Shown here: piece after piece, positions 1 through 64,000 of the stretch
How the letters are laid out: every line of letters starts with the position of its first letter
Position numbering within the stretch: the stretch's first letter is position 1
Notes under the pieces: generated by a model
The model's input: only the letters and a program-made list of their open reading frames with translations
What the model was told of the DNA's origin: nothing
Database searches by the model: none
Assembly: GCA_003971905.1 (NCBI GenBank)
Contig: RSEE01000010.1
Span: 310,001-374,000 of the forward strand
Origin: Moniliella sp. 'wahieum'
Lineage: Eukaryota
Direction of reading: 5' to 3'
Length of the DNA stretch: 64,000 nucleotides
Translations under genes and position numbers: made by a program

Positions 1-210
1 TTGGCCAACGTCCCTTCAGTTCCTCCTCAGGCCTAGGAGCTCCGTTGTCTTCTCTCTCCTGTTTTTCCTTGTCCCGTAGCTTAGCCTCTGGTGGCGACTC
101 GCTGTTTGATGTTCCTCTGTAGCCAGGTGTTGCTCGTTGGCTTAGTCCCCCCCCACCACCAGTGCAATTGCATCACCCTCGAGGACCATCCGGACTGCCA
201 GGTCTCATCA
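1..210 (-). mobile_element. LTR of a retrotransposon family (partial; 3' end lies left of the window)
   Basis: Reverse complement matches 1788-2020 and 30691-30927 along its length. It starts TGATGAGACC at 210 on the minus strand. Confidence 0.85.
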
Positions 211-449
211 CACTCGCCACGTGCCAAGGACGACACGGAGTTGGTTTATAACATTTCGGGGATGCTTATACCGGCCACATGTACAACTTCCCAGTAGGGT
301 TACTACCGCAGCACCAGTAACAGTGGCGCTGTGACAAATTAATTGCGCTGAGCGGCTGAACATTGAAGCAACCCTATTTTGTCTGGGCGCGCACCGAGTC
401 GAGTTGCGTGGCTGCTGCGCTCGTCGTTTCCCCCCCAGCACTTAACAAG

Positions 450-1009
450 ATGGCGCCCAAGGCTGACCCCTCGATCCCTGTGACGGTGATCCTGCGTGCG
501 ACTGGTGGTGAGGTTGGTGCCTCCTCTGCGCTCGCCCCCAAGATCGGTCCTCTTGGTCTGGTATGTTTCCCCTAGCCCAGTGTGCGAGTGGGCAGATGAC
601 TGATACCTATGCCGCTGTCACAGTCCCCCAAGAAGATTGGTGAGGACATTGCCAAGGCCACGGGGGAGTGGAAGGGTCTCCGTGTGACTGTCAAGCTGGT
701 TGTGCAGAACCGTCAGGCTGCGGTCTCGGTTGTTCCCTCGGCCTCCTCGCTGGTCATTCGTGCGCTCAAGGAACCTCCCCGTGACCGCAAAAAGGAGAAG
801 AACATCAAGCACGGTGGTAACATTCCCTTTGACGAGATTGTTGAGATTGCGCGCACTATGCGCCTCGCTCCTTCGCAAAGGACCTCTCAGGTGTGGTGAA
901 GGAGATCCTCGGCACTGCCCAGTCGGTCGGCTGCCGCGTCGACCGCCGCCCCCCGCACGACATTATTGACGCCATCAACGAGGGCGAGATTGAGGTGCCT
1001 CAAGAATAA
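450..1009 (+). CDS. RPL12: 60S ribosomal protein L12 (uL11)
   Basis: MAPKADP...[22 protein letters not shown], intron 561-623 (GTATGT..CAG), [13 protein letters not shown]...[13 protein letters not shown]...[11 protein letters not shown]. One missing C near 863 shifts the frame. Confidence 0.97.
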
Positions 1010-1787
1010 ATTCCACTGTGAGAGGTCACTCCCTTGGCAAGGGAACATTCTGCACGTATTGATCAGAGTGGTGCCCTTTGTTACCTCTGCCTGTGCTGAT
1101 GTTGTGCGGCACGCCGAAAATATATGGTGCATGACCATGCTTTCCCTGCTTCTCACCATTTGTAGCACAGGGTTTACACCAGGCCAGGGAGATGGAACCC
1201 CAAGCGTATCGCAGGAATCTGTCCAAGCTCCCATCTATCTCGTCACTCTGTATGGAGGCGTATTTAAAGCAATGCTGCTAACTTGGTTGAGAGCTAGGAA
1301 GGGTTTTGCTGCTTAGAATTTGCGAAGCATTACCTTTTTTATCATGGCGAGTGCGCAATGTAGTCATGGTTGTAACCAAGATCGCTAAAAAGAGGTGATC
1401 ATTATCCCGTTTATGGGCGCTAAGGAATGCCTGTTGTGGAGAAGGGGCGGGTGGGCGCGGGGGGCAACTGTCCCGTTGGTCGGCGCAACATTGAGTGCGG
1501 ATGTGGCGCACCGACACGTCTTCGCCTTGCGCTACTATCATATCATGTCCAGGTGGGAGGCCAGCCCTGGTTCATCTGTCCTTATTCCAGTGCCTAACCA
1601 AACTCCCCGCTACCACATCTGTTACAGGCTTGGCACTGTGCGGGAAGCCTTGCGATTAGATGCTACTTAGTGAGAACAAACGAGGTGGACGCTTGCGTCT
1701 TGGCTCTCTTCCCTCACGTCGTTTTATTGCCGAAGGCGTCTACCAAAACCCGCCCCTTCCTTGCTAGCTACGACTGCTTGTGGCTCT

Positions 1788-2020
1788 TGATGAGACCTGG
1801 AGTCAAGAAGGTTCGTCGAGGGTGATGCATTCGCACTGGTGGGGTGGTCTAAGCCAACCAGCAACGCATACAGAGGAACATCAAGCAGCGAGTCGCCACC
1901 AAGGCATAAGTTGCGGAACAAGGAAAAACAGGAGAGAGAGATAAGGGAACTCCCAGGCCAGGGCCTGAGGAGGAACTGAAGGGACATTGGCCAAAGCACG
2001 AGTCACCCAATGGCTCAACA
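1788..2020 (+). mobile_element. Solo LTR, 233 bp, with perfect 5 bp TSD GCTCT
   Basis: Ends TGATGAG...CTCAACA (TG..CA, near-inverted 7-mers). GCTCT at 1783-1787 and 2021-2025. Homologous copies elsewhere in the window. Confidence 0.92.
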
Positions 2021-2447
2021 GCTCTACTTCCGTAAGATATTATGACCCAACTCTTAACTGGTATCATCCTGGGGCGTACAGAAACACATTGCCAACAGGA
2101 TGAACCATTCATTGCCAGAGAATTGTGCTCACCTGTGGTCATGCGAATCATGTTTCCACCCTGCTTCGAGCTGTGGCAACATGGTCATGGATGGGTCAGC
2201 ACAAGCCCTGGCTATGAGCATCGACTCTCGATAGTGTGTACTACACGATATATTGGAAGAATGAGAGTGTAGTAGCGCGTACCAAAAAAGGTCGTCGATC
2301 GTAGTATTGCGATCACTGTCAAAGCCCTGCAGTGAATATAATTGACAAAATCAGGTGAGAGTAACTCGACAAGCGGAGGGGTGAGACAGGCTAAACCACA
2401 ACAAGAGAATCAGAGAAGAAGCGAGAGTAGCTCAAAAAGGTATCTCC

Positions 2448-5055
2448 TTAAGAAGAGGGTGGTGGGATGGGGTTAGGCAGCCACTGGCCATTGGGCGCAG
2501 GGGCAAAGCCATTTGGAGGTGGGACCTTGTTGAGCAAGGTGCCCGCGCCTTGCAGGTTCTGCGTTTCGATACGGTTGCCCCACCACAAATTATCCCCATT
2601 GAACACATTGTCAACAGCGAGCAAGCGCGTATTGGGCACCTCGAGACAGAGCGAGATAAGGAAAGACATGATCGCCGCACCAGCGTCAAAGCCGGCCGAG
2701 ATAAGGTAGTTGTAGTCGGACCAAAACTCGAAGTAGTGGCGACGGAGGAAGTACTGGAAGAACCAGCCAACGAGGAACCAGGAGGTAAAGTTGATGCCAG
2801 TTGCAGGGGGCATCATACCCGTGCAAGAGAGGAAAACGGGCCAGTTGATCAGGCGGATCCACGAATTGGGGTACTTTTTGGCCAACAACCAGGTCGGCAC
2901 GGGAAGCAGAGCACCAATGATGAACATAATGTTCAGTGCACCGTACGGCTGACCCACAGCAAACGTCCGGCCAGGCCCGATCAGACCCCAGATGACACTC
3001 GCAGAATAGAAGGTATGTTGAGAAGCGCAGACGAAATGGGCTGGACTAACCTTCTCGTTGGGATTGATGCGGCACAGGTTGTGCGTCGAGCCAAAGAGGA
3101 AGGCGGTGACGCCAACTTGGACAAGACACGCCCAGATGGTCGAAATGACCTGAGCACAGAACATGTCACGCGGGGGGACCTTCATGTAGTGGCCCAGCTT
3201 GAGATCTTGCACGAACGTGACGGCCTGAGCCATTGAGATGTAACCAAACGTTTTGAAGATCATCATGGCAACCGGGCGGCCAGGAAGGCGGTAACCAACA
3301 ATCATCTCGGCGATGACATTGAGACCTGGAGTGTTAGAAGTAACGGCTGTGATGATACCAATGGGAATGGTGTAGAGCGCGCTCATCAGGATGGCCACGA
3401 TGAGCAGCCAGATGGGCAGGTCCGTCTTGTAGCAGTAGACGGCGGGAACAGCCATGGCGAAAGAAGCCAAGAAGGTGCACAAATACCAGTAGTATGGAAC
3501 TTCTTTGTAGCGGGACATGAGGCGAGCGTGAATGTCGGGCTCCTCCGTGAGAGAGCGCTTGAATTGGCGCATAATGTCCTTGCCGTAGTACAGACCAACC
3601 TGGGACAGCGCACTGGAATAATGAAACAGTCAGTAAAACGGTTCTGGGGGTAGATAGTGGATGAGATGAACGTACCTAGTGATCACTCCAAAGCCAACGG
3701 CGTAACCAATCATGAATGTCGCCGAGAGGTACTCCTTAGAATAGGTGTTGTACTTCTCCACGTCCAGTTCGAAGCGGTCGTTGACGACATGATTGACCGC
3801 GTACTTGTTACCAAAGCGATCATAGATGCCATTACTGCTAAACGTAAAGTAACCAGTGTACCGGGCGTTGGTAGCCCACAAAATGGGCGAGACGAAGCCA
3901 ATAATGATAATGTAGCCGACGAAAGTGTTGACAATCGCAAACCAGGGTTGGTAAATGGGCGACAAAAGCGCGCTCGTAACCTGGAGCCAGTCGAGCGAGA
4001 TGAAGTTGAAGCCAATACCGCCCGAACCGCCAAAGACGATATTGACACCCTTGTTGTTGGGAGCCGCCCAGCAAGGCCAGGAGAAAACACTCAGGCCGGT
4101 GAACAGGTAAGAAGGCACAACCTCCCACAAAAACATCATACACGCTGCAACGGAAAACATCCTGAAGCGAGACCAGCCACGGAAAGAGCCGACCTTAGCT
4201 TTCTCGTGCATCGAGGTCAGGAAGGCAGTTTGGGTCAAGTTCGAGGGCCAGATCATGGAAGCGGGCCAGACCAAAACTTGACGGCTAAATCCAGCGAACG
4301 AGAACCCAATCATTTGAGTCGAGAGCGTCAGAAGGATCATGTAGCCACCGGTAAGATGCTGACGGTAGTACGCGTGCTGCGTGATGAAAATGTCAGTCGA
4401 GTAGGCCGTGCCGACACCAACAGTGGACATGATGGAGATCATGGTGTGCTCCTTGATGTTAAACGGGCCTGGGTTGACCCAGTCAGCCAACGGCCAGTTG
4501 CGAGGGTATGGGATCTTTGACATGAATACGCCGATGGGGTATGCAACAGCTGGACAGCAATGGGAGGGAAGGTAACGGTGGGCCACTGGAAAGGGGAAGA
4601 CACTAATGTTAGTATTACTGAAAGCTTCGCATGAATCCCACGCAGACGTACCTGGGGCGAGAAGTACATGTTGATGCCACTAAGCACTGTGCAAGCGATC
4701 ATACCCATGAACCAGGCGCGGAAGGTGTTGGCCCTCATGGGTGGTCGTCAACGTTGCTCACGGCAGCGCGGACTTCAGGATAGATGGAGTCGTCTTCGAT
4801 CACGTCCTCAAGGCGCAGCTCAGCCTTCTGGTCGCCCTTGTTAAGCGCGCGTTCAGCCTCGCGTAGCAGCGCTGGGTCGAGGTTGGGGTCGTTGAGGCGA
4901 CCATCGAGGATCTCGTGGCGGATGTCAGCCTCAATGCCACCGAAAGCGGCTTCGTGATCGGCAATGTACTGCGAGTTGAGGTTGTCGAGCCCCGGGACAG
5001 GCGGGGCCTCCGAGATTTCCTTGACCTCGTCCTTCTCTGGTGAGAGACTGGCCAT
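2448..5055 (-). CDS. OPT-family oligopeptide transporter
   Basis: OPT motifs DDSIYPEVRAAV, NPGPFNIKEH, EEPDIHARLM, QDLKLGHYMKVPPR and SVIWGLIGP. Introns at about 4588-4651 and 3614-3675. Apparent single-base deletions near 4740 and 4548. Confidence 0.95.
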
Positions 5056-8000
5056 GGCGGAGGAAAAAAGTGGGAGCTGGAGGTGGTGGTCAAGCGGGGA
5101 AATGCAGAATGACTGGCTGTAACTGCAGGTTATACATGGGGCCGCAGATGCCCTGTTGGGCAGGGGAGAGCAGATCGAGCCGGACGGATGTGGGATAGGC
5201 TGGTATGGCGGGATACGCTCTGGCAGGCACACCCCGTCAGGAAGGAGGGTCTGGGATGGCTGGTACGTACTCAGCCATGATGCATGATGCATCGTACTTG
5301 ATGCATGATACTGAGCAACTGAGGTACGGAGTCGGAGTGCTAACTAGTGAGTACGAGGTACTGAGTTGGGCCCTGTTGCGCCCGCTTACCCCGCGCTGCC
5401 ATCAGTAGTCCCGGTATTCAGCCGATTGGCTCGGTACGCCCAGCTCGCGTGGGTCGCATCACCCGCACGGCGTCTGTGTATGTGCACCATATGGCCGAAG
5501 GCTTCTGATTCTGGAATATCCTGTGTTGCGGCGTGGTGCATTGCTGGGCATGGCGCCGGTGTCACCAAGCGATGGTGTATCTCAACAACCACCCATCCTC
5601 ACACTGCTCTGCTGGTGCCCTCACCGCTTCCCCTGGCTGGCTGGTCTAGCCCGACGAAAATCACAGGGTCCACGTCACCGTGTCACCGTGGTCACCGTAG
5701 CGAGTCACAGGGGGTCGTCACGCTGCTGTCACGAGTGAGCGGCACGAAGGCAGTATGTGGCACTCAGAAGGGGCGCCACATGGTCTTCCACTTCGCCCCA
5801 TTTGTCCGTTTCCACCCCGTGCTCCCGCGCGCGGGGCACACCAGAGCACACCAGGGCATGGCACACCGCTGGCACATCGGGGCGAGCAGGTGCCCCAGAC
5901 CATTTTGCCGAGGCCAGCAACGGACGCTCGGCCAGGACAGTCCAGCGTAGATCCATCGTCTGCGGTGGCGCAGGTGCCGCCCTCGGCATCGCGGCTCACG
6001 CGCTCAGGCACCTCTCGTGGTTGCAGATGTTAACTTGTATGATGCAGACGGCGATTTTCATGTCGCCTATACGCTAGGCATGCAAGATCATATTCACATT
6101 GCATCCTATGGTTCCATCGCAAAAGTAAACTCAAACCCTCCACTGGAAGGTTGCTCTGGCGTGCTGTGGCGTGCTCTGGGGCCATCCTTCCCGTCTACTG
6201 AGGCCCCTGAGGCCTGAGGCCGAGGCCTGAGGTCCTGAGGGCTAGTTCTGACTTCTGACTAGTGACTAGGACTCTTGCGTTTCACGGTGCTCTCAGTGTT
6301 CGGTTGCCAAATTTCAAACTTTTTGCGGGGAGCTTCACAAGCTTCACACTCCTTAGATGTGACATGTGACATGCGAAGCTTGAAGCGTGAATTATAAATG
6401 GGGTTTTAAACCAATAGCGGTGCTTGAAAAGCCCCACTCGAATTGGGCTAGTCCTGGCCTGTCTTGGCCTGTCCTGGCTGTAGTCGTGGAGTGGCAGTGA
6501 CATGTGACATGTGACATGTTTTGTCATGTATTCCCACAGTGCTGCTAGATGTGTCCGGGAGCACTTTTGTTGTAGTAGACACATGTCTGGTGTACACACA
6601 TGCCAACACACATCTCATCTACCCAAAATGGTCCTATACCTGCCCCACCATTTTGCATGATGCATGAAGAAACTTGAAGCCTTGAAGCTGAAGCCTGGCA
6701 GCTCTCCGTCTTGGTGGATTGCATCCATTCTCTCTCTCTCCCCATAGTGTGTACCTGAGCAATGGGCAATGGGCCCGCGTGGAACCGCGTATATATATAA
6801 GCAGCGTGTTTTTGCCCCACTTTTTCAGCCATGTGTCTGGCTACTGTGGTGTGCGTATCTCTGTCTCCATACTGCAACCATATTTATTGACAGAGAGCTT
6901 AAGGCTGGGACAAAGAAACGCTTCGCCTAAACCGAGCCGTTCATCCGGCGTGTGTTGCTTAGTTGTTAGCTGTTAGCGCCAACCCCGTTTAAGGAACCAG
7001 GGAAATCGCCCACAGGAGATCGGGACCCTCCCATGCCCGTCATCCGTTCCCATACCGAGAGGTAGCGCATGTGGGTACGGATGAACGTGTTAGACACATC
7101 CAAGCGGTAAATTATCTTCATTGAGACCCTCTTAATTCCTTCCAGTACCAAGCATCTTCCCTGCTGGCTTGGTGGCATAGTATCCTCGCGTCGTCAAAAC
7201 CAAAGGGGAAAAGAGTGTTCTTCAGTGCGTCCTTTGGACTTGGCGTTCTTGTCCGCTCTCCTTGTTCCATCAGCCCAAGCAGCTCCTTCTCCTGGTGTTC
7301 CAAAGGCGTCGCAGTGATCTCTTGTCACTAGTCACTACCACCTTCCGGGTGGCAACCAGCGCCTCCTGTTTTCCCGCGGCGCGCAGCGTGTGTATAAAAG
7401 AGAGCATGATATGCATGACCTACTTGTTTAGGCTTACCACCAAGCGCAGTCCAGCGAACCAGTCTACCGTATTGGCGATACCAGCAGGACCGATGGCCGA
7501 TGCAAACCGTAACTGTGGTGGCGCACCAAGACCGGTGGAACAGTGGTTACGGTGGTTCCAAAGTGTGCAGCGACAGGAGCACCCACTCTGCGCACCCAAC
7601 CGAGGCACCCAGACGGGGCGCCACCAAGAGGAAGGGGCCAGTCCTCAATCGACACTCCGTCTCCCTCTCTCCTTCTGATCCTCTGTGCGACACACCACAG
7701 CCATGTGTTTCCCTGTTACTGACTCCCGAAAACTGTGTACCATGCCACGGTGAATATCATGGAACGTTACCCTATGTTTTGCATGCTGGAGTGAAGGTTT
7801 TTGTGGACGATGGGACGGTAGACAGCGTTGAGGATGGGAAAAGAGCGCCTGCTATGGAAAGGTGGACCAGCGGAGAAGGAAGGCCGTGGACCGTCACCAT
7901 CAGCTAGAGATGACACAGGCTGGGACGGAGCCCGAGCAGACCGGGCCGTCCCCTCGTTATTGGTGATAAAATTAGGCCTCTCCCGCTTGGATCGATGGAC

Positions 8001-8733
8001 CGGTGGAACGGTGGAACGGTGGCGAAGGTGCCGAAGGTGGCGACGGTGGCCCAGCACCCAAACCGGGCCGTATTAGGCTCTCGGTGGCCTCCTAATAGTA
8101 ATGCGATGACATAGCTGGATGTATTACATCTGCTGCTTTGATATGACGCCTGGGGGGGCTCGATCAGGAGTAACACCCCATAAACTGCATCCGCCAGTGG
8201 CTGTTGGCTTTTGATGGCGAAAAAGGTGTCCTCTGGCGTGGAGCCACCAGTACTCTCTGTGGGCATATATATGTCTTTTTTCGTTAGTCGGGGATTTTAT
8301 CGATTAAGATCCGCCACAGGCACACGGACCAATGTTTCAAGAGACTATCAACGTGAGTGCCCCAGGTGGAGCCTGGTGGCGCACACCTTACTACCTTGGG
8401 AAAATGCAACATGTGTGCTCCCCCTGGCTTGGCATCAGACATGTGATGTTCCTCCCAGAGCCCTTCGTACGGAGTACGAATACTCGGTGCGCAGCAGCAA
8501 CGCAAATACGCATGGCGGAAGACAGTGCGGAATTGAAGCGCCGCTTTCCGCCCAGGGCTGTGATCGCGTTATCAAACCACGTGGCTCCTGCCTAGTCGGG
8601 GCCTCGTCTCGCCACATTGCCTGACCCATTCACCACTGACGGTCCTGCCCCGAATGGGTGACAGCCATGCTTTGACGCCTGGATCGGTCGGCCGGGGTGT
8701 CTGCAGAGCGACCACCACCCTGTTTTCTCCCTC

Positions 8734-9704
8734 ATGAGTGCGTCGGATGCCACGTCGGGCGAGGCCAAGCCCGCGCCCCTGATCAGCTCCAATGCCTTTG
8801 GGCAGTTCGTCAACCCTGGGAAACCTATGACAGCCGCTGAGCTGCAGTCGATGAAGGATGAGTATGGGGTTGCGGTCGACCCGACCGATGCGTCACGAGA
8901 AGTGGCGGCCAAGAGGCCCAACCGGGTCTTCCTCAACCACCAAAGGTGGAAGCAGGAGCAGATTGAAAAAGGCTTGATTGATCCCGTCACGGGAAAATTC
9001 ATTGTCCGCCCCCCAACATGTTTGAACGGCTCATCGTCTCCACACTAAAAATGGCATTCCTGGGACTCGTGCTATCTCTGGCCGCAGGCCAGTTTATCGC
9101 GGGCGACCCGATCTGGGGATATCGCGCTCCATGGATGAGCAAAAAATATTGGTTCCCGGTACGTTGCTTGTTCACTTTTTGTCGATAGGAGGATGAACTG
9201 ACACCATGAGACGCCCGCCAACCAGGTCCACCAGCGTCCGTTCTCTGTATCGGAACTGGCGCTGTACAACGGACGGAGCGAGGAGCGCCCGATCTATTTG
9301 GCCATCAAGGGAGATGTTTTCGACGTCTCCGCCAAACGCTACATATATGGCCCTGGAGGAAGCTATTCATTCTTTGCCGGGCGGGACGCAAGTCGGGCGT
9401 ACGTGACCGGGTGCTTCAAGGAACACTTGACCCATGACGTTCGGGGCCTTACAGACGAGCAGCTGAAGGTATGTCACTACTCTGTTGAAAGGAGTTTCTA
9501 CTGCGCGTTATGCCATTTGTGATACTCTTGGAAGAGAAACAGGACACCCGCTAACAACTACTGTTGGACCAGACGTTGGATCAATGGCACTCCTTCTTTG
9601 AAAAAAACGACAAGTACGAGAAGGTCGGCTGGGTGTTCGACTTGCCCGAGATCGACCCTGATTCGCCCTTGTTGTCCAAGACGTGTATGGCGCAACCCGA
9701 ATAA
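8734..9704 (+). CDS. Cytochrome b5-like heme/steroid-binding (MAPR family) protein
   Basis: ELALYNG..IYLAIKGDVFDVS..YGPGGSYSFFAGRDASRAYVTGCF..W..FF...KY.KVG. Introns at about 9159-9225 and 9469-9572. Frameshift near 9010, before the hydrophobic segment. Confidence 0.88.
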
Positions 9705-10130
9705 AGCTCTTTCTCTTTCACTCTGGAAGTCGGGATGGGATGATGTCAATTTGGCTCCCCGCGTTGTAACCGCCGGGATATAGACTTTCCCCATCAAGAG
9801 TACCTGGTATGATTCATTGCCTACCAGATGGTCTGATTGATCAGCTTTATCCTTCTCTCCCTTAAAATTGGTGAATGCTTCTGAGTGTATTGGGACATCC
9901 CGCGCTTCCCTGGTGAGTCGGACACGCTTCGAGCCGTTTTCGTCAACAGACGGGCCATATTAGCGCATTGCTATAGCGCCCCTTCACAATATACACCGTC
10001 GTCGTACCATCCGCAATCAATGTTTGACGACCCAGAAAATAGCGCGGATGACAATGATGTTCCAGATGAGAAATGCAGTTGAAGGTGCAAGGTACAAGTC
10101 CAAAACAAGGGCAGAGGGCACTGGGATGAA

Positions 10131-13100
10131 TTAGAACAATCCCTGTACTTCGCCGTTAGCATCGAGGTCAATGTCGTAGTACCCCGGGCGAGTAGAGAGA
10201 CCAGGCATGGTCTGCATGGTACCCACGAGAGGGTAGATGAATCCCGCTCCAGCGGCCAACTTGACAGATCGAATGGGGAGGGTGAATCCCTCGGGGCGTC
10301 CCTTGAGAGTAGGGTCGTGGCTGAGCGAGAGATGCGTCTTAGCCATGCAGATAGGAAGGTGAGCGAACCCCTGTTGAGTGTACGTCGCAATCTGTTGTTG
10401 GGCAAGGGGGCTCAACTCAATCCCCTTGGCGCCGTACATCTCCGTGGCGATGGTATTGATCTTGTCCTGGATCGAAGCTTGGTCGTCATAGAGGAATTTG
10501 AACGAAGATGGGCTCTGTTCTAGCTGGTTAATGACGGCCTGAGCCAGCTCGAGAGCACCCTTGCCCCCTTCTTCCCAATGGTTGCTTGGCACTGCTGCGT
10601 CCGCTCCCGCCTTTAACGCCTCCTCCTGCACAGCTTTGATTTCCTCCTCAGAGTCAGTGGCGAAGCGGTTGATGGCGACAATCACTTTGAGGCCAAATTT
10701 CTTGGCATTCTCAATATGTTTGGCCAAGTTGACGCAACCTTGACGGGTCATCTCAACGTTCTCTTTGGTATAGACATCATCCAAAGGCTTGCCCGGCTTG
10801 ACCTCGGGACCTCCCCCGTGGGTCTTGAGTGCCCTTACGGTGGCCACAATGATCACCGCATCTGGTACAAGACCTGACTCGCGGCACTTGATGTTGCAGA
10901 ACTTCTCCATGCCAATGTCGGCACCAAACCCAGCCTCGGTCACCACATACCCCACCTGATCCGGTGAGTCCCCTTTCTCCAATCCGGCGAGTTTAAGCGC
11001 GATCGCATCGGCAAGGATGGAGCTGTTACCATGTGCAATGTTGGCGAAAGGACCGGCATGAACAAAGACCGGGGTGCCTTCGATCGTTTGCATCAGGTTC
11101 GGCTTGATCGCATCTTTCATCAGCACACCGTCAGGGCGCCCCCACAACCAATGTCGTCCGCCGTGATGGGTTCACCAGACTTGGACGTGGCCACAACCAT
11201 CTTGCCTAGACGTTCGCGCATGTCCTTCAAGTCCCGGGACAGTGCGAGGACAGCCATGCACTCCGACGCAACCGCAATATCAAACCCGGTCTCCCGAGTA
11301 AGCCCCTTCTCCGTTGGAGCCTTACCCACCGTGATCTGACGAAGATAACGGTCGTTCGTATCGACGACTCGGTGCCAGGTGATGGTTGAAGGGTCGATAT
11401 CGAGACGGGCAAAGCGAACGCGCTCCTCGGGGGTGAGGTCTTCGGGATCGGTCTTGTCAATGCCCAGTTTCTGAAGACGCTTCAGCATCACGGGGGCGAA
11501 GGAGCGCTTGCCATGCTTCTTAGGCACCAGGCGGTCGTAGAGAGCTCCATCCTTTTGCGTTGCCTCGTGGAACATGCGAGCATCAATAGCGGCAGCCAGA
11601 AGGTTGTTGGCAGCCGTGACAGCGTGGTTGTCACCCGTAAGGTGGAGGTTAAACTATGTAGCCAAGGTCAATATTCCAGCGGGAAAGGAATGGGCAAGCA
11701 ACGTACCTCCTCCATCGGGATAACCTGAGCAAATCCGCCACCGGCAGCGCCGCCTTTAATGCCGAACGTGGGGCCTTGGGAAGGTTGACGGACGCATGCG
11801 AACGCCGGCTTGCCCAAGTGAGCCCCCAGGGCTTGAACCAGACCGATAGTAGTAGTCGACTTGCCCTCTCCCAAGGGGGTGGGGGTGATTCCAGCAACGA
11901 CAATATACTTGCCATTGGAACGATGCTTGAGACGGTCGAGAATGTCAAGGGAAACCTTAGCCTTGATCTCCCCATACGGTTCGAGCTCCTCGGTGAGGAT
12001 CCCAACCTCATTGGCGATTTCAGCGATTGGACGGGGAATCTGGCTACGAGCCACCTCAATATCCGACGGAACCGGGTGGATCAACTTGATGGGGTTGGGC
12101 CTAGCCACGCCACGGCCGTTGTAGTGACCCTGTTCAAGACGACGCTGGGCGCCAATCAGCACATTCTCCATCAGGCAGGCAATCGTCATGGGCCCGACGC
12201 CTCCTGGCACGGGAGTGATCGCTCCAGCGACCTTGGAGGCCGAGGCAAAGTCAACGTCACCAACCAGACGGCGCCCACTCTTCTTGCTGGCGTCGGGAAC
12301 GTAGTTGATACCAACGTCAATCACGATCGCGCCAGGCTTGATCCAGTCGCCCTTGACAAACTCGGGTTTCCCCAAGGCTGCGATGACAATGTCGGCATTC
12401 CGAACGTGGGATGGCAGGTCTTTGGTCCTACTGTGGACTTGTGTGACAGTACAATTCTTGGAGCGCAGTAGACTCGACACAGGATTGCCCACAATGTCCG
12501 ACCGGCCAATCACAGTGGCTGTCAGACCGCTTAGGTCGTCCAAGCCAGCTTGCTTGAGGAGCTTCATGCACCCGGCCGGAGTGCAGGGCTGGAACAGTGG
12601 GTTGGCGGCCTTGGAACTGAGATGGCCAATGTTCAGAGCATGGAACCCGTCGACATCTTTTGTGGGAGAAACTTCCTCCGTCACCCTCCGCTCGGCATCT
12701 GCATCGATGTGGTCCCCAAGCGGAAGCTGAACCAATACGCCATGGACAGACGAATCCTGGTTGAGGAGGCGCACTTGCCGCCGAATCTCCTCCTCGGAAG
12801 CACCCTCAGGGAGCTGAACGTGCGTAGATTTGATTCCACATTCCTCAGCAGCCTTCATCTTGCCGCGAATGTATGTACTGCTGGCACTCTGCGAGCCAAC
12901 TTGGACAATGCAGACGGCAGGACGGAAAGCAGGGACGTCGGCTTGGATGTTCTGGATGGTTTGCTTGACCTGTTCGCGCGTCTTTTTGGCGAGTTCGGTG
13001 CCACTGATAAGGGATGCTCCTCCCTGGGACGTCAACGGTGCAGAAGCAGAAGTAGACGCTGCGTAGGCCCGCGCCGAAACACACACTGCCGTTCCCATAG

Positions 13101-13239
13101 CACCTAGGGCCGAGGGCGCTAGGCGGTGGCGGGCGGCCGAGACCAACAGCGGAGGCGCTCGACGCAAGCCACGCACGGCAAACTGTGCACGCAGTACAGC
13201 GCCAGCTGAACCAGATGCTCTGAAAGAGGGGCGAAGCAT
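10131..13239 (-). CDS. ADE3/MIS1: Trifunctional C1-tetrahydrofolate synthase with an N-terminal mitochondrial-type presequence
   Basis: Dehydrogenase/cyclohydrolase motifs ([22 protein letters not shown]) plus synthetase motifs ([33 protein letters not shown]). Intron 11654-11706. Frame change near 11128. Confidence 0.97.
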
Positions 13240-14438
13240 GCCGCACGTGGTGGAAAAGAAAGTGGCGATGGTGGTATTCGCTTGGGATTTGGTGAGTCGA
13301 GCGGACCAACACGGACTTTTGTGGTGTTGGAAAAAAAACCTTGCGGTCGTGACTGACACATTGCATGCGGAGCGCCTGCCCTGTGCTGCCGGATCCATGA
13401 TCATCGCATCGATCAAGTCCGTGCTCGCAATGGTGTAGGGTTATGGCAATCTATATCTAAGTGCATGGCAATGATATCATTTCCGAAGAGCGAGATGGCA
13501 GTGCTACACCAACCACCCTTGCCCTACCCTCTTGCGCCTGCAGTCGTTTGTAGCGGGTTTCGCACCACTTGTAGCTGGTAGTACCTTCAGCAGTTCTGTA
13601 CGCCCGGCGCCTTGTCCTGGTGCCCAAAAATCAGCTTAATCGGAGTGTGTGAACGACGGGGATGAGCAAAGAGGAAACATATGCGCAGTGGACGGCAGTA
13701 AATTTTTGAAAGGTGAGATCTGAGAGGGCAAGCATTTGCGGCCGTGTGTAGTATGCACCCGTTTCAAGAATCGTTTTCTTGAGGACATATGGGTCCATCT
13801 GCTGAATGGAATGCGCCAACTATACAAGCTTGGATCTCGCACAAATTATTGTATGGTGGAAAGCCCACAGACACCAGTGCTCCCATATGGCACGACTAGA
13901 GTGTTGTGTGCCCATCAGGTTTTGTCACAGAATTGAACTCACTACCTGACGAGCGCTGAGGACAACACGGAACAGCACTCTGTAGTAAATCCGGTAAAAG
14001 CTGTAGATGAAACCGTTGCGAGCGCGTGAGAGGTCAGCCTGATGTCGCATAATGACCTCACCCCGCTCGAGAGACACTCCATAACACCGGCAACGGATAT
14101 GAAGTTGGCTTGAATGGACCGGATATGACTCTGACTCAGTCTTCCCCCGCTTGGAGACAAGAAAAACGTGACGACATAGCTAATCGAAATTTCTAGTCAC
14201 AACGTTGCCGCCGATCTCGCCTCAAGGTGAGAAATTGATACCGTGAGTCTATGATTAGAAGTGCCACAACCCTGTACAAGAAAAGCTTGCGCAAGATGGT
14301 CGCCAAGGTCGAGACAATCTATACCCGACAGCTTGGCCCCAGGTTACCCCCACCTATCCCCACCTATCCCCGGACAGTCCGCAGCCTTGCTGGCAGGCTG
14401 GTGGCAAGGCTAGCCACAGATATTTTCACTAGGCTGGC

Positions 14439-14496
14439 GGCTAGGGTGGTGGCTAGGGTGGTGGCTAGGGTGGTGGCTAGGGTGATGGCTAGGGTG
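14439..14496 (+). repeat. Subterminal 12 bp tandem repeat (GGCTAGGGTGGT) x ~5
   Basis: Read directly from the sequence; about 260 bp inside the left TIR. Confidence 0.9.
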
Positions 14497-14672
14497 CCAC
14501 GATGCTATCAGATCAGGCAGTGGATTATCTTTAAAAGCATGCATTGCCATGGTTGTTTAGACACAGAGACGTAGAGGAGCGCCAAGGCAACGGCAGGTTG
14601 TTCGAGGAGCCTCGGGACGGCGGCAACCACAGAAGCTTTGCCTTCGTCGTTTAATCGCGGACCAAAAACATC

Positions 14673-17600
14673 ATGGGGACGCCGAGATGATAGGGATAGA
14701 AGGGCAAAGAACAAGAGCCATACAACTTGCGGCGTGGGGGCGAAGCGTCGTCGCGTTCGAGAGGGAGAATGAGTCCCGCAACCATACGGCGAACGATGAT
14801 CTGTGTGCAAGCCAGCACATGTTCTGTGGTCGTTTCCTCAACACTTGAGCGCCTTCTCCAATCATCCTGCTTAAAGGCGTTGTCAGTATATGGGCGGATA
14901 AGGACAAAGCGCAGGTACTGACCTGGCCGGGGAAACCGTCGCCGTCGACCGTCCGCTCGAAGCGCCCCCGTCGTTGATCTTCAACTCGCCTGCGGGAGGT
15001 ATGACCGGCATCTTGGCGCAAAGGATATCAGGGATCGCCAGGCGTTGCCGACTCGGTTCCGGTGGCTGCGCGTAGGTCAGTCAGTACGACAGGCATCCGC
15101 CCGGAGGGCGTGGACATACCGAGGCCAGGCGCTAGCACAGTAGCGCGTCGGCGGGGGGGCATATAATGGCAGCGCAACGAGCCGGACACATGTCACCAGC
15201 TCCGGTAGCACAGTGTGGCCAGCGAGAGAGGGGCGGTGGCGGTGGTGGTGGTAGTTGAGAGGCAAGAGCATCGGCGCAGCTGCGTGCGGTTATAGGCGCA
15301 ACCCCCGGTGGTCCACCGGCGGTCCACCCGCATGGCGCCAGTGTTGCCCCCGCACGCCACCGCCAGCTCAAGGCGCCCACCTGCAGCCTGGGCGTTTAGT
15401 ATATATATAGAGTTTTTTAAGCTACGCACTTGAGATAGTCGTGACGCGTGACAGCAGCTATATACAGCACTATACTCCAGTCCAACCGTCTCGTTGCGAG
15501 AGAAGACACATTCGCACAAGTCGCGGGCAAGAGCGAAGGGAAATTGCCTCTTTACTCGCTCAACAAAACTAAAAGGCAATCGAGAAGGTGTGCCCGCCTC
15601 GTGTGCATCGAGCAGATTGTATCAGGAGACGATGTACATTGGGTCTCCTTCGGGCGAGACCGCATTTTCCACCTCGTACATGTCCTCGAACTCGTCCATG
15701 CGCTCCAAGATGTCACAGTATCCCAATCCCTGGTCGCTCAGGGCGATGGTCCAACCCCTCAAGGACGGGTTCATTGAACAACCACACAAGGGACGATGGG
15801 ATCTGATCGGCACAAGGACTCAGCCGATGGTCATGGTCAATAAGCATCCACGCGATCTGGCTATTCACATGTACCTTGGCGAATCTGTTCCCCTGGTCGG
15901 CATTTTCGCGCCTATCTTTCCCGTCTTGTGGCAACGCGACGCTGATAGCGACTCCTGGTACGGGATCGGAATCGACCTGGTCCAAGACGAGACGTCCAAC
16001 CTGCTGAAGTTCACCGGCAAGAGAGGACACGCGCCTTCATTCTTACTCAGGTGGACATAACCAAGTTGCGCCTCTATGACGACTATACCATTGGTAAGTT
16101 TTTTCGCTCTTCACGCAGCGGCATTTTCTTGTCGGGTTGACTGATGACTTCCACATCCTGGTACGACACAGGAACAAGGGACGGTGAGGAAATTGGGAAG
16201 GGCGTCAATCCCCTTCGAGCCAAGACCTGTGGCCGAGCTCTGGTCTGTCTCCAGCTGGTGGGCTGGGCTGATGGTTTTGCAGGCAATGTGTCCAATCGGC
16301 CAAGCTCTCTGAACGGCATATGCTGCTGAACAACATGCACGTTTTACGGTTGTCGCAGTCTAGATGGGCAAAGAACCTTTTCCTCTTTGCATCGGAAACG
16401 GCCAAGTCTCTCTTCCCGTTGTGCGAGCAGTTGGTAAAACAGCTAGAGTGAGTATCGCAGTCTAGGCCAAGTTGCCTTTGAAGTCACCGTGATTCCTGGC
16501 AAAAGCAGCATGCTAACGTCTTTTTCGAACTTGCAGGCAGTATCACGAAGAGCTCATCCCTGTCTGGGATTCGACCACCGAGGGATGGATCCTGTTGTAC
16601 AGCCCGTGCTGCAGATGATAAAGGGCGACAACGTGGCCGCGAACGAGATGTGCTTCCATATGGACATGACTGCCCACGTGTGCTGCCGTTTTTGCGATTG
16701 CGGATGGCAACGGGGAACGAATATGTTGCCGGAGAACGCGGCTGACTGTCTGATGCGTATACGACACCACTGGTGTTACTGTTGTGCATCAAAATGGGAC
16801 TGACTATTACCGGCGGACACATCAAGTCGGAAGGCGATCTACATTCAAGTGTCGAAACTAGCCGCGAAGTCGATCACCAACTCGACATGGTCGTCAAGAA
16901 CGACGGCCGTGTCGACGACCGGGCGAGCCAGACCGGGGTTAAGTATATGAAAGACGTATCCTTTATCCTGTTCAAGTCCCGCAAGACTCTGGAGGACTCA
17001 GCAGGGGCGACGAATGGCAAGAAGCGCAAGAGGCTGCTTTCCAATTTGTACTCCGGCGTTCGTGAGCTGCTGGATGGGTTCAAGAATAACGGCTACGTGT
17101 TCAACCCCCTTTTGACTGTCCACGAATGGCAGGGGTGCTCGAGTTTCTCGGTCGGCAACAAGAGCCTGGCGATCGACGTCATGCACACAGTTCTCCTTGG
17201 GCCAGTCAAGGCCTCGATCGAGCTGCTGACGGACTCGAACTTCGACAAGGGGCCCTCGCTAGCGCTGTGGCTGGATTCGCTCTCAACTCGTGGGTATGGA
17301 ATCGGTGGGTCGACGGCTCAATGGCACTAAAGTGGTTCACAGCATGCGCTCAGTCACGGGGGTTGACTACAAGATATTGTGCCAGACTCTCCCTCTGGTG
17401 CTGCCCAACTTGGCGGCCACGCTACGGTTGGACTCCGCCAAGCCTGGCGTCACGGAAACGGCGCGACAGAGACTTCTGAGCAAGATTGAGAGGCTGGAGA
17501 ATGTCCGCAAGAGCATTGTGGCCGCCACACGCATTAAGTGGTTTGCTACATCGATGGCTTCGCACTTCAAGACCGGGCTACATATGGCGTACGTCTGAAA

Positions 17601-19030
17601 CTGTTAGCTCTCATGGGCCCGTGATCATCTCTCTAGTCCAAGTTCACAGCTTACATTTTGCCCCTACATATGTGCCCACAGGAACTGCTTGACAAGGCGG
17701 TGATTCACATTTTCATGGCCATCGCTGCCATCGACCCGGCCATGCTCGTTCGTCGCCCCAAGTTCCACCTTCAGAGTCACCTCTCCAGCAGGCGCTGTTG
17801 TGGGGTCCTCTCAAGAACGCTGACACACAGCGTGAGGAGGAGTTTGTCCGCGTCATGCGCAAGGCGGTCATATTTACGAACCGCAAAAAGATATTTGCCA
17901 TGACTTGAACTACAAGATAACAGCCCAGAGAACCTGCAAAACCTGCTATGTGGAGGGCGGGCAATCGACATGCCGCTTGCAAAACTCGTGCCCCGCGATA
18001 CAACCCCTGATGATGAAAAGGGGAGGAGGTGACACAGGGTTTGCCCGGTGGGAACACCAAGAAATTGTCCGCAGACGTCTGGATCGGCAGGGGCCCAGCA
18101 GATTTTTGCAATTGAATGTTACACCACCTCAGGCTGGCACGACGATTCAGCTCTTGGGCCAAGGGCTTGGCAGTGTGTGGCAAGTCCCTCCCGCACCCGG
18201 TACGGGCCGCAACAGCCCTTCCAGCGCTGCATCGTGTCCGGCTTCGATCCAGACTGTGGCTAAGGCCAAAGTCATATCGGTGCACGACAAGATGGGGCTT
18301 CCTGAACCAATGACAGCAGAGGGGTGTTCTGCCACTGGGCCGGTCGAAGATATTGTCGACATGCCGTTGGTCCGCGTACAGCATGGCCAGCTTTGTGCTA
18401 GGGGGGACTGGGTGCTTGTTGCCCAACAGGATATTGGTGAAGTCCTCCCACCCCGCCATGCCCAGAATCCTGATACGCCGCCCTTCTCCATTGGCCGGAT
18501 AGAACACATTGCCGCCCAACGGCCTAATATGTGGTTGCTGTGCACCGGCGGGCCAATCCGACTCTCGCGAGGGGGGTCGGGAGCAGCGAGGACTGGTTCC
18601 AACCTTGTGCTCCCTGTGCTTTGGGTCAAGGTCGCTTTGGCTCGCATCATGCCTATCGACTCGGCATATGACATGCGAGGCCTGGAGCTACCGCGCGTCC
18701 GCCCGACGCATGACTTACATTCCGGCTTCGCAGATCCACACCATCTTTGGCCCGCTTAACGTCCAGCACAATTGCGTGAAGGCCAAAAAGTGCCGGGTTG
18801 TCCCCAACAGCATTACGGATACAACCACTGGCTTGACGTCCGATGGGCTCCAGCACAACTTGTCTGCGACGTCGGCGTACAGCGCTACTTGCTCAACCAC
18901 TTTTCAACTCTGTCTCTCTCCCCACACCGATATTCTGCGACTTGGGGACTTGGCTTTTGCCCAGGACTGGGCGGTCGAGGGTGAGAATGTCCCTTCTGCG
19001 ACGATGTATTGGAGGCAGTACAATCCGTAA
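14673..19030 (+). pseudogene. Interrupted, intron-containing transposase (EnSpm/CACTA-like fungal family)
   Basis: Colinear fragments VCLQLVGWADGFAGNVS, IKGDNVAANEMCFH..CCRFC, NPLL..DVMHTVLLGPVK, GVDYKILCQTLP, RPKFHL, DTQREEEFVRVMR..FTN, GDWVLV..IGRIEHI, NVQHNC..KC and YLLNHF. Likely introns at about 16094-16170, 16449-16536 and 17589-17680. Many frame breaks; start and end are approximate. Confidence 0.72.
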
Positions 19031-19921
19031 TGAACCTTTAGATCCTTCCCGAATGGCCACTAATGATGGTAGTCACCACTGTTGATGTATACTCTACACC
19101 ATCAGTCTATCAGTTTTTAACGATTTGGCTGAAAGCGGACACAGCACGTGTGGCTGTCCAAAGATTGCCAAATTGCTGCGGGAGTCTTAGGCTCCAATGG
19201 TGCAACGGCCAATTCCTACTGTTGGCTGGAGAAACCTCAGGTTCAATTCGTGGGTGGGCCATCTTTTTAAGATGGCTCGAGGCTGGCCGCCGTTCACAAT
19301 ATTGTGATTAGAATAGCGGGCAAGGTTGTGACGAACTTTATAGGCAGCAATCTAGGGACAACCTCGCTGGGCGGCCTTGCCGCAGTGTGGTCCAAGAGGT
19401 TGGGGCTAGCTGTGTTGGCGAGGCTGTGACAAGGTTGTGCCCCTCAAATCTAAAGACAAGCTGTGGTGTGGCCGGCAAGGTTCTGGGCTAGAAATTTCGA
19501 TTAGCTATGGAGATTCATGCTGTGAGAGGTGAAGAGAAGGGCAGATGTATACCGAGAGGACGAGGGACGATGCAGGGCTTTGGGTTAATCTGGGTTCGAG
19601 CCTTGTTTGCAGCATTAGTTGGGCATTGGCACTGGTAGTCATCGGTTTTTGCTTACATTGAGAACCAGACTTCAAGGAGTGGCATTTCCTTTCGTCCGAC
19701 CTGGAGAACCGACATGTGAAACCCTTACTAGTAGTACTTAGTCCACAGTGAGTATCAGATGCTGACCGCTTTCTACTGGAAGGTTACATAAACGCTCACG
19801 CTGAATGGCGTGTAGGAGATGCAGTATAATTACACAAAATGTCATGAAGAGTCCTTGGAGATTGGGAGCGGGAGGGGATGGAGAGTAAGGAAAAAAGGTT
19901 CATAGGAAAGAAGCGTAATAC

Positions 19922-21511
19922 TTAATGGGGGCAAATGGAATCGGGTCCCGCGTCGGGAAAGAGACCATACCTTTCCGACGAGTCGGGCACATACCAAAAA
20001 ACCACGGCCGCGATGATCCAGCAACACATGAGAATGTACCCCTCTAGCCAGTTAGCTCTCCCATCCGAAATGGCCGAGTTGACAATCAGAACGGAGATGA
20101 AAAGGAAAATTGAGACAAAGGGATCGAAGAGGAGGCTGAGAGGTTTGTTTCCACACCAGGCGATCACCACACACAGTGGGATCACAAAGATAGATATTTG
20201 GATGGAGGATCCCACTGCCACGCCCATTGAGAGGTCCAGCTTGTTTTTTACAGCGACCGTGACCGCCGTGACGTGTTCGGTCGCATTTGAGACGATGGGC
20301 AGGATGATCAATCCGATCCACGTCCGCGACGCACCTGAGGCGGCTACCGCATCGATCGAATCGACAAGCCATTCGCACGTGACGCCAACCAAAGCCGTCG
20401 AGACACAGAGCGTACCAAACGCCACCCACGACGAAATTTGGGGCGTCACCTCGTCCTCATCCTCGCCCTCTTCCCCATCTGCCTTTGTCTCGGCTTTCCC
20501 ACCCTCGAACATGTACTTGTGAGAGGAGAGGGTGAAGTACAAGTACGCCAGATACACGGTGAGGATGATCACACTGACACCCCTGGAGAATTGGAGGACC
20601 TTCAAGCGCTCCGACGGGTCGGGAATGTTGGGACCCAGGATCGCATGGTATCCCGGTGGAGTGAGAATGGATAGGGTGGCCATGACGAGTAGACTTGAGT
20701 TGAGCTGGGCCGCAGAGGCATGGAATCGCTGTTCCTTGTATTTGATTCCACCAGCAAAGAAACACATACCCAAGACAAGAAGCAAGTTGGAGAGCACACT
20801 GCCTACAAGTGAGTTTTGGACAATGCCCAATTGACATTGAAAGAGGGCAATAATAGCCGTGATGAGTTCTACTGCGTTGCCCAGTGTCGCATTGAGAAGT
20901 CCACCCAACGTATCGCCCACTCTCAGAGCAATCTCCTCGGTACCAAAAGCCAATAGTTGAGCCAGCGGTACGATGGCGAGAAAAGCGACAACAAAAACGG
21001 CCACACCATGAGTTTTGCGGTCGTGGGAATCTTCGGGCTTGCCCGCGTCTTGCGAATCAAAGGCGAAGTGCAAGGCCCAGGAGATGGGGATGCACAACAA
21101 GAGCACGTTTAGCCAGCTCAAAAAAACTACGTACTTGATACTCTCCCAGTGTCCGGGGGACGGTGCCACAGGGCGATCGGGGGTTAGAAGCTCAGTAGCT
21201 GTGCGACCCAAGCGATGGGTGCTAAAAAAGCTGTCGGCCGTCGCGCGGCGCGGGATTCCAGCCCCTGGACCACCCAAGCCGGGGGGACCAATGCTGTCAA
21301 CGCCGGTACCGATACGTTGAGGCGTATAGATGTGGGGTGGGGGGAGGATGGAGGTCAGATGGGCGCGCGAATTGGTTGCTGCTGTGGTTGTGGTTGTGGT
21401 GGCAGTGACAGTGGCATTGGCATTGACGCTGGCATACGCGCCTGCGCCTGCGTTGAGGTCCTCGATACACGGGGGGTAAGGCTTGGTCGACACACGTGGG
21501 GGGAAGTGCAT
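19922..21511 (-). CDS. VCX1: Vacuolar Ca2+/H+ exchanger (CAX family)
   Basis: Intronless 529 aa ORF with alpha-repeat motifs GGLLNATLGNAVE and LPIVSNATEH, plus LVGSVLSNLLLVLG, VGSSIQI, DGRANWLEG and an acidic central loop. Confidence 0.96.
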   Translation of the reverse strand: MHFPPRVSTKPYPPCIEDLNAGAGAYASVNANATVTATTTTTTAATNSRAHLTSILPPPHIYTPQRIGTGVDSIGPPGLGGPGAGIPRRATADSFFSTHRLGRTATELLTPDRPVAPSPGHWESIKYVVFLSWLNVLLLCIPISWALHFAFDSQDAGKPEDSHDRKTHGVAVFVVAFLAIVPLAQLLAFGTEEIALRVGDTLGGLLNATLGNAVELITAIIALFQCQLGIVQNSLVGSVLSNLLLVLGMCFFAGGIKYKEQRFHASAAQLNSSLLVMATLSILTPPGYHAILGPNIPDPSERLKVLQFSRGVSVIILTVYLAYLYFTLSSHKYMFEGGKAETKADGEEGEDEDEVTPQISSWVAFGTLCVSTALVGVTCEWLVDSIDAVAASGASRTWIGLIILPIVSNATEHVTAVTVAVKNKLDLSMGVAVGSSIQISIFVIPLCVVIAWCGNKPLSLLFDPFVSIFLFISVLIVNSAISDGRANWLEGYILMCCWIIAAVVFWYVPDSSERYGLFPDAGPDSICPH

Positions 21512-23704
21512 CGGTGGTGGGCCACACGGAGGGGAGGGTGGGTGCGTAGATGTATGCGAGAGGCTACGCTAGTCGAGTGGTGGTGGTGGCGTTGGGCGCT
21601 TCGCCTGAGCCTAAGCTCTAAGATCTAAGGCCGGGCCGCGGCCTACCGCGGCGCAGCAGAGTGACGGCATGGAACCTGGCGCGTGCAAAATTGAAACTAT
21701 TCGTCCTGTCATTTAACAATTCACAGTTGCGCGCCGCCTGGGTCGTGTAACACTGCCGCACATCGTCACGCTTTCCAAGCGCAGGCCGTGAGCGTGGCGC
21801 CTCTCACCACGATGCATGATGGTACTTTGGCTTTACAAATACAATGGCTCGCCCCACTGGGAACATTTCCCATATCCATTCACCATATACTAGTGCAAGG
21901 GCAACAATAAAACCAAGAGATAAAACCAAGAGATGCTGTTCGTCCTGTACTAGGACGCACCGACATTGTGTCCGCTTTTGTCATGAAGCAAATCAAAATG
22001 TATACAAGGGCAGACTGTCAAAAAGAGTGGCTACTTGTATTATACCGCGCTTCAATTTCCTACGACTCTCCACATCACGCGACAGCCGCTGTGGCTCTGG
22101 GGGATTCCTCCAGAACAGTGTTCTATGCCATCGAATCTCTGATTCCATGACAGAAGGGCGTATCAGTGGATACGCGCCCCCCCCCCCCCCAACTGCCTCA
22201 GGCCTCAAGCTTCAAGTCACCGTCTCTCTCCTGCGATGTCCTGGTTCTATCTTTCCGCAAGAAGACCAGCAGCAACGTCCTAGTCGCATCATGCATCATG
22301 CACCACCCATCAGTTCAGACAACATGATGCATTGCATTTGCATGACAATATTTGTTTCTTCGTCCCACACACGGTACTATATTCGGCACGCAGCATCACA
22401 TGCCATTTTCGTTTGACGACTTTTGCGCGCGTTCAACTGGTCACCGTGACCGTGGCCTGCCAACATGTCAGCTACCAACCTGACCAACCCGGTCAACTGA
22501 CCTTTCCATGAACACCTTTTCTCTCCTCCGGCCTTGCATCAGTGCATCAGCTCGAGAGAGGGAAGCCGCGCCCTACCGGCTACCAGAGGAGCGTGCTGAG
22601 ACCTAGCCGACGCGTCGACGCGTGAACGCCTCAACGTTCAGCACGTTCAACATTCAATATTCAACGTTCGACACGTCCAACGTTGAACATCCCGTGAACT
22701 GCCATGCTATGATGAAAAGACCATGCTTGAGACGTTTTGGCTTGGTTTTGCTCCATGGGGTGGGTTGGCGTGGCTTTTGTTGACTGGGTGATCCTTCGAC
22801 TAAAGACTCGGCTGCATTAGCATTAGTGACCGGCTCTTGTGCATGTGAAAAGCCGTGACGCGTGACGCGTGACGGTGAGCTGGGCGGGTGCTTTTCATGG
22901 CTGGTTTGCGAGTTGCTTGCCATCAGACGCGTCCCAAAAGGATGGAGGATGCCAACCTCAGCTGGATACTTGTAGCACTGGCACTGAAGCTTGAAGCCTC
23001 ACTGGGGCCTGAGGGATCGATAAAGCTAGTCAGGTCGATCGGAACAAGGACAGGGACAAGAACATGAGACGGGTGTTGGGGCACGTCAAAAGACACCGCG
23101 GCGGCGAATCCAACACGTGTGGTCACCAGTGTCACGTGACGCGTTCGGGGGCAGGTGACAGTGACAGTGACATGTGATGTTGGTGTCACAGTGGGCCAGT
23201 GGCGGGCGCTGCGTTGGCAGGCGCTGCGCGTTGCTCCGCGGTGGATAGTGGGCAGCGGCGATGGCTGGCGCGGAGCGAACGGCGAGCACAGCCGCCAGGC
23301 AGCCCCTTGCAGCTTGCAGCCCTCGCGCCTGGCAGCCCTTTTGCGGCGAGAGAGGCGTGTGGCGGATTAGCTAAGAGCGCGTCCGCGTGGCTGGGCATTC
23401 AATTCCAGTTCCATCTGGCGCTTGCGCGGCGCAGCGCTGGCGTGGCCGCATGCTGAACGTTGAACGTCAACTACTGAACGTTCAAGTGCGTGCCGCACGC
23501 AGCGTTGAAGTTCAACTGGACGCGCAGCCAACAAGCCAGCACAAGCCCCGCCAGCGTCCGCTCGCCACACACGCCGCCGCCGACACCAGCAGACCGACAG
23601 CCACGCGGCAGCCCTTGGTGCCCTCGCCTCGCCCCCGCTCTCCGCCTCCTCTCCACCACCCCGTGCGCGAGTGCAAGCGCGGCCCGCGCACCGCTCGCAC
23701 ACCC

Positions 23705-26700
23705 ATGGACTCGCCCACAGGCGATGTACGCGCCTGGGGCCATGCCGAGGTCCGTGTCTGGCTCCACCGCCTCGGCCTGGCCGGGTATGCGCCCCTGTTC
23801 GCCCGCCATGACCTCACCGGCGCCGTCTTGCCCGACGTCACACGCCCCATGCTCCGTTCCATCGGCGTTGAGCGTGTCGGCGACCAGCTCCGCCTCGCTG
23901 CCGCCATCCAAGCCCTCCGCAACCCACACCCTCCTCCGCCCCCCCCCCCCCCCTCCACGCCCCGATCGGCGCGCCCACACCCCAGCCACTCCCGACGATG
24001 GCGCCTGGGACGACACGATCGAAGTCCTTGACCCCGATCTCGCCTGGGCCCCCGACCCCCACCCCCCATCCTGCCTGCTGCCCCCAGCCCCGACATGTTT
24101 GATCCTCTTGGCACGCGCCGATCCAATACCCCCACTTCTGTCCCTGGCAGCCCCGCCGCCGCTGCCAGCGCTACCCTCGATGGCCCCGCTACCCCCGACA
24201 GTCTTGCAAGTCACAGCTCCTCTCCCCTCCTCACACGCACCCCGGCTGGGATGAGTGCCAGGCGTCTGGGAGGATCTCGCCCTCCGCCCCTTCATCTGGC
24301 CCAAAGCTCCGCTTCTGCACTCCCGCCCGCTGCTAGGTACCCAGCCGTCACCCCTTCTCGCACTCACACCCGCGGCCATTCCGCCACTCCCGGTAGTGGC
24401 GGGGAGGCCACCTTCACTCCGATTCGCTCCCACTCCCCGCGTCTGGCTCGCGGTCCCACCCACACAACATGTTGCGCTTCCCCGCCCCGACCAACGTCCC
24501 TCCCAATTCTGGAGGCTCGACTTCGGGAGACTCCCTTCGGAACACTAGCTCGACTGTGCTCGGGGGGCGTATCGCGGCCTGGTTCAGCACCAGGGGTCAG
24601 CCTTCACCCCGCTGGGCATGCTTCTTCGTCCTCAACGCACTTGCCCCCGCCTCAGATGGCTTACCACCCTTCTCCACCTGCTCATCCCCACTCGTCCCCT
24701 ACCTCGCAGATTCCCATGGGGGGTGCACTGCATCCTCCCATCCCAGTCTCTGGCTCCTCCTATTCGATCTCGACTTCCACGTTCCCCTGGGATCTACCCC
24801 ACACGCCCACCTCAGCGCCCGACACAGGTTTGGGCGCATCGTACGAGTCGCCCGACCGCCCGGGCTCGGCATCGGGCCGCATCACTCCGCGGTTGCACAG
24901 GGCCGGATCGGCATTGGGAAGCAGCTACTTACTCCGCGGTCTAACTCACCCGACCCCAGGACCCAGCCCCCCCCATCACTTCCACCCCTACCCTCGAAGA
25001 TCTGCAGCGACGCACCATGAAGTTTGTCTCGGCCGATGGTGCAAGCCGGATGGTGACCGTGTCGGACTGCCACGATGCCAGCGAGGTGATGGGTCGTGTT
25101 CTCCGCAAGTTTGGAGTGCCGGCCCAAGGAAATGGGTATGCGCTTGGGTCGCCCTTGACTGCCAATCCATCTGGTACGACAGCAGTCGAAGGGGAAACCT
25201 GGCGTGTGGCGGCACGCATGCCCGAAGGTCAGACTCGCTTGTTAGAGGCTGATGAGCTCCTTGCCATTTGTCAAGGCGCGCCGGTGCACGATCGTGCCAT
25301 GGGTCTCCTTCTCGTCTGCCTCCACCCGGGGCCGGGACCATTGAGTAGCTCTGCCTCAATCGCTGTCGCGCCTGCTCCCTCAGCAAGTTTGGATCTCAAC
25401 CGAAGCGACAGTGCGATGGCTACCTCGTCTCTTGATGGGCTGGTGTAACGCCTACTGTCAGTCTGGGGGATGATCTGGCCTGGCGGTCAGGAGCCGATAC
25501 ACCTGCCCTTCCAACCCCCACCCGCGAAGTGTGGGGTCAAGGTACAACCAGTCCATGGATCCAGACGAGAATGATACGTCGGACATCATCAATCCTCTGG
25601 AGCCTGCGCTGCGTGTGGAACCGAACGTGTCCAATGGTACGCCGCGCCGGCCGCGTGGAATGAGCAAGTTGGAGGCCTTCTTTGGCGTACGCCCTGATAC
25701 ATTCGAACTGGCCAGTGTAGGCGCAACCCAGGCCAAACTGGAAGGCGCTACGGAGGACAAGGCGCCTACCAATTACCCAACATTGCACCGGGCGAGACGG
25801 TTCGTGGGGCAGCGTCCCTCTAGCGAGCTCATCTCGTCTCATTTGGCCGATTACTTCCCAGCAACGGAGAAGAGAGTGCTGCAGCGCTCAGCCCGGCGGA
25901 GCATGCACCGCTCCTCCATGTATCAAGATCGTTCCCTAACTCCGCCAGGCGAGAATGAAGAGGATACCGCTCAGCCCCCTACGCTGCCTCCGATTCCTTC
26001 GCCGGGGGACGGATGGGCTCAGCACCTCCTTGCTGTCAGCAATGGCGATACTTCTACTTCGGCCATAGGCTCTTCAAACCAGGCTGGCGACCCGTCCTCA
26101 CCTTTCCGCCATCCATTTGCCTCCTCTCGGACAGCCTCGGGTAGCTCGGCCACCAACGTGAAACGGGGCGGCGAGGACCACGACTCGCCGAGCATGCACG
26201 ACCCCATATCGCCCTCGGTGGATCAGGGGGGGAATATTTCGGTTACAGATGCGCCTGCCTTGCCTGTCCCTCCTCCACCCCCTGGTCTTCGCATGCGCCG
26301 CTCCGGGGAATCAATGCGCTCGCGTCCGCACAGCCGTCGAACCTCCATCCTTTCGTCCCACTCGGACACGGCCTCGCTTATGACGGTTGACGAGATCACG
26401 CTAGAAGTGGAGTCGCGCCGAGAAGCGGGGCTCGATACTGAGTTTGACCTGTCTTCTCGGCGGAGTGAGGACCGCCGTAAAAGTATACGGTCAACTCGCA
26501 GTTCACGCTCGCTCAAGTCCAAGCGGTCCCGGCCTCGCTCGCCACTGCATGGCCCCCGTCTATCCACCTCTATGGTCTTGGTTCGAGAAGAGGAGCCAAG
26601 CACACCTGCTACTTCCCACCCCCCCGACGAGATTGCTACACCAACAACAGCAACCCTGTCGTCGCTTCCCCCTTTGACCTCCGAGCCGCTCGCCCCCCGC

Positions 26701-28005
26701 GCCCCCGCCTTGACTGTACCAGAACTTTCCACCCCCGACCAGCAAGCAGACTCGGACGAAGACGATTTTGACTCTGAATCGAGTGAGGAGTGGGACGAGT
26801 CGAGTGATGAACTTTCGGACGAAACTGGGCGAGAACAAGGTACGCTACGCTCTTCCTGCTAACCAGAAACGCGCAACTGACATGAACCATGCCGTCGCTT
26901 CACAGTGGGTGGTAAGAGCCAGATTCGGTGGATCAAAGGCGCCCTCATTGGGGCTGGCTCGTTTGGCAATGTGTTTTTAGGCATGAACCAGCGCACAGGC
27001 AACATCATGGCTGTGAAGCAAGTTGAGCTTCCGCCTGGATACGGTAACCATGGTGAAGGGGAAGCGCTTGTGGCTGGTGTGGAGCCCGGGAATGGCAATG
27101 GGCCCAACGCCCGTAGAGTGGGCCAGCTGCACGCGCTAGAGCGGGAAATTGAGCTACTCAAGTCGCTCAAGCACCCAAACATTGTTCAGTACCTCGACTC
27201 GTACGCCGACGAGACGCACCTGAACATTTTCCTCGAGTACGTTCCGGGTGGTTCGGTGGCCGCGCTCGTGTCCAACTATGGGCGACTCAACGAGCATCTC
27301 GCCCGCAAGTTCACACGTCAGATCCTCATGGGTCTCAAGTTTCTTCATTCCAAGGCGATCGTCCATCGGGACATCAAGGGGGCCAACATCCTTGTTGATA
27401 CTGCCAGCACAGTCAAGATCTCCGACTTTGGAATTAGCAAGAAAGTCGAGTCGGTCGTTTCCGGCCCCGATGGGGGTCTGGGCGCCAAGAAACATCGTGC
27501 TTCGTTGCAAGGTAGTGTATTCTGGATGGCGCCCGAAGTGGTCAAGCAAACGTCGTACACGTCCAAAGCGGACATTTGGTCGCTTGGCTGCTTGGTGGTC
27601 GAAATGCTTACGGGGACTCACCCTTGGGCCAGTCTCAACCAAATGCAAGCGCTCTTCAAGATTGGCTCGGGAGCTGCCCACCCCGCGATTCCCGAAACCA
27701 TTTCCACCTCGGCCAAGGACTTTTTGGAGCAAACGTTTGCATTTGACCACACTGTTCGGCCCGATGCCGCCACTCTGTTGGACCATCCCTGGCTCAATCC
27801 CAACGCCTCTTCCTCGGTTGCCACAGATCATCAAGGGACAAGCACTACCCCCACCCCTCCCATCACGCCTACCCACCGTCCTACCACCCCTTCTCCTGCC
27901 CCCGATCTGTCCGCCCCCGGCACTCCCGCTGAAACGGGGCCTCGCATCGTCCGTAAAAAGCGCCCCTCGCCTGCCATCAGCACCGGCCACGCTCCCCACA
28001 GCTAA
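23705..28005 (+). CDS. STE11: MAPKKK with SAM, Ras-association and kinase domains (Ste11/Kpp4 type)
   Basis: SAM (W..AEVRVWLHRLGLAGY..F..HDLTG..L), RA-like (KFVSADGASRMVTVSDC..VLRKFG), FVGQRPSSELISSHLADYFP. Intron 26840-26905. Kinase WIKGALIGAGSFG..HRDIKGAN..SLQGSVFWMAPEVVKQ. Several frame breaks in the C-rich 5' half. Confidence 0.95.
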
Positions 28006-28318
28006 CGGATATCAGAGCGGGCGACGGGGCCGCGCCTTCCTTCCTTCCTTCCTTTGATCAACAGTGTAGCATACCTAACATTTCCACCGTTCCCCATGCG
28101 CGCTCTTTCCGCCTTTGCTCCTCTCTAATGCCACATGCCACATGTCACCCCCTCCCTACCCCGCCCCATGCACCTCACGTATCCACCCAGCTTCTAACTT
28201 GTCGCCCAGCACGTGTGGGCTGCCATGGCAGCTTGAGTGCATTGAATGCTAGCAGTTGTACACTGTTCCGGCTTGGGTGCGGTGGCATAGAGAGGCAGAA
28301 AGAAGGCAGAGACCGAAG

Positions 28319-28669
28319 TTACTTAGTGGTAACCTCCTGGTCCGGTTCAATGTACGAGCTGGGTCCAGGTAACCAGAGCAGGGGGACCATCGATCAGTCC
28401 GGGTCAGTCGTCGGTCCAAGCGCAAGAAAGGAAACACAAAGAAACGCGGGATGGCGAGCGACGTACAGGTACGCATGGTCCCCGCCCGCGGTGGCCGCAG
28501 TGAAGGCCGAGACCTTCTCTTCAGGCAAGACGGCAGCAAAGCCCTTGAGAATGTCCGAGTCAAACTGTTGGCGAATGGAGCCGCCCTTGGCCTTGACGTC
28601 GGCAATCTCCTTCTCGATGACCTCGGAGGGGGTCTCGGGCTTAAACACGACCATGTACGGCTTGCTCAT
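28319..28669 (-). CDS. Small stand-alone peptidase inhibitor I9 (subtilisin propeptide-like), about 80 aa
   Basis: MSKPYMVVFK..GGSIRQQF..ILKGFAAVLP, intron 28359-28466 (GTACGT..CAG), then LSYIEPDQEVTTK*. TATA-like TATATAA near 28775-28781 on the minus strand. Confidence 0.88.
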
Positions 28670-30489
28670 CGTGCTGGAAGGGTAATGCGGTAACGGGGGA
28701 CGGAAGGGGTAAGAGACAGAGGGGGGCAGGGGAGGGGTGCGGGAAAGGTCCAGAACAGGTGGGCGTACCCTGGCTTATATAGATGTGGAGCGATCGGTTT
28801 CCGCGTAGATCGTGCCCGGCGGCCCCCCGTCCCAGCCGGCAAGATAAGCCGCGTCACGCCTCCGGTGGAGAGCGGCGGGGGCGTGCCGGTCCCGAGCATG
28901 ACGTCACGCTATTACCTAATTAGTGAGGTCTGTGCACGCTGGCAACCCCTGGCAGCCCCCCCGCAGGCGGAATTGCGGGCGAACGCAATGGTTACCAGTT
29001 ACAGCTTCAATATTCAATTCAACATTCAACATTCAATCCGCTACGGCCTTCGGCCCCACAGATGCTCCGATTCAGACGACACTTCCTCCCCCATCCCACC
29101 GTCATCGTCATTGCAATTCATGCTCCCCGCTCCATGATGCACGATGCGCGCAAGTCGTCAGGAAGGGACGTGTAACGTGGATCTTTAAATAGCACCGTGC
29201 AATCGCGACGCGCGTGTGTGTGTATTATCGGGGAGAGGGACGGATCGTAGCCGCGAGGGATCGTCTCAGGCGCCATGATCGATGATCGATGATCGGTACC
29301 CGTCATGGCTCGCTTCCGGGCGCATGTGCCTTGTGGGATATGCTGATAGACAGCCACCCGACGCGCCAACAGCATTGGCAAGGAGGGAAAACTGTAAAAT
29401 GCTAGGCAAAAACGAGATGTTCTCGCGTCCTATTATTACATGTACAGACGAATGAAGACCTTTTACTGATCGAGCTGGTGAACGTGAAGTGCGAAGAACT
29501 ACGAAGGATAGGATCGAATCGCATGTCGTATGCGCCATATTATTACTCTCGTTGGATACGACTGGAACCTCTCCCCCACCCGGGCCCGGACTTCTTCCCG
29601 CCCAACTGTACAGAAGGCAAGAAGGGCACTGTCATGGGGGGGGTCCCGAGGTGGGACCCCCCCTGTAATAGAAGGTGGAAGGGCGAGAGAGGAACTGGTA
29701 GTCGAGGAGACCAACGGTAAGAGACAGAATGGTTGACAAGGACCACAGCTAGTAAGCCTTAGACATTATGGCTGCTTATATACCGCAGAAGGAACCAGGC
29801 CCTAAGCGCCTCATGATAGGTATAGACAGAATGCGGGGCACTTCCCAGAAAGGTAAAGACTAATGCACAGCCCTTGCTTCCCAAGGTGCTGACGCTGCGC
29901 AGTCGGGCGCAGCAGGAAGGATTCTGACAAGACTGGACGCAATAGGCACAAAGCATCGTACCGCTGAGCCCATGCGACCACGGCGGGCCGCGGATGATAT
30001 CCGCAGCAAGGATAAGGGTGGCTCTTTCTCGCTAGTCTAACCGGACTGACGCATGTTGGGCTGCGATGTCTACGACATGCGGGGCTCAGCGTCCGGAGAT
30101 AACCCGAGCGCTCCGTAACATTCCCAGACAAGTATTGTGGGACCTCACTATAGGGTGGTGGCACCGGTGGCCAAAAGCGTGGTTCCCTTTTCGGGACATT
30201 CCTTCCAATATTACTTCCTGGAGAGGGCAGAAATATTGTCTAGTCTCTGTGGCTCGTGTGCAGTGCAATATACACCATCAAGACGCTCAACGTTCAACTG
30301 AACAGCTTGCTCTCTCCGGCCTTCTACAGGTATATAATGTGTGCGGGTCTTATTCATTTCCTGTACTGTAGGCCATATATGCGCCCTATTCATGCGGTCC
30401 GTTCAAGTCTACAAAAGCTCTGTTTTGGTTACCGCATAGGCGGCAACGTTTTGAAGCTTGAGTCCTTGAAGCTTGAAAAGAGAGTTGAA

Positions 30490-31002
30490 CGTCGAGCCAC
30501 CGAACTTGCGTGTTTGGCCAAAAGGTCCCTTCAGCCCCGTCATCGACCTTGGCATCTCAGATCTCAGACCTCATCAGGCCTATGAGTTCCGGTTTTCTCG
30601 CTTCTGTCTTCCTGAATTGTCCTATAACCTCTATATAGACCCTGGTGGCGATCGACTGCTTCATTCTGTAGGTGTTCCTCGTTGGGTAGATGATGAGACC
30701 TGGAGTCCAGATGGTCCTCGAGGGTGATGCAATCGCACTAGTGGTGGTGGTGGTGGTCTAAGCCAACCAGCAACGCCTACAGAGGAACATCAAGCAGCGA
30801 GTCGCCACCAGGGGCTAAGCTGCGGAACAAGGAAAAACAGGATATAGAAAAACAACGGAACTCCTAGGCCTGTGAGGAGGAACTGAAGGGACATTGGCCA
30901 AAGCACGAGCCACCTGATGGCTCAACAGTAGGCTATCACACAGCTACTATAGTGCGATTGCATCACCCTGGATGACCATCATCAGGACTCCAGGACTCGT
31001 CA
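30490..31002 (-). mobile_element. Older degenerate LTR of the same family, split by a younger LTR insertion
   Basis: 30490-30690 matches the reverse complement of the LTR 3' part. 30928-31002 matches the 5' part (AGTGCGATTGCATCACCCT...CAGGACTCGTCA). Confidence 0.75.
30691..30927 (+). mobile_element. Solo LTR, 237 bp, TSD GTAGA/GTAGG
   Basis: TGATGAG...CTCAACA ends. Highly similar to 1788-2020. Flanks 30686-30690 and 30928-30932 match at 4 of 5 bases. Confidence 0.9.
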
Positions 31003-31554
31003 ATTAGGTCCTAAAAGCCTGAGGCTGAGGCACTGAGATACTGAGGGGCCTGTGGGCCTCATTGGGGCCTAGACTAATAGTCAAACAAGCTTAAAATGAC
31101 TTCTGGTGAGACTGTGCCTCTCCACGTGGGCTGTTGGAGAGCCATTGAATAATGACGTTTTGCCCCGGCCAATTCGCGGACAAACATCGGATATCATCAG
31201 CCATCGATCGAATCGGTCATCCATCAATTAGCGCATTAGCCATCGTTCATAGCAGTTCAGTCCAGTGCTATGGTGTCGAGTTGTGCTTGCGAGTTAGCAC
31301 GTTAGCACGGCACCAGTTAGCATATTAGGGCGGCGGTGAACGGTGAATGGGTTGCCGTCTGTCTCATGTCTTCAATTGTCACACAACCCCAGATTAGCGT
31401 TACGAGAGGACCTATTTTAAGTCGCCCACCTTTCGATCGCACCACCCTGTATTCCACCACCACCAGGCTTGTTGTCATTGTCACAGCTACCCAAGAACCT
31501 CGTTTCACCCCCGCTTCCAACATCAATTTCTACTCCCTCTCCAACATCAGCGTC

Positions 31555-32058
31555 ATGGCCACCATTGCACACGCTATCGGCATTACGGCCTCTGGCCTGG
31601 CCTCCGGTCTAGCAGTGGCTTGGCCCCTGGCCGTCAACCCTCTCTTTCTCTCCAAAAGTGAATCGCTGAATGGAGGGTCGGATGCTCAGCGACTGTCCAT
31701 TTGGCTGTATGGGTACCTCCAAGGTCGGGCCGCAATACCGTCGTTGGCTGCTATTGCCGCAATTGGACTATCACTGAGCGAGTATTGGACTGATGCGGCC
31801 GCCGGCACGGCATCCACGACGGGTTATCGTTACATTGCAGCCGGTCTTCACATCGCCATCGTCCCTTTCACAGTCATCTTTATGATCAAGGGGGTGCACC
31901 GCCTCGAACATTTGGCTGCAACCAAGGGTGTGGACGCCAATGCGGGCGAAGTAGATGCTCTTCTGTCCACATGGGCCGCGCAACACTGGGTTCGCATTGG
32001 TCTTACTTTGACCGCGTTTGCGATCACAGTAACCGACACGTTGGGTCTCCTCGCTTAG
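31555..32058 (+). CDS. DUF1772 / anthrone-oxygenase-like small membrane protein (167 aa)
   Basis: Four hydrophobic segments with W..GY..G, IVPFTVIFM and EVDALLSTW...HWVR patterns. Pyrimidine-rich leader before the ATG. Confidence 0.78.
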   Translation: MATIAHAIGITASGLASGLAVAWPLAVNPLFLSKSESLNGGSDAQRLSIWLYGYLQGRAAIPSLAAIAAIGLSLSEYWTDAAAGTASTTGYRYIAAGLHIAIVPFTVIFMIKGVHRLEHLAATKGVDANAGEVDALLSTWAAQHWVRIGLTLTAFAITVTDTLGLLA

Positions 32059-32797
32059 AGGTGTAGGTGTTGAGGCGATGCCCCAATCACGCCATCCTGC
32101 GTGATAGTCATCGCCCCTCTCTGCCCACTGGAAGCTTCCTCAGCTCTGCGGTACGCTCGTCTATATATAAGGCCCTACCCTTCTCATAGCCTCCTGTACC
32201 TCTCCTGAGAACCACATCCTCCACTCCACTTCCTTCAGCAGTAGGTCCATTCACAGAACACTTCTGATCAGCATGACCCGTTTTTGCGCCTTTGGTCGTG
32301 GGACATTGTTGATCGCATTTCGAGCTAACTGCATGGATTCTCGGTTCACTTTCGGGATGAGAGTGGGATGGTGGATTTAGTCTACAAGATAAGCCCGACA
32401 GGAGCAGAGAAGTGACGGGCCAGAGGAGGTACAAGTCACATGCAACACACATGGGAAGGGTCAAGAGCTCAAGGCCCTCAGAGCCCGGTCGGTGCTCTCC
32501 CTTATTATGGAAAAGATCTCATTCATCTCCATGTCCACACGTGCTGCGGCCGGCGCTTGGTGGCGTTTACTCTGCGGTGGCTCCACCGACCATCCTTCGT
32601 CCGCAACTTGATTAGTTAACTTGTCTCGTGAAATGTTCATAAGACCTAGATGTCATAACCCTATTGGGATTGGGCGCAAAATTAAATTTATGGATAACTC
32701 TTTTAACTGCAACCCTACTATTGTCGGGTTGCCATGACTGTGGCGCCCATGGCCGTTGTCGAATGGAGACGCATACCAGCCAGACCAACTGCCCAAC

Positions 32798-33453
32798 ATG
32801 TGAGTACTGATGTCCATGTGCGCCCGGGAGGCAGAAGGAGACGTCAAACGTCCGTATGATACTGAGGGGCAACTTTTCTGGTGCCCCTGTGGCTATCATT
32901 CCTTCACGATTTTGTCGGACGACGAGGGGAAAGCTGGGACAACGGGGACGTGGCGTACGAGAAGCTTGACCCGGAATTTTGGATGCTGACCCACCTGTGC
33001 AGGGACTCCTATGACGCTGCTGAGGCGGCTGCCCTTAAGGCCCGCCGGACCTTCAAGAAGTCGTACTACCGTGGGATTGAGCTTTCGAAGCTCCTTGACC
33101 TGAGCAACGAGGAGTTCATGGGCATTGTTCACGCCCGTGCCCGTCGTCGCTTCCAACGTGGCCTCAAGCGCAAGCCTATGGGCCTCATCAAGAAGCTGCG
33201 CAAGGCCAAGCAGGAGGCTCCTCCCAACGAGAAGCCCGCCCTTGTCAAGACCCACTTGCGTAACATGATTGTCGTGCCCGAGATGATCGGTTCGGTCATT
33301 GGTATTTACACCGGTAAGGTTTTTGCAACGGTCGAGATTAAGCCTGAGATGGTTGCCCACTACCTCGGTGAGTTCGCCATGACCTACCTGCCTTCGGCCC
33401 ACGGTCGCCCCGGTCTCGGCGCTCAGGCGGGCCGGTTCATTCCCCTCAAGTAA
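32798..33453 (+). CDS. RPS15: 40S ribosomal protein S15 (uS19)
   Basis: Start codon split AT|G by intron 32800-33002 (GTGAGT..GCTGAC..CAG). [43 protein letters not shown]. Confidence 0.95.
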
Positions 33454-33693
33454 AAGCACTGTCGGCTTGCCGTTGTGCATTGAACCACGCTGGCTTGAGT
33501 CATACTTTATCGGATTAACTTTGGCTTCTAGCGGAAGGCCCTATGCCCCCCTACACCAGACCCCACTCTGCGAGGGTTGGTACCACGCCAATGACATGGC
33601 TCGTCTGCATGGCCATCCTCTGATATTCATTCTGTAGTCGGTGCCAATCTCATGGGCGAGTTATGAACTGGCATCGATCAACACATGTAGCTG

Positions 33694-33737
33694 TAGGATG
33701 GATGACATGACTAGCTAGGATGGATGCCATGACTAGC
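33694..33737. repeat. 22 bp tandem duplication TAGGATGGATG(A/C)CATGACTAGC x2
   Basis: Read directly; one mismatch between the two units. Confidence 0.85.
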
Positions 33738-34356
33738 TGTATCGAGGCAAGGGCAAAACTTCCATTGTAACTGGTGTCGTTGGTTCGCACATAAAACTTT
33801 CATCGTCCAACAGTGTGAGCCATGCATTCAATAGGTAACCACAACAATAATGAATGGTTACCGAAATCCCAGACGGCAACTTGATCTGCCCCCATTTTTC
33901 AACGCACGCCGTGGAAGCAGACGTGCGCGCCAAATTAGGGGGTGGGCTGTCGACCTTCCAGGCCAAATCGAGCCACGGCATAGGCCCGGTGCAGGAGGAG
34001 GTTAAGCGTGCCACTGGCAATGGAGACTCACACAGTAAGCTGTTAGAACTGTCGGAGGCTCGATTCATCGTCCAAACAATGAGGTCATGCAAAGGAAAAG
34101 GTATGCATGCCATGAAGCAATGGCGGGGTGGTGCAGGTGGTCGATGGTGGAGTCGGAGGATGAAGCGTCAAAATGCAGCAGAAAAAACGAACAAGTAGTC
34201 ACGGGCGGAATCAACTGTCCTTATTTTTTGGCTGCTTGGGCGGAATGATACCGAGCTCCACAATCGGATTTACCCACGAAAAAACCAACTGCTTGCTTCG
34301 ACTCGGAAAATAGATCAAGGGTGGCTGGAAGAATCAACGGTTCGCCTTGACACAAA

Positions 34357-34428
34357 GGGCGGATAGCTCAGGGGTAGAGCGCTTGCTTAGCATGCATGAG
34401 GTCCGGGGTTCAATTCCCTGTTCGTCCA
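34357..34428 (+). tRNA. tRNA-Ala, anticodon AGC, intronless
   Basis: Cloverleaf: acceptor GGGCGGA/TTCGTCC with G3:U70, D stem GCTC/GAGC, anticodon loop TTAGCAT, T arm CGGGG-TTCAATT-CCCTG. TTTT run just downstream. Confidence 0.97.
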
Positions 34429-34808
34429 AACTTTTGCCATGAGAAGGACATTCATGCCTTTTTGCGTCATGACTGGAATTGACGGTTTTTTGGAGAAAGA
34501 ATCAGTCCGTACAAGATTGCGCATCCCGCAGGACAAGTATTTTTGGTCCAAAAACGAGATCTCTGGTAAGTGCCGTGCACAAAACCCCTCATCGACCTCA
34601 TTTGGCAGGCGTGGCATAAAATGGTTTGGAGACAACACGATGTGTGACACCGTAAAAGGTGCACAGGGGAAGATTAGGATAAGGCGGGAGATAAAATGAG
34701 GGTAGACAGAAGGGGTAAAAACATTCCCCATCGGAAGGCAAGCCTCTTGGGGGAAAGGATGCGCTATTTATTCGACGGTCAAACGAGGAAGAAACTGAGG
34801 AGGCAGCA

Positions 34809-36060
34809 TTAAGGGGATGCGTTCCAGATCTGCACGGTACTATCCCATGCCGTGGTGGCTACCTTATTGGGAGTAAACAGCGCCCAAGATGCGCCCAGGA
34901 CAAACTCAGTGTGGCCAGTGTAAACTTTCGCCAAGGGTTTCCACCGTGAGGTATCGCCGGTGAGGCCGGAATACCGGGCGTATGCAGCGTCGACGCAGCT
35001 TGGGAGGTAAATTTCCAGCCTGGTGCCCCTGGGGGAGGGGCAGCTGTAGCGTTCCAAATTCGGGCCGTCATATCGTACCCTCCGGAGACAAGTAGGTCAG
35101 AGGAGTGGGGGACCAAGCGACCGTGCGAACCGCATAGTCATGCCCAGCAAGCACACCGGTAGGGGCACTGGAGGCAACTGAGTTGCGCAAATCGTATACT
35201 TTGACCAGCCGATCGGTAGCGCCCGTGGCAATGGTCATAGACCGATACTTGTTCCAATCAAGCGACAAAACTTCACCCCCGACATGAAGTTGAACTGCTG
35301 GCCGTGCTGGCGGTGCACCAGGCCCACCTCCAGTACGCATGTCGAATAAGCGCACGTGCCCGTCCCCACATGCCGAGGCAAATACGGTAGGTGTATGAGG
35401 GGACCATTTGGCTGCGTAGACACACCCTTCATGGGCAGTAAACGAGGCAATCGAAGTAGCTTGTTCTGGATGCCAGAGGCGCACACTGGCGTCCCAGGAG
35501 GAAGTGAGGAAGAGTTGCTTGTTGATATTGTTCCAATCCAGACCAAAAACCTCTCTGGAATGCTCGTGCCATGCGTGCACCGGGTGGTCCCGCAGGTGAA
35601 TATCCCACAGATGTACCCTCCCGTCTCCTGCAGCCGTAGCGACCTGATTCTCGTGAGCCTCACTCCAAGCAACAGCGTACAGGCCATCTTGTGTGTCGAA
35701 TGCGTTCTCAGTCTTTGCCCCTGTTGCAGCAGGAACAGAGACAGATGGAGTGGGCGGCGAGAGGCCAAAAATATGTAGCCGTCCATTGCCCACCAGTCCA
35801 TAGTTCGCCGCCCCTACAGCCGCAAGGCGACCTTCAAAGAAGGGGCTCCAGGCAATTGCATACCCTGCAAACCCAGGGGTGGGGAGAATCGTGGTGCCAG
35901 GGGGAGCAGGTGTCCTGCGTGAGGCTGCTGGAGAAGGCTTTAAGGAAGCAGCTGCACCCCCAGGGGGCAGTGGACCTGGAGGGACGGCAGAGGCGGCGGA
36001 GCTAGCCCCTGGTGGAGCACCGACGGGGCGCGAGGGCGGAGGCGGAGGCGGGCGGGACAT
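34809..36060 (-). CDS. PEX7: PTS2 receptor peroxin-7 (WD40)
   Basis: TPGFAGYAIAWSPF..ANYGLVGNGRL, FDTQDGLY..WSEAHEN, EHSREVF..DWNN, LDWNKY, HTEFVLG. Frame breaks near 35110 and about 35030-34950. Confidence 0.95.
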
Positions 36061-36795
36061 GATGAGTGGTATTTGCGATCGATGGCGGTGGATGCGGCAA
36101 CTGAGTTATGGCAATCCAGGTTCGAGTGGCTGAGGGAAGGTGGGTGTTGATGGTACAGCTGACGGTGCTGAGTGTGAGGTGTTGATGTACTTAAAGAGTC
36201 GGTCGGCAGCCCCTTGCCCCCCCGCCCGCTCCCACCACTAAACGATCGACGGCTCTCAGGCGAGGCTAGGCGGATTTGCTTCCATCTGAGACTGTTCTCG
36301 TGGCGCAACAGGATTAATTACGTTGTGGGCTACATGAGAAAATGGCATTTTTCAAACTACGCCGTCCTTTCTAGGCCCACACTCCCCCCTGTAGTGCCCC
36401 CACCAACACCGCTCAGAAAGCACTCAGCTTGAGCTGTTCAGGCTGAGGAAGTACCGAGCATCATCGCATTCTCACAACCGCATTGTTCATGGCATACGCG
36501 TCAATACGGCGTGTGCACTGCAAAAAACGTCACCACAGAAAATCATTCACAGGCGTTATATGGCTTTCACCCTCTGATAACACATAACCCCGCTGACTCA
36601 CCCAAGGAAGAGGCAATACCAATGAGAGAAAGAGACTTGTTGCATCACCAGGGGAGGGAAAAGCAAACCGTGACGGTAGACTATATGGAGGTGTGGAAGG
36701 AGGTATATGTTCTCCACAAGCAGAGGAAGAAAGAATACAGGGAAATGCAAAAAAGAAATGTGGAGGGCCAGGGATAGGAAAGTAGTATCACGTGC

Positions 36796-38074
36796 TCAAA
36801 AGGCCGTGTCACCAAAGGATCGGGCGACTTCAGTACGAGCATGATCTTGCGCTACCTCCATCCAGCGTTTGGCGAATCCAGTCGGATTGTGTGGCTGCTC
36901 AACAGCAAGCCGGACCCCAATAATGTCAAGAGACGAAAGGGATAGTGAACGGCGGTGGTTTTTGTTGTCATTGTCGTTGTCATTGTTATTGTGATTGCTC
37001 TTGCACATTCCACTACTGCAGATGGACACAATGACGACAATGATGATGATGATGACTAGGACCACACCAATGCTAAAAGCAGGTCAGCTTTTTCATACCG
37101 AGAAGAATTTGAGATACTCACATGAAGCACTTCTTGCGCTTTTTGCGGGCGCTGCGAGCCGAGGTGACTGCCCTAGTTGTATGATCATGCCCAGTCTCCA
37201 TGTTCTGATATGTGCTCTGGGCGTTGGAGGTGATCATGTCCACTTGCTCATCCTGTTCCGACAGCAGTACATCCACATCGTTGAACAGCTGTGCCAGCTC
37301 AGCCATGGTCTCTTCAATCTTGCGAATTTCGGCATGGCGATCTTGTACTTGCTGCAATACATTGGTAGCCTCGCCATGACGGTTGCTGCTCATGAGGGCC
37401 TGGGAAAAGAGGGCACCGTTGCCCTCGAGAGCAGCTTCCACTTCTTCTGTGCTAGCATCGGGCTTGATCACACGGAATTGGCGCTCAGCCCGCGCACGAA
37501 GCTTGCCTCGGTACGAAGACTCGAGTTCAGTGTAGCGCTGCACATGGCTCTTGAATTTGGTCCGCAGCGCCGCTACCTGACTCTCTTGAGTTTGGCGATC
37601 GCGCCCATCGGGAAGCCGGTTGGCTTTGGTGGCCAAAACTTGGATCTTGTTTTTGGTCGCATTTGAGAGTTGGCGTGCAGAGGAGGCGGCGGCATCAACA
37701 TCCTCTTGCGCCATGCGTTGCGAGTCATCGTCCAAGTTGGCCAGGCTGTCGTCCTGAGCGCGTTGCACGCGGGCTATCGCATCGTCCATGGCCGACAGAG
37801 CATTCTGCACCTCGGTCACTTCATCCCAGAAGGATCGGGTCTGGCCTTCTGACTTGAAAGAAGTGAGTTCATACGTATTCTCCCCAGGGGCTGAGAGAGA
37901 AATGCGCGACTCGTACTTGGCGTCATCGTCAGTAGGGGCATATCCGTAGCCGCCGTAGCCATAGGAGGATGGGTCCTCGTGGTAGCCGTCGTCACCAATG
38001 GGCGCGTAGTCCGACTGGGTGTATCCGACGCCACTTTGGCCATGGCGGATGCCGGCCAGACGGTCGCGTGCCAT
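36796..38074 (-). CDS. SSO1: Plasma-membrane syntaxin (Qa-SNARE, Sso1/2-like)
   Basis: MARDRLA N-peptide, Habc region, RQFRVIKPDAS.EEV, SNARE motif VQDRHAEIRKIEETMAELAQLF..EQDEQV, ARSARKKRKKCF, intron 37073-37121, then an Ile/Val-rich TMD. Confidence 0.9.
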
Positions 38075-39723
38075 GGTGGATGGTTGGTGGTCTGCGAAAC
38101 GCGCACGCTTGAGATGGGGTGGTGGCAAGCGAGGAGTGCGGCGCCGTCTCTTTTGGGTCTTGTTGCGCATTGCGCCACAGCCGCAGCGCGATGCCCGCAC
38201 CGAAGCGAGCCATAAGCACCGCATTTGCCCTGTGGCAGGCGCAGTGCCCCGGCTGCCCCGCACCGCCGCATCCTCCTCCATCCGTGCGAGAGGCGGGGCG
38301 TCCGCAGCGGAGCAGTGTGGCTGTGGCCTCTCGTTGCCGCGTATCCGGCGACGCTTAGCCCCAGGAGTCCAGCGTCCATCGACCAGGATTGCATCTATGC
38401 GTCATGCGTCATGCATCATGGACCACAACTCAGTCGCCCGCAAAAGGTGTATATAAAGCACGCATCATGCGTGGGATCCAAGATCTAAGTCTCTGAGAGG
38501 CCTGCGTCGGGGATCCGGTGACCCACCATGCATCAGTGCATCACCCATGTCGCTGTGGGCGACGGTACCATCACCGTAACCCGTCACCAGCCTTACTGGA
38601 TAAACTACCAGAAGCCCATCCTAGTCGCGCACACCTCTGCAGGGGGCGAAGAGGAGGAAGGTGTGGCGTTTTGATGGCAGAACTGATGGATTAAGCGAAA
38701 CTTATTGTAGCACTGAGTACTGAATGAAAGTGGGGTAGTCTCAGCACAACTCTTCTTTTCATTCATCTCAATCCCCTCTCAATCTCAAGTGACGTTCAAC
38801 TGAGCGTTCAACAAGTTCAATGTTCAACTTGAACTCGCAACTACATCTCCCTCCGACAAACATACCGCATTGTTTGTCCATTTGTTTACGTCGGAGACCT
38901 TTCGCTTGAAACCTTCCACGTAGAAGAAGGACTACAAGGCATCGTGCTCCAGTAAAAGGTGACGAGGTGCCACAGTGATGACATGCCAGACATGTCAGGC
39001 CTCACAGTCTGAGGACCGAGCCTCAGGGCCTCAGGGCCTCAGACCTCAGTATGCTATGAAGCTTGAAGAGCATAGAAGAAGGGGATCGGAGAGATCCGAG
39101 TGTGGCTGACACGCTGAAGGGTGGAACGCGCCCATGTCACAGTGCCACTCAAAAAGCACTCTACTATCTCCGCTGTGCTGTCTACGCGAGAGACTGTGAC
39201 ATGTGGCATGTGAACTGTGAACTCACAGCGCGGGGGCGGAGCGCCTTTAAGCTCTAAGCTTCACGGCCGGGATGCCGTTGGGTCGGAACCAGGCACCAGC
39301 CGTTTTATGCGGCAGGCTGGGCAAACGGACAGATAATGTGCAACTGTCGATAATCGACTCGATAACGGCTGTGCGAGCATCGGCCATCGGGTGGTTGCAG
39401 TCCTTGGCGCGCCCCAAGCGAGGGTGGCGCGGGGAACGCGGGTAGAGGCCCGGCGACTGATAGATCAACATTGCAATTTTTTTGTCGGTTGCCAGCTGCT
39501 GGTCACGATTAACTTTGCTGCGGGGTGGGACGTTGGATGCTGGTCAAGACGGCCTGGACAGCGAGCCTGATATTGATACCTGTACTTACCCATCGACGGA
39601 TAATCCTATTCCAGATCCCAGCCAGCTGCTTCCCCACTCCAGTGTCTCTGCCACCGCCTCCGTAGCAACCACTCTGCCGCCTCGCGGCCCGTCGTGCCGA
39701 CGTGCTCTGGGTGCAGTCCGCCG

Positions 39724-42700
39724 ATGACTGTGTCTTCAAATCGCCCCCTCCCCCCGGCCCGTCCAGATCAGTCCAGCACTGTGGCAGCTGGACGTTCCCG
39801 GCGTGGCCGCGGCCGCAAGCCCGGCTTGGGTGCGAGCACGCACATCCCCCGCCCAACTCTTTCCTCTCAGCCTTTTCAGCTTGACGATGACGATGACAGC
39901 GACGGAATGGCCGATGCCGATGCCGATGTCGAGGCTGGGGCCAAGCGCAAACGCAGCAAGGTTGGCCGCGCTTGTCTGCCTTGCCGCCGCAAAAAGGCCA
40001 AATGCGACAGCGATGGAAAGGCACCATGTCACCGCTGCCTAGTAGCTGCTGCCAGTTCCCCCGGCGGACAAGACCCCGAGGTGGCTCGGCTCAACGCCAT
40101 AGCTGCGTGTCGCTATGCCGAGATGGAAGATAAAGCTGCTTATTCGCGCCGCTATGTCGAGACGCTCGAGGCTCGCCTTGCGCGAATGGAGCAGTTTGTT
40201 GCGGTCCTGGCCCCAACGTTGAGCACATCTGCCTTATCTATGGCGCGTGAGTTGGGGTTGCTAACCGGTTCGCCTCCCACCTCAACTTCCGCCGCTGCAC
40301 TTCCGTCATCAGCCCAGCCGACTACCGTTCCAAAGCGGTTACAAGCCGACACGAGCGAAAGTGGGAGCGGGAGTGCCACACCGGCCCCTCCTGTATTTGG
40401 TGAAACACAAGGCTTAGCCACCCTTTCTGCTGGCCGTATCCATTTTGACTCTAATCACACTTATTCACGCTACTTGGGACCTTCCTCAAGTGTCACGCTC
40501 GTCATGGACGCTGCCTCAGCCTTGACTGGAGCTGGCGCGTTTGACACAGACGTTCCCGGAGAAGCAGAAGGTACTCGAACTGACTCCAATCTCTTGCCAC
40601 GTCGCCTCTCATCCGGCAACGACTTGGGATTGGTACGAAAGTTGAGTGCCTCGGCGGAGGACCCTGACGCCTATGTTGACGCGATCGATGCATATTTGCT
40701 CTACGCGTTGAGCCCGCTGCATGTCCGACCCCCCCCTCATCGTCCTCAACTCAGATCAGCCAGATCGGATGAGCTTCCTCCCCTGGCTCAGGTCGCAGTG
40801 CATTTCAACTCGGCTGCTGATGCCTTTGCTAACGCGGCAGAAGCGCGAGGCACGCCCGCGACTGATCTCAAAAACTTGCCCAAAAGCCTTGCCGATCGAC
40901 TGTGGGACACGTACATCAACTTTGTGCATCCGCTTTTCCCCATTTTGGATCCTCACGCTCTTCGACGACAGGCCGAAGCGATTTTCTTCGTCGATCAATC
41001 GGGCGCTCATCCTACCAATACGTCACCTCCACAAGATGCACTGGCCACCGACCCCATGCTAGTGGCTAACGTGCTGGCCGTCTTTGCTTGTGCGTCACGT
41101 GTGTTGGGTGCTCATGAGCCACGGGTATGCCCTCCTGTGCCTCCTCAACGCACTTACCCATCTCGGCCCCCCTCCAAAAGCCGTCCAGGCACGTCTCCTC
41201 AGCCATTCTCTGGCGCAGGCACATCCGTCGACCATGAATCGGGCAGAGACTTTCTTTCACCTCACGACATTTCGGCTGCTGGCCCTGTTGCCGATGGCGC
41301 GAGAGGCCAAGTTGATGGCACGTTAGCGGGACTCCATTTCTTTGTGCAAAGTGAACTCTTGTCGCTTCATACACTTAGTGCCGGTCGCATCTCACTGGCA
41401 ATGATACATTGCATTGGACTGCGGGCTTACTACCTCGTCTCATCCAATTGCGCCGCTCGCGCTTGGATCATCATGGGACGTGCCATGCGCTTGGCCCAAG
41501 ATCTGGGATTGCATCGCGATCTGGACTTGACCTCGTCCCAGCCCGCTCCCATCCGAGCCAAGGAGATGTATTGGAGCCTGAGCTGCGCAGACGGACGTGG
41601 TGGTGTGTCTATATGATGGACCGTATCTTATCGGTTTCCCTCGGACGTCCATTTGGAGTGGCGGATGAGAGTGTGGACCAGCAATTGCCCCGGGAGCCTT
41701 TGATCCCATTCAATGGACCCAATGCCCCCTTGCCCCAGGGCAAAGGGAAGAGCAACATGCTCGGGTCGGTCGAGGGGTTTAACGAGATGATCAAAATTTC
41801 TCGTTTGATGGGCCGTGTAGCTCGCAACGCCTTTGTTCGTCAACGGCGCGGCCGCCTTCGGGAGCAACATCAGTCTCACCTCTCGTCCCGCAAGACTCAG
41901 CCTGATGCAAGGCAACCGCCACCCAGCGACCCTGAGCTGGAGGATGGTCGACCAATATCGTCAGCTTCGGGAGAAGAAGAAGGATCGCGGTCCAATTCTG
42001 AGTCAGACATGGAATGGGACCAAGAAAATGGAATGGAAGCCATTCCTCCTCTCCATGACGTACGTGCCCTACACCGTTGGTTTGCCGCAGTGCCCGACCA
42101 GTTCAAACATGCTCAAGCCCAAGTGCGCGTGCAAGAGAAGTCGGAGCCCAATGGTCTTTCGACCCGCGTTGCCGCTTCAGTTGAGGATACTGGGGATGCA
42201 ACAAAACATTACCTCGCCCTCCAGTCATGTGCTGCTTCAGTTATGGTGAGTTTCTTATACCCTGTTGCGGCTGTTGGCCCGGGTAGGACTGACGTTCTGG
42301 TTATTTTGGGTACAGTACCGTCAAACAATGCTTCTCACCCAGCGCTCTCTCATCCAGTCCATCTTATCCGGTTCAGTAGATTATGCGCGCGGCATCAAGG
42401 AACACATCAGTGTCTCGGCCACTACGCTTGAGGAGGAGGAAACTGTTTTGACAGAGTGCCGCAAGACCTCCATGACGCTCATCCGTTCCGCCACCACAAT
42501 TGCCGCCACCCTCGCCGCCTCGCCATATTTGCTCGAATATGGGCAGCAGCTCCTAGTCGCAGGAGGATACCTTGCGCTTACAGCTTGGAGGCGCCACCTG
42601 CTCTCTCTTCAAAAGAACAAGTCGACCTTGCATTTGCCATCAGAAAAACCCGATACCCCTTCTTGTTTTCCTAGCAACGAGACCCCCGCTGCTTTGCTCG

Positions 42701-43520
42701 GCGAGGCGGCGTTGGCTTGTGATGCGCTCCGACGTCTCGAGCTCGCGCTGCCTGCGGCGGCGGTGTTAGGGCGGGTGCTCCACTCGCTTGTGGACAAGCT
42801 GCGGAGAAAACTTGGCTCCGCTTCGGATTTGACTGGGCCACCTGACGAATCGAGGCGGAGCCACATGCCAGCTGAACGCTTGTCTCCCTCCCCTCCAGCG
42901 CCAAAGTCGGTTGGGTCGCCCATGCCCCCTCCCGTCCTTAATCAGGATGAGGTGAGTACAGGGTTGGTGGAGCCTTGGATCCTCTCTCCCAAAGTGAAGG
43001 ATGGAAAGGAAGGAACGAGCGAGCTAAGCGATGGTCTGCAGCCCGATCAATTCGGTCCAAGTGGGTCTCACCCGCCTTGGTTCCAGGACATGGGGCTTAC
43101 AGGCCCCCGTTACCTCCCGCGGCCAGTCACTTGCGCGTGTTGGCCGATGATGCAGGCGTGGGACTTCAGTTGGCTCCGTATGGCCTGCAAACGTGGAACC
43201 AAATGGTGCAAGATTCGTTGGGGTCAGTAAGCTTGTTCCCTTCCTCTTCAGCTCAGTTGGACGGAAATGGGGCGTCGCTCGGCTTGGGAGGCATTACCAG
43301 TGCCAGTTTGCTTCCCATGCTCTCGCCGTACGAGTGGGAGATGGGCAATGTGACACCACCGGTACCGCTGCCTTCTCAGGAGCATTCACTTAACCAAAGT
43401 CAAGCCAACGACCGCTTTGCTTCATCCAACACCTCGACTGAACTGAGAAGACAAGCGGAGCTTTCCATCGCGACTGGAATGAGGCCAGTGGATGATCTGG
43501 GCCGCTATCGCTTCTTTTGA
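39724..43520 (+). CDS. Zn(II)2Cys6 transcription factor with fungal-specific TF (middle homology) domain
   Basis: RACLPCRRKKAKCD..PCHRC..C, YVETLEARLARME, YLGPSS, FVHPLFPIL, GRAMRLAQDLGLHR, ELRRRTWWCVYMMDR..SVSLGRP. Intron 42246-42315. Frame breaks near 41565 and about 43080. Confidence 0.92.
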
Positions 43521-43549
43521 TTGCGCCGTCGGATTGGCTTGTGGATAGC

Positions 43550-43601
43550 TGTGTACTATGTACTGTGTACTATGTACTGTGTACTGTGTACTGTGTACTG
43601 T
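43550..43601. repeat. 7-mer microsatellite (T[G/A]TGTAC) x ~7
   Basis: TGTGTACTATGTACTGTGTACTATGTACTGTGTACTGTGTACTGTGTAC between convergent 3' ends. Confidence 0.92.
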
Positions 43602-43984
43602 GAATGTACGTTTGCAAGATATTGAGCATGCGACCTAGAGAGGCAAATGGCATAGACCACACAGGAGATGAGAGAGCACCACAAGTTAAACACAGAAGCG
43701 AGAAAGAAGAAATGGGTGAGAAAGGAAAGGGGAGAGTAAAATGGAAAGGGATGAACTTGTGGAAGAGAAGGTAGAAAGAGAAACAGGCAAGAAAGGCGCA
43801 AGAACCGTTGCAATGAACGGTATGAACAACCCAGATTCCAGGGTAAGAGATGATCGCTGAGGCACAGTTGCAATGACGTCCCAAAATGAGCCGGAAGGGA
43901 AGGGGCATGAGGCTAATTGGGCGGGGGGAGGGGGGTCTAGAGGAGATGGGCGAAAAGGCCAAAAACGTGCACGGATGTAAGGGA

Positions 43985-46137
43985 TCAAGCCTGCTTCTCG
44001 AGATCCACATTGGCAGCTGCTGGTCCCTTCGTGGTATCTGGCAAGGCAAACTGGACATCTGCATTGGCATTTTCTTTCGCCATCTGAGCCGCTGCAAGAC
44101 GACGTTCACGACGTCGGCGTTGCTCTTCGCGACGGTTGAGTTTGTCGCGCTCTTCGGCAATGAGGCGCGTCAGCTTGGCCTTTTCGGCACGGATGCTCTG
44201 AGCGACCTTGGACCGCTCGCGCAGCGCCGGACCAAAGTGGTATAGCACAAACGGTACCGCCCCCATCAGCGCCGCTACGCCGGCTACGATCGAAGTCGCA
44301 TACTGCGGCTTGAGAGCGTGGTAAAGCCATTGCCCAAAAAGCGGCATCACGCCCCCCGCCACGTTCCGAGCCCAACTCTGTGCCGCCAACGCGGAACTTG
44401 CCCACATTTCATACACATCTGCCATGTATGAAAAGACGCCTAGAGAACAAAGACGAGTGTCAGTGGGGGTGCTCGTGCTGTAGGAAAGAGGTAGGTAAGG
44501 GATACGGGATACGCACCACAGTAGATCAGGTATATACCCATGTTGCAGACAACAAAGCCCACAATTCCACAGGCCGCATGAGTATATGGTTCACTCCATC
44601 CGAACCAGAACAGACCCACAGGGAATAGAATGGCTCCAACACAGGGATAGTACAGTCGTGCCTCGGGGGGAGCGATTCCATTGTTGCGCTTGACGGATCG
44701 GTTGAAGAGGTAATCCTGGTGTAGGCCCAAGATCCATCCAAGCCAAGCGCCCACGCCAAGCGCAAGCAACACCACACAAGACTCGAGCTGGGTAAAGTTG
44801 TGCGCGGCGGCCAATGTGACGGGCACACTGCTCAAACTCATAAACACCGTACCCCACATCAGACCCACATACATCGAAAAGGAGAGACAGACGGGTTCGG
44901 TGGTGAGAAAGAGGAACGGGCGGGTGCTCGATTCCCACATGAGCGTCAGCATCTTGGGCCGCTCATCCTGACCTCGTGCGCGGTAGACCGTGTTGAGACC
45001 CTCTGCTTCGGCCTCCTTGGTCATCCGAGCAGCGCGGCGCATCAGCACCACCGAACCGCGCGTTTCGTCGACAAAGAGGACCATCAAGGTGGTGCATACG
45101 CCGGCCGCCATCATCTGCCACCAAAACATCCAGCGCCATTGACCCAGCGCAAACGCAGCCGAGATGACCGGTGCAATGCCTTGGCCGGTAAATACGCTCA
45201 GCACAAAGCACGACATGGCCGGCCCACGCGAGTTGGCATCAAACAAATCCGATACACTTCCTGCGACCATACTGTTGCCAACCGAACACTGATGTCCCGA
45301 TCTAGGTTAGTCTTCGCAAAACCACAAGAACACAAGGGAACGAAACGCACGGCCAAGCCTTGGAAAAAGCGAGTGATGATGAGAGCCTCAACGTTGTGAG
45401 CCAGCGCTTGAGGCAGAAAAAGAATGCAGTAAAGAAAGCACGAAACACTGTAAATATACTTGCGTCCGAGGTCCTCCGATAATGGCGCAAGCACCATGGG
45501 TCCAAAAGCGACAGCTACAGTCATAACAGGTTAGCAACCGCCTCACTCCCACCCGAAGGAGTATGAAGGAAGGCAAAACACACCAATCATTACCGTAGTC
45601 AAACCCAAAAGGTACACATAAGGAGACACATTGAAATCCTTCTCGATGGCGTGGCCACCAGCTGTGTAGGCTGTTCCATTGGCGCCAGCTAAGAAAGCGT
45701 ACATAAAGCACACCGCTAGCACCACACATTTTTTGTCTGTTGCACGGTAAACGTCAGTATGCAGGTTGCCTCACCACGGGGCGGAGGTTGGACATACACA
45801 AGGGCCAGCACATTGGGTTGTCCTTATCAAACGGCTCGTCGAAATCGATAATGATACGCTTCTTGCCATCGGCACCGACGGTTGTGGTGTTGGTGAGGGT
45901 GGGAGCGAGGGAGGCATTGTCGGCTCCATGGTAATAGGGTGTCTCAAGTGCAGGCGAGGGGACCCGGGTGGCGTCGCCTGATACGGCGAGAGGGTTCTCG
46001 GCCAGCTCCGAGGCAGGCGAGGGCGGGACAAGGGTGTTGAAGTTGGTGGATTGACCCGAGGGAGGCGGGCTGTCGTCCAGTGTATCCTTGGCGGCCGCGG
46101 GGGACGGGGGGCGGCGGAGGCGGGAAAAGAGAGGCAT
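43985..46137 (-). CDS. MFS transporter, DHA1 drug:H+ antiporter family
   Basis: D..NPMCWP, FGPMVLAPLSEDLGRK, IITRFFQG, GSVSDLF, DETRGSVVL, RPFLFLTTEP, PPEARL, Y.ADVYE.WASSALAA. Four short introns at about 45740-45797, 45530-45586, 45274-45349 and 44441-44513. Confidence 0.93.
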
Positions 46138-48949
46138 AGTGGAAGCGACTCGAGGGTAGGGTAGGGTGGGGAGAGGAGGCGGTGAAGGCAGGGGGTGGGG
46201 GGCATGGCACGCGCACCGACGCGCGCAGACGAGGGGAGAGGGGGGGAGGAGGAGGAGGAAGAGGAGGAGAAAAAGGTGGCGGTGGTGGGATGGGAGGAGG
46301 AGGGGGAGGGGGTGGCGGGCCACCAACCAACTAATCCTGCGATACCTTACCGTCCTGGTCGGCTGGAGCGCCGACCCGACGGATGAAAAGAAATCATCGA
46401 TGGCTACATGACTCGTGAAGATGACTATCATCGATCACCGGTGCAGAGTGGGAAAAAACAGGTGTGGGGCCGGTAGTGCAAACTGTAAGCTGCAAATCAC
46501 CCGTGTCACCGGTGAACACCCGAATGGCCCAGAGGCAGAGGATAGCTCGTGTATAGTCACCGGTCACCGGTCACCAGCCACCTGTCGCAAGTCATCGTAA
46601 CGGGGTAAGGCCGGTAACCGACCGGTATAGCCGACAAGCGGCAACCACGTGAGCTGCCCAAGCGCCAACGCTGCCCACAGAAACTGGCTTTTTGTCCGCC
46701 GATATTGGCGGACCTGCAGGTGGGCAGGCGCGGTGTTTGCGTCCTGAGGCCTCGCTTCCTGCCTCGTCCCAAGGCCTTAACCGCTGCCCATCTGAACGTG
46801 AGGTTGAACGTTGGTTGAGGCCCGTGGTGCTGAGGGAGGCCAGCGCGTTATTGCAAGACTAATAAGAGGCAAGACGCCTGTGATTTGATGTGATTAATGA
46901 TTCTGCCGGCGCTGAACGCGTGAACGCACTGAACGTGCGACGTACGAACGTACGTTGAATGTCCCCCGATTGTGATCGATGTGATCTCCCCGTGGGGGTA
47001 CCCGGGCCAACAGGAGGGGCACAGGACCAGCGGGAGGGAGGCACCGTGCCACCACTGCCTCAAACTTTCCCAGCTTCAACGTCTTCAACAGGTTCCAACG
47101 CCTCCAAAGTTCGACCCAACCGCGGCTGCGAGTCACTGTGGAGAAAATGTGGGGGAGCTTTTAGGGCAGAGGGCGAGGGCAGGGGTGAGTGCATGCGAGG
47201 ACATACGGCATACCGGCCATACCAGACACCCGATATGTCAGTGAGATCTGAATCTCAGATCCCATTCCAATGCACCGGCTAATAGGAATCACCTTCTAGT
47301 AAGTTTTGGTACAGTGTGGGTGGCGTGGTGTGGGCTACGCGCTACACGTTATTAGTAAAAACACTTTCGTATCAAAACATGTTATTTTGCCCCGGCTCAC
47401 AGGCTCAGTGCTCGCTCAGTGCTGGATCCATCAGCTGCCGACGGCGTCTGCTCTCGTGCTCCCGGTCGGCTCTGCTTAAGAAATCAACCGTACTGACCGT
47501 TACGCGTTATAGACCCCACGCCCTTCCGGATCCCACTGTAGCCACTTGCCTGCCACTCCTCAGGCGAAAGACCTAAGACCTTGCAGCGCTAATGGGCCTA
47601 ACGCCGGTCGACGTTCCCAAGCGGGCTGTGGCGAGGGAGCACTCGTCGTCACGCGTCAGCGCTCAGCTGGCATATAACTTCTTGCTGGTTACTGTCGCAG
47701 TTTCTGCCGGGGCGCTGCAAGAGGCAAGAGGCAACCGGTAAGTGCCAAGAGCCAAGAGCTAAGATCGAAGAGACGGTCTCCTGCCTTCTCCAGCGCACAA
47801 GCCACTGTGTTGGGCGTGCGTATACGTAGGCTGCTCGGCCGCTGCCTGCTTTGCTGGTTGGTGGATACAGGCGCAGGGCGCAGGGCCCACAACGCTGCAT
47901 GTGGGGGCCGGGGGATCACACAATACATCACACGTTCCACATCACGCGTAACATATAACACCCTACTGGGGCCTTTGCAGCATTGCGTTCAAGCTGAAAC
48001 GTAAAACTGTGCATACCATCAGTGTGATGCGACGCTACACGGCCCTCCCCCTCGTCCTCCGTATCAGTCTACCCGTCTCTCCTCCGATCGCAGAGGGCAG
48101 GCCTTCTGCCTGATCCGCATGGCCCAATCCCCCAGCCACACGAGAAGCACATTACGTGGCACGTCCATCCCTTCCCTGGCGTTAAGCTTAGCTTCATTAG
48201 CTTCATTTCCCTCCCGTTTGCCCATCTGCATCACCGGGGGAAAGGCCGGTTACTATTACTAGCTTTACTAGTCACGGTCACTAGTCACTGGTCACTGGGT
48301 CGCTGGCACCTTTCCCATGGGTCTCATGATCTCATCTATCTCACGATCTCATCATCGATCGAATGGCTGGGTAGGTCTACGTAGGGATGCTTCGCGCTTC
48401 TCCGCGATCCCCTCGTCGTTCCTCCAGCTCGCATGGATTTCCCGCGATATACGATACTTTATCCGCGTACCATTGTGCATGAGGCTCATGAGTCTCAGGC
48501 ATGACGCAGACGCATGAACAAACAACTTGGAGCCTCGCCCTGCCTCGCGACAGCCACAGCCTGGTTTGTATCGACAGTGTCTCGACAGGTCTCAACTCGG
48601 TCTGAGTTCTGAGCCTACTCAGACTCACTCAGACTCAGTGCCCCGCGTGTACCACCTTTACTCACTCAACGAGACAACCCCCCCGCCGCGGTTGTTTATT
48701 GTGGACACCAGCTCCCCCTCGTCCCAACCTCCATCTTCGCCCCGTCCCGCTCTCGGAGTCAGTCCTCCAGCCCTTACTCTAGCTAACCCTTCTCATCCCA
48801 TCCACCGCGCCCACCCGAGTCGGGTTTTGGTGCGTGTGGCTGGCTGGCTGAACGGCTGGCTAGCAATTTCGTACACCTTGTCGACATGTCCAACCGGGGT
48901 ACGACGATAGAATTTCTGGATACCACTATTCCCCACCCACGCGTGCGCA

Positions 48950-50726
48950 TTACTTCTGGTCCTTGTCCGCCTCCTTGTCCTTGTCCGGCTTGGCGTCCCC
49001 AAACTTGATCCCACCGCCTTTGACCGGACTAAAGTGGAACTGACCTGGCCTTGCCACTCCTTCAAAGCTCGAGGTGGGGGAGTTGCCAAATCCAAATCCA
49101 ACCGCCGCCGCCGGACTGGTCGCCGCCACGCTGGACGGCGCTGCCACACCAAAGCCCACCTTGGCAGGCATGGAGGAAGAGCCAAAGCCACCAAACGCAC
49201 TCGTGTTAAACCCCGACTTGCCCGTTGACGTCGACGAACCAAAACTAAAAGCCGAAGCCGGCTTCTCCGGCTTATCCCCACCCTCGGCTTTTGTCGTGGT
49301 AACCGGCTTGAAGCTGAAGCCCGCGGAGGGGTTCTTGGTCGTGTCAGAAAACAGACTGGTCGAAGGCACAGGGTTCGCGGTGGTGGCCCCAACCCCACCT
49401 TTCGTCGAGGAAGTTTGCTCAGGTGTGGCAAATGCCGATGACGTAGAAGAGGAGGCCGGTTTGTCATCCTTGGCGGATGGATTGAAGCTAAACGCTGTAC
49501 CGCTGGGGGTGGGCGCCGCGGCCGAACCAAAAGAGAACAAGGGTTTGGCCGTCGCAGACTCTGGCTTCTTCTCTCCAGAGGGAGGGATGAAAGCAAACGT
49601 CTTTGGCTCCGCTTTCTCTTTCTTCGTCACTTCCTCCTCTTTTTCTTCCTTTGGAGATGAGCCAGAGGCGGGAGTTTTGGCTGCAACCTTGGCCCCGGCA
49701 AAGCTAAATCCTTCCTTGGGAATGTCAAAAGTGGGCACTCCCGCTGGCGGGGTACCAGTACTGGGCGCGGCAGGAGAGAACCCGACCGATTTCCCGCCAA
49801 ACGTGAACGACGTACCTGGGGCCACCTGGGAGCCGAAGGGCCTTTTTTCGGCTCTGGAAGGGGAGGCGTGGTACTCCTAGTCGCCGCCTTCTCAGCGGGA
49901 TTAGAACTGTCAGCCTTGGATGGGGCCGGGGAGGGGACTGGTGCTGGAGCAGCGGACTCGGCAGACTTAAACTTAAACATGGGTTTGGGTGCTGTGGCAG
50001 CGGGGGCAAATGTCAAAGAAGGCGACCGAGAAGGGGGTTTTGAGGTAGACGCCGTGGTGGAAGGGGTGGAAGGGACATTGAAGGTAAAAGCGGGCTTGGA
50101 TACAGGGGGCGGCGGCGGCGCCGAATCAGTAGATGTAGAAGACACGAGTGCTGGTTTCTCTGCATCCACCTTGGCCCGGTGTCCAGCGTAGGCTTTCAAC
50201 ACAGGACTAAGGTCGACAAATGGATCGGTTTCCATTGCCTTTTCAATGGCGCGGGACAGACTCGCGTTGAGCCCACGAATTTGGATAAAGTACGAGACAA
50301 GAGGTTCCCCCCCTTCCTTCTCCTATAGCAGTCGAAGGGGCAGATGAAGAAATGGGTGTCCCAGAGCTGGACAGAGGCTTTGACGCGGAGGTGGGGGCAG
50401 GTGGAACGGCAGGTGTAGAAAAGTTGAACGAGGGGGCGGTGGTGGCGGGCGCAAGTGTAGTCGTCCCCGCGGTCCCAAACGAAAAGAGGGGCTTGGATGA
50501 AGGTACACTGGATACACTAGGGGCAGCAGGGACAGAAGCACCTCCGCTACCAAATGTAGGCGCGACGGAAGGCGTCGGCCGTGCGCCACCTAAGGCCCGG
50601 CGGGCAGTCCCTTGATCGGCCTTCGTTCGACGGGGAGGGCCGGGGCGGGGGAGCCTCTGGAACGTCATCTTCTTCCTCGCCCTCGGTTTCGCGCGTGAGT
50701 TGGTGGATTGCTTGACGTTTGGCCAT
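48950..50726 (-). CDS. NUP2: Nup2/Nup50-like FxFG nucleoporin
   Basis: N-terminal MAKRQAIHQLTRE, central IQIRGLNASL..DPFVDL..L..Y block, and numerous FSFG/FTFG/FGFG repeats. Frame breaks at about 50650, 50310 and 49850. Confidence 0.8.
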
Positions 50727-51251
50727 TCCGGTCCTGTGTCCAGCAGACGTGGTGGTAGTGGTGGTGGTGATGGTGGTGATACCAGCGGCCGAGTCGAGTG
50801 GAGCCTCAGCAGCCAGGCTGGCTACCCCCATCGCCGCTTCGAGTCCGCGGGCTGGCAGCTGCCCGACGGATCGGGCGCTCCAGTCGAGGCCCAGGCAGGG
50901 GGGCAGCGTAGCCCCGGGGCGTGACCGCTAGGGTTGTGCTTACCCAGTGCTGTCGTGCCTGCGTGCGACAGCCAGCCAACCCAGCGGCCCCAACGGCCCA
51001 GCCGAAACCATCCCCCAGCGGTCAGGTGACCTCACCCCTCATCCCCTCACCGGTTTGCTCGGGCAGCTGCATCGTCCATTATTCCATCTTGGCCCCCATC
51101 TCTATGTTGAGCATGTCTATAGCGGGTTACTAGCGCCGGCCAATTTGGGCGAAAGGGTAGCTGTTGATGCCAGGGTCCAGAGAGGGAAATGATTCATTAA
51201 TCATTGCAAGCTCGACGGCATTGCATGGAGCAAACACAATGCAATGCTAGC

Positions 51252-54200
51252 TTACTTCTTTTTGCGCTGCCGCTGCGCTTTCTTTTTCCGGCGACGCTTC
51301 TCACGCTCCTTCTCCTCCTTGGTAAGGAGGCTCTGTGAAGCGGTGTCCTGTGAATCTGCGACGGCCTTCTCAACTTGACTCTCCACTGCCGGAAGGAAGG
51401 GGTCGGATCCAGGCTCGGAAGTAGGTAGGGCCGAGGGAGTCGTCTCGGAGCTGGCCAAATCCGTCGTGCTCGACGACAGAGTGTCCTTCTCCAGCCCAGC
51501 CGGGTCTCCGTTCTCCGTTCCTTGGAATGGATCGGGCGGTGTGGCTTCTACGGGCGAGGAGGGGTCGCGATGCGTTGCTTGGTCGTCAAGGTCCACCACC
51601 GCTGCATGCACCTCTTCCTCATGCTGGTCGTCCCTACTCTTCGATTCGGTCGCCTTGGATCCACGACCCATGGGATCTTGTTCAGGTTCCGACTGAGCCG
51701 GCTGGGCCTCCAAAGCTGAAGCAGTCGCTTCGATCTGGTCCTTCGCTGTCGCCTCAATATCCGCTCCCGTAGGCAAAATTTCCACGGTGCGCTCTGGTGT
51801 CGTTGGAGCAACCAAGGTAGACTCTGAAGTCTCCACTGTTTTGTTTGGAGCATCTATCGATGCGCTTTGAGGCACAGTACCTGAGCGGGGTGCAGTGATC
51901 TCGGCTCCCGACGAAGGGACGGTGGAATCGGTTCGAGAGAGGCTAGAACCGCTTTGTGCAGAGGCAGAGGTTGGGAACGTGGCAACGTCGCGCCCAGCTG
52001 CAGACTCCTTCACAGCCTCGGAAGCTGCACCCTGAGCAGCAGGTGTCGGTGAAAGTGTCTCTTTCCCCGCATTCGCAGACACCATCGGTTCTCCCGCAGG
52101 CGTTTCCGTTGCCTTAGCCATCCCTGTTTCATCTTTAGCGAGGGAACTCACGGGGGAGTTGCTTGTCGAGCCATTCGCCATAGGGCGCTCCTCGGAGACC
52201 CGGCTCCCAGCCTCCACGACGGTAGTAGCGGCATCAGGTCGGGTCTCAGACGAGTCCGGCACGGCCTCTGAATCGGGTGGCGCAGCCGCCACAGCTGGGA
52301 TGAGCGGGGACGAAACGGGCGTGGATGCCGCGTGGGAGGAAGCGGTCTGAGCCGCAGCATTGCTGGTATGCACAGGCGAGAGAGGTGTCTTGCCCAAAGA
52401 AGCGCGCTTCCGGGTCGCTTCCGCAAGACGCTCTTTCAGCGACAGACGTTTGCGACGCTTGTCGGGCGTGGCAGGCGATGATGTCGACCCTGACGTTGTA
52501 GATGAAGCTACAGCGGGAATGGGAACGGCAGCTGGAGTGGGATCCGGCGTCGGGGTCCAGTTGGGACGGGGTCTGGCGTGAGGACTGCAGTTGGGGTAGA
52601 ATCCGGCGTGGGAACTGCAGTTGGGGTAGGATCCGTCGGGGGAACTGCGGTTGGGGCAGGATCCGGCGCAGGAGCTTCAGTTGGGGCAGGATCCGGTGTG
52701 GGAGCTTCAGTTGGGGCAGGAACGGGTACAGACTCCACCGTCGCCGTTGAGGTCGCTGTTGGGGTTGCTGATGTGGGTTCTGATGCACAGGGCTCTGGAA
52801 TGGGGGTGGGGTCCAGTGGGGTGGGATTAGGAGGCGGGTTCTCCTTCGAGGCAGGCAGGATAGGCGGAACAGTCGTTACAGTACTCATAGGTACTTGGTC
52901 CTGTCGTGGTGCCGACACAGGAGCAGGTGGCGGCAGATCTTTCCCCCCCATCGCCGGGCTCTCGATAATGCTTGTTTCCATCATAGGCGTGGGGGCGGGG
53001 TGAGGCGAATGTCTCGGTGTAGGCGAAGCAGAAGCACTGCTCGTTCGGCGAGGCAGGCGCTGGGCAAGAGGAACGTCTTCGTCCGAGTCGTCGCTGGTTG
53101 ACCCCCCGGCCGTCCCAGAAGGAGGAGCGGTGACATGTACCGGAGGTCCATTGCGCGCCAGCAGGATCGGCCGAGCCTCGTCCTCGTCGTCCGTCACGGG
53201 CACCGGGCTGGCCCGTCTCGGTTCAGGACGAGTGAGCAAAGGCGCGTGTAGGGCGGGAACAAACGTAGACATTGGTGAACGTGGTGGGCTGGAGCCAGGA
53301 GACGGGGCCGCCGGGGAGGGAGACGCCAAGGGGAATAAGTAGAGCGCACAGGCTCGGACGGGGCACGGAGATGGATATGGTGGGCATTGGCCATGCTCGA
53401 ACTGGACCGACGAGGTACGTAGGAGGTTGTAAGGGGGTACTCCCGCCCCGAGCCTGATGATACGGGCGAGGGCGAAGGGCAGAAACCTGGCGGGGACAAA
53501 CTGTTCTCGCCTAATGATCCTGAAAAGGATCCGTGCCGACGCATCCTGGTCTCAATCGATGGGATCGTCAAGTCGTTGAGAGGGGGACTGGGCGCCGGGG
53601 AAACGGTACTCCTCCTGCGGGGGGGGCGTTGCCGCGGCTGGTACTTAATCGTTGGGGTAGCTGAAGGAGCCTGTGCAGGCGGAGGCGCATCGTTGGCCCC
53701 CGATGGGGCCAGTGGGATTGGGGAGTCCGTCCGCGTAGGTTCAGTCGCCTTCAACACTGTCCGCACGCCCGATCCAACCGGTTCGGGACGTATCGATGGG
53801 GCGGTGACAGAGGGCGGGGTTTTACCGGAAGCAAGAGTCTTGTCGCTAGGGGATGCTTGAGCAGGTGAGTCGCGCACCATCGAAAGGGATGTTCGACTGG
53901 CCGTCATGGAAGTCCGAGGTGTCGTCACTGGAGGGGGCCGAGGGGCAAGAATCGTCTCTTGGAGCTTGAGCAAGTTAGACGCGTCCCAGGAAGCCATCCC
54001 CTTGAGCTTGAGGACATGAGTAACAAAGCGAGCTAGGTCGGCGTGCATTGCTTCACGCGGGGGCACCTCTGGTCGTACAAATTCTCGTGCCGGCAAGGAC
54101 GGAGTAGCAGAACGGACGGAACCCATCCCATTCGACTTGGACGGTCGAGGTTTTTCCAGTGCATCCCAATCAATCGATCGCACTGCCTCAGCAAGGTGCA

Positions 54201-57140
54201 AATCAATCGAAGCACCTGCTCGCTTCATGATCGAATCGAGCGTGCTGGGAGGTAGATATCGGCTTAAGATTGTCGACAACGTCGAGCTGTCCTTCAGCAG
54301 CCCAGCCAGTGGAGCAAGCTGAGGAGGCTGTTCATCGTCCTTCCTTTTTCCGTCCCCGTCCTCCCGAGGGGTTTGTTCAGGATTGACATCCTTCTCTTTG
54401 AGTCCGAGTCGGAACTGACGCTCCGCTTCCGCAGCTTGTTCCCACTTCAGAGTCTGTACAACACGAGCGCCATGACAGTTAGTATTCGGCACATCCAGAC
54501 CAACGCCAAGGAACATACTTACCCTGAGAGAACGAGAATGAACAGCGATACGTTCCTGAAGAATGGAAACAAGTTTCGTTTGGATCTCCATTCGATGATC
54601 AGTGTAATCTTGCCGCAGACGGTCAAACTCGGTGAGCATGAGCTTCATCCGCTTCGGGAGGTGACGCCGCACCATCTCACGGATGTAGGGCAGTAGGCTC
54701 ACCACAGCACTGAGAGACTGCTCAGCCAAAGCCAAATGACGGGCATTGATGTTGGTCAATCCAGCACTGCGCAGAGCTCCTGCGCCTAGAACCATCTGAC
54801 ACACGACTGTTGAACTGCTTGAGAAACTCGACGAGACGAGCAAGAACTTCGACGCAAATCAACGGCAGGTTCAGCACCAACCGGCAGTACCGTCCCAATT
54901 GAGGGAGCATGACCAACGTCGCACATACGACAAAGTAACGGTGACCCTCGATCTCAAGCGTTTTGAGGTCGCGCTCGCCGGCCGACTTGCTAGGTGCGGA
55001 CGGTGACTGAGTAGCCTCGTTGCCTGTCTGACGCAACACCAGCAGTTGCACTGGATCTTCCGTGGCCCCTAGCAACATTGTCTCAACCAGATCCTGGACC
55101 GGCGCGGGAACAGGCTTAGTATTCCACCTCTCCGTGTCCACAGCGCCAGCTGTGACCGACAACCTGCGTGCATGCACAACCCCAACAAATTCGCGTGCCA
55201 GACGTAAAAGCGTGGAGCGTAACACATCGGACCCGCCACTGGACCCGCTGCTGCTGCCCAGGACGTCGGAGGGTAAGCGGCTGCGCAACATGAACCCCCA
55301 TCCAAGTTGAAAGGAGGGCAAGAAGGCGGTCAATTCTGGGTCGGTCCAGACTGTGGTTGGATCTTCGAGCTGCGCCAGGCTCGGTGTGGGCTGTAGCGGG
55401 CCTAGCACGAGCCCACGCGCAGAAAAGATGCGCGCGACCGAGACGTGGACCGCAGCACGGGTGTTGGTACGGGCTTGGGCCATGCCCTCATCGTCAGGGG
55501 CAGCTGGGCCATCTCGGGGGTTTGGGAGAGCAAGTGGAAGGCCTTGTCCGAGGTGTGGAGCACATCGAGCAGTGCCTCCAAATACACATGGGTCCGTTCC
55601 ACAAACTCTTCGGCGGAAAGAGAACGAAGGTGGGCGACGGCCGCATCGGGAGGCTTGCTCACTCCGGGGGGTTGGTTGACGAGCTGCACCAGACAAGGGA
55701 TTACCTCCTCTGGGAATTGAGCGGCAGACCAGGCTACCGGAGCAATTGCCTGGACGGCCTGCAAGGTAGCTTGCTCTAGGGCCTGAGCGACCAAGCCGAG
55801 CGAATTGGCCTGAGCCAGAGCGGTGAGCAAAGGACGAACGCTCTCAAGTTTCCCTTTCTCTTCGAATTTGAGATGATTATCTTCATCGCTGGGGGACTCC
55901 TCAGGCGCCGATTGAAGCATTTCTGTTCCTTGAATGGGAGAAGCAGTAGCGACAGGAGAGGCATCTGTGCCGGGTAAGGGTGTGGCCTCAGCAGTGGCCG
56001 CAGCCAACTGTTCAGCGGCCAAGGAGATGGAAGAGTGTAAGGTGCGGGCACGACGGGCTCGTAGGGAACGTAGTCGCTCAGCCTCGACATGGGAAAGCTT
56101 GCTGGGCGATACATGATCTTTGGCTTCAGACAAGAGGAGGTCAGTGATGGAAGTCGTGAACCATTCTCTTAGTGCTGCTTCCAACTCGCCACACGAGCCT
56201 CGGAGGTGTGTGTCGCACTCCCATCGAGGCGAGTGGACAATGCCTGGAGCGAAGCAATGTCGGACAGTTTGAGTTGTTGGCTCGTTCCGTCCTCTTCAAT
56301 CCCAACCGAGTCTGAGACAACAAGAGGCTCCTGAAGCGATAAACGAACCTGCTTGGCAGCCTGCAATGCGTCAAGCCATCTACGCTGTTGGGCAAGTTGC
56401 TCGGCCGTTTCCGATTGGTTAACGACGACTTGGATACGCTCGAGAGTAGACAAGACGATTTGAAGCCGACGACGGCGCTGCTGGTGCAGAATCAGAGAGG
56501 CGCCGACGTGATTGATGTCCTGGTCCAAAGCGCGCACCCTGCTTTGGAGTGCAACCGTTTCAGATGCGCACAATTGGCCAGACCGAGTGAGGGTTTGAAG
56601 AGAGGAGGCGGTATCGACGATAGCATCCGACCGCTCGGACAAGGCGGAGACGAGATGCTGTTCGATCACATCCGAATAAAACGACAACTTTTCGCCCAGC
56701 AGGGCCGGGATACTGTCAATGCCATCTTGTGCGAACTCTGGCGACGGCGTGGTACTGTCGGAGGAGAAGGGCGCAGCAGCGCTGACCTCAAAGACCTGCT
56801 CGAAGAAGCCTGGATCGGAAAGAGAAAACGCCTGGTCGAAGAACACGGAGGGAACCGAGTCCAAGGGTAGGACATCTTCCTCCTCGCCGCCGGGGCGAGT
56901 GCCGGCGTCCGAGGAGGAACGAAGCGCTGGGGGTCGTCTAAGTTTGCTCCATGCTGGCTGCACAGCACGCACATATCCGCTTGCATCGACGGGTGGCACA
57001 TCCGAGGAGAGGAGGGTGTCCGCGGGCGGAAGGGCAGGGAAGGCGAGGGCGGGGTAGCGAGAGGAGTGGGGATCGATGGGGTGGGCGCGGCGTGTGGGGT
57101 GGTTGAGGACGGTGGAAATGGCGTTGAAGCCGGCACTCAT
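51252..57140 (-). CDS. VPS54: GARP complex subunit Vps54 with a long low-complexity C-terminal extension
   Basis: GFNAISTVLNHP, PLDSVPSVFFD..F.L..P, EKLSFYSDVIEQHLV, ERWN...VP, YFVVCATL, LVEFLKQFNS..QMVLGAGA.RSAGLTNINARHLALA.QSL, DY..H..EI..KLVSIL.ER. Intron at about 54454-54521. Several frame breaks. Confidence 0.9.
52569..52718 (-). repeat. Coding 30 bp tandem repeat x5 (APTEAPTPDP / PTAVPTPDS-type units)
   Basis: GGATCCGG.GTGGGA.CT.CAGTTGGGG.A units in frame within the VPS54 tail. Confidence 0.88.
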
Positions 57141-57764
57141 GGTGTGAGTGGGGCAGGGGGCGCAGCGGCGGCGTGCTGGCGTCGAAGCGTATCGGGTATC
57201 CGGGGGAGGTGAGTGCTGATGCGTTGAGCGTGGGCGTGACGGCGTGGGGGTCTCCACCGCAGGGTTAGGAGGATCCGCCCGCGCGCCACATCGGTGCATC
57301 CCGCAGGCAATCATAATCAGCCGGCGCAGCACATCGGAATGCAGCCACGCAGACTCCGCCTCCTCCTGTCCAGGCCAGCCGACCGTACCATCGAGCTGAC
57401 CCTCTGATGTCATCGACCGCAGCAACCCAATTCCGCCCGGTACACTGAGCCAGCTTGATGAATTGATTGTTCGCCGCCGATGCATGATGCACTGACGCGT
57501 GATTAATGATTGACGATTCGAGTAGCCAGCGAGTGATCTGTCGCGCTAGTCACGTGCTTCTGGCCCCTGATCCTGTGCATGCGACGTGTGGCGGCAGGAG
57601 GCGGGACTGCTTCAAGTTTCAGGCTCAGGGAGCTTCAGGTGCAAACGGAATGTGAGTGTGACAAAAGTGACACTGGTTTATCACCTGACATGCTGACGCG
57701 GGACATGTGAAACTAGCAGAGACGTGACGCGCGTGACGCGTGATGGAGTTTGAAAAGTGAAATT

Positions 57765-58027
57765 TGAGGAGGTCGGAGTCCTGCATAGTCCTGAGGCCCG
57801 GAGGTCTGAGGGAGGCCTGAGGCCGGATGCAAACGTCCTCCTCCTTTACAACAACGCCTACAGAGAGCATCAAGCAGCCAGTCGCCCCCAGGAGCTAGGT
57901 TGTGGAACAAAGAAAACTGAAGCGAAAAAGCAACGGAACTCCTAGGCCTGAGGCCTGAGAGGGACTGAAGCTTGAAGCTTGAAGGAAGGGACGTATCTAG
58001 TTGGCCAAAACATACGGTGGCTCAGCA
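57765..58027 (+). mobile_element. Degenerate LTR of the same family, with internal heptamer expansions
   Basis: CAACGCCTACAGAG..CATCAAGCAGC.AGTCGCC.CCAGG.GCTA..GGAACAA..CAACGGAACTCCTAGGCCTGAG..TTGGCCAAA..GGCTCAGCA. Left boundary approximate; no TSD seen. Confidence 0.78.
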
Positions 58028-58933
58028 GGGTTAGCGCGTGACGGGTGGGTGCGTGATATGGTGCTCTGACGGTCACGCCCTTCACATGTGATGCTTGCGC
58101 AGCGACAGACACTGTTTGGCAGTTGGTGACTACTGTGACTAGGCGGCAGGTGACAAGGTGACTAGGTGACCGGCGTCTTCGTGACATGTGACATGTGACA
58201 GGTTTTGGTCCGGTGACGCGGTGACGCGACGTGTGACATGTGACGAGCGAATGGCTAGGGTGTCGAATTAAGAATTGGGCCTTGGGGCCGCTGGCTGGGT
58301 TGGGGCTGGGCCGAGCAGCGCAACTTGCTACGGCGCTGCACAGCACAGACACCGGGCGAGCGTCCACCAGCCGTCGGGGGGGCTGCGACCTCGGGGCCTA
58401 GCTGGCCTCGCAGGGCGTCGCAGCACCCGCACCAGTACCCAGTGTGAATTGCTAGGTGGCTACCGGTATAGCTTCGAGCAGTACATCCCGCTTCCCGTAT
58501 CCACTGTGGCCTACTGCTGCGCACTTGCTCACCCACTGACGCATGATCGATGATCCCGCAGTTCAGTAGACGGGCGCATCATGCATCATGCATCATGCCC
58601 ATCATGCGTCCCCACCCCATCCCACATCCCGCATTGCATCATGCATCACATGCGTCACCGCGTCACCATCCCCCGGGCGCGCAGACAGTGTTGAATTTTG
58701 CAATGTTGCACGTGTGAACGTCACTGGCGGAGTACGGCCGTACTGAACGTGCATCCAGCGTGCAGAACACTGAACGTCTGAACAGCGGCCACTGCGTCAC
58801 TCGTCGCTGTGCCCGTCGCTGGCCGGAGTAGGGCGGAGGCCCAGGCCAGGACAGCAGCATGTGCGACAGCTACTCTGCCAAGCCGCTTGGTTGACTGGCC
58901 TGCCTGCCCGTCTGTCTTGGGCCCCAACGTTAA

Positions 58934-61460
<2,527 letters not shown>

Positions 61461-62483
61461 GCCCCCCGTCGACTCAGCACGGTAGCCCTCGACAGGTCCC
61501 GCGACGTTCGTGCTGTGATCGCTGGTGTGACCAGTATGATCTGCGCCAGTGGCGCCCCCAATCTTTTTCGCCATGGTCCTCCAAGGACAACCATATGAAG
61601 GGGATCCGGTGTTGCGGTTCCCCTGTACGTCATCGGATTGCGCTAGATGCGTTGCATCGTACGTGTGGGTTGTGAGCGCTCTGCAGGCGTATTCTCATTT
61701 TACCGGTTACCCCCGCCCCTGTTCTTGTGACATGTGACGAGAGACGGGCGCGGATTCGTTTCCTTCTTCCATATCCTTCCCCACCCTTTCCTTTCTTTTC
61801 GTTTCTTTCCTCCGTTTCCCACGCCCCTTTCGTTGTCGGGAGCCTTCGTGCGGACACGCGGCTTCCCCATTTTGTATCATAGTAGCACTGCGTCCCCTCC
61901 CAAGTGGCATCACACACCTTCGATATGCTGGCACGAGAAGAGTGCGCTATAGCGAGCTACCTTGTGTGTTGCACCTCGGAAGCTTTTGCCCATGCAGACC
62001 GGTGCCGTTCGTCCAACGTTGTACAGCCTGTGCTGCTGGCGGCAGGATAGGCAAACGAAATCGGAGAGACGAGACGGGCAGGCGTGTTTTGCCTTGGCCG
62101 TGGCCGACGAGGCCACCTGAGAAGCGTGCTCCGCTAGGGGTGGCTTTCAAATTTCACTGGGGACGTGACGCATGATGGCCACGTGCGGCGCGTGACATGT
62201 GACGTGCGGGTAGGCTGCGGCTTTCATTCCGATCGAAAGGGCGCGCGTGCGGCCACAACACAGGGCACGTGACTAGATGGGCACGGGGGCAGTGGCGTGC
62301 GCGAATTGCGTCTGCGCGCGGGCGACAGGCCGCGACAGGAGGATGGCTGCGCGACGGAGGGTGAAGCTGAAGGCGAGCCGTCGCTTCAACTGGAAGCGCA
62401 CGCGTGACGGCGGCGGCTGCCATCCTGCCACCGCTGCGCTCCGCTCGGCTGCCTCTGCACCCCGTCGGCTCCGTCGGCTAGCT

Positions 62484-64000
62484 ATGGCCCACCGCAGCGC
62501 TGCGCTCATGCCCGACGCGCGCCATGCGCCCTCGGGCGCTGGCTCGTCCCCCCTGCAGCAGCGCCTGCGCGCCCTCCTGCCGCTCCTTGCCGCTGCCCAG
62601 CACTGCGCAGCGGCGGGCATGTACGCCGCCGCCTACGTCTTCCTGCGCTGGATCCCCTCCTCCCTCGCCCTCCACGCCGTCCTGGCCGCCTTTCCCCTCT
62701 GGGCCGCCCTCGCCCTCCTCACCCGCAGCCTCCGCCCCGCGCCCACCGCCACCGCCACCGCTCCTGCCCCCACCCAGGCCACCAGCAGATGCACCGCCCC
62801 GCCTTGCTCGCCCGCCGCGCCCGCCGCTCCCTCTGGCTCCTCCACCTGGCCGTCTTCTTGTTTGTCTTTGACGCCGCCTTCTCCCCCTACCTCTTCCCCT
62901 CCCACTGGGCCCGCCACCTCGACGTCTTCCGCTCCGTGCCCCTCGGCCCGACGCGCACACGTGTCCATGTCCGCTTCCCCTTCCCCTTTGGCGAAGAGCA
63001 GTACCTGGCCGCCCGCGGCGGCGCTGGCCCCGATCCCTTTTCCTCTTCCCCCAACCCCGACAGCTTGGATGCCGCCTTGATCCTCAACCCGTACCCGCTC
63101 CGCATTGTGTACCGCGAGTCGCCTCTGGCTGGGGACAGTCTTATTGATTCCCGCTGGGAGCGCGGGCCATTGCTCCATCTCACCGAAGCCCGCGATTGGA
63201 CTGCAACGGCTACCCTGTCCAACCTGTGGCCTGCGACCACGTACGAATGGACAGTGGCCTTTGCTCACAACCATACCCGTCCTCTGCGCGAACAAGTGCG
63301 TCAATTTACCACCTTCCCCGACCCCCGCATGCCCCGGCCCAAGCTTCCCTCGCCGTCTCAACAGGCACCTCCTGTGACTCCCGTTTCGGTTGCACCAGCA
63401 GCTACGGCTACGCTGACTGAACCTGCCCCCTCCTCTGCCGAAGCTTCTGGTGAAGAAGGAAACGAAGAAGAAGCGGGCACAGTGGAACCCCCCTCGACCG
63501 AGCCTACGGCAGTTCTGGAGACGGTTATTGTGGAACCGGTGGATGAATGGACAGTGGATCGTCCCTATCCGATTGTGCCACGCCCCCTGCCAACTGGGCC
63601 GGCTTCGGTGCCGGACGACGACCCTTACCACTTTACCTTTGGGTCGGCCTCATGCGTCAAGGCTGATGTGCCGTGGAACGTTGCTCAGTTCAAAGGGTGG
63701 GCGTGGGCGCTGCGCATGCTGGGCGTCTCGTCTGCAGGACGCAACCGGATCCGCGGCCTGGAGCTCTTGGCGGATCGAGCTGCTCAGGGTGGCCTCCGCT
63801 TCTTCCTCCAAGTAGGCGATTGGATCTATGCGGATGTGCCTTGGTTTACTTCCTCCCTCACACGAACGTCGTTGCTTTCGCACTACCCGCAATCTTTACC
63901 GCGGTGTGCATGCTTCGCTCGGGTGGCAACGGTTGGAACAAGTCGGTACACCCTTTTATGGCGCAGCCGACGATCACGAAGTCTTGAACAATTGGTCTGG
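62484..64000 (+). CDS. PhoD-like alkaline phosphatase (partial, runs off the window)
   Basis: N-terminal hydrophobic YVFLRWIP segment, F.TFPDP, FTFGSASCVK, FFLQVGDWIYADVP and YGAADDHEVLNNW metal-ligand motifs. Multiple frame breaks. Confidence 0.85.

Follow-up and report, generated by a model that had tools for sequence, protein, structure and literature searches.

The window analysed here, 64 kb of DNA, is nuclear DNA of an Ustilaginomycotina-like basidiomycete, and all counts on fungal DNA refer to this one window. Its intergenic regions carry short repeats in which TGA or TCA (jointly TSA) recurs in direct polarity on either side of a self-complementary 4-nt spacer. The events, named by the start of the first TSA and collected into chains of one or more junctions, are listed below with companion junctions in which the copies of a 7-bp unit are adjacent (plain) or separated by one or two bases (7+1, 7+2).

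5278..7334: cluster upstream of an OPT transporter gene (minus strand); chains 5278, 5299, 6208, 6256, 6360, 6498-6514 (CATG twice), 6658, 7325
6247..6260: plain 7-bp duplication, TCTGACT twice, TGA exactly central, no P nucleotides
6333..6348: 7+2 junction CTTCACA-AG-CTTCACA, where AG reverse-complements the CT next to it (putative P nucleotides)
6673..6687: 7+1 junction CTTGAAG-C-CTTGAAG (one putative P nucleotide)
13714..15451: two single events (13714 GATC, 15442 CGCG) upstream of a C1-tetrahydrofolate synthase gene
22198..22214: mixed chain cc-TCA-GGCC-TCA-AGCT-TCA-ag
22289..23463: further cluster; chains 22289, 22631, 22654, 22856-22872 (CGCG twice), 22985, 23168, 23454; from 22198 on in the divergent promoter of a Ca/H exchanger gene and a SAM-domain kinase gene
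29007..30566: cluster between the 3′ end of a kinase gene and an anthrone-oxygenase-like gene; chains 29007, 29276-29292 (TCGA twice), 30287, 30452, 30467, 30557
29017-29030: plain 7-bp duplication
32801..32810: single event GTAC upstream of a ribosomal protein S19-family gene
38400..39222: cluster in the divergent promoter of a syntaxin gene and a Zn2Cys6 factor gene; chains 38409, 38714, 38995, 39057
38400-38413 and 39209-39222: plain 7-bp duplications
39021-39035: 7+1 junction CCTCAGG-G-CCTCAGG
46428..48287: cluster; chains 46428, 46557-46573 (CCGG twice), 46891, 47242, 47649-47665, 48278
46971..46986: 7+2 junction TGTGATC-GA-TGTGATC, where GA reverse-complements the TC next to it
47074..47089: 7+2 junction CTTCAAC-GT-CTTCAAC
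47649-47665: mixed chain CGCG/GCGC, both matching their own flank
48192..48207: 7+2 junction CTTCATT-AG-CTTCATT, where AG reverse-complements the CT after it
51194..51203: single event TTAA
57493..58667: richest cluster, in the divergent promoter of a Vps54 gene and a kinase gene; chains 57493-57509 (mixed CGCG/TTAA), 57734, 57758, 57949, 57966-57982 (AGCT twice), 58182-58198 (CATG twice), 58234, 58544, 58579-58595 (TGCA twice), 58639
57723-57738: 7+2 junction
57849..58020, plus strand: partial copy (c4) of a MITE-like dispersed repeat, with insertions relative to three unmodified copies
58212-58226 and 58653-58667: 7+1 junctions
61728..62202: three single events (61728 CATG, 62147 AATT, 62193 CATG) upstream of the last gene of the window

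A preliminary description of this DNA had pointed out the pattern, and all 19 positions that it quoted carry the TSA, the 4-nt palindrome and the second TSA assigned to them (TGCA 5278, 58579; GGCC 6208; CTAG 6256, 48278; CATG 6498, 58182; ACGT 23454; ATAT 29007; CGCG 22856; AGCT 22985, 57966; TCGA 29276; GATC 30557; GTAC 38714; CCGG 46557; TTAA 46891; GCGC 47656; AATT 57758). Spacers are palindromic in 59 of the 96 same-polarity TSA-N4-TSA strings (TGA-N4-TGA, 37 of 58; TCA-N4-TCA, 22 of 38), against a mean of 2.1 and a maximum of 7 in 200 dinucleotide-preserving shuffles; in the background, 5.9% of 4-mers are palindromic. In unrelated metagenome contigs (446,382 bases) the figure is 10 of 160 (6.2%), which is the 1/16 baseline. 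For the non-coding segments alone (24,993 bp) it is 59 of 84, where Markov nulls of order 1 to 4 gave means of 0.8 to 1.8 (maximum 6) and that of order 5 a mean of 6.1 (maximum 13; 200 simulations each). The excess is thus confirmed: the heptamer repeats whose spacers are palindromic are genuine and far above chance. The effect is seen only for TGA/TCA in direct polarity with a spacer of 4 nt: all 64 trinucleotides pooled gave 157 of 1720 (9%), TAA 1 of 7 and TTA 3 of 7; spacers of 2, 6 and 8 nt gave 5 of 35, 1 of 54 and 0 of 35; opposite polarity gave 1 of 11 (TGA..TCA) and 2 of 10 (TCA..TGA).

That 15 of the 16 possible palindromes are used, TATA alone being missing, was likewise reproduced; TATA is expected only 2.3 times, so that its absence carries no meaning. 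Spacer usage matches that of the dinucleotides next to TSA sites without an event (chi-square 17.9, 15 df).

The clustering in intergenic and promoter DNA, also noted beforehand, is borne out. While TSA sites are split evenly (1001 outside and 1002 inside open frames of at least 200 aa), 53 of the 59 events lie outside such frames and the other 6 at their edges; all 59 are intergenic once four segment boundaries are widened, each by at most about 150 bp. Intergenic segments that contain a 5′ gene end have 59 events per 651 TSA sites, while 3′, convergent, unassigned or repeat-relic segments have none per 240. Non-coding DNA carries about 2 events per kb.

The sequence of the palindrome is set locally, by the flank: it derives from the dinucleotide next to TSA, so that ab-TSA-cd corresponds to ab-TSA-cd.d′c′-TSA-cd. 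At least one flank fits the spacer in 39 of 49 chains; among the 59 junctions, 21 fit the downstream dinucleotide only, 13 the upstream one only, 14 both and 11 neither. The periodicity of flank matches extends exactly 2 nt beyond TSA and then falls to about 0.3 (0.73/0.67 at +1/+2 and 0.33/0.39 at +3/+4; 0.65/0.51 at −1/−2 and 0.37/0.37 at −3/−4). In two of the three mixed chains (22198, 47649) both palindromes fit their own outer flank, which for 22198 indicates that one TCA was hit twice, in separate events; the third (57493) has such a fit for the downstream palindrome only. The first unit has its T in 59 of 80 cases and the last unit its A in 59 of 68, which indicates that both TSAs stem from the target.

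The duplicated unit is a 7-bp stretch centred on TSA and no other size. Symmetric TSA-centred duplications of 7 bp number 18 against 0.12 in 100 shuffles, compared with 38 against 33.6 for 3 bp, 6 against 2.2 for 5 bp and none for 9 and 11 bp. Plain 7-bp duplications in the TSA register occur 4 times (0.1 in shuffles). In 5 of 6 cases the two bases of 7+2 junctions reverse-complement the neighbouring 2 nt, compared with 8 of 92 in the other 62 trinucleotide registers, and 4 of the 5 7+1 junctions have one such reverse-complement base.

The dispersed repeat provides a natural comparison of states before and after. Copy c4 has one insertion, TGAGGCC, that follows GGCC, and a second, CTTGAAG-CTTGAAG-GAAG, that follows ACTGAAG where the other copies read ACTGAAG GGAC; it has thus gained CT-TGA-AG units where they carry AC-TGA-AG. 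The site CC-TGA-GG has a distinct indel in each of three of the four copies (alignment A1). As far as the aligned copies tell, the events added sequence by insertion, at a hot spot. The preliminary description had read the constraint, which is one of symmetry and not of sequence, as a sign of a generating mechanism instead of a binding site or ordinary slippage. Flank templating, usage that follows flank composition and the insertions in one repeat copy support that reading; no mechanism had been named, and we now propose P nucleotides at a 7-bp target-site duplication.

We consider it probable (about 60%) that the heptamers are footprints left on excision by a cut-and-paste DNA transposon which forms hairpins on flanking DNA, stacked by repeated visits. 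The repeated TSA is most likely the centre of the target-site duplication, and the 4-nt palindrome would be hairpin-derived P nucleotides. The element would insert at a 7-bp target NN-T-[G/C]-A-NN (ab-TSA-cd) and duplicate it, and its excision would leave hairpin-capped ends on the flanking DNA. Host enzymes would open these mostly 2 nt off the tip, which would give 4-nt self-complementary 3′ overhangs, cd.d′c′ on one side and b′a′.ab on the other. The overhangs would overlap completely and be ligated, with mismatches settled to either version, to give ab-TSA-[cd d′c′ or b′a′ ab]-TSA-cd in direct polarity and with a net gain of 7 bp. Hairpin ends processed in free combination should also yield products with both overhangs trimmed, which are not enriched in the window (TSA-TSA, 38 against 34.3), and products with both kept, which do not occur there (TSA-pal4-pal4-TSA); their lack counts against footprints, and the overlap step was added to account for it. 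A target duplication is expected to give the direct polarity observed (59 events, against 3 of 21 strings in opposite polarity), and other positions of hairpin opening would yield the 7+0, 7+1 and 7+2 junctions. Every event would make a new, more palindromic TSA target, so that later visits could build short arrays, and a preference for insertion into open promoters together with selection against genic frameshifts would leave scars in 5′ intergenic DNA. The 11 of 59 junctions that match neither flank count against an origin as footprints.

Within the 64-kb window no element was found between 7-bp NN-TSA-NN duplications, and the only dispersed repeat family there has no such duplication. None of the 62 open frames scanned has a transposase domain, the Puccinia hAT7 terminal motif shows no enrichment (96 matches, 82 expected), and elements with TSA flanks and inverted ends are absent from the window except for three weak candidates. 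The scar density is very high for a window almost devoid of transposons, which also counts against footprints.

These observations would fit a process of the host without a mobile element, which we regard as rather unlikely: a domesticated transposase, or another site-specific nuclease or recombinase, would make 7-bp-staggered breaks at NN-TSA-NN in promoters, and fill-in with hairpin or turn-around synthesis would give the same junctions. The very strict TSA specificity, the very high density in promoters only and the independent hits on CC-TGA-GG in three of four repeat copies also speak for it. However, a single hairpin-forming cut would add only 2 P bases and no TSA duplication, one window cannot prove that the whole genome lacks an element, and we know of no process besides integration followed by excision that gives a direct duplication of fixed length whose inner boundary carries P nucleotides. 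Slippage during the replication of quasi-palindromic, hairpin-prone heptamers, a microsatellite dynamics favouring units that fold, is disfavoured and in our judgement improbable. It does not explain the restriction to TGA/TCA centres, nor does it predict 7+1 and 7+2 junctions with reverse-complement bases, even though exact period-7 duplications are generally enriched (36, of which 11 lack TSA, against 2.8 in shuffles), arrays reach up to 3.3 copies and decayed variants are numerous. Against slippage are also the single, unexpanded junction in 39 of 49 chains, the phase fixed at 2 nt on each side of TSA, the 34 of 59 junctions in which the palindrome comes from one flank while the other mismatches, and the CT-TGA-AG units acquired by copy c4 at an AC-TGA-AG site.

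A transposon that duplicates TSA itself and leaves two terminal bases per inverted end (PIF/Harbinger- or CACTA-like) should give the scar TSA + xy.y′x′ + TSA. Inverted-repeat ends being complementary, this would account for direct polarity and a palindromic 4-mer, and PIF/Harbinger targets (TWA) likewise have an odd-palindromic core of 3 nt in which T and A are fixed. We nevertheless rejected this very improbable reading, which the flank rule contradicts: the 4-mer tracks the local flank instead of the end of an element (39 of 49 chains), the flanks too are duplicated at plain and 7+2 junctions, 15 distinct 4-mers would need 15 families, TSATSA is not enriched, and the window has no suitable element apart from the three weak candidates. 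Canonical Harbinger duplicates 3 bp, as an excerpt of PMC12730594 has it, whereas 7 bp and not 3 bp is enriched here. Selection for cis-regulatory arrays, i.e. tandem half-sites (e.g., bZIP-like TGAC) held in promoters, is very improbable as well; in its favour are the strict promoter location and TGAC or ACGCGT-like strings in several units. A binding factor would either fix or ignore the spacer, which is instead free and tracks flank composition; units are inserted within a repeat relic, and the series of P-nucleotide junctions has no regulatory rationale. Some scars may secondarily be used as binding sites. An assembly or sequencing artefact is next to inconceivable, as the pattern is limited to 5′ intergenic DNA, follows the flank rule and includes a decay series within normal, unique sequence, and we know of no artefact that produces it.

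As to the preferred origin by transposon excision, the heptamer pattern itself was not found described in full-text literature searches, in agreement with the earlier statement that no description was known, and neither was the stacking of scars into arrays at such density; the hairpin and P-nucleotide chemistry is described (excerpts of PMC5499845 and PMC5873905). The chemistry is thus already known, while scale and regularity are unusual. According to these excerpts, hAT, Transib, MULE and RAG have in common that hairpins arise on the flanking DNA, the opening of which by the host and end joining leave footprints (PMC5499845), and those of Ac/Ds in Candida, yeast and plants consist of small deletions as well as inserted P-nucleotide palindromes, the predominant type differing by host (PMC5873905). 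Cut-and-paste hAT elements such as Ac/Ds and Hermes thus resemble the present case. Ac/Ds palindromes centre on the complement of the element-adjacent base (same excerpt), whereas those found here are even and centred on the duplication boundary; such a centre between two bases counts against footprints. Excerpts on hAT further report palindromic T...A signatures in targets (PMC10512250) and, for Hermes in yeasts, a preference for nucleosome-free promoter DNA (PMC7534453), both similar to what is seen here, but the T-[G/C]-A centre is far stricter than the preferences reported for hAT, and the window has neither a hAT terminus nor a transposase. Among basidiomycetes, 7-bp duplications are made by hAT7 of rust fungi, of which no element was seen at the present loci, and by Kyakuja of the KDZ group, likened here by duplication size (excerpt of PMC12730594). 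Kyakuja has CA..TG termini and no inverted repeats, and the window has no element to compare.

V(D)J coding joints (RAG with Artemis) also arise from a flank hairpin at the exact boundary, and off-centre opening gives even palindromes. The preferred opening of V(D)J hairpins is 2 nt from the tip, which leaves a 4-nt overhang. Transib and RAG duplicate 5 bp, a size excluded by our counts, and V(D)J joining acts on fixed gene segments while the present events are scattered through promoters. The canonical footprint of Tc1/mariner elements (Sleeping Beauty) is TA-C[A/T]G-TA. There, too, like overhangs overlap with an internal mismatch and either version is kept, which gives a stereotyped odd-palindrome scar; in that case the element itself supplies the overhangs from its ends, no hairpin is involved, the target is TA and the duplication is 2 bp.

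The 19 quoted positions all proved to consist of TGA or TCA (collectively TSA, with S being G or C), a self-complementary 4-mer, and then the same trinucleotide. An excess of palindromic spacers over the 1/16 baseline had been proposed, and it is confirmed by 37/58 TGA-N4-TGA and 22/38 TCA-N4-TCA spacers being palindromic. When all 64 trinucleotides are pooled, 157 of 1720 N4 spacers are palindromic. The 59 palindromic TSA spacers compare with a mean of 2.1 and a maximum of 7 in 200 dinucleotide-preserving shuffles. Non-coding segments alone (24,993 bp) have 59 palindromic spacers among 84, and Markov nulls on these segments give <2 up to order 4 and 6.1 at order 5. As an unrelated control, 80 metagenome contigs (446 kb) have 10 palindromic spacers among 160, which is the 1/16 baseline; these contigs, which surround relatives of the Ca/H exchanger, are short and distant and are of no use as orthologous intergenic DNA. 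One of them (L011) has two palindromic spacers among three, which we judge to be chance because the flanks do not agree. The pattern is restricted to a 4 nt spacer and to direct polarity (3/21 in opposite polarity), as the preliminary description had it. Its statement that 15 of the 16 palindromes are used also stands, but the missing TATA is not a feature of the pattern and has no weight because it is expected only 2.3 times. Palindrome usage fits the dinucleotides beside unused TSA sites (chi-square 17.9, 15 df). The heptamer pattern is thus real and striking, and no prior description of it was found in open-access full text and bioRxiv.

A tandem of TSA and spacer xy.y'x' (primes denote complements) is equivalent to head-to-tail repeats of a 7 bp odd palindrome, y'x'-T-S-A-xy. 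Exact period-7 duplications are enriched 13-fold (36 vs. 2.8), and 19 of these 36 are TSA-centred odd palindromes. There are 49 maximal chains (runs of TSA units with palindromic spacers), of which 39 have one palindrome and ten have two, three of the latter being mixed. Outward from the chains, periodicity persists through exactly two bases on either side before dropping to background, with match frequencies at positions 1–4 of 0.73, 0.67, 0.33, and 0.39 downstream and of 0.65, 0.51, 0.37, and 0.37 upstream. The fit is to both flanks in nine chains, to a single flank in 30, and to neither in ten. At the level of single junctions (one palindromic spacer between two TSA), 48 of 59 spacers match one or both flanks: 21 consist of the downstream dinucleotide and its reverse complement only, 13 of the reverse complement of the upstream dinucleotide and that dinucleotide only, and 14 match both, which leaves 11 matching neither. 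In the mixed chains at 22198 (cc-TCA-GGCC-TCA-AGCT-TCA-ag) and 47649 (cg-TCA-CGCG-TCA-GCGC-TCA-gc), each palindrome fits its own outer flank, while at the third (57493) this holds for the downstream palindrome alone. The flank rule is that ab-TSA-cd becomes ab-TSA-cd.d'c'-TSA-cd, or the mirror image; the spacer palindrome is made at the site and not inherited.

Among TSA-centred symmetric duplications, only the 7 bp size is enriched (18 vs. 0.12 in shuffles); the counts at other sizes are 38 vs. 33.6 (3 bp), 6 vs. 2.2 (5 bp), and 0 (9 and 11 bp). Asymmetric plain 5 bp duplications (TSANN) number 0 vs. 2.1. Beside the palindromic junctions there are plain 7 bp duplications (n = 4 vs. 0.1 expected) and period-9 junctions, the latter composed of 7-mer, 2 nt, and 7-mer, in which the 2 nt are reverse-complementary to the adjoining flank (P nucleotides, i.e., hairpin-derived bases).

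Companion junctions in the window
6247, plain 7 bp duplication, TSA centred
29017, plain 7 bp duplication, TSA centred
38400, plain 7 bp duplication, TSA centred
39209, plain 7 bp duplication, TSA centred
TGTGATC-GA-TGTGATC, P-type 7+2 junction
CTTCAAC-GT-CTTCAAC, P-type 7+2 junction
CTTCATT-AG-CTTCATT, P-type 7+2 junction
CTTCACA-AG-CTTCACA, P-type 7+2 junction
CGTGACG-CG-CGTGACG, P-type 7+2 junction

Such P-type junctions account for 5/6 in the TSA register vs. 8/92 in all other registers, and four of five period-8 (7+1) junctions have one reverse-complement base. The outer bases are required, with the first T in 59/80 and the last A in 59/68. The odd palindrome is therefore not merely a hairpin extension, and its explanation as a 3 nt P extension of a flank starting with S-A was rejected. 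Also rejected was an asymmetric 5 bp duplication (TSANN) plus two P bases, given the lack of plain 5 bp duplications and the fact that period-9 junctions repeat the upstream dinucleotide and not the complement of TS.

Unmodified and modified sites can be compared directly in a MITE-like repeat, which has four copies in the window.

Copies of the MITE-like repeat
1–210, minus strand
1788–2021, plus strand
30691–31002, plus strand, complete (~312 bp), with inverted ends of ~50 nt beginning TGAYGAG
57849–57970, plus strand, partial

The alignment of the four copies has ACTGAAG|GGAC intact in three, while the 57.9 kb copy reads ACTGAAG-CTTGAAG-CTTGAAG-GAAG-GGAC. At a GGCC-TGA-GG site, three of the four copies have differing small insertions, one of them a clean TGAGGCC. 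Because this alignment has unmodified beside modified sites, the heptamer units represent insertional mutations that hit TGA sites, in one palindromic case repeatedly; the DNA that is hit has no obvious function. The partial copy also has a 7 bp insertion, ATCTAGT (57995–58001), between GGACGT and TGGCCAA, which lies outside the footprint model developed below because there is no TGA or TCA at the site. The copies at 1–210 and 1788–2021 face each other, with 1.6 kb between them that has no long open frame.

The reported non-coding bias was borne out, with 53 of 59 events lying outside long open frames despite an even split of TSA sites, and the other six at frame edges. Intergenic segments that contain a 5' end have 59 events per 651 TSA sites, including 28 per 217 in divergent promoters, and 3', convergent, unassigned, and repeat-relic segments have 0 per 240. 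Non-coding DNA has ~2 scars per kb, and every one lies in a promoter-bearing region. Their lack in genes can be put down to selection against frameshifts, but that in 3' regions cannot; a preference for open promoter DNA accounts for the latter. Hermes, a hAT element, is described as having such a preference in yeasts (PMC7534453). Decayed TGAACG/GTTCA runs (ACGT family) occur in several promoters (46912–46960, 38795–38835, 58740–58790, and 22625–22700); these are older, mutated arrays of the same kind, which suggests long-lasting activity.

Transposons that duplicate their target and form hairpins on its flanks classically leave a direct duplication of fixed length whose inner edge has reverse-complement bases. 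We thus favour, with a probability of roughly 0.6, that the heptamer arrays are excision footprints of a cut-and-paste DNA transposon of this type. Hairpins on flanking DNA are described for hAT, Transib, MULE, and RAG, with host enzymes opening them and end joining leaving footprints (PMC5499845). [quoted passage not shown] In the window, the target would have been duplicated on entry, and the element would have left through hairpins on the flanking DNA. Artemis prefers to open hairpins 2 nt from the tip. If both flank hairpins were opened in this way, two 4 nt self-complementary 3' overhangs would result (cd.d'c' and b'a'.ab), which may overlap fully, be ligated, and be resolved to one version. 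This would explain the dominance of TSA, one palindrome, and TSA, derived equally from either flank; the source flank is indeed balanced (24 vs. 24 when oriented). It would also explain why complementarity is more frequent at the inner flank base than at the outer, and why two other products are not seen: retention of both palindromes (0 in the window) and trimming of both, TSATSA (not enriched, 38 vs. 34.3). The plain, 7+1, and 7+2 forms would arise if one side were opened at the tip or 1 nt away from it. Where the target already is an odd palindrome, the overhangs would match perfectly, and arrays would grow because each event makes a new odd-palindrome target. That the explanation lies in known chemistry is well supported.

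The element itself was sought in the window. No element with inverted ends between NN-TSA-NN duplications was found there, the search returning nothing beyond three weak candidates and the arrays, and none of the 62 open frames has a transposase Pfam domain, including those of hAT. The MITE-like repeat is the sole dispersed family of the window and lacks NN-TSA-NN duplications; it was rejected as the source of the scars, as the ends of its copies in the window have no 7 bp duplication, nor is any target duplication recognisable. Two CGTCCCA 7-mers (22930–22950 and 26346–26366) lie 3.4 kb apart beside 14 nt inverted sequences with one mismatch. By a rough estimate, chance alone would produce ~0.1 such pairs, and the pair is probably a coincidence because its span covers the start of a SAM-domain kinase gene. 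Elements with 7 bp duplications are described in basidiomycetes, namely hAT7 of rust fungi and Kyakuja (PMC12730594). Both match the duplication size found here, and Kyakuja (KDZ) has CA..TG termini and no inverted repeats. The Puccinia hAT7 terminal motif is not enriched in the window (96 matches vs. 82 expected). Palindromic T...A signatures (nTnnnnAn and nnnTAnnn) are described for hAT targets (PMC10512250), of which NN-T-S-A-NN would be an odd-length analogue. Like the result with the Puccinia motif, the symmetry of the scars speaks against hAT: Ac/Ds palindromes are described as having the complement of the element-adjacent base at their centre (PMC5873905), whereas the scars reported here are even (cd.d'c'). 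Transib/RAG-like elements (5 bp duplication) were rejected on symmetric 5 bp and TSANN counts (6 vs. 2.2 and 0 vs. 2.1), and PIF/Harbinger- or CACTA-like elements (3 bp duplication) on those of TSATSA (38 vs. 33.6 to 34.3). A 3 bp duplication with added element-terminal bases fails since the spacer tracks the local flank and not a terminus.

The main alternative to excision is a host nuclease or domesticated transposase that acts without an element. It fits a window that has a strict target and no element, but there is no known route by which it would produce a duplication plus P bases, and we consider it quite improbable. A slippage or microsatellite origin was rejected, as the phase is fixed, 39/49 chains are single junctions, and the palindromes are created de novo; specific tests likewise contradict selected binding sites and an assembly artefact. 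It is conceivable, if rather unlikely, that in place of an ordinary extinct transposon a novel agent with a strict 7 bp NN-T-[G/C]-A-NN target and exact-boundary hairpins is at work, being either a new superfamily or subgroup of Ustilaginomycotina DNA transposons or a domesticated transposase that repeatedly breaks and reseals promoter DNA. If so, promoters would be continuously rewritten in 7 bp steps, and the genome would be a record of thousands of transposition events that is readable site by site.

If the arrays are excision footprints, a genome that now looks almost transposon-free would hold a dense and legible fossil record of cut-and-paste transposition. Scar regularity would reveal the target of the element (7 bp with TGA or TCA at its centre) without experiment, as well as how the host opens hairpins (for the most part 2 nt from the tip) and joins ends. 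Excision scars could then give rise to short tandem repeats and steadily provide 7 bp promoter variants, with a bearing on promoter evolution in compact fungal genomes. Points of interest are the density, regularity, and promoter restriction of the scars and the putative element behind them, and the palindrome fraction of TSA-N4-TSA offers a simple screen of other fungal genomes for the same activity.

The window has 57% G+C, few introns, long open frames, and genes of fungal type. These include genes for a Zn2Cys6/Fungal_trans factor, an OPT transporter, trifunctional C1-tetrahydrofolate synthase, Vps54, syntaxin, a WD40 protein, kinases, a ribosomal S19-family protein, and the start of the SAM-domain kinase gene. 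Of the named relatives of the Ca/H exchanger, the best is from Tilletiaria anomala (63% identity), with Sympodiomycopsis, Ceraceosorus, and Tilletia next, and on these relationships the source is assigned to an Ustilaginomycotina-like basidiomycete.

Other repeats were noted in the window. The longest period-7 array (43549–43602, CTGTGTA x7.7, alternating TGT/TAT and GTAC) has a palindromic 4-mer but neither TSA nor odd-palindrome symmetry, and sits in a convergent 3' region without TSA events. A long imperfect TCC repeat (58959–59105, ~50 units) and, at a distance of 12.7 kb on the opposite strand, a GGA-rich tract (46231–46319), reported as inverted repeats, are simple low-complexity sequence. 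A 30 bp minisatellite (52540–52721, ~6 copies, 80% identity) in open frames of the Vps54-like region is probably a coding repeat. An intergenic 12 bp repeat, CTAGGGTGGTGG x5.7 (14429–14496), lies upstream of the C1-tetrahydrofolate synthase gene.

Follow-up and report, generated by a model that had tools for sequence, protein, structure and literature searches.

The 5,335-bp DNA transposon at positions 14175..19509 of the window analysed here (a 64,000-nt stretch of contig RSEE01000010.1 from Moniliella sp. 'wahieum') is, we are highly confident, a non-autonomous copy of a basidiomycete cut-and-paste element that belongs to the CMCT clade (CACTA/EnSpm-Mirage-Chapaev-Transib and allies). Both of its ends are present, and they open with CATAG. 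What is new here is that 2-bp insertions outnumber 1-bp insertions in the decaying copies (40 versus 19) and fall in a C-NN-G context, which suggests excision footprints.

The left and right 22-nt TIRs (CATAG..CTATG) are 100% complementary, and their pairing stretches to ~36–37 nt if one gap is allowed. They are the only two matches to this sequence in the window at up to 3 mismatches, compared with 0 in 100 shuffles. The first-pass annotation, made from the letters of the window, had described perfect 22-bp TIRs with an imperfect extension to about 37 bp, GA on both flanks, and subterminal motifs at 14198, 19319, 19428 and 19474. We recover the ends and flanks at the same positions and find every one of these motifs, plus a weaker copy at 19417; the 12-bp motif thus has one copy at the left end and four at the right end (Table 1). 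The left copy is likely to be a binding site for the transposase. As a single GA duplication could arise by chance (~1 in 16), the TSD is settled by the family tally given below. Two minus-strand host genes flank the element: one at 10131–13440, which we take from its sequence to be C1-tetrahydrofolate synthase-like, and a calcium exchanger recognised by Pfam (PF01699). The assembly holds no allelic copy of the flanks that would represent an empty site, the best flank matches being paralogues at 74–80%, and Rfam returns 0 matches.

Table 1. Features of the window copy, in window coordinates. L followed by a number denotes another long copy of the family.
Feature	Position	Strand	Remark
Left TSD, GA	14173..14174	.	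Flanking sequence and family TSD tally
Left TIR, 22 bp, begins CATAG	14175..14196	+	Imperfect extension to ~14211
Left subterminal 12-bp motif	14198..14209	+	Inverted copy of the right-hand motifs
12-bp tandem array	14429..14496	+	Number of units differs among copies
7-bp insertion (TGA, 4-bp palindrome, TGA)	15440..15453	+	In window copy and L002 only
202-codon open frame and continuation	15452..16093	+	No Pfam or significant profile match
Inferred intron 1, GT..AG	16094..16171	+	
Exon with NPLR (16207) and first catalytic Asp, of WADG (D at 16270–16272)	16172..16447	+	Profile E 0.03, weak alone
Eight exonic +2 insertions common to siblings	16316..18562	+	Near 16316, 16592, 17279, 17884, 18015, 18101, 18529, 18561
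Inferred intron 2	16448..16540	+	GT at 16448, AG at 16536 or 16540
Exon with second catalytic Asp, in GDN (16627–16629), and C(2)C motif CRFC (16684–16695)	16541..16752	+	
Inferred intron 3	16753..16826	+	Donor GT in L004–L011, AT in window copy, L002 and L003
Exon with helical insertion domain, DVMHTVLLG (17175–17201)	16827..17588	+	E 6.6e-15 and 1e-6 over six frames
Inferred intron 4, GT..AG	17589..17636	+	
Last exon with H(3)H motif PKFHxxxH (17757)	17637..19030	+	Many frameshifts
Right subterminal motifs	19319..19485	-	At 19319, 19417, 19428, 19474
Right TIR, 22 bp	19488..19509	-	
Right TSD, GA	19510..19511	.	Flanking sequence and family TSD tally

Profiles of the relatives described below map in order onto the window copy as seven pieces on the + strand and 0 on the minus strand (best E 6.6e-15), and the gaps in this map, together with the alignment of copies, predict four GT-AG introns. 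The open frame upstream of the first of these is probably the 5' exon of the transposase. WADG (16264–16275), GDN (16624–16632), DVMHTVLLG (17175–17201), PKFH (17757–17768) and REEEF (17831–17845) follow one another on the + strand in three frames. This is the motif order that had been proposed, and the accompanying picture of a spliced gene fragmented by introns and frame breaks also holds, with four inferred introns and 18 breaks. WADG, GDN and the second Glu of REEEF align with the DDxSG, DNP and ERFESFN columns of the family, the first Asp being weak alone, and CxxC, H and HxxxH stand between the second Asp and the Glu. The last exon includes this catalytic Glu (17837–17839) and a C-terminal HxC motif at 18758. 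Pfam was run on 13 frames from the window, 12 of them within the element, on 4 frames from siblings and on 13 further proteins, and identifies no transposase family in any of them; no second EnSpm-type ORF is recognised among the frames of the window element. Likewise, a word-index search with a 176-aa frame of the window retrieves 0 of 1267 candidates, and searching the PDB by sequence with the frame of L011 or with profile A1 yields nothing meaningful.

Our family search covered the window's own 69.5-Mb assembly and gave 75 matches, with 40 of 62 candidates scored, so that the copy numbers are lower bounds. We find at least 12 long copies at 77–100% identity, and at least 10 end-to-end copies at 92–100% identity, the window copy included. 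L011 is a long copy with an internal deletion, L012 is a long copy at 77%, and in a 3.6-kb deletion subfamily the 3' half of the gene is missing. Searching the genome for the TIR pattern with up to 2 mismatches gives 114 matches, versus 0 for the reversed control, and the further TIR-bounded copies expected by the first-pass annotation are therefore plentiful. Many of the 114 are a ~117-bp MITE (111–120 bp) with the ends of the CATAG element. Among the 40 of 80 MITE candidates that were scored are five identical copies.

These copies show that the TSD of the CATAG family is 2 bp, as had been claimed, and that its sequence is not fixed. In 38 distinct MITE sites examined, 32 have intact ends; an exact 2-bp TSD is seen in 29 of the 32, with MITE TSDs falling in 9 of the 10 dinucleotide classes, and a 3-bp flank match occurs in a single intact MITE (1/32), at a G run. 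For the long copies, 20 loci were cut, 17 of them with both ends visible. An exact 2-bp TSD flanks ten of the 17 (GA, TA five times, TG, TC, TT and GG; p 1e-8 versus 1 in 16), the other seven lack one, and a TSD of 3 bp or more is found in 0 of the 17. Over 39 sites, the target consensus is W-N-N-C-[NN]-G-N-N-W, with A/T at ±4 in 64 of 78 positions (background 46%) and C-1/G+1 in 34 of 78 (background 27%). A pyrimidine-purine step occupies 23 of the 39 sites, TA accounting for 11. Together, the target bias and the pyrimidine-purine preference suggest a bendable target.

The transposase group is widespread in basidiomycetes, but no Pfam model covers it and most of its members are labelled hypothetical proteins. 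A phmmer search of 1.84 billion representatives with the 315-residue frame of L011 gives 12 proteins at E ≤0.001 (best 1.9e-11), of which 11 contain the family motifs and the remaining one is an unrelated propeller; the ten whose records were consulted are all unnamed proteins, seven from Tilletia and the others from Mycena, Plicaturopsis and Sporobolomyces. Among 8000 scored candidates, a broader profile finds 296 relatives at E 1e-20 or better. Of these 296, the 120 that were listed are from mushroom-forming fungi and allies, or unnamed, and no Puccinia or Cryptococcus name occurs among those 120. A tree of 27 core sequences has no resolved branching and places the CATAG family and the sister family described below on long branches.

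A structure model of P0001, a Tilletia homologue that is 28–31% identical to the CATAG-family protein, was predicted with a pLDDT of 74.7, and the fold result refers to this homologue. With Foldseek, the top match of the model is RAG1 (E 3e-4); with VIA-align, RAG1 aligns over 364 residues with an rmsd of 4.3 and a Z of 15.4, followed by BbRAGL (14.6), the P element (12.2) and HzTransib (9.8), with the first unrelated row at 7.5. On its predicted model, then, P0001 shows a RAG1/Transib-like fold, and the match to an RNase-H-fold transposase anticipated by the first-pass annotation is obtained for this homologue. The AlphaFold model of the 315-aa frame of L011 itself is of low confidence (pLDDT 63, pTM 0.52), has no RNase-H strands and gives only generic helical matches at Z ≤7.4.

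To follow the decay of the gene, we called frame breaks in the inferred exons against the majority of the 12 copies, each of which has at least 5 frame-shifting differences. The window copy has 21, of which 3 were set aside (a 7-bp stretch inserted in other copies, and two gaps netting to an in-frame deletion). The remaining 18 comprise 8 private deletions and 10 breaks shared with siblings, 8 of the shared breaks being +2 insertions. All eight of these +2 insertions recur in L002 and seven recur exactly in L003, two copies that occupy other sites with their own TSDs. One could read the window copy as autonomous and intact, with breaks that are long-read assembly errors, as 11 copies contain as many as 106 private 1-bp deletions, five MITEs that are otherwise identical differ by one base lost in a run, and the 8 private deletions among the 18 breaks may be errors of this kind. 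We find this reading barely credible, however, because 10 of the 18 breaks lie at the same place in siblings on other contigs, 8 of them as +2 insertions, the intron 3 donor is mutated in the window copy, L002 and L003 alike, and recent substitutions are even over codon positions. Since the breaks recur in separately inserted siblings, polishing cannot restore the frame: the window ORF is dead, not mis-assembled. The description of the element as full-length is thus accurate for its two TIRs and 5,335 bp but not as a potentially intact copy, given the 10 frame breaks common to siblings elsewhere.

Substitutions between L011 and L012 are distributed over codon positions 1/2/3 as 20/21/62, whereas those among close copies are 8/8/7, 7/6/11 and 8/6/6; the old divergence was under selection and the recent divergence is neutral. 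The recent copies thus spread after the gene broke, and because it was already frameshifted when the window copy and its siblings inserted, they were moved by a transposase in trans. An intact transposase with CATAG ends was found in 0 of the 12 long copies and 75 scored protein candidates. L011 was considered as an intact master copy and rejected, as its first catalytic exon ends with a 7-bp insertion that L004–L009 also carry.

Searching with P0001 reveals that this genome has another family with a transposase of this group, 22% identical to the CATAG family over 283 residues. This sister family is 9.2–9.6 kb long, with five copies at 99.1–99.7% identity and long open frames, and its ends read CACGG..CCGTG (41 end matches versus 2 for the control). 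A 2-bp TSD flanks 6 of 7 paired copies (GG, TT, CT, TA, GA and GA), and C is found at -1 in 17 of 30 ends, without a ±4 bias. As its TIR is unlike that of the CATAG family after the first two bases, it is not an obvious helper.

For the small insertions, we counted distinct, cleanly aligned events polarised against the majority or a young copy, with a few sites double-counted. Insertions of 1, 2 and 3 bp number 19, 40 and 11, respectively, in eleven CATAG-family copies and 7, 13 and 5 in 15 decayed end segments from the sister family; the excess of 2-bp over 1-bp insertions has a p of 0.004 in the former and 0.13 in the latter. The 40 comprise 21 clean one-to-two duplications, 6 that are ambiguous in register, 9 in existing repeats and 4 non-duplications. 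At clean duplications, C precedes or G follows in 26 of 42 positions in the CATAG family versus a dinucleotide-matched null of 16.9, and in 9 of 14 versus 4.6 in the sister family. This C-NN-G bias is significant in the two families separately (p 0.004 and 0.008) and pooled (35 of 56 positions, 21.6 expected, p 0.0002). A/T at ±4, in contrast, occupies 22 of 56 positions at duplications versus 64 of 78 at CATAG-family targets (p 5e-7). All 9 non-duplicate +3 insertions have the form XY-(A/T)-XY, the extra base fitting a P-nucleotide rule in 5 of 9. In a 7.9-kb duplicated control region, we count 2 clean duplications per 380 substitutions, and 0 per 145 in its transposase remnant; such low counts indicate that the +2 process is not uniform.

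The C-NN-G context points to an enzyme that cuts with a 2-nt stagger, and on balance we lean towards the +2 tandem duplications being excision footprints of the genome's 2-bp-TSD elements. Short insertions are commonly tandem duplications, which is what ordinary replication slippage would leave, and 9 of the 40 2-bp insertions do lie in existing repeats. We nevertheless regard slippage as an unlikely explanation, as 2-bp insertions exceed 1-bp insertions (significantly so in the CATAG family), more than half of them are clean one-to-two duplications, the context bias persists after dinucleotide matching in each family, and the +3 insertions are uniform in form. A host enzyme with a 2-nt stagger, namely Spo11 or one of its relatives, whose breaks are then filled in and end-joined, would produce C-NN-G by symmetry, since the accessible text of bioRxiv 10.1101/2019.12.18.881268 gives Spo11 2-nt 5' overhangs and a preference for cutting 3' of C. 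The lack of the CATAG-family ±4 bias at the duplications also agrees with such an enzyme, but we think it a rather improbable source given that two 2-bp-TSD families with a C-1 bias moved recently in this genome. Within the footprint explanation, the absent ±4 A/T bias rules out the CATAG family as the sole source of the scars and argues against it as the main one; the sister family fits better, and the CACGG-ended elements or others are more likely than the CATAG family to have left them. Weighing against the footprint explanation, perfect footprints are rare in rice (8/94) according to the accessible part of PMC4423477.

By analogy with the chemistry of RAG and Transib, the transposase would bind the TIR and subterminal motif, cut each end, probably closing the flank as a hairpin, and join the element ends to the target with a 2-nt stagger. 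A transposase acting in trans moved the window copy and its siblings, and the +2 duplications that break the gene would be footprints left by excision of the genome's 2-bp-TSD elements. More tentatively, and with rather less than even confidence, we propose that an ESTA/CNEST-related CMCT lineage in this fungus lost its TA specificity and that frequent clean +2 footprints of its members became a leading cause of frameshift death of transposase genes, including those of its own lineage. If so, past insertions and excisions could be read from the dead copies, which would also bear witness to a RAG-like enzyme after whose excisions the site is repaired to an exact target duplication. Should the +2 scars be footprints, excision would also shape the small-indel spectrum of the genome and limit the elements themselves. 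The RAG1-like group of basidiomycetes gains a CATAG-ended family that has a non-specific 2-bp TSD and a young MITE, and the CATAG and CACGG families offer a natural comparison for the gain or loss of TA specificity in CMCT. Our literature search found nothing on CATAG-ended fungal elements or on genome-wide +2 footprints. The CAT ends alone are not surprising; the context-biased load of +2 duplications is more interesting.

RAG1, ProtoRAG and Transib have a catalytic-core fold like that of P0001 (Z 15.4, 14.6 and 9.8, at ~11% identity), but they make 5-bp TSDs and have CAC ends, whereas the CATAG family makes 2-bp TSDs and ends in CATAG. CMCT elements share a D-D-E triad, C(2)C and H(3-4)H motifs, CA..TG ends and 2–5-bp TSDs, as described in the accessible part of PMC12730594. 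In the window copy, WADG, GDN and REEEF supply the triad, with the first Asp weak alone, and CRFC (16684), DVMH (17175) and PKFHxxxH (17757) stand between the second Asp and the Glu; the CATAG family has 5'-CA..TG-3' ends with a TSD in this range, and the RAG1/Transib-like fold is seen on the model of P0001. As described, EnSpm, ESTA, CNEST and PlavakaB each differ from the CATAG family in ends or TSD. It is very unlikely that we are dealing with ordinary CACTA/EnSpm proper (Tnp2, PF02992) in which one terminal base has changed. In its favour are the CA..TG ends, the subterminal repeats, the C(2)C and H(3)H motifs, and Transposase_21 (PF02992) signals in 6 of 13 homologues (best E 0.0015). All of these scores are below the cut-off, however (best 18.3 versus 28.6 bits), no second EnSpm-type ORF is recognised in the element, and neither CAC(TA/TG) ends with a 3-bp TSD nor PF02992 above cut-off is found; in the accessible text of PMC12730594, the termini of fungal EnSpm are CAC and its TSDs 3 bp long, versus CATAG and 2 bp here. 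The first-pass label of CACTA/EnSpm-like therefore stands for a multi-copy cut-and-paste CMC(T) element and not for EnSpm proper, and of the two Pfam domains that it named, Transposase_21 is present below threshold in homologues, while Plavaka has no match at E up to 1 in 13 homologues or the element's frames.

The same annotation took the CAT end as a sign of a divergent family. The ends are indeed unlike the CAC of EnSpm, but they have a precedent in PlavakaB, which is described in the accessible part of PMC12730594 as having CATCA..TGATG ends and TSDs of 2–3 bp with variable sequence. PlavakaB thus shares CAT..ATG ends and variable short TSDs with the CATAG family, and between CATCA and CATAG the first three bases alone agree. 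ESTA, according to the accessible text of the same source, is a basidiomycete CMCT group with a likeness to RAG1, a 2-bp TSD and CA..TG ends, all of which the CATAG family shares. Its TSDs, however, are TA, compared with any dinucleotide here (TA in 11 of 39, 9 classes), and its elements are mostly 7–14 kb with CAC ends (77/77 consensus starts among those listed), compared with CATAG and 5.3 kb here. CNEST of Cryptococcus neoformans, as far as described in the accessible part of PMC12810828, is an active 7.2-kb element with 33-bp CACGG TIRs. It resembles the CATAG family in being a fungal CMC transposase without a Repbase hit and in its 2-bp TSD, and differs, when compared by description, in duplicating TA rather than a variable dinucleotide. 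Its CACGG ends are like those of the sister family, which starts CACGGGCGGG and so also resembles ESTA families starting CACGGCGGG in the accessible text of PMC12730594. Although the described ends and TSDs set it apart from both, the CATAG family is probably near ESTA and CNEST, the CACGG ends of its sister family making this affinity our best guess.

The transposase group of the window copy also includes a young CACGG-ended family (L126-L130 and L150-L184), whose 9.2-9.6 kb copies have long open frames, a non-specific 2-bp TSD and a subterminal 23-bp tandem array, and whose derivatives measure 3.6-4.5 kb. Two of its copies, L126 on contig C16 and L129 on C153, have a common right flank but unlike left flanks: either a rearrangement took place via the element, or the assembly is chimeric there. 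L131 and L132 represent a third family of the group, now decayed, and lie within a 10-kb region duplicated on C127 and C44 at 91-94% identity.

Short MITEs of 111-120 bp (L051-L100) carry CATAG/CATGG TIRs, and five copies are identical. Their ends are closer to the subfamily of L012, a divergent long sibling, than to the window copy. One such MITE is nested within a CACGG-type derivative on C2.

Coordinates of the features discussed
Feature	Sequence	Position
Stretch at the left flanking host gene	window	12000-13030
7-bp insertion in the window copy	window	15440-15453
Position that corresponds to the site of the 7-bp insertion in L004-L009 and L011	window	16446
Stretch at the right flanking host gene	window	19944-21310
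Example CACGG-ended copy	G000 C16	523455-533033
CACGG-type derivative with inserted MITE (L083 / L052)	C2	813637

Several of the older CATAG-family copies (L010, L012, L013, L016 and L019) have a missing or altered terminal C or G, some of the alterations being C-to-T, and do not show a clean TSD. Paralogues of the two host genes flanking the window copy, 74-80% identical, lie on contig C17, and on contigs C13 and C61, a hint of an old hybrid or genome duplication.

Small insertions are found within the copies themselves. Each of the nine listed 3-bp insertions that are not duplications has the form XY-(A or T)-XY, resembling a 2-bp duplication plus one extra base. Insertions of 7 bp built of TNA, a 4-bp palindrome and TNA occur in the window copy, in CACGG copies L159-L178 and in L131. 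A 7-bp insertion common to the long siblings L004-L009 and the internally deleted L011 resembles a fragment of the TTAGGG-type telomere repeat, possibly added during break repair.

Follow-up and report, generated by a model that had tools for sequence, protein, structure and literature searches.

Short arrays of TGA or TCA repeated every 7 bp around a 4-nucleotide (nt) palindromic spacer are mutational scars, and neither slippage products nor conserved motifs. The window, by which we mean the whole 64-kb stretch of Moniliella sp. 'wahieum' DNA analyzed here, holds 49 such arrays, recording 59 events. At a site ab-T(C/G)A-xy (TSA for short), each event adds 7 bp and produces either ab TSA xy.y'x' TSA xy (right) or ab TSA b'a'.ab TSA xy (left). 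Of the added bases, 5 bp are a direct copy and 2 nt are the inverted complement of one flank; the TSA itself, central base included, is copied directly. Overall, the scars are best explained by an element that inserts with a 7-bp, TSA-centered target duplication and is then excised, with lap-joint repair of the site, a reading to which we would give a little less than an even chance.

Abundance and specificity

Palindromic spacers accounted for 37 of the 58 TGA-N4-TGA and 22 of the 38 TCA-N4-TCA occurrences in the window, compared with 98 of 1,624 (6%) for all other trinucleotides pooled. Dinucleotide-preserving shuffles (n = 200) contained a mean of 2.1 ± 1.4 palindromic events and a maximum of 7, versus the 59 observed. 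As a negative control we used 446 kb of unrelated metagenome loci, namely 80 distant, mostly short loci with 34 to 58% protein identity to the neighboring VCX1-like gene; 10 of 160 spacers (6%) were palindromic there, and only 1 of these 10 matched a flank. A search of public sequencing runs with positions 21001-31000 listed none.

The excess of palindromes was confined to spacers of length 4 between repeats that share their central base (59 of 96 palindromic); TGA paired with TCA, in either order, gave 3 of 21. As a length class, 4-nt spacers were in excess (96 versus ~34 in shuffles) and 5-nt spacers (57) less so; non-palindromic TSA-N4-TSA occurrences stood at the shuffle baseline (37 observed versus ~32). 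Palindromy was at chance in 6-nt spacers (1 of 54) and in 5-nt spacers with a free center (5 of 57). These counts give no support in the window to an 8-bp variant or to the trimmed 9-bp variant suggested in the initial annotation of this DNA, and on the same grounds we rejected models with 8- and 9-bp target duplications. Mutator-like elements (MULEs) duplicate 9 bp of target (7 to 11 bp), and they were set aside as well, since period 9 shows neither an excess nor palindromy.

Nearly all possible 4-nt palindromes were used (15 of 16), and their usage roughly followed the background abundance of TSAxy. Beyond TSA, strong sequence preference was absent, and the base after TSA was unconstrained, which speaks against a topoisomerase I site (W-S-W-T). 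TWA sites had ~7-fold fewer events per site than TSA sites. Across all trinucleotides in the window, the 12-nt signature of the duplication rule fell at TGA or TCA in 62 of 106 instances. Many of the remaining 44 are other registers of TSA arrays or belong to one microsatellite; by our own count ~25 are neither, versus ~8 that we estimate would arise by chance.

The duplication rule

On direct inspection, the focal array reads CC TCA GGCC TCA AGCT TCA AG, exactly the letters given in the initial annotation, which had derived from it the rule TSA.xy -> TSA.xy.y'x'.TSA.xy, acting on either side of a site. The rule was borne out across the window. Among the 39 single-event arrays, the spacer matched the right flank only in 13, the left flank only in 11, both in 5, and neither in 10. 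In 29 of 39, at least one flank was half of the spacer, and one-sided matches numbered 24 (right:left, 13:11). The second mixed array fits exactly (Table 1). All 10 arrays previously cited as rule abiding (6256, 22985, 23454, 29007, 29276, 38714, 46557, 46891, 57966, and 58182) do obey it, and the 3 cited exceptions (22631, 30452, and 57758) match on neither flank.

The initial annotation had proposed weighing flank matching against tandem slippage, and the rule withstood this comparison as well as one with chance. When spacers were permuted among arrays (2,000 permutations), flank matches averaged 5.6 with a maximum of 13, versus the observed 29 of 39. Slippage or tandem duplication of preexisting palindromic heptamers, possibly kept as dimeric transcription factor sites in promoters, would suit the position of the arrays in promoter-bearing regions and the presence of some 7-bp tandem repeats without TSA, and a plain 7-bp tandem copy could also account for 7 of the 24 single events with a one-sided match and for all 5 with matches on both sides. 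However, in 17 of the 24 one-sided events identity at period 7 extends over merely 5 to 6 bases, with only the TSA plus 2 nt repeated; these events share fewer than 7 bases and therefore are not true tandem duplications, whereas microsatellite or replication slippage would make exact copies. Moreover, the mixed arrays hold two different palindromes, each predicted from its own flank; no single DNA-binding protein would select the wide range of palindromes in use; and non-palindromic spacers remain at baseline. We regard slippage as largely refuted and highly improbable.

A MITE-like dispersed repeat with ~50-bp imperfect terminal inverted repeats (termini TGATGAG...CTCGTCA) provided a paralog comparison; no target duplication was visible at the ends of its copies in the window. 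In the alignment, copies A, B, and C carry a single AC TGA AG where the diverged copy D carries a double array, which implies that the "CT" in copy D is new sequence. The paralogs thus back the rule, with AC TGA AG as the probable ancestor and AC TGA AGCT TGA AGCT TGA AG as the derived form. They also argue against slippage, given that the "CT" of TGAAG-CT-TGAAG is missing from the ancestral ACTGAAGGG in copies A, B, and C. At the nearby 57947..57960 spot, copies A and B bear other small insertions (+6 and +2), which mark it as an indel hotspot.

Two-event arrays comprised 7 homogeneous and 3 heterogeneous cases, near the 3:1 that we would expect if regenerated TSA sites were hit again. This split agrees with the earlier proposal that the target is regenerated and that arrays can grow. 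Left and right events place palindrome axes just outside ab and just outside xy, and this logic supports a duplicated target of 7 bp.

Table 1. Arrays, array clusters, and comparator repeats, with positions in the window
Feature	Position	Strand	Content or basis
Focal mixed array	22196..22216	.	Probable ancestor CC-TCA-AG plus left event GGCC and right event AGCT
Second mixed array, CG TCA CGCG TCA GCGC TCA GC	47647..47667	.	Probable ancestor CG-TCA-GC plus a left and a right event; flanks on both sides as predicted
Third heterogeneous array, AC TGA CGCG TGA TTAA TGA TT	57491..57511	.	Right half obeys the rule; left flank AC, CG expected
MITE-like dispersed repeat, copy B	30691..30993	+	~300 bp; paralog comparator
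Repeat copy A	1788-2021	+	Copy comparison
Repeat copy C	1-211	-	Copy comparison
Repeat copy D	about 57849-58029	+	Copy comparison
AC TGA AGCT TGA AGCT TGA AG in diverged copy D	57964..57984	.	Two right-type events, +14 bp
CC TGA GGCC TGA GA in copy D	57947..57960	.	Copy C has single CC TGA GG
"Hybrid" spacer, GT TCA AC.AT TCA AT	22645..22658	.	First half complements left flank, second half right flank
Second "hybrid" spacer, CG TGA CG.CA TGA TG	62164-62177	.	Flank comparison
Other arrays, focal divergent intergenic region	22286..23486	.	Members 22289, 22631, 22654, 22856, 22985, 23168, 23454
Cluster upstream of OPT transporter gene	5271..7334	.	TGCA, GGCC, CTAG, CATG spacers
Cluster	29007..30573	.	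ATAT, TCGA x2, ACGT, AGCT x2, GATC spacers
Cluster, divergent intergenic region of syntaxin/Zn2Cys6 genes	38402..39066	.	Includes period-8 arrays, e.g., GCCTCAGG x2.9
Cluster	46428..48294	.	TCGA, CCGG x2, TTAA, GATC, CGCG/GCGC, CTAG spacers
Cluster of 12 arrays, divergent intergenic region of Vps54-like/kinase genes	57493..58648	.	Array listing
Cluster of three arrays	61728..62202	.	CATG, AATT, CATG spacers

Distribution across the window

Almost all surviving events lie outside coding DNA, mainly in intergenic regions that bear promoters. The host fungus was assigned to the Ustilaginomycotina, probably to the Exobasidiomycetes. Pfam-supported ORFs, which span 20.2 kb and contain 651 of the 2,003 TSA sites, hold 1 of the 59 events. 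Intergenic regions contain 48 of the 49 arrays, a figure that is descriptive only, given that the list of regions was drawn with knowledge of array positions; the Pfam-ORF count is the independent test. Array density is ~1 per 360 bp of intergenic regions, and at least 59 scars lie in about 17 kb (17.4 kb) of intergenic DNA, of which 59 x 7 bp makes up about 2 to 3%. The focal divergent region separates a VCX1-like gene (-) from a Ste11/Byr2-like kinase gene (+).

A proposed lap-joint model for the scars

We propose that a low-copy cut-and-paste element would insert through a 7-bp staggered cut centered on TSA, giving abTSAxy[element]abTSAxy. Excision would leave even-tipped hairpins on both flanks, that is, with the nick exactly at the border, and each hairpin would be opened 2 nt (or 3) 3' of its tip, the two positions being equivalent in outcome owing to T-A pairing. 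The resulting 4-nt palindromic 3' overhangs, xyy'x' and b'a'ab, could then be overlaid as a mismatched lap joint and both strands ligated gap-free because the overhangs are equal in length, and replication or repair would resolve the 4-bp heteroduplex as either the right or the left type.

The model would explain the fixed gain of 7 bp, the right:left ratio near 1:1, and the untouched TSA. As rare mosaics, it would also explain the "direct" (xyab) and "hybrid" (b'a'y'x') spacers, of which we found 4 and 2, respectively, among the 37 non-palindromic spacers (~0.14 expected each). Two spacers fit hairpins opened 1 nt from the tip. Hairpins opened 4 nt from it would yield an inverted-S class, a possibility rejected because 0 of 3 such cases obeyed the flank rule. 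Likewise discarded were a single central-base break with hairpins on both sides, which predicts hybrid spacers only, and a 3-bp (PIF-like) duplication with hairpins, whose predicted adjacent TSA-TSA or TSA-TS'A pairs were not in excess.

Several observations weigh against the lap-joint model. Ten of the 39 single events match neither flank, ligation across four mismatches would be unusual, the density of arrays is high for transposon scars, and their outcome is far more uniform than that of Ac/Ds footprints in a fungus, as described in excerpts of one study (PMC5873905). A Pfam scan of 72 ORF translations from the window detected no transposase domain, and a search of the window for terminal inverted repeat elements flanked by TSA, NNTSA, TSANN, or NNTSANN (3-, 5-, or 7-bp) duplications returned just the arrays themselves; the only MITE-like family there, as noted above, has no visible target duplication. 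Of the initial annotation's interpretation of the arrays as excision footprints of an element or cuts by a transposase-derived nuclease, the duplication rule is supported, and a transposon is a candidate cause.

A short template switch or fold-back synthesis, needing no mobile element, would accommodate the very high density, the uniform outcome, and the absence of an element from the window. A host enzyme nicking or pausing at T(C/G)A would lead to the copying of 2 to 3 nt of the opposite strand during replication or repair, followed by realignment on TSA; by derivation, copying y'x'T and then realigning at S gives the observed product. However, realignment would depend on 1 nt of homology, and the process predicts any zNz' center, whereas only TSA, and weakly TWA, is used. 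By itself it predicts neither the 1:1 ratio of left to right events nor mosaic spacers, and we know of no polymerase or nuclease with this TSA specificity. We consider template switching unlikely.

Comparison with known systems

Excision footprints of hAT elements retain the 8-bp target duplication, and these elements prefer promoters and open chromatin. The arrays resemble the products of hAT elements (Ac/Ds, Hermes), in which flank hairpins give short palindromic additions beside retained target duplications. The target of the arrays has a fixed central TSA, and no hAT gene or element was seen in the window. The array period is 7, not 8, which among hAT elements is compatible only with the hAT7 subgroup, going by excerpts of PMC12730594. 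The same excerpts list hAT7 of rusts and Kyakuja in Laccaria as basidiomycete DNA transposons with 7-bp target duplications; Kyakuja (KDZ, Agaricomycotina) shares this length with the arrays, and none was seen in the window.

Hairpin and P-nucleotide repair does operate at fungal transposon excision sites, where Ac/Ds sites are rejoined via hairpins and end joining; 128 excisions in a fungus gave 28 footprint types, centered on the complement of the terminal base (PMC5873905, in excerpt). In contrast to these Ac-type footprints, with their deletions and many variants, the palindromes in the arrays are even centered and exactly 4 nt long, and length classes are in excess only at +7 (large) and +8 (small). 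The hAT/MULE affinity put forward in the initial annotation therefore fits poorly in its classical form, considering that the Ac-type hAT footprints described in that source are heterogeneous and centered on the complement of the element-adjacent base.

Tc1/mariner elements leave TA plus 3 nt of the element end plus TA. These footprints are odd palindromes of 7 bp: the two 3-nt overhangs pair except at the middle base, which can end up as either member of a complementary pair. There, a direct TA duplication flanks the element-derived bases (2 to 3 nt), whereas in the arrays the TSA preexists at the site and the flanks are any dinucleotide together with its inverted complement. We therefore rejected a Tc1/mariner-type footprint: TSA is there before any duplication, and the flanks are inverted complements rather than direct repeats. 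A mariner-type scar in which 3 nt of the element end accompany a palindromic 4-bp target duplication was rejected too, since the unduplicated site already has TSA without the palindrome.

RAG and Transib proteins form even-tipped hairpins that are opened ~2 nt off-center, giving 4-nt palindromic overhangs. The same scars might arise from a 5-bp, Transib/RAG-like target duplication (TSAxy or abTSA) if excision left exactly 2 P nucleotides on the TSA-distal flank and none on the other. Its appeal is that the Transib duplication is 5 bp, as is the direct repeat of the arrays (to which the 2-nt inverted complement is added), and that the palindromes are even centered like RAG-type hairpins. However, hairpins would have to be processed strictly on one side and the target read in either orientation, and by derivation symmetric opening of both hairpins 2 nt off the tip would destroy the second TSA. 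Left and right events jointly define a 7-bp unit, hybrid and direct spacers are left unexplained, and a Transib-like ORF is absent from the window. Furthermore, the joints made in V(D)J recombination and by Transib differ in length and tend to lose bases. The symmetry of the arrays points to 7 bp rather than 5. We judge the 5-bp duplication to be quite unlikely, somewhat more so than template switching.

Discussion

Full-text literature searches found no description of TSA-centered 7-bp palindromic arrays, and to our knowledge no fungal genome has been reported in which transposon scars dominate the small-indel spectrum. Returning to the lap-joint reading, we speculate, at somewhat longer odds than for that reading, that an undescribed enzyme system is at work. 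This system would be a cut-and-paste element or transposase-derived nuclease making a 7-bp staggered cut centered on T(C/G)A, forming even-tipped hairpins, and ligating noncomplementary 4-nt palindromic overhangs through a lap joint. One event would then give rise to two alleles, left and right, in daughter cells, and the system might be the dominant source of promoter indels in this fungal lineage and also of the 6-bp palindromes, A-xyy'x'-T, that newly arise in its promoters.

If the rule holds genome-wide, a single sequence-specific process would add about 2 to 3% of promoter-region DNA, and the creation of a new palindrome at each event, together with a self-regenerated target, would constitute a built-in engine of regulatory variation. 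The arrays would also offer a clean natural readout of the way a basidiomycete opens and joins breaks capped by hairpins, and the NN-TSA-N'N' signature could help in tracking down the element or nuclease behind them in other genomes. The pattern resembles scarring by a cut-and-paste element or nuclease not yet described, one that goes on altering promoter sequences.

Excess of palindromic TSA-N4-TSA pairs

The focal array reads CC TCA GGCC TCA AGCT TCA AG, exactly as transcribed in the initial annotation. We use TSA for TGA or TCA and count as one event each TSA-N4-TSA repeat at 7-bp spacing with a 4-nt palindromic spacer. In the window, spacers were palindromic in 37 of 58 TGA-N4-TGA and 22 of 38 TCA-N4-TCA pairs, versus 98 of 1,624 for the remaining trinucleotides pooled. 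Across spacer lengths of 0 to 12, enrichment was found at length 4 only, and only where both copies had the same central base (59/96 palindromic, versus 3/21 for opposite-central-base pairs); palindromy was at or under chance at lengths 2, 5, and 6, and the 7 palindromes among 60 length-11 spacers are three-unit arrays. Dinucleotide-preserving shuffles (n = 200) gave 33.7 ± 5.7 TSA-N4-TSA pairs, with 2.1 ± 1.4 palindromic (maximum, 7), and of 160 such pairs in unrelated metagenome loci (446 kb), 10 were palindromic, only 1 of them with a flank match. On these shuffle, spacer length, and metagenome baselines, the roughly 60 excess pairs, nearly all palindromic, are a property of this genome.

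The duplication rule and its specificity

The 59 palindromic pairs group into 49 arrays, of which 39 contain a single event and 10 contain two. The initial annotation had proposed that each event adds a direct copy of 5 bp, TSA with two adjoining flank bases, and places the inverted complement of that dinucleotide between the copies, so that ab-TSA-xy becomes ab TSA xy.y'x' TSA xy (right type) or ab TSA b'a'.ab TSA xy (left type). The arrays follow this rule. Among single events, the flank matched the spacer on the right only in 13, on the left only in 11, on both sides in 5, and on neither in 10; at least one flank thus matched in 29/39, compared with a mean of 5.6 (maximum, 13) when spacers were permuted among arrays. 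Repetition at period 7 extended over 5 bases in 8 of the 24 one-sided events, 6 bases in 9, 7 in 6, and 9 in 1. Since 17 of these repeat only 5 or 6 bases, they are not plain 7-bp tandem duplications. Set in a common orientation, one-sided events had a central C in 14 cases and a central G in 10, and strand asymmetry is therefore absent.

The rule is specific to TSA. A search for its 12-nt signature at every trinucleotide returned 106 matches, 62 of them at TGA or TCA. Many of the 44 others are different reading registers of TSA arrays or belong to one (CTGTGTA)n microsatellite, which yields several matches because its unit is also readable as TGT plus GTAC; by our own count and estimate, ~25 are explained by neither, versus ~8 expected by chance. 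Per site, the signature was ~7-fold less frequent at TTA/TAA (3 on 662) than at TSA (62 on 2,003). The events used 15 of the 16 four-base palindromes, about in proportion to dinucleotide frequency after TSA, and no base preference outside TSA was evident in the window arrays.

Ancestral state and array growth

In place of the strains proposed for comparison in the initial annotation, we compared paralogous copies (A to D) of a dispersed MITE-like repeat of ~300 bp, present four times in the window, with imperfect terminal inverted repeats of ~50 bp (seen in copy B). Copies A and B are ~93% alike, and copy D is far more diverged. The alignment reveals the ancestral state at two sites. At the first, the sequence is ...GGAAC TGA AG GGAC... 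in A, B, and C, and D reads ...GGGAC TGA AGCT TGA AGCT TGA AG GAAGGGAC...; D therefore gained two right-type units, and the dinucleotide CT, the inverted complement of AG, is missing from the ancestral sequence. At the second, copy C has CC TGA GG, versus CC TGA GGCC TGA GA in copy D. Copies A, B, and D all carry small insertions at this second site (GGCC TGA GG): AGGGCC (+6) in A, TG (+2) in B, and +6/7 in D. The site is a local indel hotspot of the family, and some of its outcomes depart from the +7 type. Copy B starts with TGA and ends with TCA (TGATGAG...CTCGTCA), which may be a coincidence (chance, ~1 in 32); no target duplication is visible around the repeat copies.

Each regenerated TSA would be open to attack on either side. 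By our derivation, a second event could then take four forms, three of which would yield a homogeneous array, and the fourth would yield ab TSA (b'a'ab) TSA (xyy'x') TSA xy. The same palindrome occurs twice in 7 of the two-event arrays and two different palindromes occur in 3, close to the predicted 3:1. Exactly the predicted heterogeneous form is found in two of the three, the focal array and CG TCA CGCG TCA GCGC TCA GC; in the third, the right side fits and the left flank is AC where CG is predicted. The inverted likeness between the focal array and array 22985 probably reflects convergent products of the same process and not element ends.

Minor products

Of the 37 TSA-N4-TSA spacers that are not palindromic, 4 consist of the right flank followed by the left flank, a plain 7-bp duplication of abTSAxy (“direct”; at 6249, at 39211, and twice within decayed arrays), and 2 are “hybrid” (left-flank complement plus right-flank complement), at 22647 and 62166; ~0.14 was expected in each class. 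Two spacers, including one (38402) also classed as direct, are compatible with a hairpin opened 1 nt off its tip. Pairs with 5-nt spacers number 57, a modest excess, and form a minor +8 class; 18 of these spacers combine a 4-nt palindrome with one further base. Period-8 arrays also surround TGA/TCA (e.g., GCCTCAGG x2.9 and CGGTGACG x2.2), and one 17-mer, CATGCATCAGTGCATCA, is present at both 22530 and 38527.

Coordinates of arrays and other repeats in the window
Feature	Position	Remarks
Focal array	22196-22216	
Heterogeneous array	47647-47667	
Heterogeneous array	57491-57511	
Mixed-spacer array	57723-57743	CGTGACGCG CGTGACGCG TGA; 6-nt palindromic spacer CGCGCG adjoins 4-nt CGCG
Inverted copies	22198-22211 and 22985-23001	14 nt, one mismatch, 800 bp apart, each TCA-bordered; focal array and array 22985
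Array clusters (kb)	5.2-7.3, 22.2-23.5, 29.0-30.6, 38.4-39.1, 46.4-48.3, 57.5-58.7, 61.7-62.2	
Period-8 arrays	39020-39042, 58148-58170, 58211-58228, 58652-58667, 22535-22550, 38527-38543	
Repeat copy A	1788-2021	
Repeat copy B	30691-30993	
Repeat copy C	1-211	minus strand
Repeat copy D	~57849-58029	
Indel-prone second site	30860-30880, 1945-1970, 25-40 (-), 57940-57960	repeat copies compared
C run	22177-22190	14 bases, 5 bp upstream of focal array
C run	23939-23953	15 bases
Microsatellite	43549-43602	(CTGTGTA) x7.7, 7 bp, without TSA
(TCC)n tract	58959-59105	~50 units, divergent intergenic region
GGA-rich tract	46245-46309	complementary to (TCC)n tract 12.7 kb away
Minisatellite	14429-14496	12 bp, CTAGGGTGGTGG x5.7
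30-bp unit	52540-52721	x6 (80% matches), long minus-strand ORF region upstream of Vps54 domain; probably a coding repeat

Genomic distribution and age

The window (GC, ~57%) is nuclear DNA of a fungus and encodes an OPT transporter, C1-tetrahydrofolate synthase, a VCX1-like Ca/H exchanger, a Ste11/Byr2-like kinase, a Zn2Cys6 factor, Vps54, and others. The nearest named relative of the exchanger is in Tilletiaria anomala (63% identity), followed by other Ustilaginomycotina. Events are excluded from coding DNA: Pfam-matched stop-to-stop ORFs (20.2 kb) contain 651 of 2,003 TSA sites and 1 of 59 events, at 23454, upstream of the domain. Any +7 event is expected to be kept out of coding DNA. By ORF and Pfam evidence, the array clusters are intergenic, each with at least one gene start, and four lie between divergent genes. 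The three apparent 3'-3' intergenic regions lack arrays; a promoter preference is only tentative, because these regions are short and the gene models are our own. Among the non-palindromic spacers, 23 are one change off a palindrome, versus ~15 by our own expectation, which leaves roughly 8 decayed scars versus 59 intact and suggests that the scars are on average young.

Possible mechanisms

The palindrome axis lies just right of xy in right-type events and just left of ab in left-type events. By hairpin logic, it would mark the border between flank and excised DNA, and the two axes together would delimit abTSAxy as the duplicated 7-bp target, whose symmetry about the central base would suit a dimeric enzyme. 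If even-tipped flank hairpins were both opened n nucleotides from the tip, the overhangs would be 2n long, and because overhangs of equal length could be laid over each other and joined with no gap, the product would always be +7. The direct spacer would arise at n = 0, and either xyy'b or xa'ab at n = 1. Opening at n = 2 would place xyy'x' on one strand with b'a'ab on its partner; n = 3 would lead to identical products, since the outer bases of TSA, T and A, are complements, and n = 4 would invert the central base. The n = 2/3 classes dominate the data, with few n = 0/1 cases and zero n = 4 cases obeying the rule. Resolution of the 4-bp heteroduplex as a whole would account for the 13:11 right:left ratio, and patchy repair for rare mosaic spacers. 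What the sequence itself establishes is the rule, its specificity, the ancestral state at two sites, and the exclusion of events from coding DNA; beyond this, we infer that hairpin opening and lap-joint ligation together may have produced the arrays.

The initial annotation had read the arrays as excision footprints. They do behave like hairpin/P-nucleotide scars but do not fit a classical hAT or MULE footprint. In Candida albicans, 128 Ac/Ds excisions left 28 types of scar (PMC5873905), far more varied than the window arrays, and those Ac/Ds palindromes have the complement of the terminal base at their center; ours are even-centered. Basidiomycete DNA transposons with 7-bp duplications are described in PMC12730594 (hAT7 in rusts and Kyakuja in Laccaria). 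Several results count against a transposon: a Pfam scan of ORF translations returned no transposase domain, the window contains no element flanked by a TSA-centered duplication, the MITE-like family shows no target duplication, and neither flank fits in 10/39 single events. A route that dispenses with one, in which a nick specific to TSA leads to a short template switch, is a less likely alternative. We tentatively favor insertion and excision of an element. A cut-and-paste element could persist at very low copy number, with one scar per hop, so that not finding one in 64 kb is weak counter-evidence; by our rough estimate, hopping on the order of 1e-5 to 1e-4 times per generation would be enough.

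A full-text literature search found no description of the TSA 7-bp palindromic pattern. Excision and hairpin scars are themselves already known; the target, geometry, uniformity, and density of these scars appear to be unreported, and there is a real chance that the enzyme system behind the arrays is new.

Follow-up and report, generated by a model that had tools for sequence, protein, structure and literature searches.

The DNA analysed here, referred to as the window, is a single 64-kb stretch (64,000 nt) of Moniliella sp. 'wahieum' (assembly GCA_003971905.1, contig RSEE01000010.1, positions 310,001-374,000), which forms the evidence base of this work. The window is gene-dense fungal DNA throughout, with a GC content of 52-66%, and Pfam matches were obtained to a fungal Zn2Cys6 factor, an OPT transporter, a trifunctional C1-THF synthase, a Na/Ca exchanger, kinases, a WD40 protein, syntaxin, Vps54 and the ribosomal proteins S19 and L11. 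For one of the kinases, the closest named proteins (from Rhodotorula, Sphaerobolus, Tremella and others) are 59-64% identical, with one further match at 81%. As these nearest named proteins are from basidiomycetes but only 59-64% identical, the lineage is poorly sampled. The host genome is probably that of a basidiomycete fungus. On a rough gene map, drawn from the Pfam matches and a codon-usage score, the degraded repeat copy that contains the focal site is flanked by a minus-strand Vps54-like gene, which reaches to ~57545, and by a plus-strand protein kinase gene that starts from ~58780. The probable first exon of this kinase gene contains a TCC/GGA trinucleotide tract of ~50 units (58959-59105), to which a GGA tract at 46245-46309 is related, and a 30-bp minisatellite (52540-52721, 6.1 copies, 80% matches) is contained in a long ORF of the minus strand, upstream of the Vps54-like region. 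Elsewhere, two minus-strand OPT transporter ORFs (2448-3629 and 3630-4679) abut in frame with a single stop between them, and at 3629/3630 the gene is either disrupted or interrupted by a short intron that contains an in-frame stop.

The focal site belongs to a repeat of ~235 bp, four copies of which were found by self-BLAST, while a fifth, older copy (c5) is split by copy c3. Copy c1 (1-210, minus strand) is truncated by the window edge, lies upstream of a plus-strand exon (600-896) of the ribosomal protein L11 family and starts with TGATGAG, as do c2 and c3. Copy c2 (1788-2020, plus strand) extends from TGATGAG to CTCAACA and is flanked by the exact 5-bp target duplication GCTCT (1783-1787 and 2021-2025), and c3 (30691-30927, plus strand), with the same termini, is inserted into c5 between GTAGA (30686-30690) and GTAGG (30928-30932), which agree at 4 of 5 bases. 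None of these three copies contains a TGA-palindrome array. With TG...CA termini, a short terminal inverted repeat and a flanking target site duplication in the 4-6-bp range, exact for c2 and 4/5 for c3, these two copies are, as judged from their ends, solo LTRs. The copy with the focal site, c4 (~57763-58027, plus strand), was delimited by self-BLAST and alignments as a degraded solo LTR whose 5' boundary and target site duplication are not determinable. Copy c5 is composed of a 3' part (30490-30685, minus strand), with ~29 extra bases at the same site as the c4 insertions, and a 5' part on the far side of c3 (30933-31002, minus strand), recognised from the inverted-repeat pairs I4 and I13 and by alignment; the ends of c4 and c5 are degraded. 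Self-BLAST revealed neither paired LTRs nor an internal region of a full-length element in the window. In alignments, c1-c3 are 91-92% identical to each other, and c4 and c5 are each 80-86% identical to c1-c3. Since c3 is nested inside c5, c5 must be the older of the two, and the original prediction, which opposed young, well-preserved copies to old, degraded ones, holds to the extent that c5 with an array is older than c3 without one; the supposedly young copies are themselves only 91-92% alike. Copies c4 and c5 have TGAGA in common where c1-c3 read TGAGGA. At another LTR-homologous place, c3 has (GTG)5.7 (30741-30757) and c4 has TCCTCCTCC (57836-57848), a microsatellite that was replaced rather than merely expanded.

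The 3' part of c4, at 57941-57994, reads CCTAGGCC TGAGG CC TGAGA GGGAC TGAAG CT TGAAG CT TGAAG GAAGGGACGT, as had been quoted in the original prediction, and the two sequences set beside it there, ..CCTAGGCCTGAGGAGGAACTGAAGGGACGT.. in the reverse complement of 1-40 for a well-preserved copy and the extra ATCTCAGATCTCAGA of the old nested copy near 30555 (at 30554-30568), were likewise found. As compared to the four other LTR copies at homologous sites, c4 has private gains of +7, +18 and +7 bases. At 57944-57959 (plus strand), AGGCCTG is present in 2.3 copies (TGAGG CC TGAG, with GGCCTGA repeated), which is +7 relative to c1 with its GGCCTGAGGAGG; because GGCC already stood before TGA, this gain fits both a plain 7-bp duplication and a duplication of five bases around two mirrored ones (5+2). 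The second gain comprises TGAAGCT in 2.7 copies at 57966-57984 (plus strand; TGAAG CT TGAAG CT TGAAG), which makes two AAGCTT sites and is without counterpart in the other four copies, and an extra GAAG at 57985-57988 (plus strand), a simple duplication of 4 bases with which, in the alignments, the insertion reaches its 18 bases. The homologous site reads CTGAAGGGAC in four of the five copies and CTGAAG CT TGAAG CT TGAAG GAAG GGAC in c4. From the ancestral sequence ACTGAAGGGAC, the new CT cannot be derived by copying, and it is the inverted complement of the adjoining AG that follows TGA. The third gain, ATCTAGT (57995-58001, plus strand, 7 bases, with a placement ambiguous by 1 base), contains CTAG without TGA and lies outside the rule described below. 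In c5, ATCTCAG is present in 2.1 copies at 30554-30568 (minus strand), which corresponds to TGAGA TC TGAGA on the LTR sense strand and thereby contains AGATCT; it is part of the ~29 extra bases, which adjoin the site, and CTGAAGGGAC is retained intact in c5 at the position of the c4 array.

Because the AAGCTT array is missing from four of the five copies, including the other old one, the heptamer insertions in the LTRs are, on the aligned sequences, derived states, and they differ between c4 and c5. The claims that AGCT is absent at this site in the young copies and that the palindrome was created by insertion are thereby borne out, as the two AAGCTT sites occur only in the 18 extra bases of c4 and CT is new there. 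Of the two outcomes that had been named as refuting this, a lack of homology is contradicted by self-BLAST and alignment, and an ancestral array is made unlikely by the four copies without one. TGA-palindrome-TGA matches number three in c4, one in c5 and none in c1-c3, so that four arrays in ~530 bp of old LTR stand against none in ~680 bp of young LTR, a contrast confounded with position because c4 sits in the densest array cluster of the window. Among the before/after cases, only AAGCTT separates 5+2 from plain duplication, and it is also the sole case with an unambiguous ancestral state.

By itself this LTR comparison is small, and the notable result is the grammar of the insertions across the window. 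Therein, a 5-base word T-(G/C)-A-N-N (TSA) is directly repeated with the inverted complement of its last two bases between the copies. The minimal product, T-S-A-N1-N2 + N2'N1' + T-S-A-N1-N2, has five bases copied and two mirrored, which yields TGA with a 4-bp palindrome. The window contains 36 exact period-7 tandem repeats as compared to 3.0 (sd 1.4) in 30 dinucleotide shuffles, and in 19 of the 36 the unit is TGA plus a 4-bp palindrome, a composition shared by 1.3-2.2% of random or window 7-mers. On both strands, TGA-N4-TGA occurs 96 times, with a palindromic N4 in 59 matches (~6 expected by chance) that fall into 49 arrays of 2-3 TGAs, and the remaining 37 non-palindromic matches equal the background of neighbouring spacings. 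The same test of spaced direct pairs gave at most 10 for each triplet other than TGA. As spacers, 15 of the 16 possible 4-bp palindromes are used. Spacer palindromy is restricted to 4 nt, with spacers of 2, 3, 5, 6, 7 and 8 nt at expectation, and some 5-nt spacers consist of a palindrome plus 1 base. TGA spacings of 6, 8 and 9 exhibit lesser excesses (63, 57 and 54 vs ~35-40) beside the peak at 7, with the perfect product still dominant. The general heptamer expansion that had been proposed must accordingly be narrowed, since the process is specific to T-(G/C)-A words: a centre base W (A or T) was observed in only 4 cases, and a T precedes the first G/C-A in 62 cases out of 71, which excludes a '4+3' scheme with T as a third mirrored base. 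Pairs with palindromic spacers are direct in 59 cases and inverted in 3 (of 21 inverted TGA..TCA pairs), and a derivation of TGA from transposon ends with random centre-base repair is excluded by this ratio.

The length of the repeated word emerges from the exact periodic runs that contain the motif (n=52), in which a 5-base match is the mode (13 runs), followed by 6-base (10) and 7-base (6) matches; the commonest exact run is hence one of 12 bases (5+2+5), not 14, and a '3+4' scheme of TGA duplication with a free palindrome is excluded by a mode of 5 rather than 3. Less than two full units are present in 33 of the 52 runs, and two or more in 19, with a maximum of 3.3 copies. When the flanks of the 49 arrays were fitted to 5+2, 15 fitted on the left alone, 15 on the right alone, 9 on both and 10 on neither side, so that 39 have a direct 5-base repeat on at least one flank. 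In a search for 12-mers of the form Z5 + rc(Z4Z5) + Z5, 106 were found as compared to 8.6 (sd 3.7) in 30 third-order Markov simulations, and 62 of them begin with TGA or TCA vs 0.2 in the simulations. The other 44 are in part different registers of TSA arrays and in part independent, for example the 7.7-copy CTGTGTA array, and a weaker general tendency beyond TSA words may exist. This CTGTGTA array (43549-43602), situated in a short convergent intergenic gap, is the longest heptamer array of the window; it is without TGA, yet fits the 5+2 form (ACAGT + AC), and it contains GTAC. The mode of 12 bases together with the before/after case of AAGCTT argues against plain 7-base duplication or slippage, and a spacer bound only to self-complementarity fits a mechanism of origin and is unfit for one protein-binding site.

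Arrays are unevenly distributed over the window. Five intergenic regions that lie 5' of genes, 9.2 kb in total, account for 38 of the 59 matches (3-6 per kb), none is present in 6.2 kb of other non-coding DNA from four stretches (1-2448, 9044-10131, 33453-35068 and 36105-37118), and a 5.3-kb TIR element contains one, with the region labels having been given from the rough gene map after array positions were known. TSA density and GC content are alike across these three classes of region. The proposal that the motifs accumulate with time on neutral DNA is not upheld by this distribution. The cluster around c4 is the densest, with 12 matches in 2 kb, and includes GTGACAT in 2.9 copies just downstream of c4 (58181-58200, plus strand). 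Further arrays are GTGACAT in 3.3 copies (6497-6519, plus strand; TGACA TG ...), representative of arrays outside any repeat, CGTGACG in 3.0 copies (22854-22874, plus strand; TGACG CG ...), also representative, and TGATGCA in 3.3 copies (58576-58598, minus strand; GCATCAT on the plus strand). TGACATG units are present at separate promoters (6360, 6498, 23168, 58182, 58234, 61728 and 62193). A dispersed repeat family that carries the arrays was considered and discarded, since self-BLAST homology is limited to the LTR copies and low-complexity tracts. TGA orientation clusters locally and without tie to the nearer gene, and runs of the same strand comprise seven plus at 5278-6658, four minus followed by four plus at 22198-23454, and eight plus across 57493-58544. 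Such local clustering might reflect replication or repair polarity.

As control DNA, 80 metagenome loci (885,150 bp) were used that had been found with the FTHFS part of C1-THF synthase (best identity 74-75%, none a close relative). These contain 9 TSA 12-mers, and 35 of their 450 TGA-N4-TGA matches (7.8%) are palindromic. Six of the loci with a fungal-type C1-THF synthase, 52-68% identical over the N-terminal part and 65-75% over the FTHFS part, contain 2 TSA 12-mers, both in L015, and in the five of these six loci that were listed, TGA-N4-TGA with a palindromic spacer was absent (L013 and L015 have one or two each). Among the 33 insertions in mutation-accumulation lines of Rhodotorula toruloides, a single one is of 7 bp (CCCTCTT), and TSA + palindrome occurs in none of them (PMC5521736, Table S3). 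The insertion pattern thus appears lineage-specific in these comparisons, which counts in favour of the explanation developed in the following.

The reading that we prefer, with a probability of roughly 0.5, is that an old solo LTR, situated in a divergent promoter region, gained 5+2 insertions by a hairpin-type repair of double-strand breaks, for which excision footprints of a promoter-preferring RAG/Transib/hAT-like transposon are the leading candidate. According to this model, c4 would first have diverged from the other copies and then gained insertions by a local, sequence-directed mutation process. At T-(G/C)-A-N1-N2, five bases would be directly duplicated and the inverted complement of N1N2 set between the two copies, a net gain of +7, and the resulting TGA with its 4-bp palindrome would create hexamer palindromes of the A....T type, AAGCTT among them. 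A direct 5-base repeat is the product of a 5-bp staggered cut after fill-in, and off-centre opening of a hairpin leaves two mirrored bases (P nucleotides). A staggered cut as the source of the target duplication and an opened DNA hairpin as the source of a 2-nt P-nucleotide would together give 5+2, and since 5+2 is what staggered duplication and a P-nucleotide leave, hairpin-type (P-nucleotide-like) double-strand-break repair is the most likely source of the insertions. A spacer that is self-complementary but otherwise free likewise points to a templating mechanism and not to a recognition site. The breaks themselves could come from excision of a promoter-preferring cut-and-paste transposon whose chemistry is RAG/Transib/hAT-like. 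Passages of PMC5499845 describe flanking-DNA hairpins formed by hAT, Transib, RAG1 and a MULE, with footprints left by end joining of the opened hairpins, and PMC1131882, in the portion consulted, presents Transib as a DNA-transposon superfamily with 5-bp target duplications and one fungal case, in soybean rust. Two features expected of such footprints are present in the window, namely both copies of the target duplication kept as a direct repeat (5-base repeats, with the mode of 12 as 5+2+5) and a junction that is the inverted complement of the adjacent flank (106 vs 8.6 12-mers, and AAGCTT in c4), while another, a resident element with matching duplication length and target word, was not found within the 64 kb. 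Every event would double the target words, so that repeated events, or slippage once two units exist, could build arrays of 2-4 units, and this doubling would explain the arrays.

Several observations count against parts of this model. Symmetric transposases do not usually act on an asymmetric target word, as found here, or take the mirrored bases from a single side. End joining is also normally sloppier than the dominant, un-nibbled product seen in the arrays. For the Transib chemistry in particular, the targets reported in the portion of PMC1131882 consulted are GC-rich, e.g. CGGCG, and not TSA. The 10 of 49 arrays that fit neither flank count against 5+2 itself, and the clustering in promoters could equally reflect selection.

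Selection is central to the view that the TGA direct repeats with 7-bp spacing are binding or structural sites, with the LTR co-opted because of its promoter location. Homeodomain and bZIP factors have half-sites in the form of direct TGA repeats, and both the concentration of matches on the 5' side of genes (38 in 9.2 kb vs none in 6.2 kb of other non-coding DNA and one in the TIR element) and the return of identical units such as TGACATG at separate promoters are in keeping with such sites. However, what is constant is only T-(G/C)-A and the 7-bp spacing, with the 4-base spacer in 15 palindromic forms (of 16), whereas a binding protein would either fix the spacer or leave it free; moreover, orientation is independent of the nearer gene, TGA being on the plus strand in 7 of 8 arrays upstream of the minus-strand OPT gene, LTR debris also acquires arrays, and the region labels that create the concentration are post hoc and taken from a rough gene map. 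Promoter elements as the origin of the arrays are hence considered unlikely, and selective retention of arrays in promoters is possible alongside a mutational origin. The statement in the original prediction that the motifs are a mutational signature rather than regulatory sites is thus partly supported: the derived states and the free palindromic spacer favour it as regards origin, and it is left weaker as regards retention, given the promoter clustering. A comparably low probability is assigned to ordinary replication slippage, in which heptamer microsatellites with hairpin-forming palindromic units would expand preferentially without any special break or enzyme. Such expansion would account for the 19 of 52 runs with at least two full units, to 3.3 copies, for the 7.7 copies of a non-TGA heptamer at 43549-43602, for the parallel excess of period-6 (63 vs 13) and period-8 (10 vs 0.9) repeats and for three of six tested single strands that out-fold their shuffles (at most 3 of 200 shuffles as good; z -2.5 to -4.4), but the other three lack such an advantage over their shuffles (z -0.2 to -1.4). 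Slippage also copies existing bases, and the CT between two TGAAG words is not obtainable from ACTGAAGGG; new units are not exact copies of the prior one, c4 having ACTGAAG and then CTTGAAG; 33 of 52 runs remain under two units, with a mode of 12 bases; and hairpin-driven expansion predicts any odd palindrome, while the centres seen are T-G/C-A only.

A quite improbable alternative assumes no gain after insertion, with c4 and c5 as members of an older LTR subfamily in which arrays were already present in the master copy, in which case the comparison would be silent on the decay of neutral DNA. The TGAGA common to c4 and c5 against TGAGGA in c1-c3 hints at a separate subfamily, and the comparison rests on five copies; however, the insertions at the shared site differ (18 bases with AAGCTT in c4, ~29 bases with AGATCT in c5), CTGAAGGGAC is intact in c5 at the position of the c4 array, and the non-LTR DNA on either side of c4 is full of the same TGA-palindrome grammar. 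Lowest in probability, and very unlikely, are footprints of a transposon with 7-bp target duplications at palindromic NNT(G/C)ANN sites, of the hAT7 or Kyakuja type. The period of 7 and the full array units, which are 7-bp odd palindromes, would suit such elements, and these families exist in basidiomycetes, sections of PMC12730594 reporting 7-bp duplications for hAT7 in Puccinia and Melampsora and for Kyakuja in Laccaria; hAT excision, in turn, passes through flank hairpins according to a passage of PMC5499845. The junctions nevertheless disagree: worked by hand, a retained ACTGAAG duplication predicts ACTGAAGACTGAAG, and the classical hAT rule, a complement change of the two central bases, predicts ACTGAACTCTGAAG, whereas ACTGAAGCTTGAAG is observed, so that both of these 7-bp schemes were rejected for c4. 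The run-length mode of 12 rather than 14, the fit of both flanks in only 9 of 49 arrays, the 37 non-palindromic TGA-N4-TGA at background, which means no halo of near-palindromic targets, and the absence of such an element from the window point in the same direction.

Compared with known systems, the window arrays resemble heptanucleotide microsatellites in being low-copy, head-to-tail 7-base units in non-coding DNA, but their unit is not arbitrary (19 of 36 with TGA + 4-bp palindrome), most are of 12-13 bases and under two units, and the first step makes bases that were previously absent. Bacterial heptamer repeat families, reportedly including the STRR of cyanobacteria and the TAACTGA repeats of Beggiatoaceae (PMC4679880), are similar in having TGA-containing 7-base units between genes; theirs, however, is one fixed unit per genome, often in inverted arrays that form long hairpins, whereas in the present eukaryotic host the units differ from one another within the palindrome rule and the arrays are direct only. 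With the footprints of hairpin-forming transposons (hAT, Transib/RAG, MULE), the arrays share a short, directly repeated target word, a junction that is the inverted complement of adjacent bases, a preference for gene-proximal DNA and, for Transib/RAG, a repeat of five bases equal to the duplication length. They differ from these by the asymmetric target T-(G/C)-A-N-N, the one-sided mirroring, the very uniform product and arrays that reach 3-4 units, and also in that no donor element was found in the window and that Transib targets are GC-rich, not TSA, in what was consulted of PMC1131882. The hAT7 and Kyakuja elements of basidiomycetes have phylum, 7-bp increment and, for hAT, hairpin chemistry in common with the case described here (PMC12730594, relevant sections), but plain or classical hAT-type 7-bp footprints miss the observed junctions and the element is absent from the window. 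Pending a genome-wide test, the arrays are best filed under a variant of transposon-footprint or short-tandem-repeat formation.

More tentatively, and with some doubt on our part, the lineage may have, or may recently have had, an insertion process not described elsewhere that recognises T-(G/C)-A, copies five bases there, inserts a mirrored dinucleotide and is active mainly in promoters. A hairpin-forming transposase or nuclease, either uncharacterised or domesticated, could be responsible for it, and the TGA arrays and new 6-bp palindromes would then be raw material for promoter evolution. Searches of the open full texts in PMC and bioRxiv turned up no account of fungal heptamers composed of TGA and a palindrome, and a search there for six array strings returned two unrelated primer matches only. 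If the 5+2 rule were to apply genome-wide, it would be a compact, readable mutational signature that reveals enzyme chemistry (hairpin opening and staggered TSA cutting) shaping promoter DNA, a rare case in which short tandem repeats originate through a templated and sequence-specific step instead of slippage, and a means of dating and tracing promoter turnover. For annotators, a caution follows that dense TGA-palindrome motifs in these promoters need not mean binding sites.

A search for a donor was made within the window. A scan for terminal inverted repeats with target site duplications gave 63 candidates, none with a duplication >3 bp, no element with a T-S-A-N-N target duplication was found in the window, and a scan of the window for inverted ends flanked by 5 bp gave 7 weak matches, with TSA in none. 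The window also contains a 5.3-kb element at 14175-19509 with perfect 22-bp inverted repeats (14175-14196 and 19488-19509; CATAGCTAATCGAAATTTCTAG) and only a 2-bp GA repeat at its flanks. Among its 27 ORF translations, no transposase or other Pfam family was detected at threshold. The original prediction had located a CG TGA CGCG TGA array inside a DNA transposon at 15440; the array is present (CGTGACGCGTGAC at 15440-15452, with one TGACGCGTGA at 15442-15451), and the designation as a DNA transposon comes down to the 22-bp inverted ends. The same element also contains, at 14429-14496, a 12-bp minisatellite of 5.7 copies with the unit CTAGGGTGGTGG.
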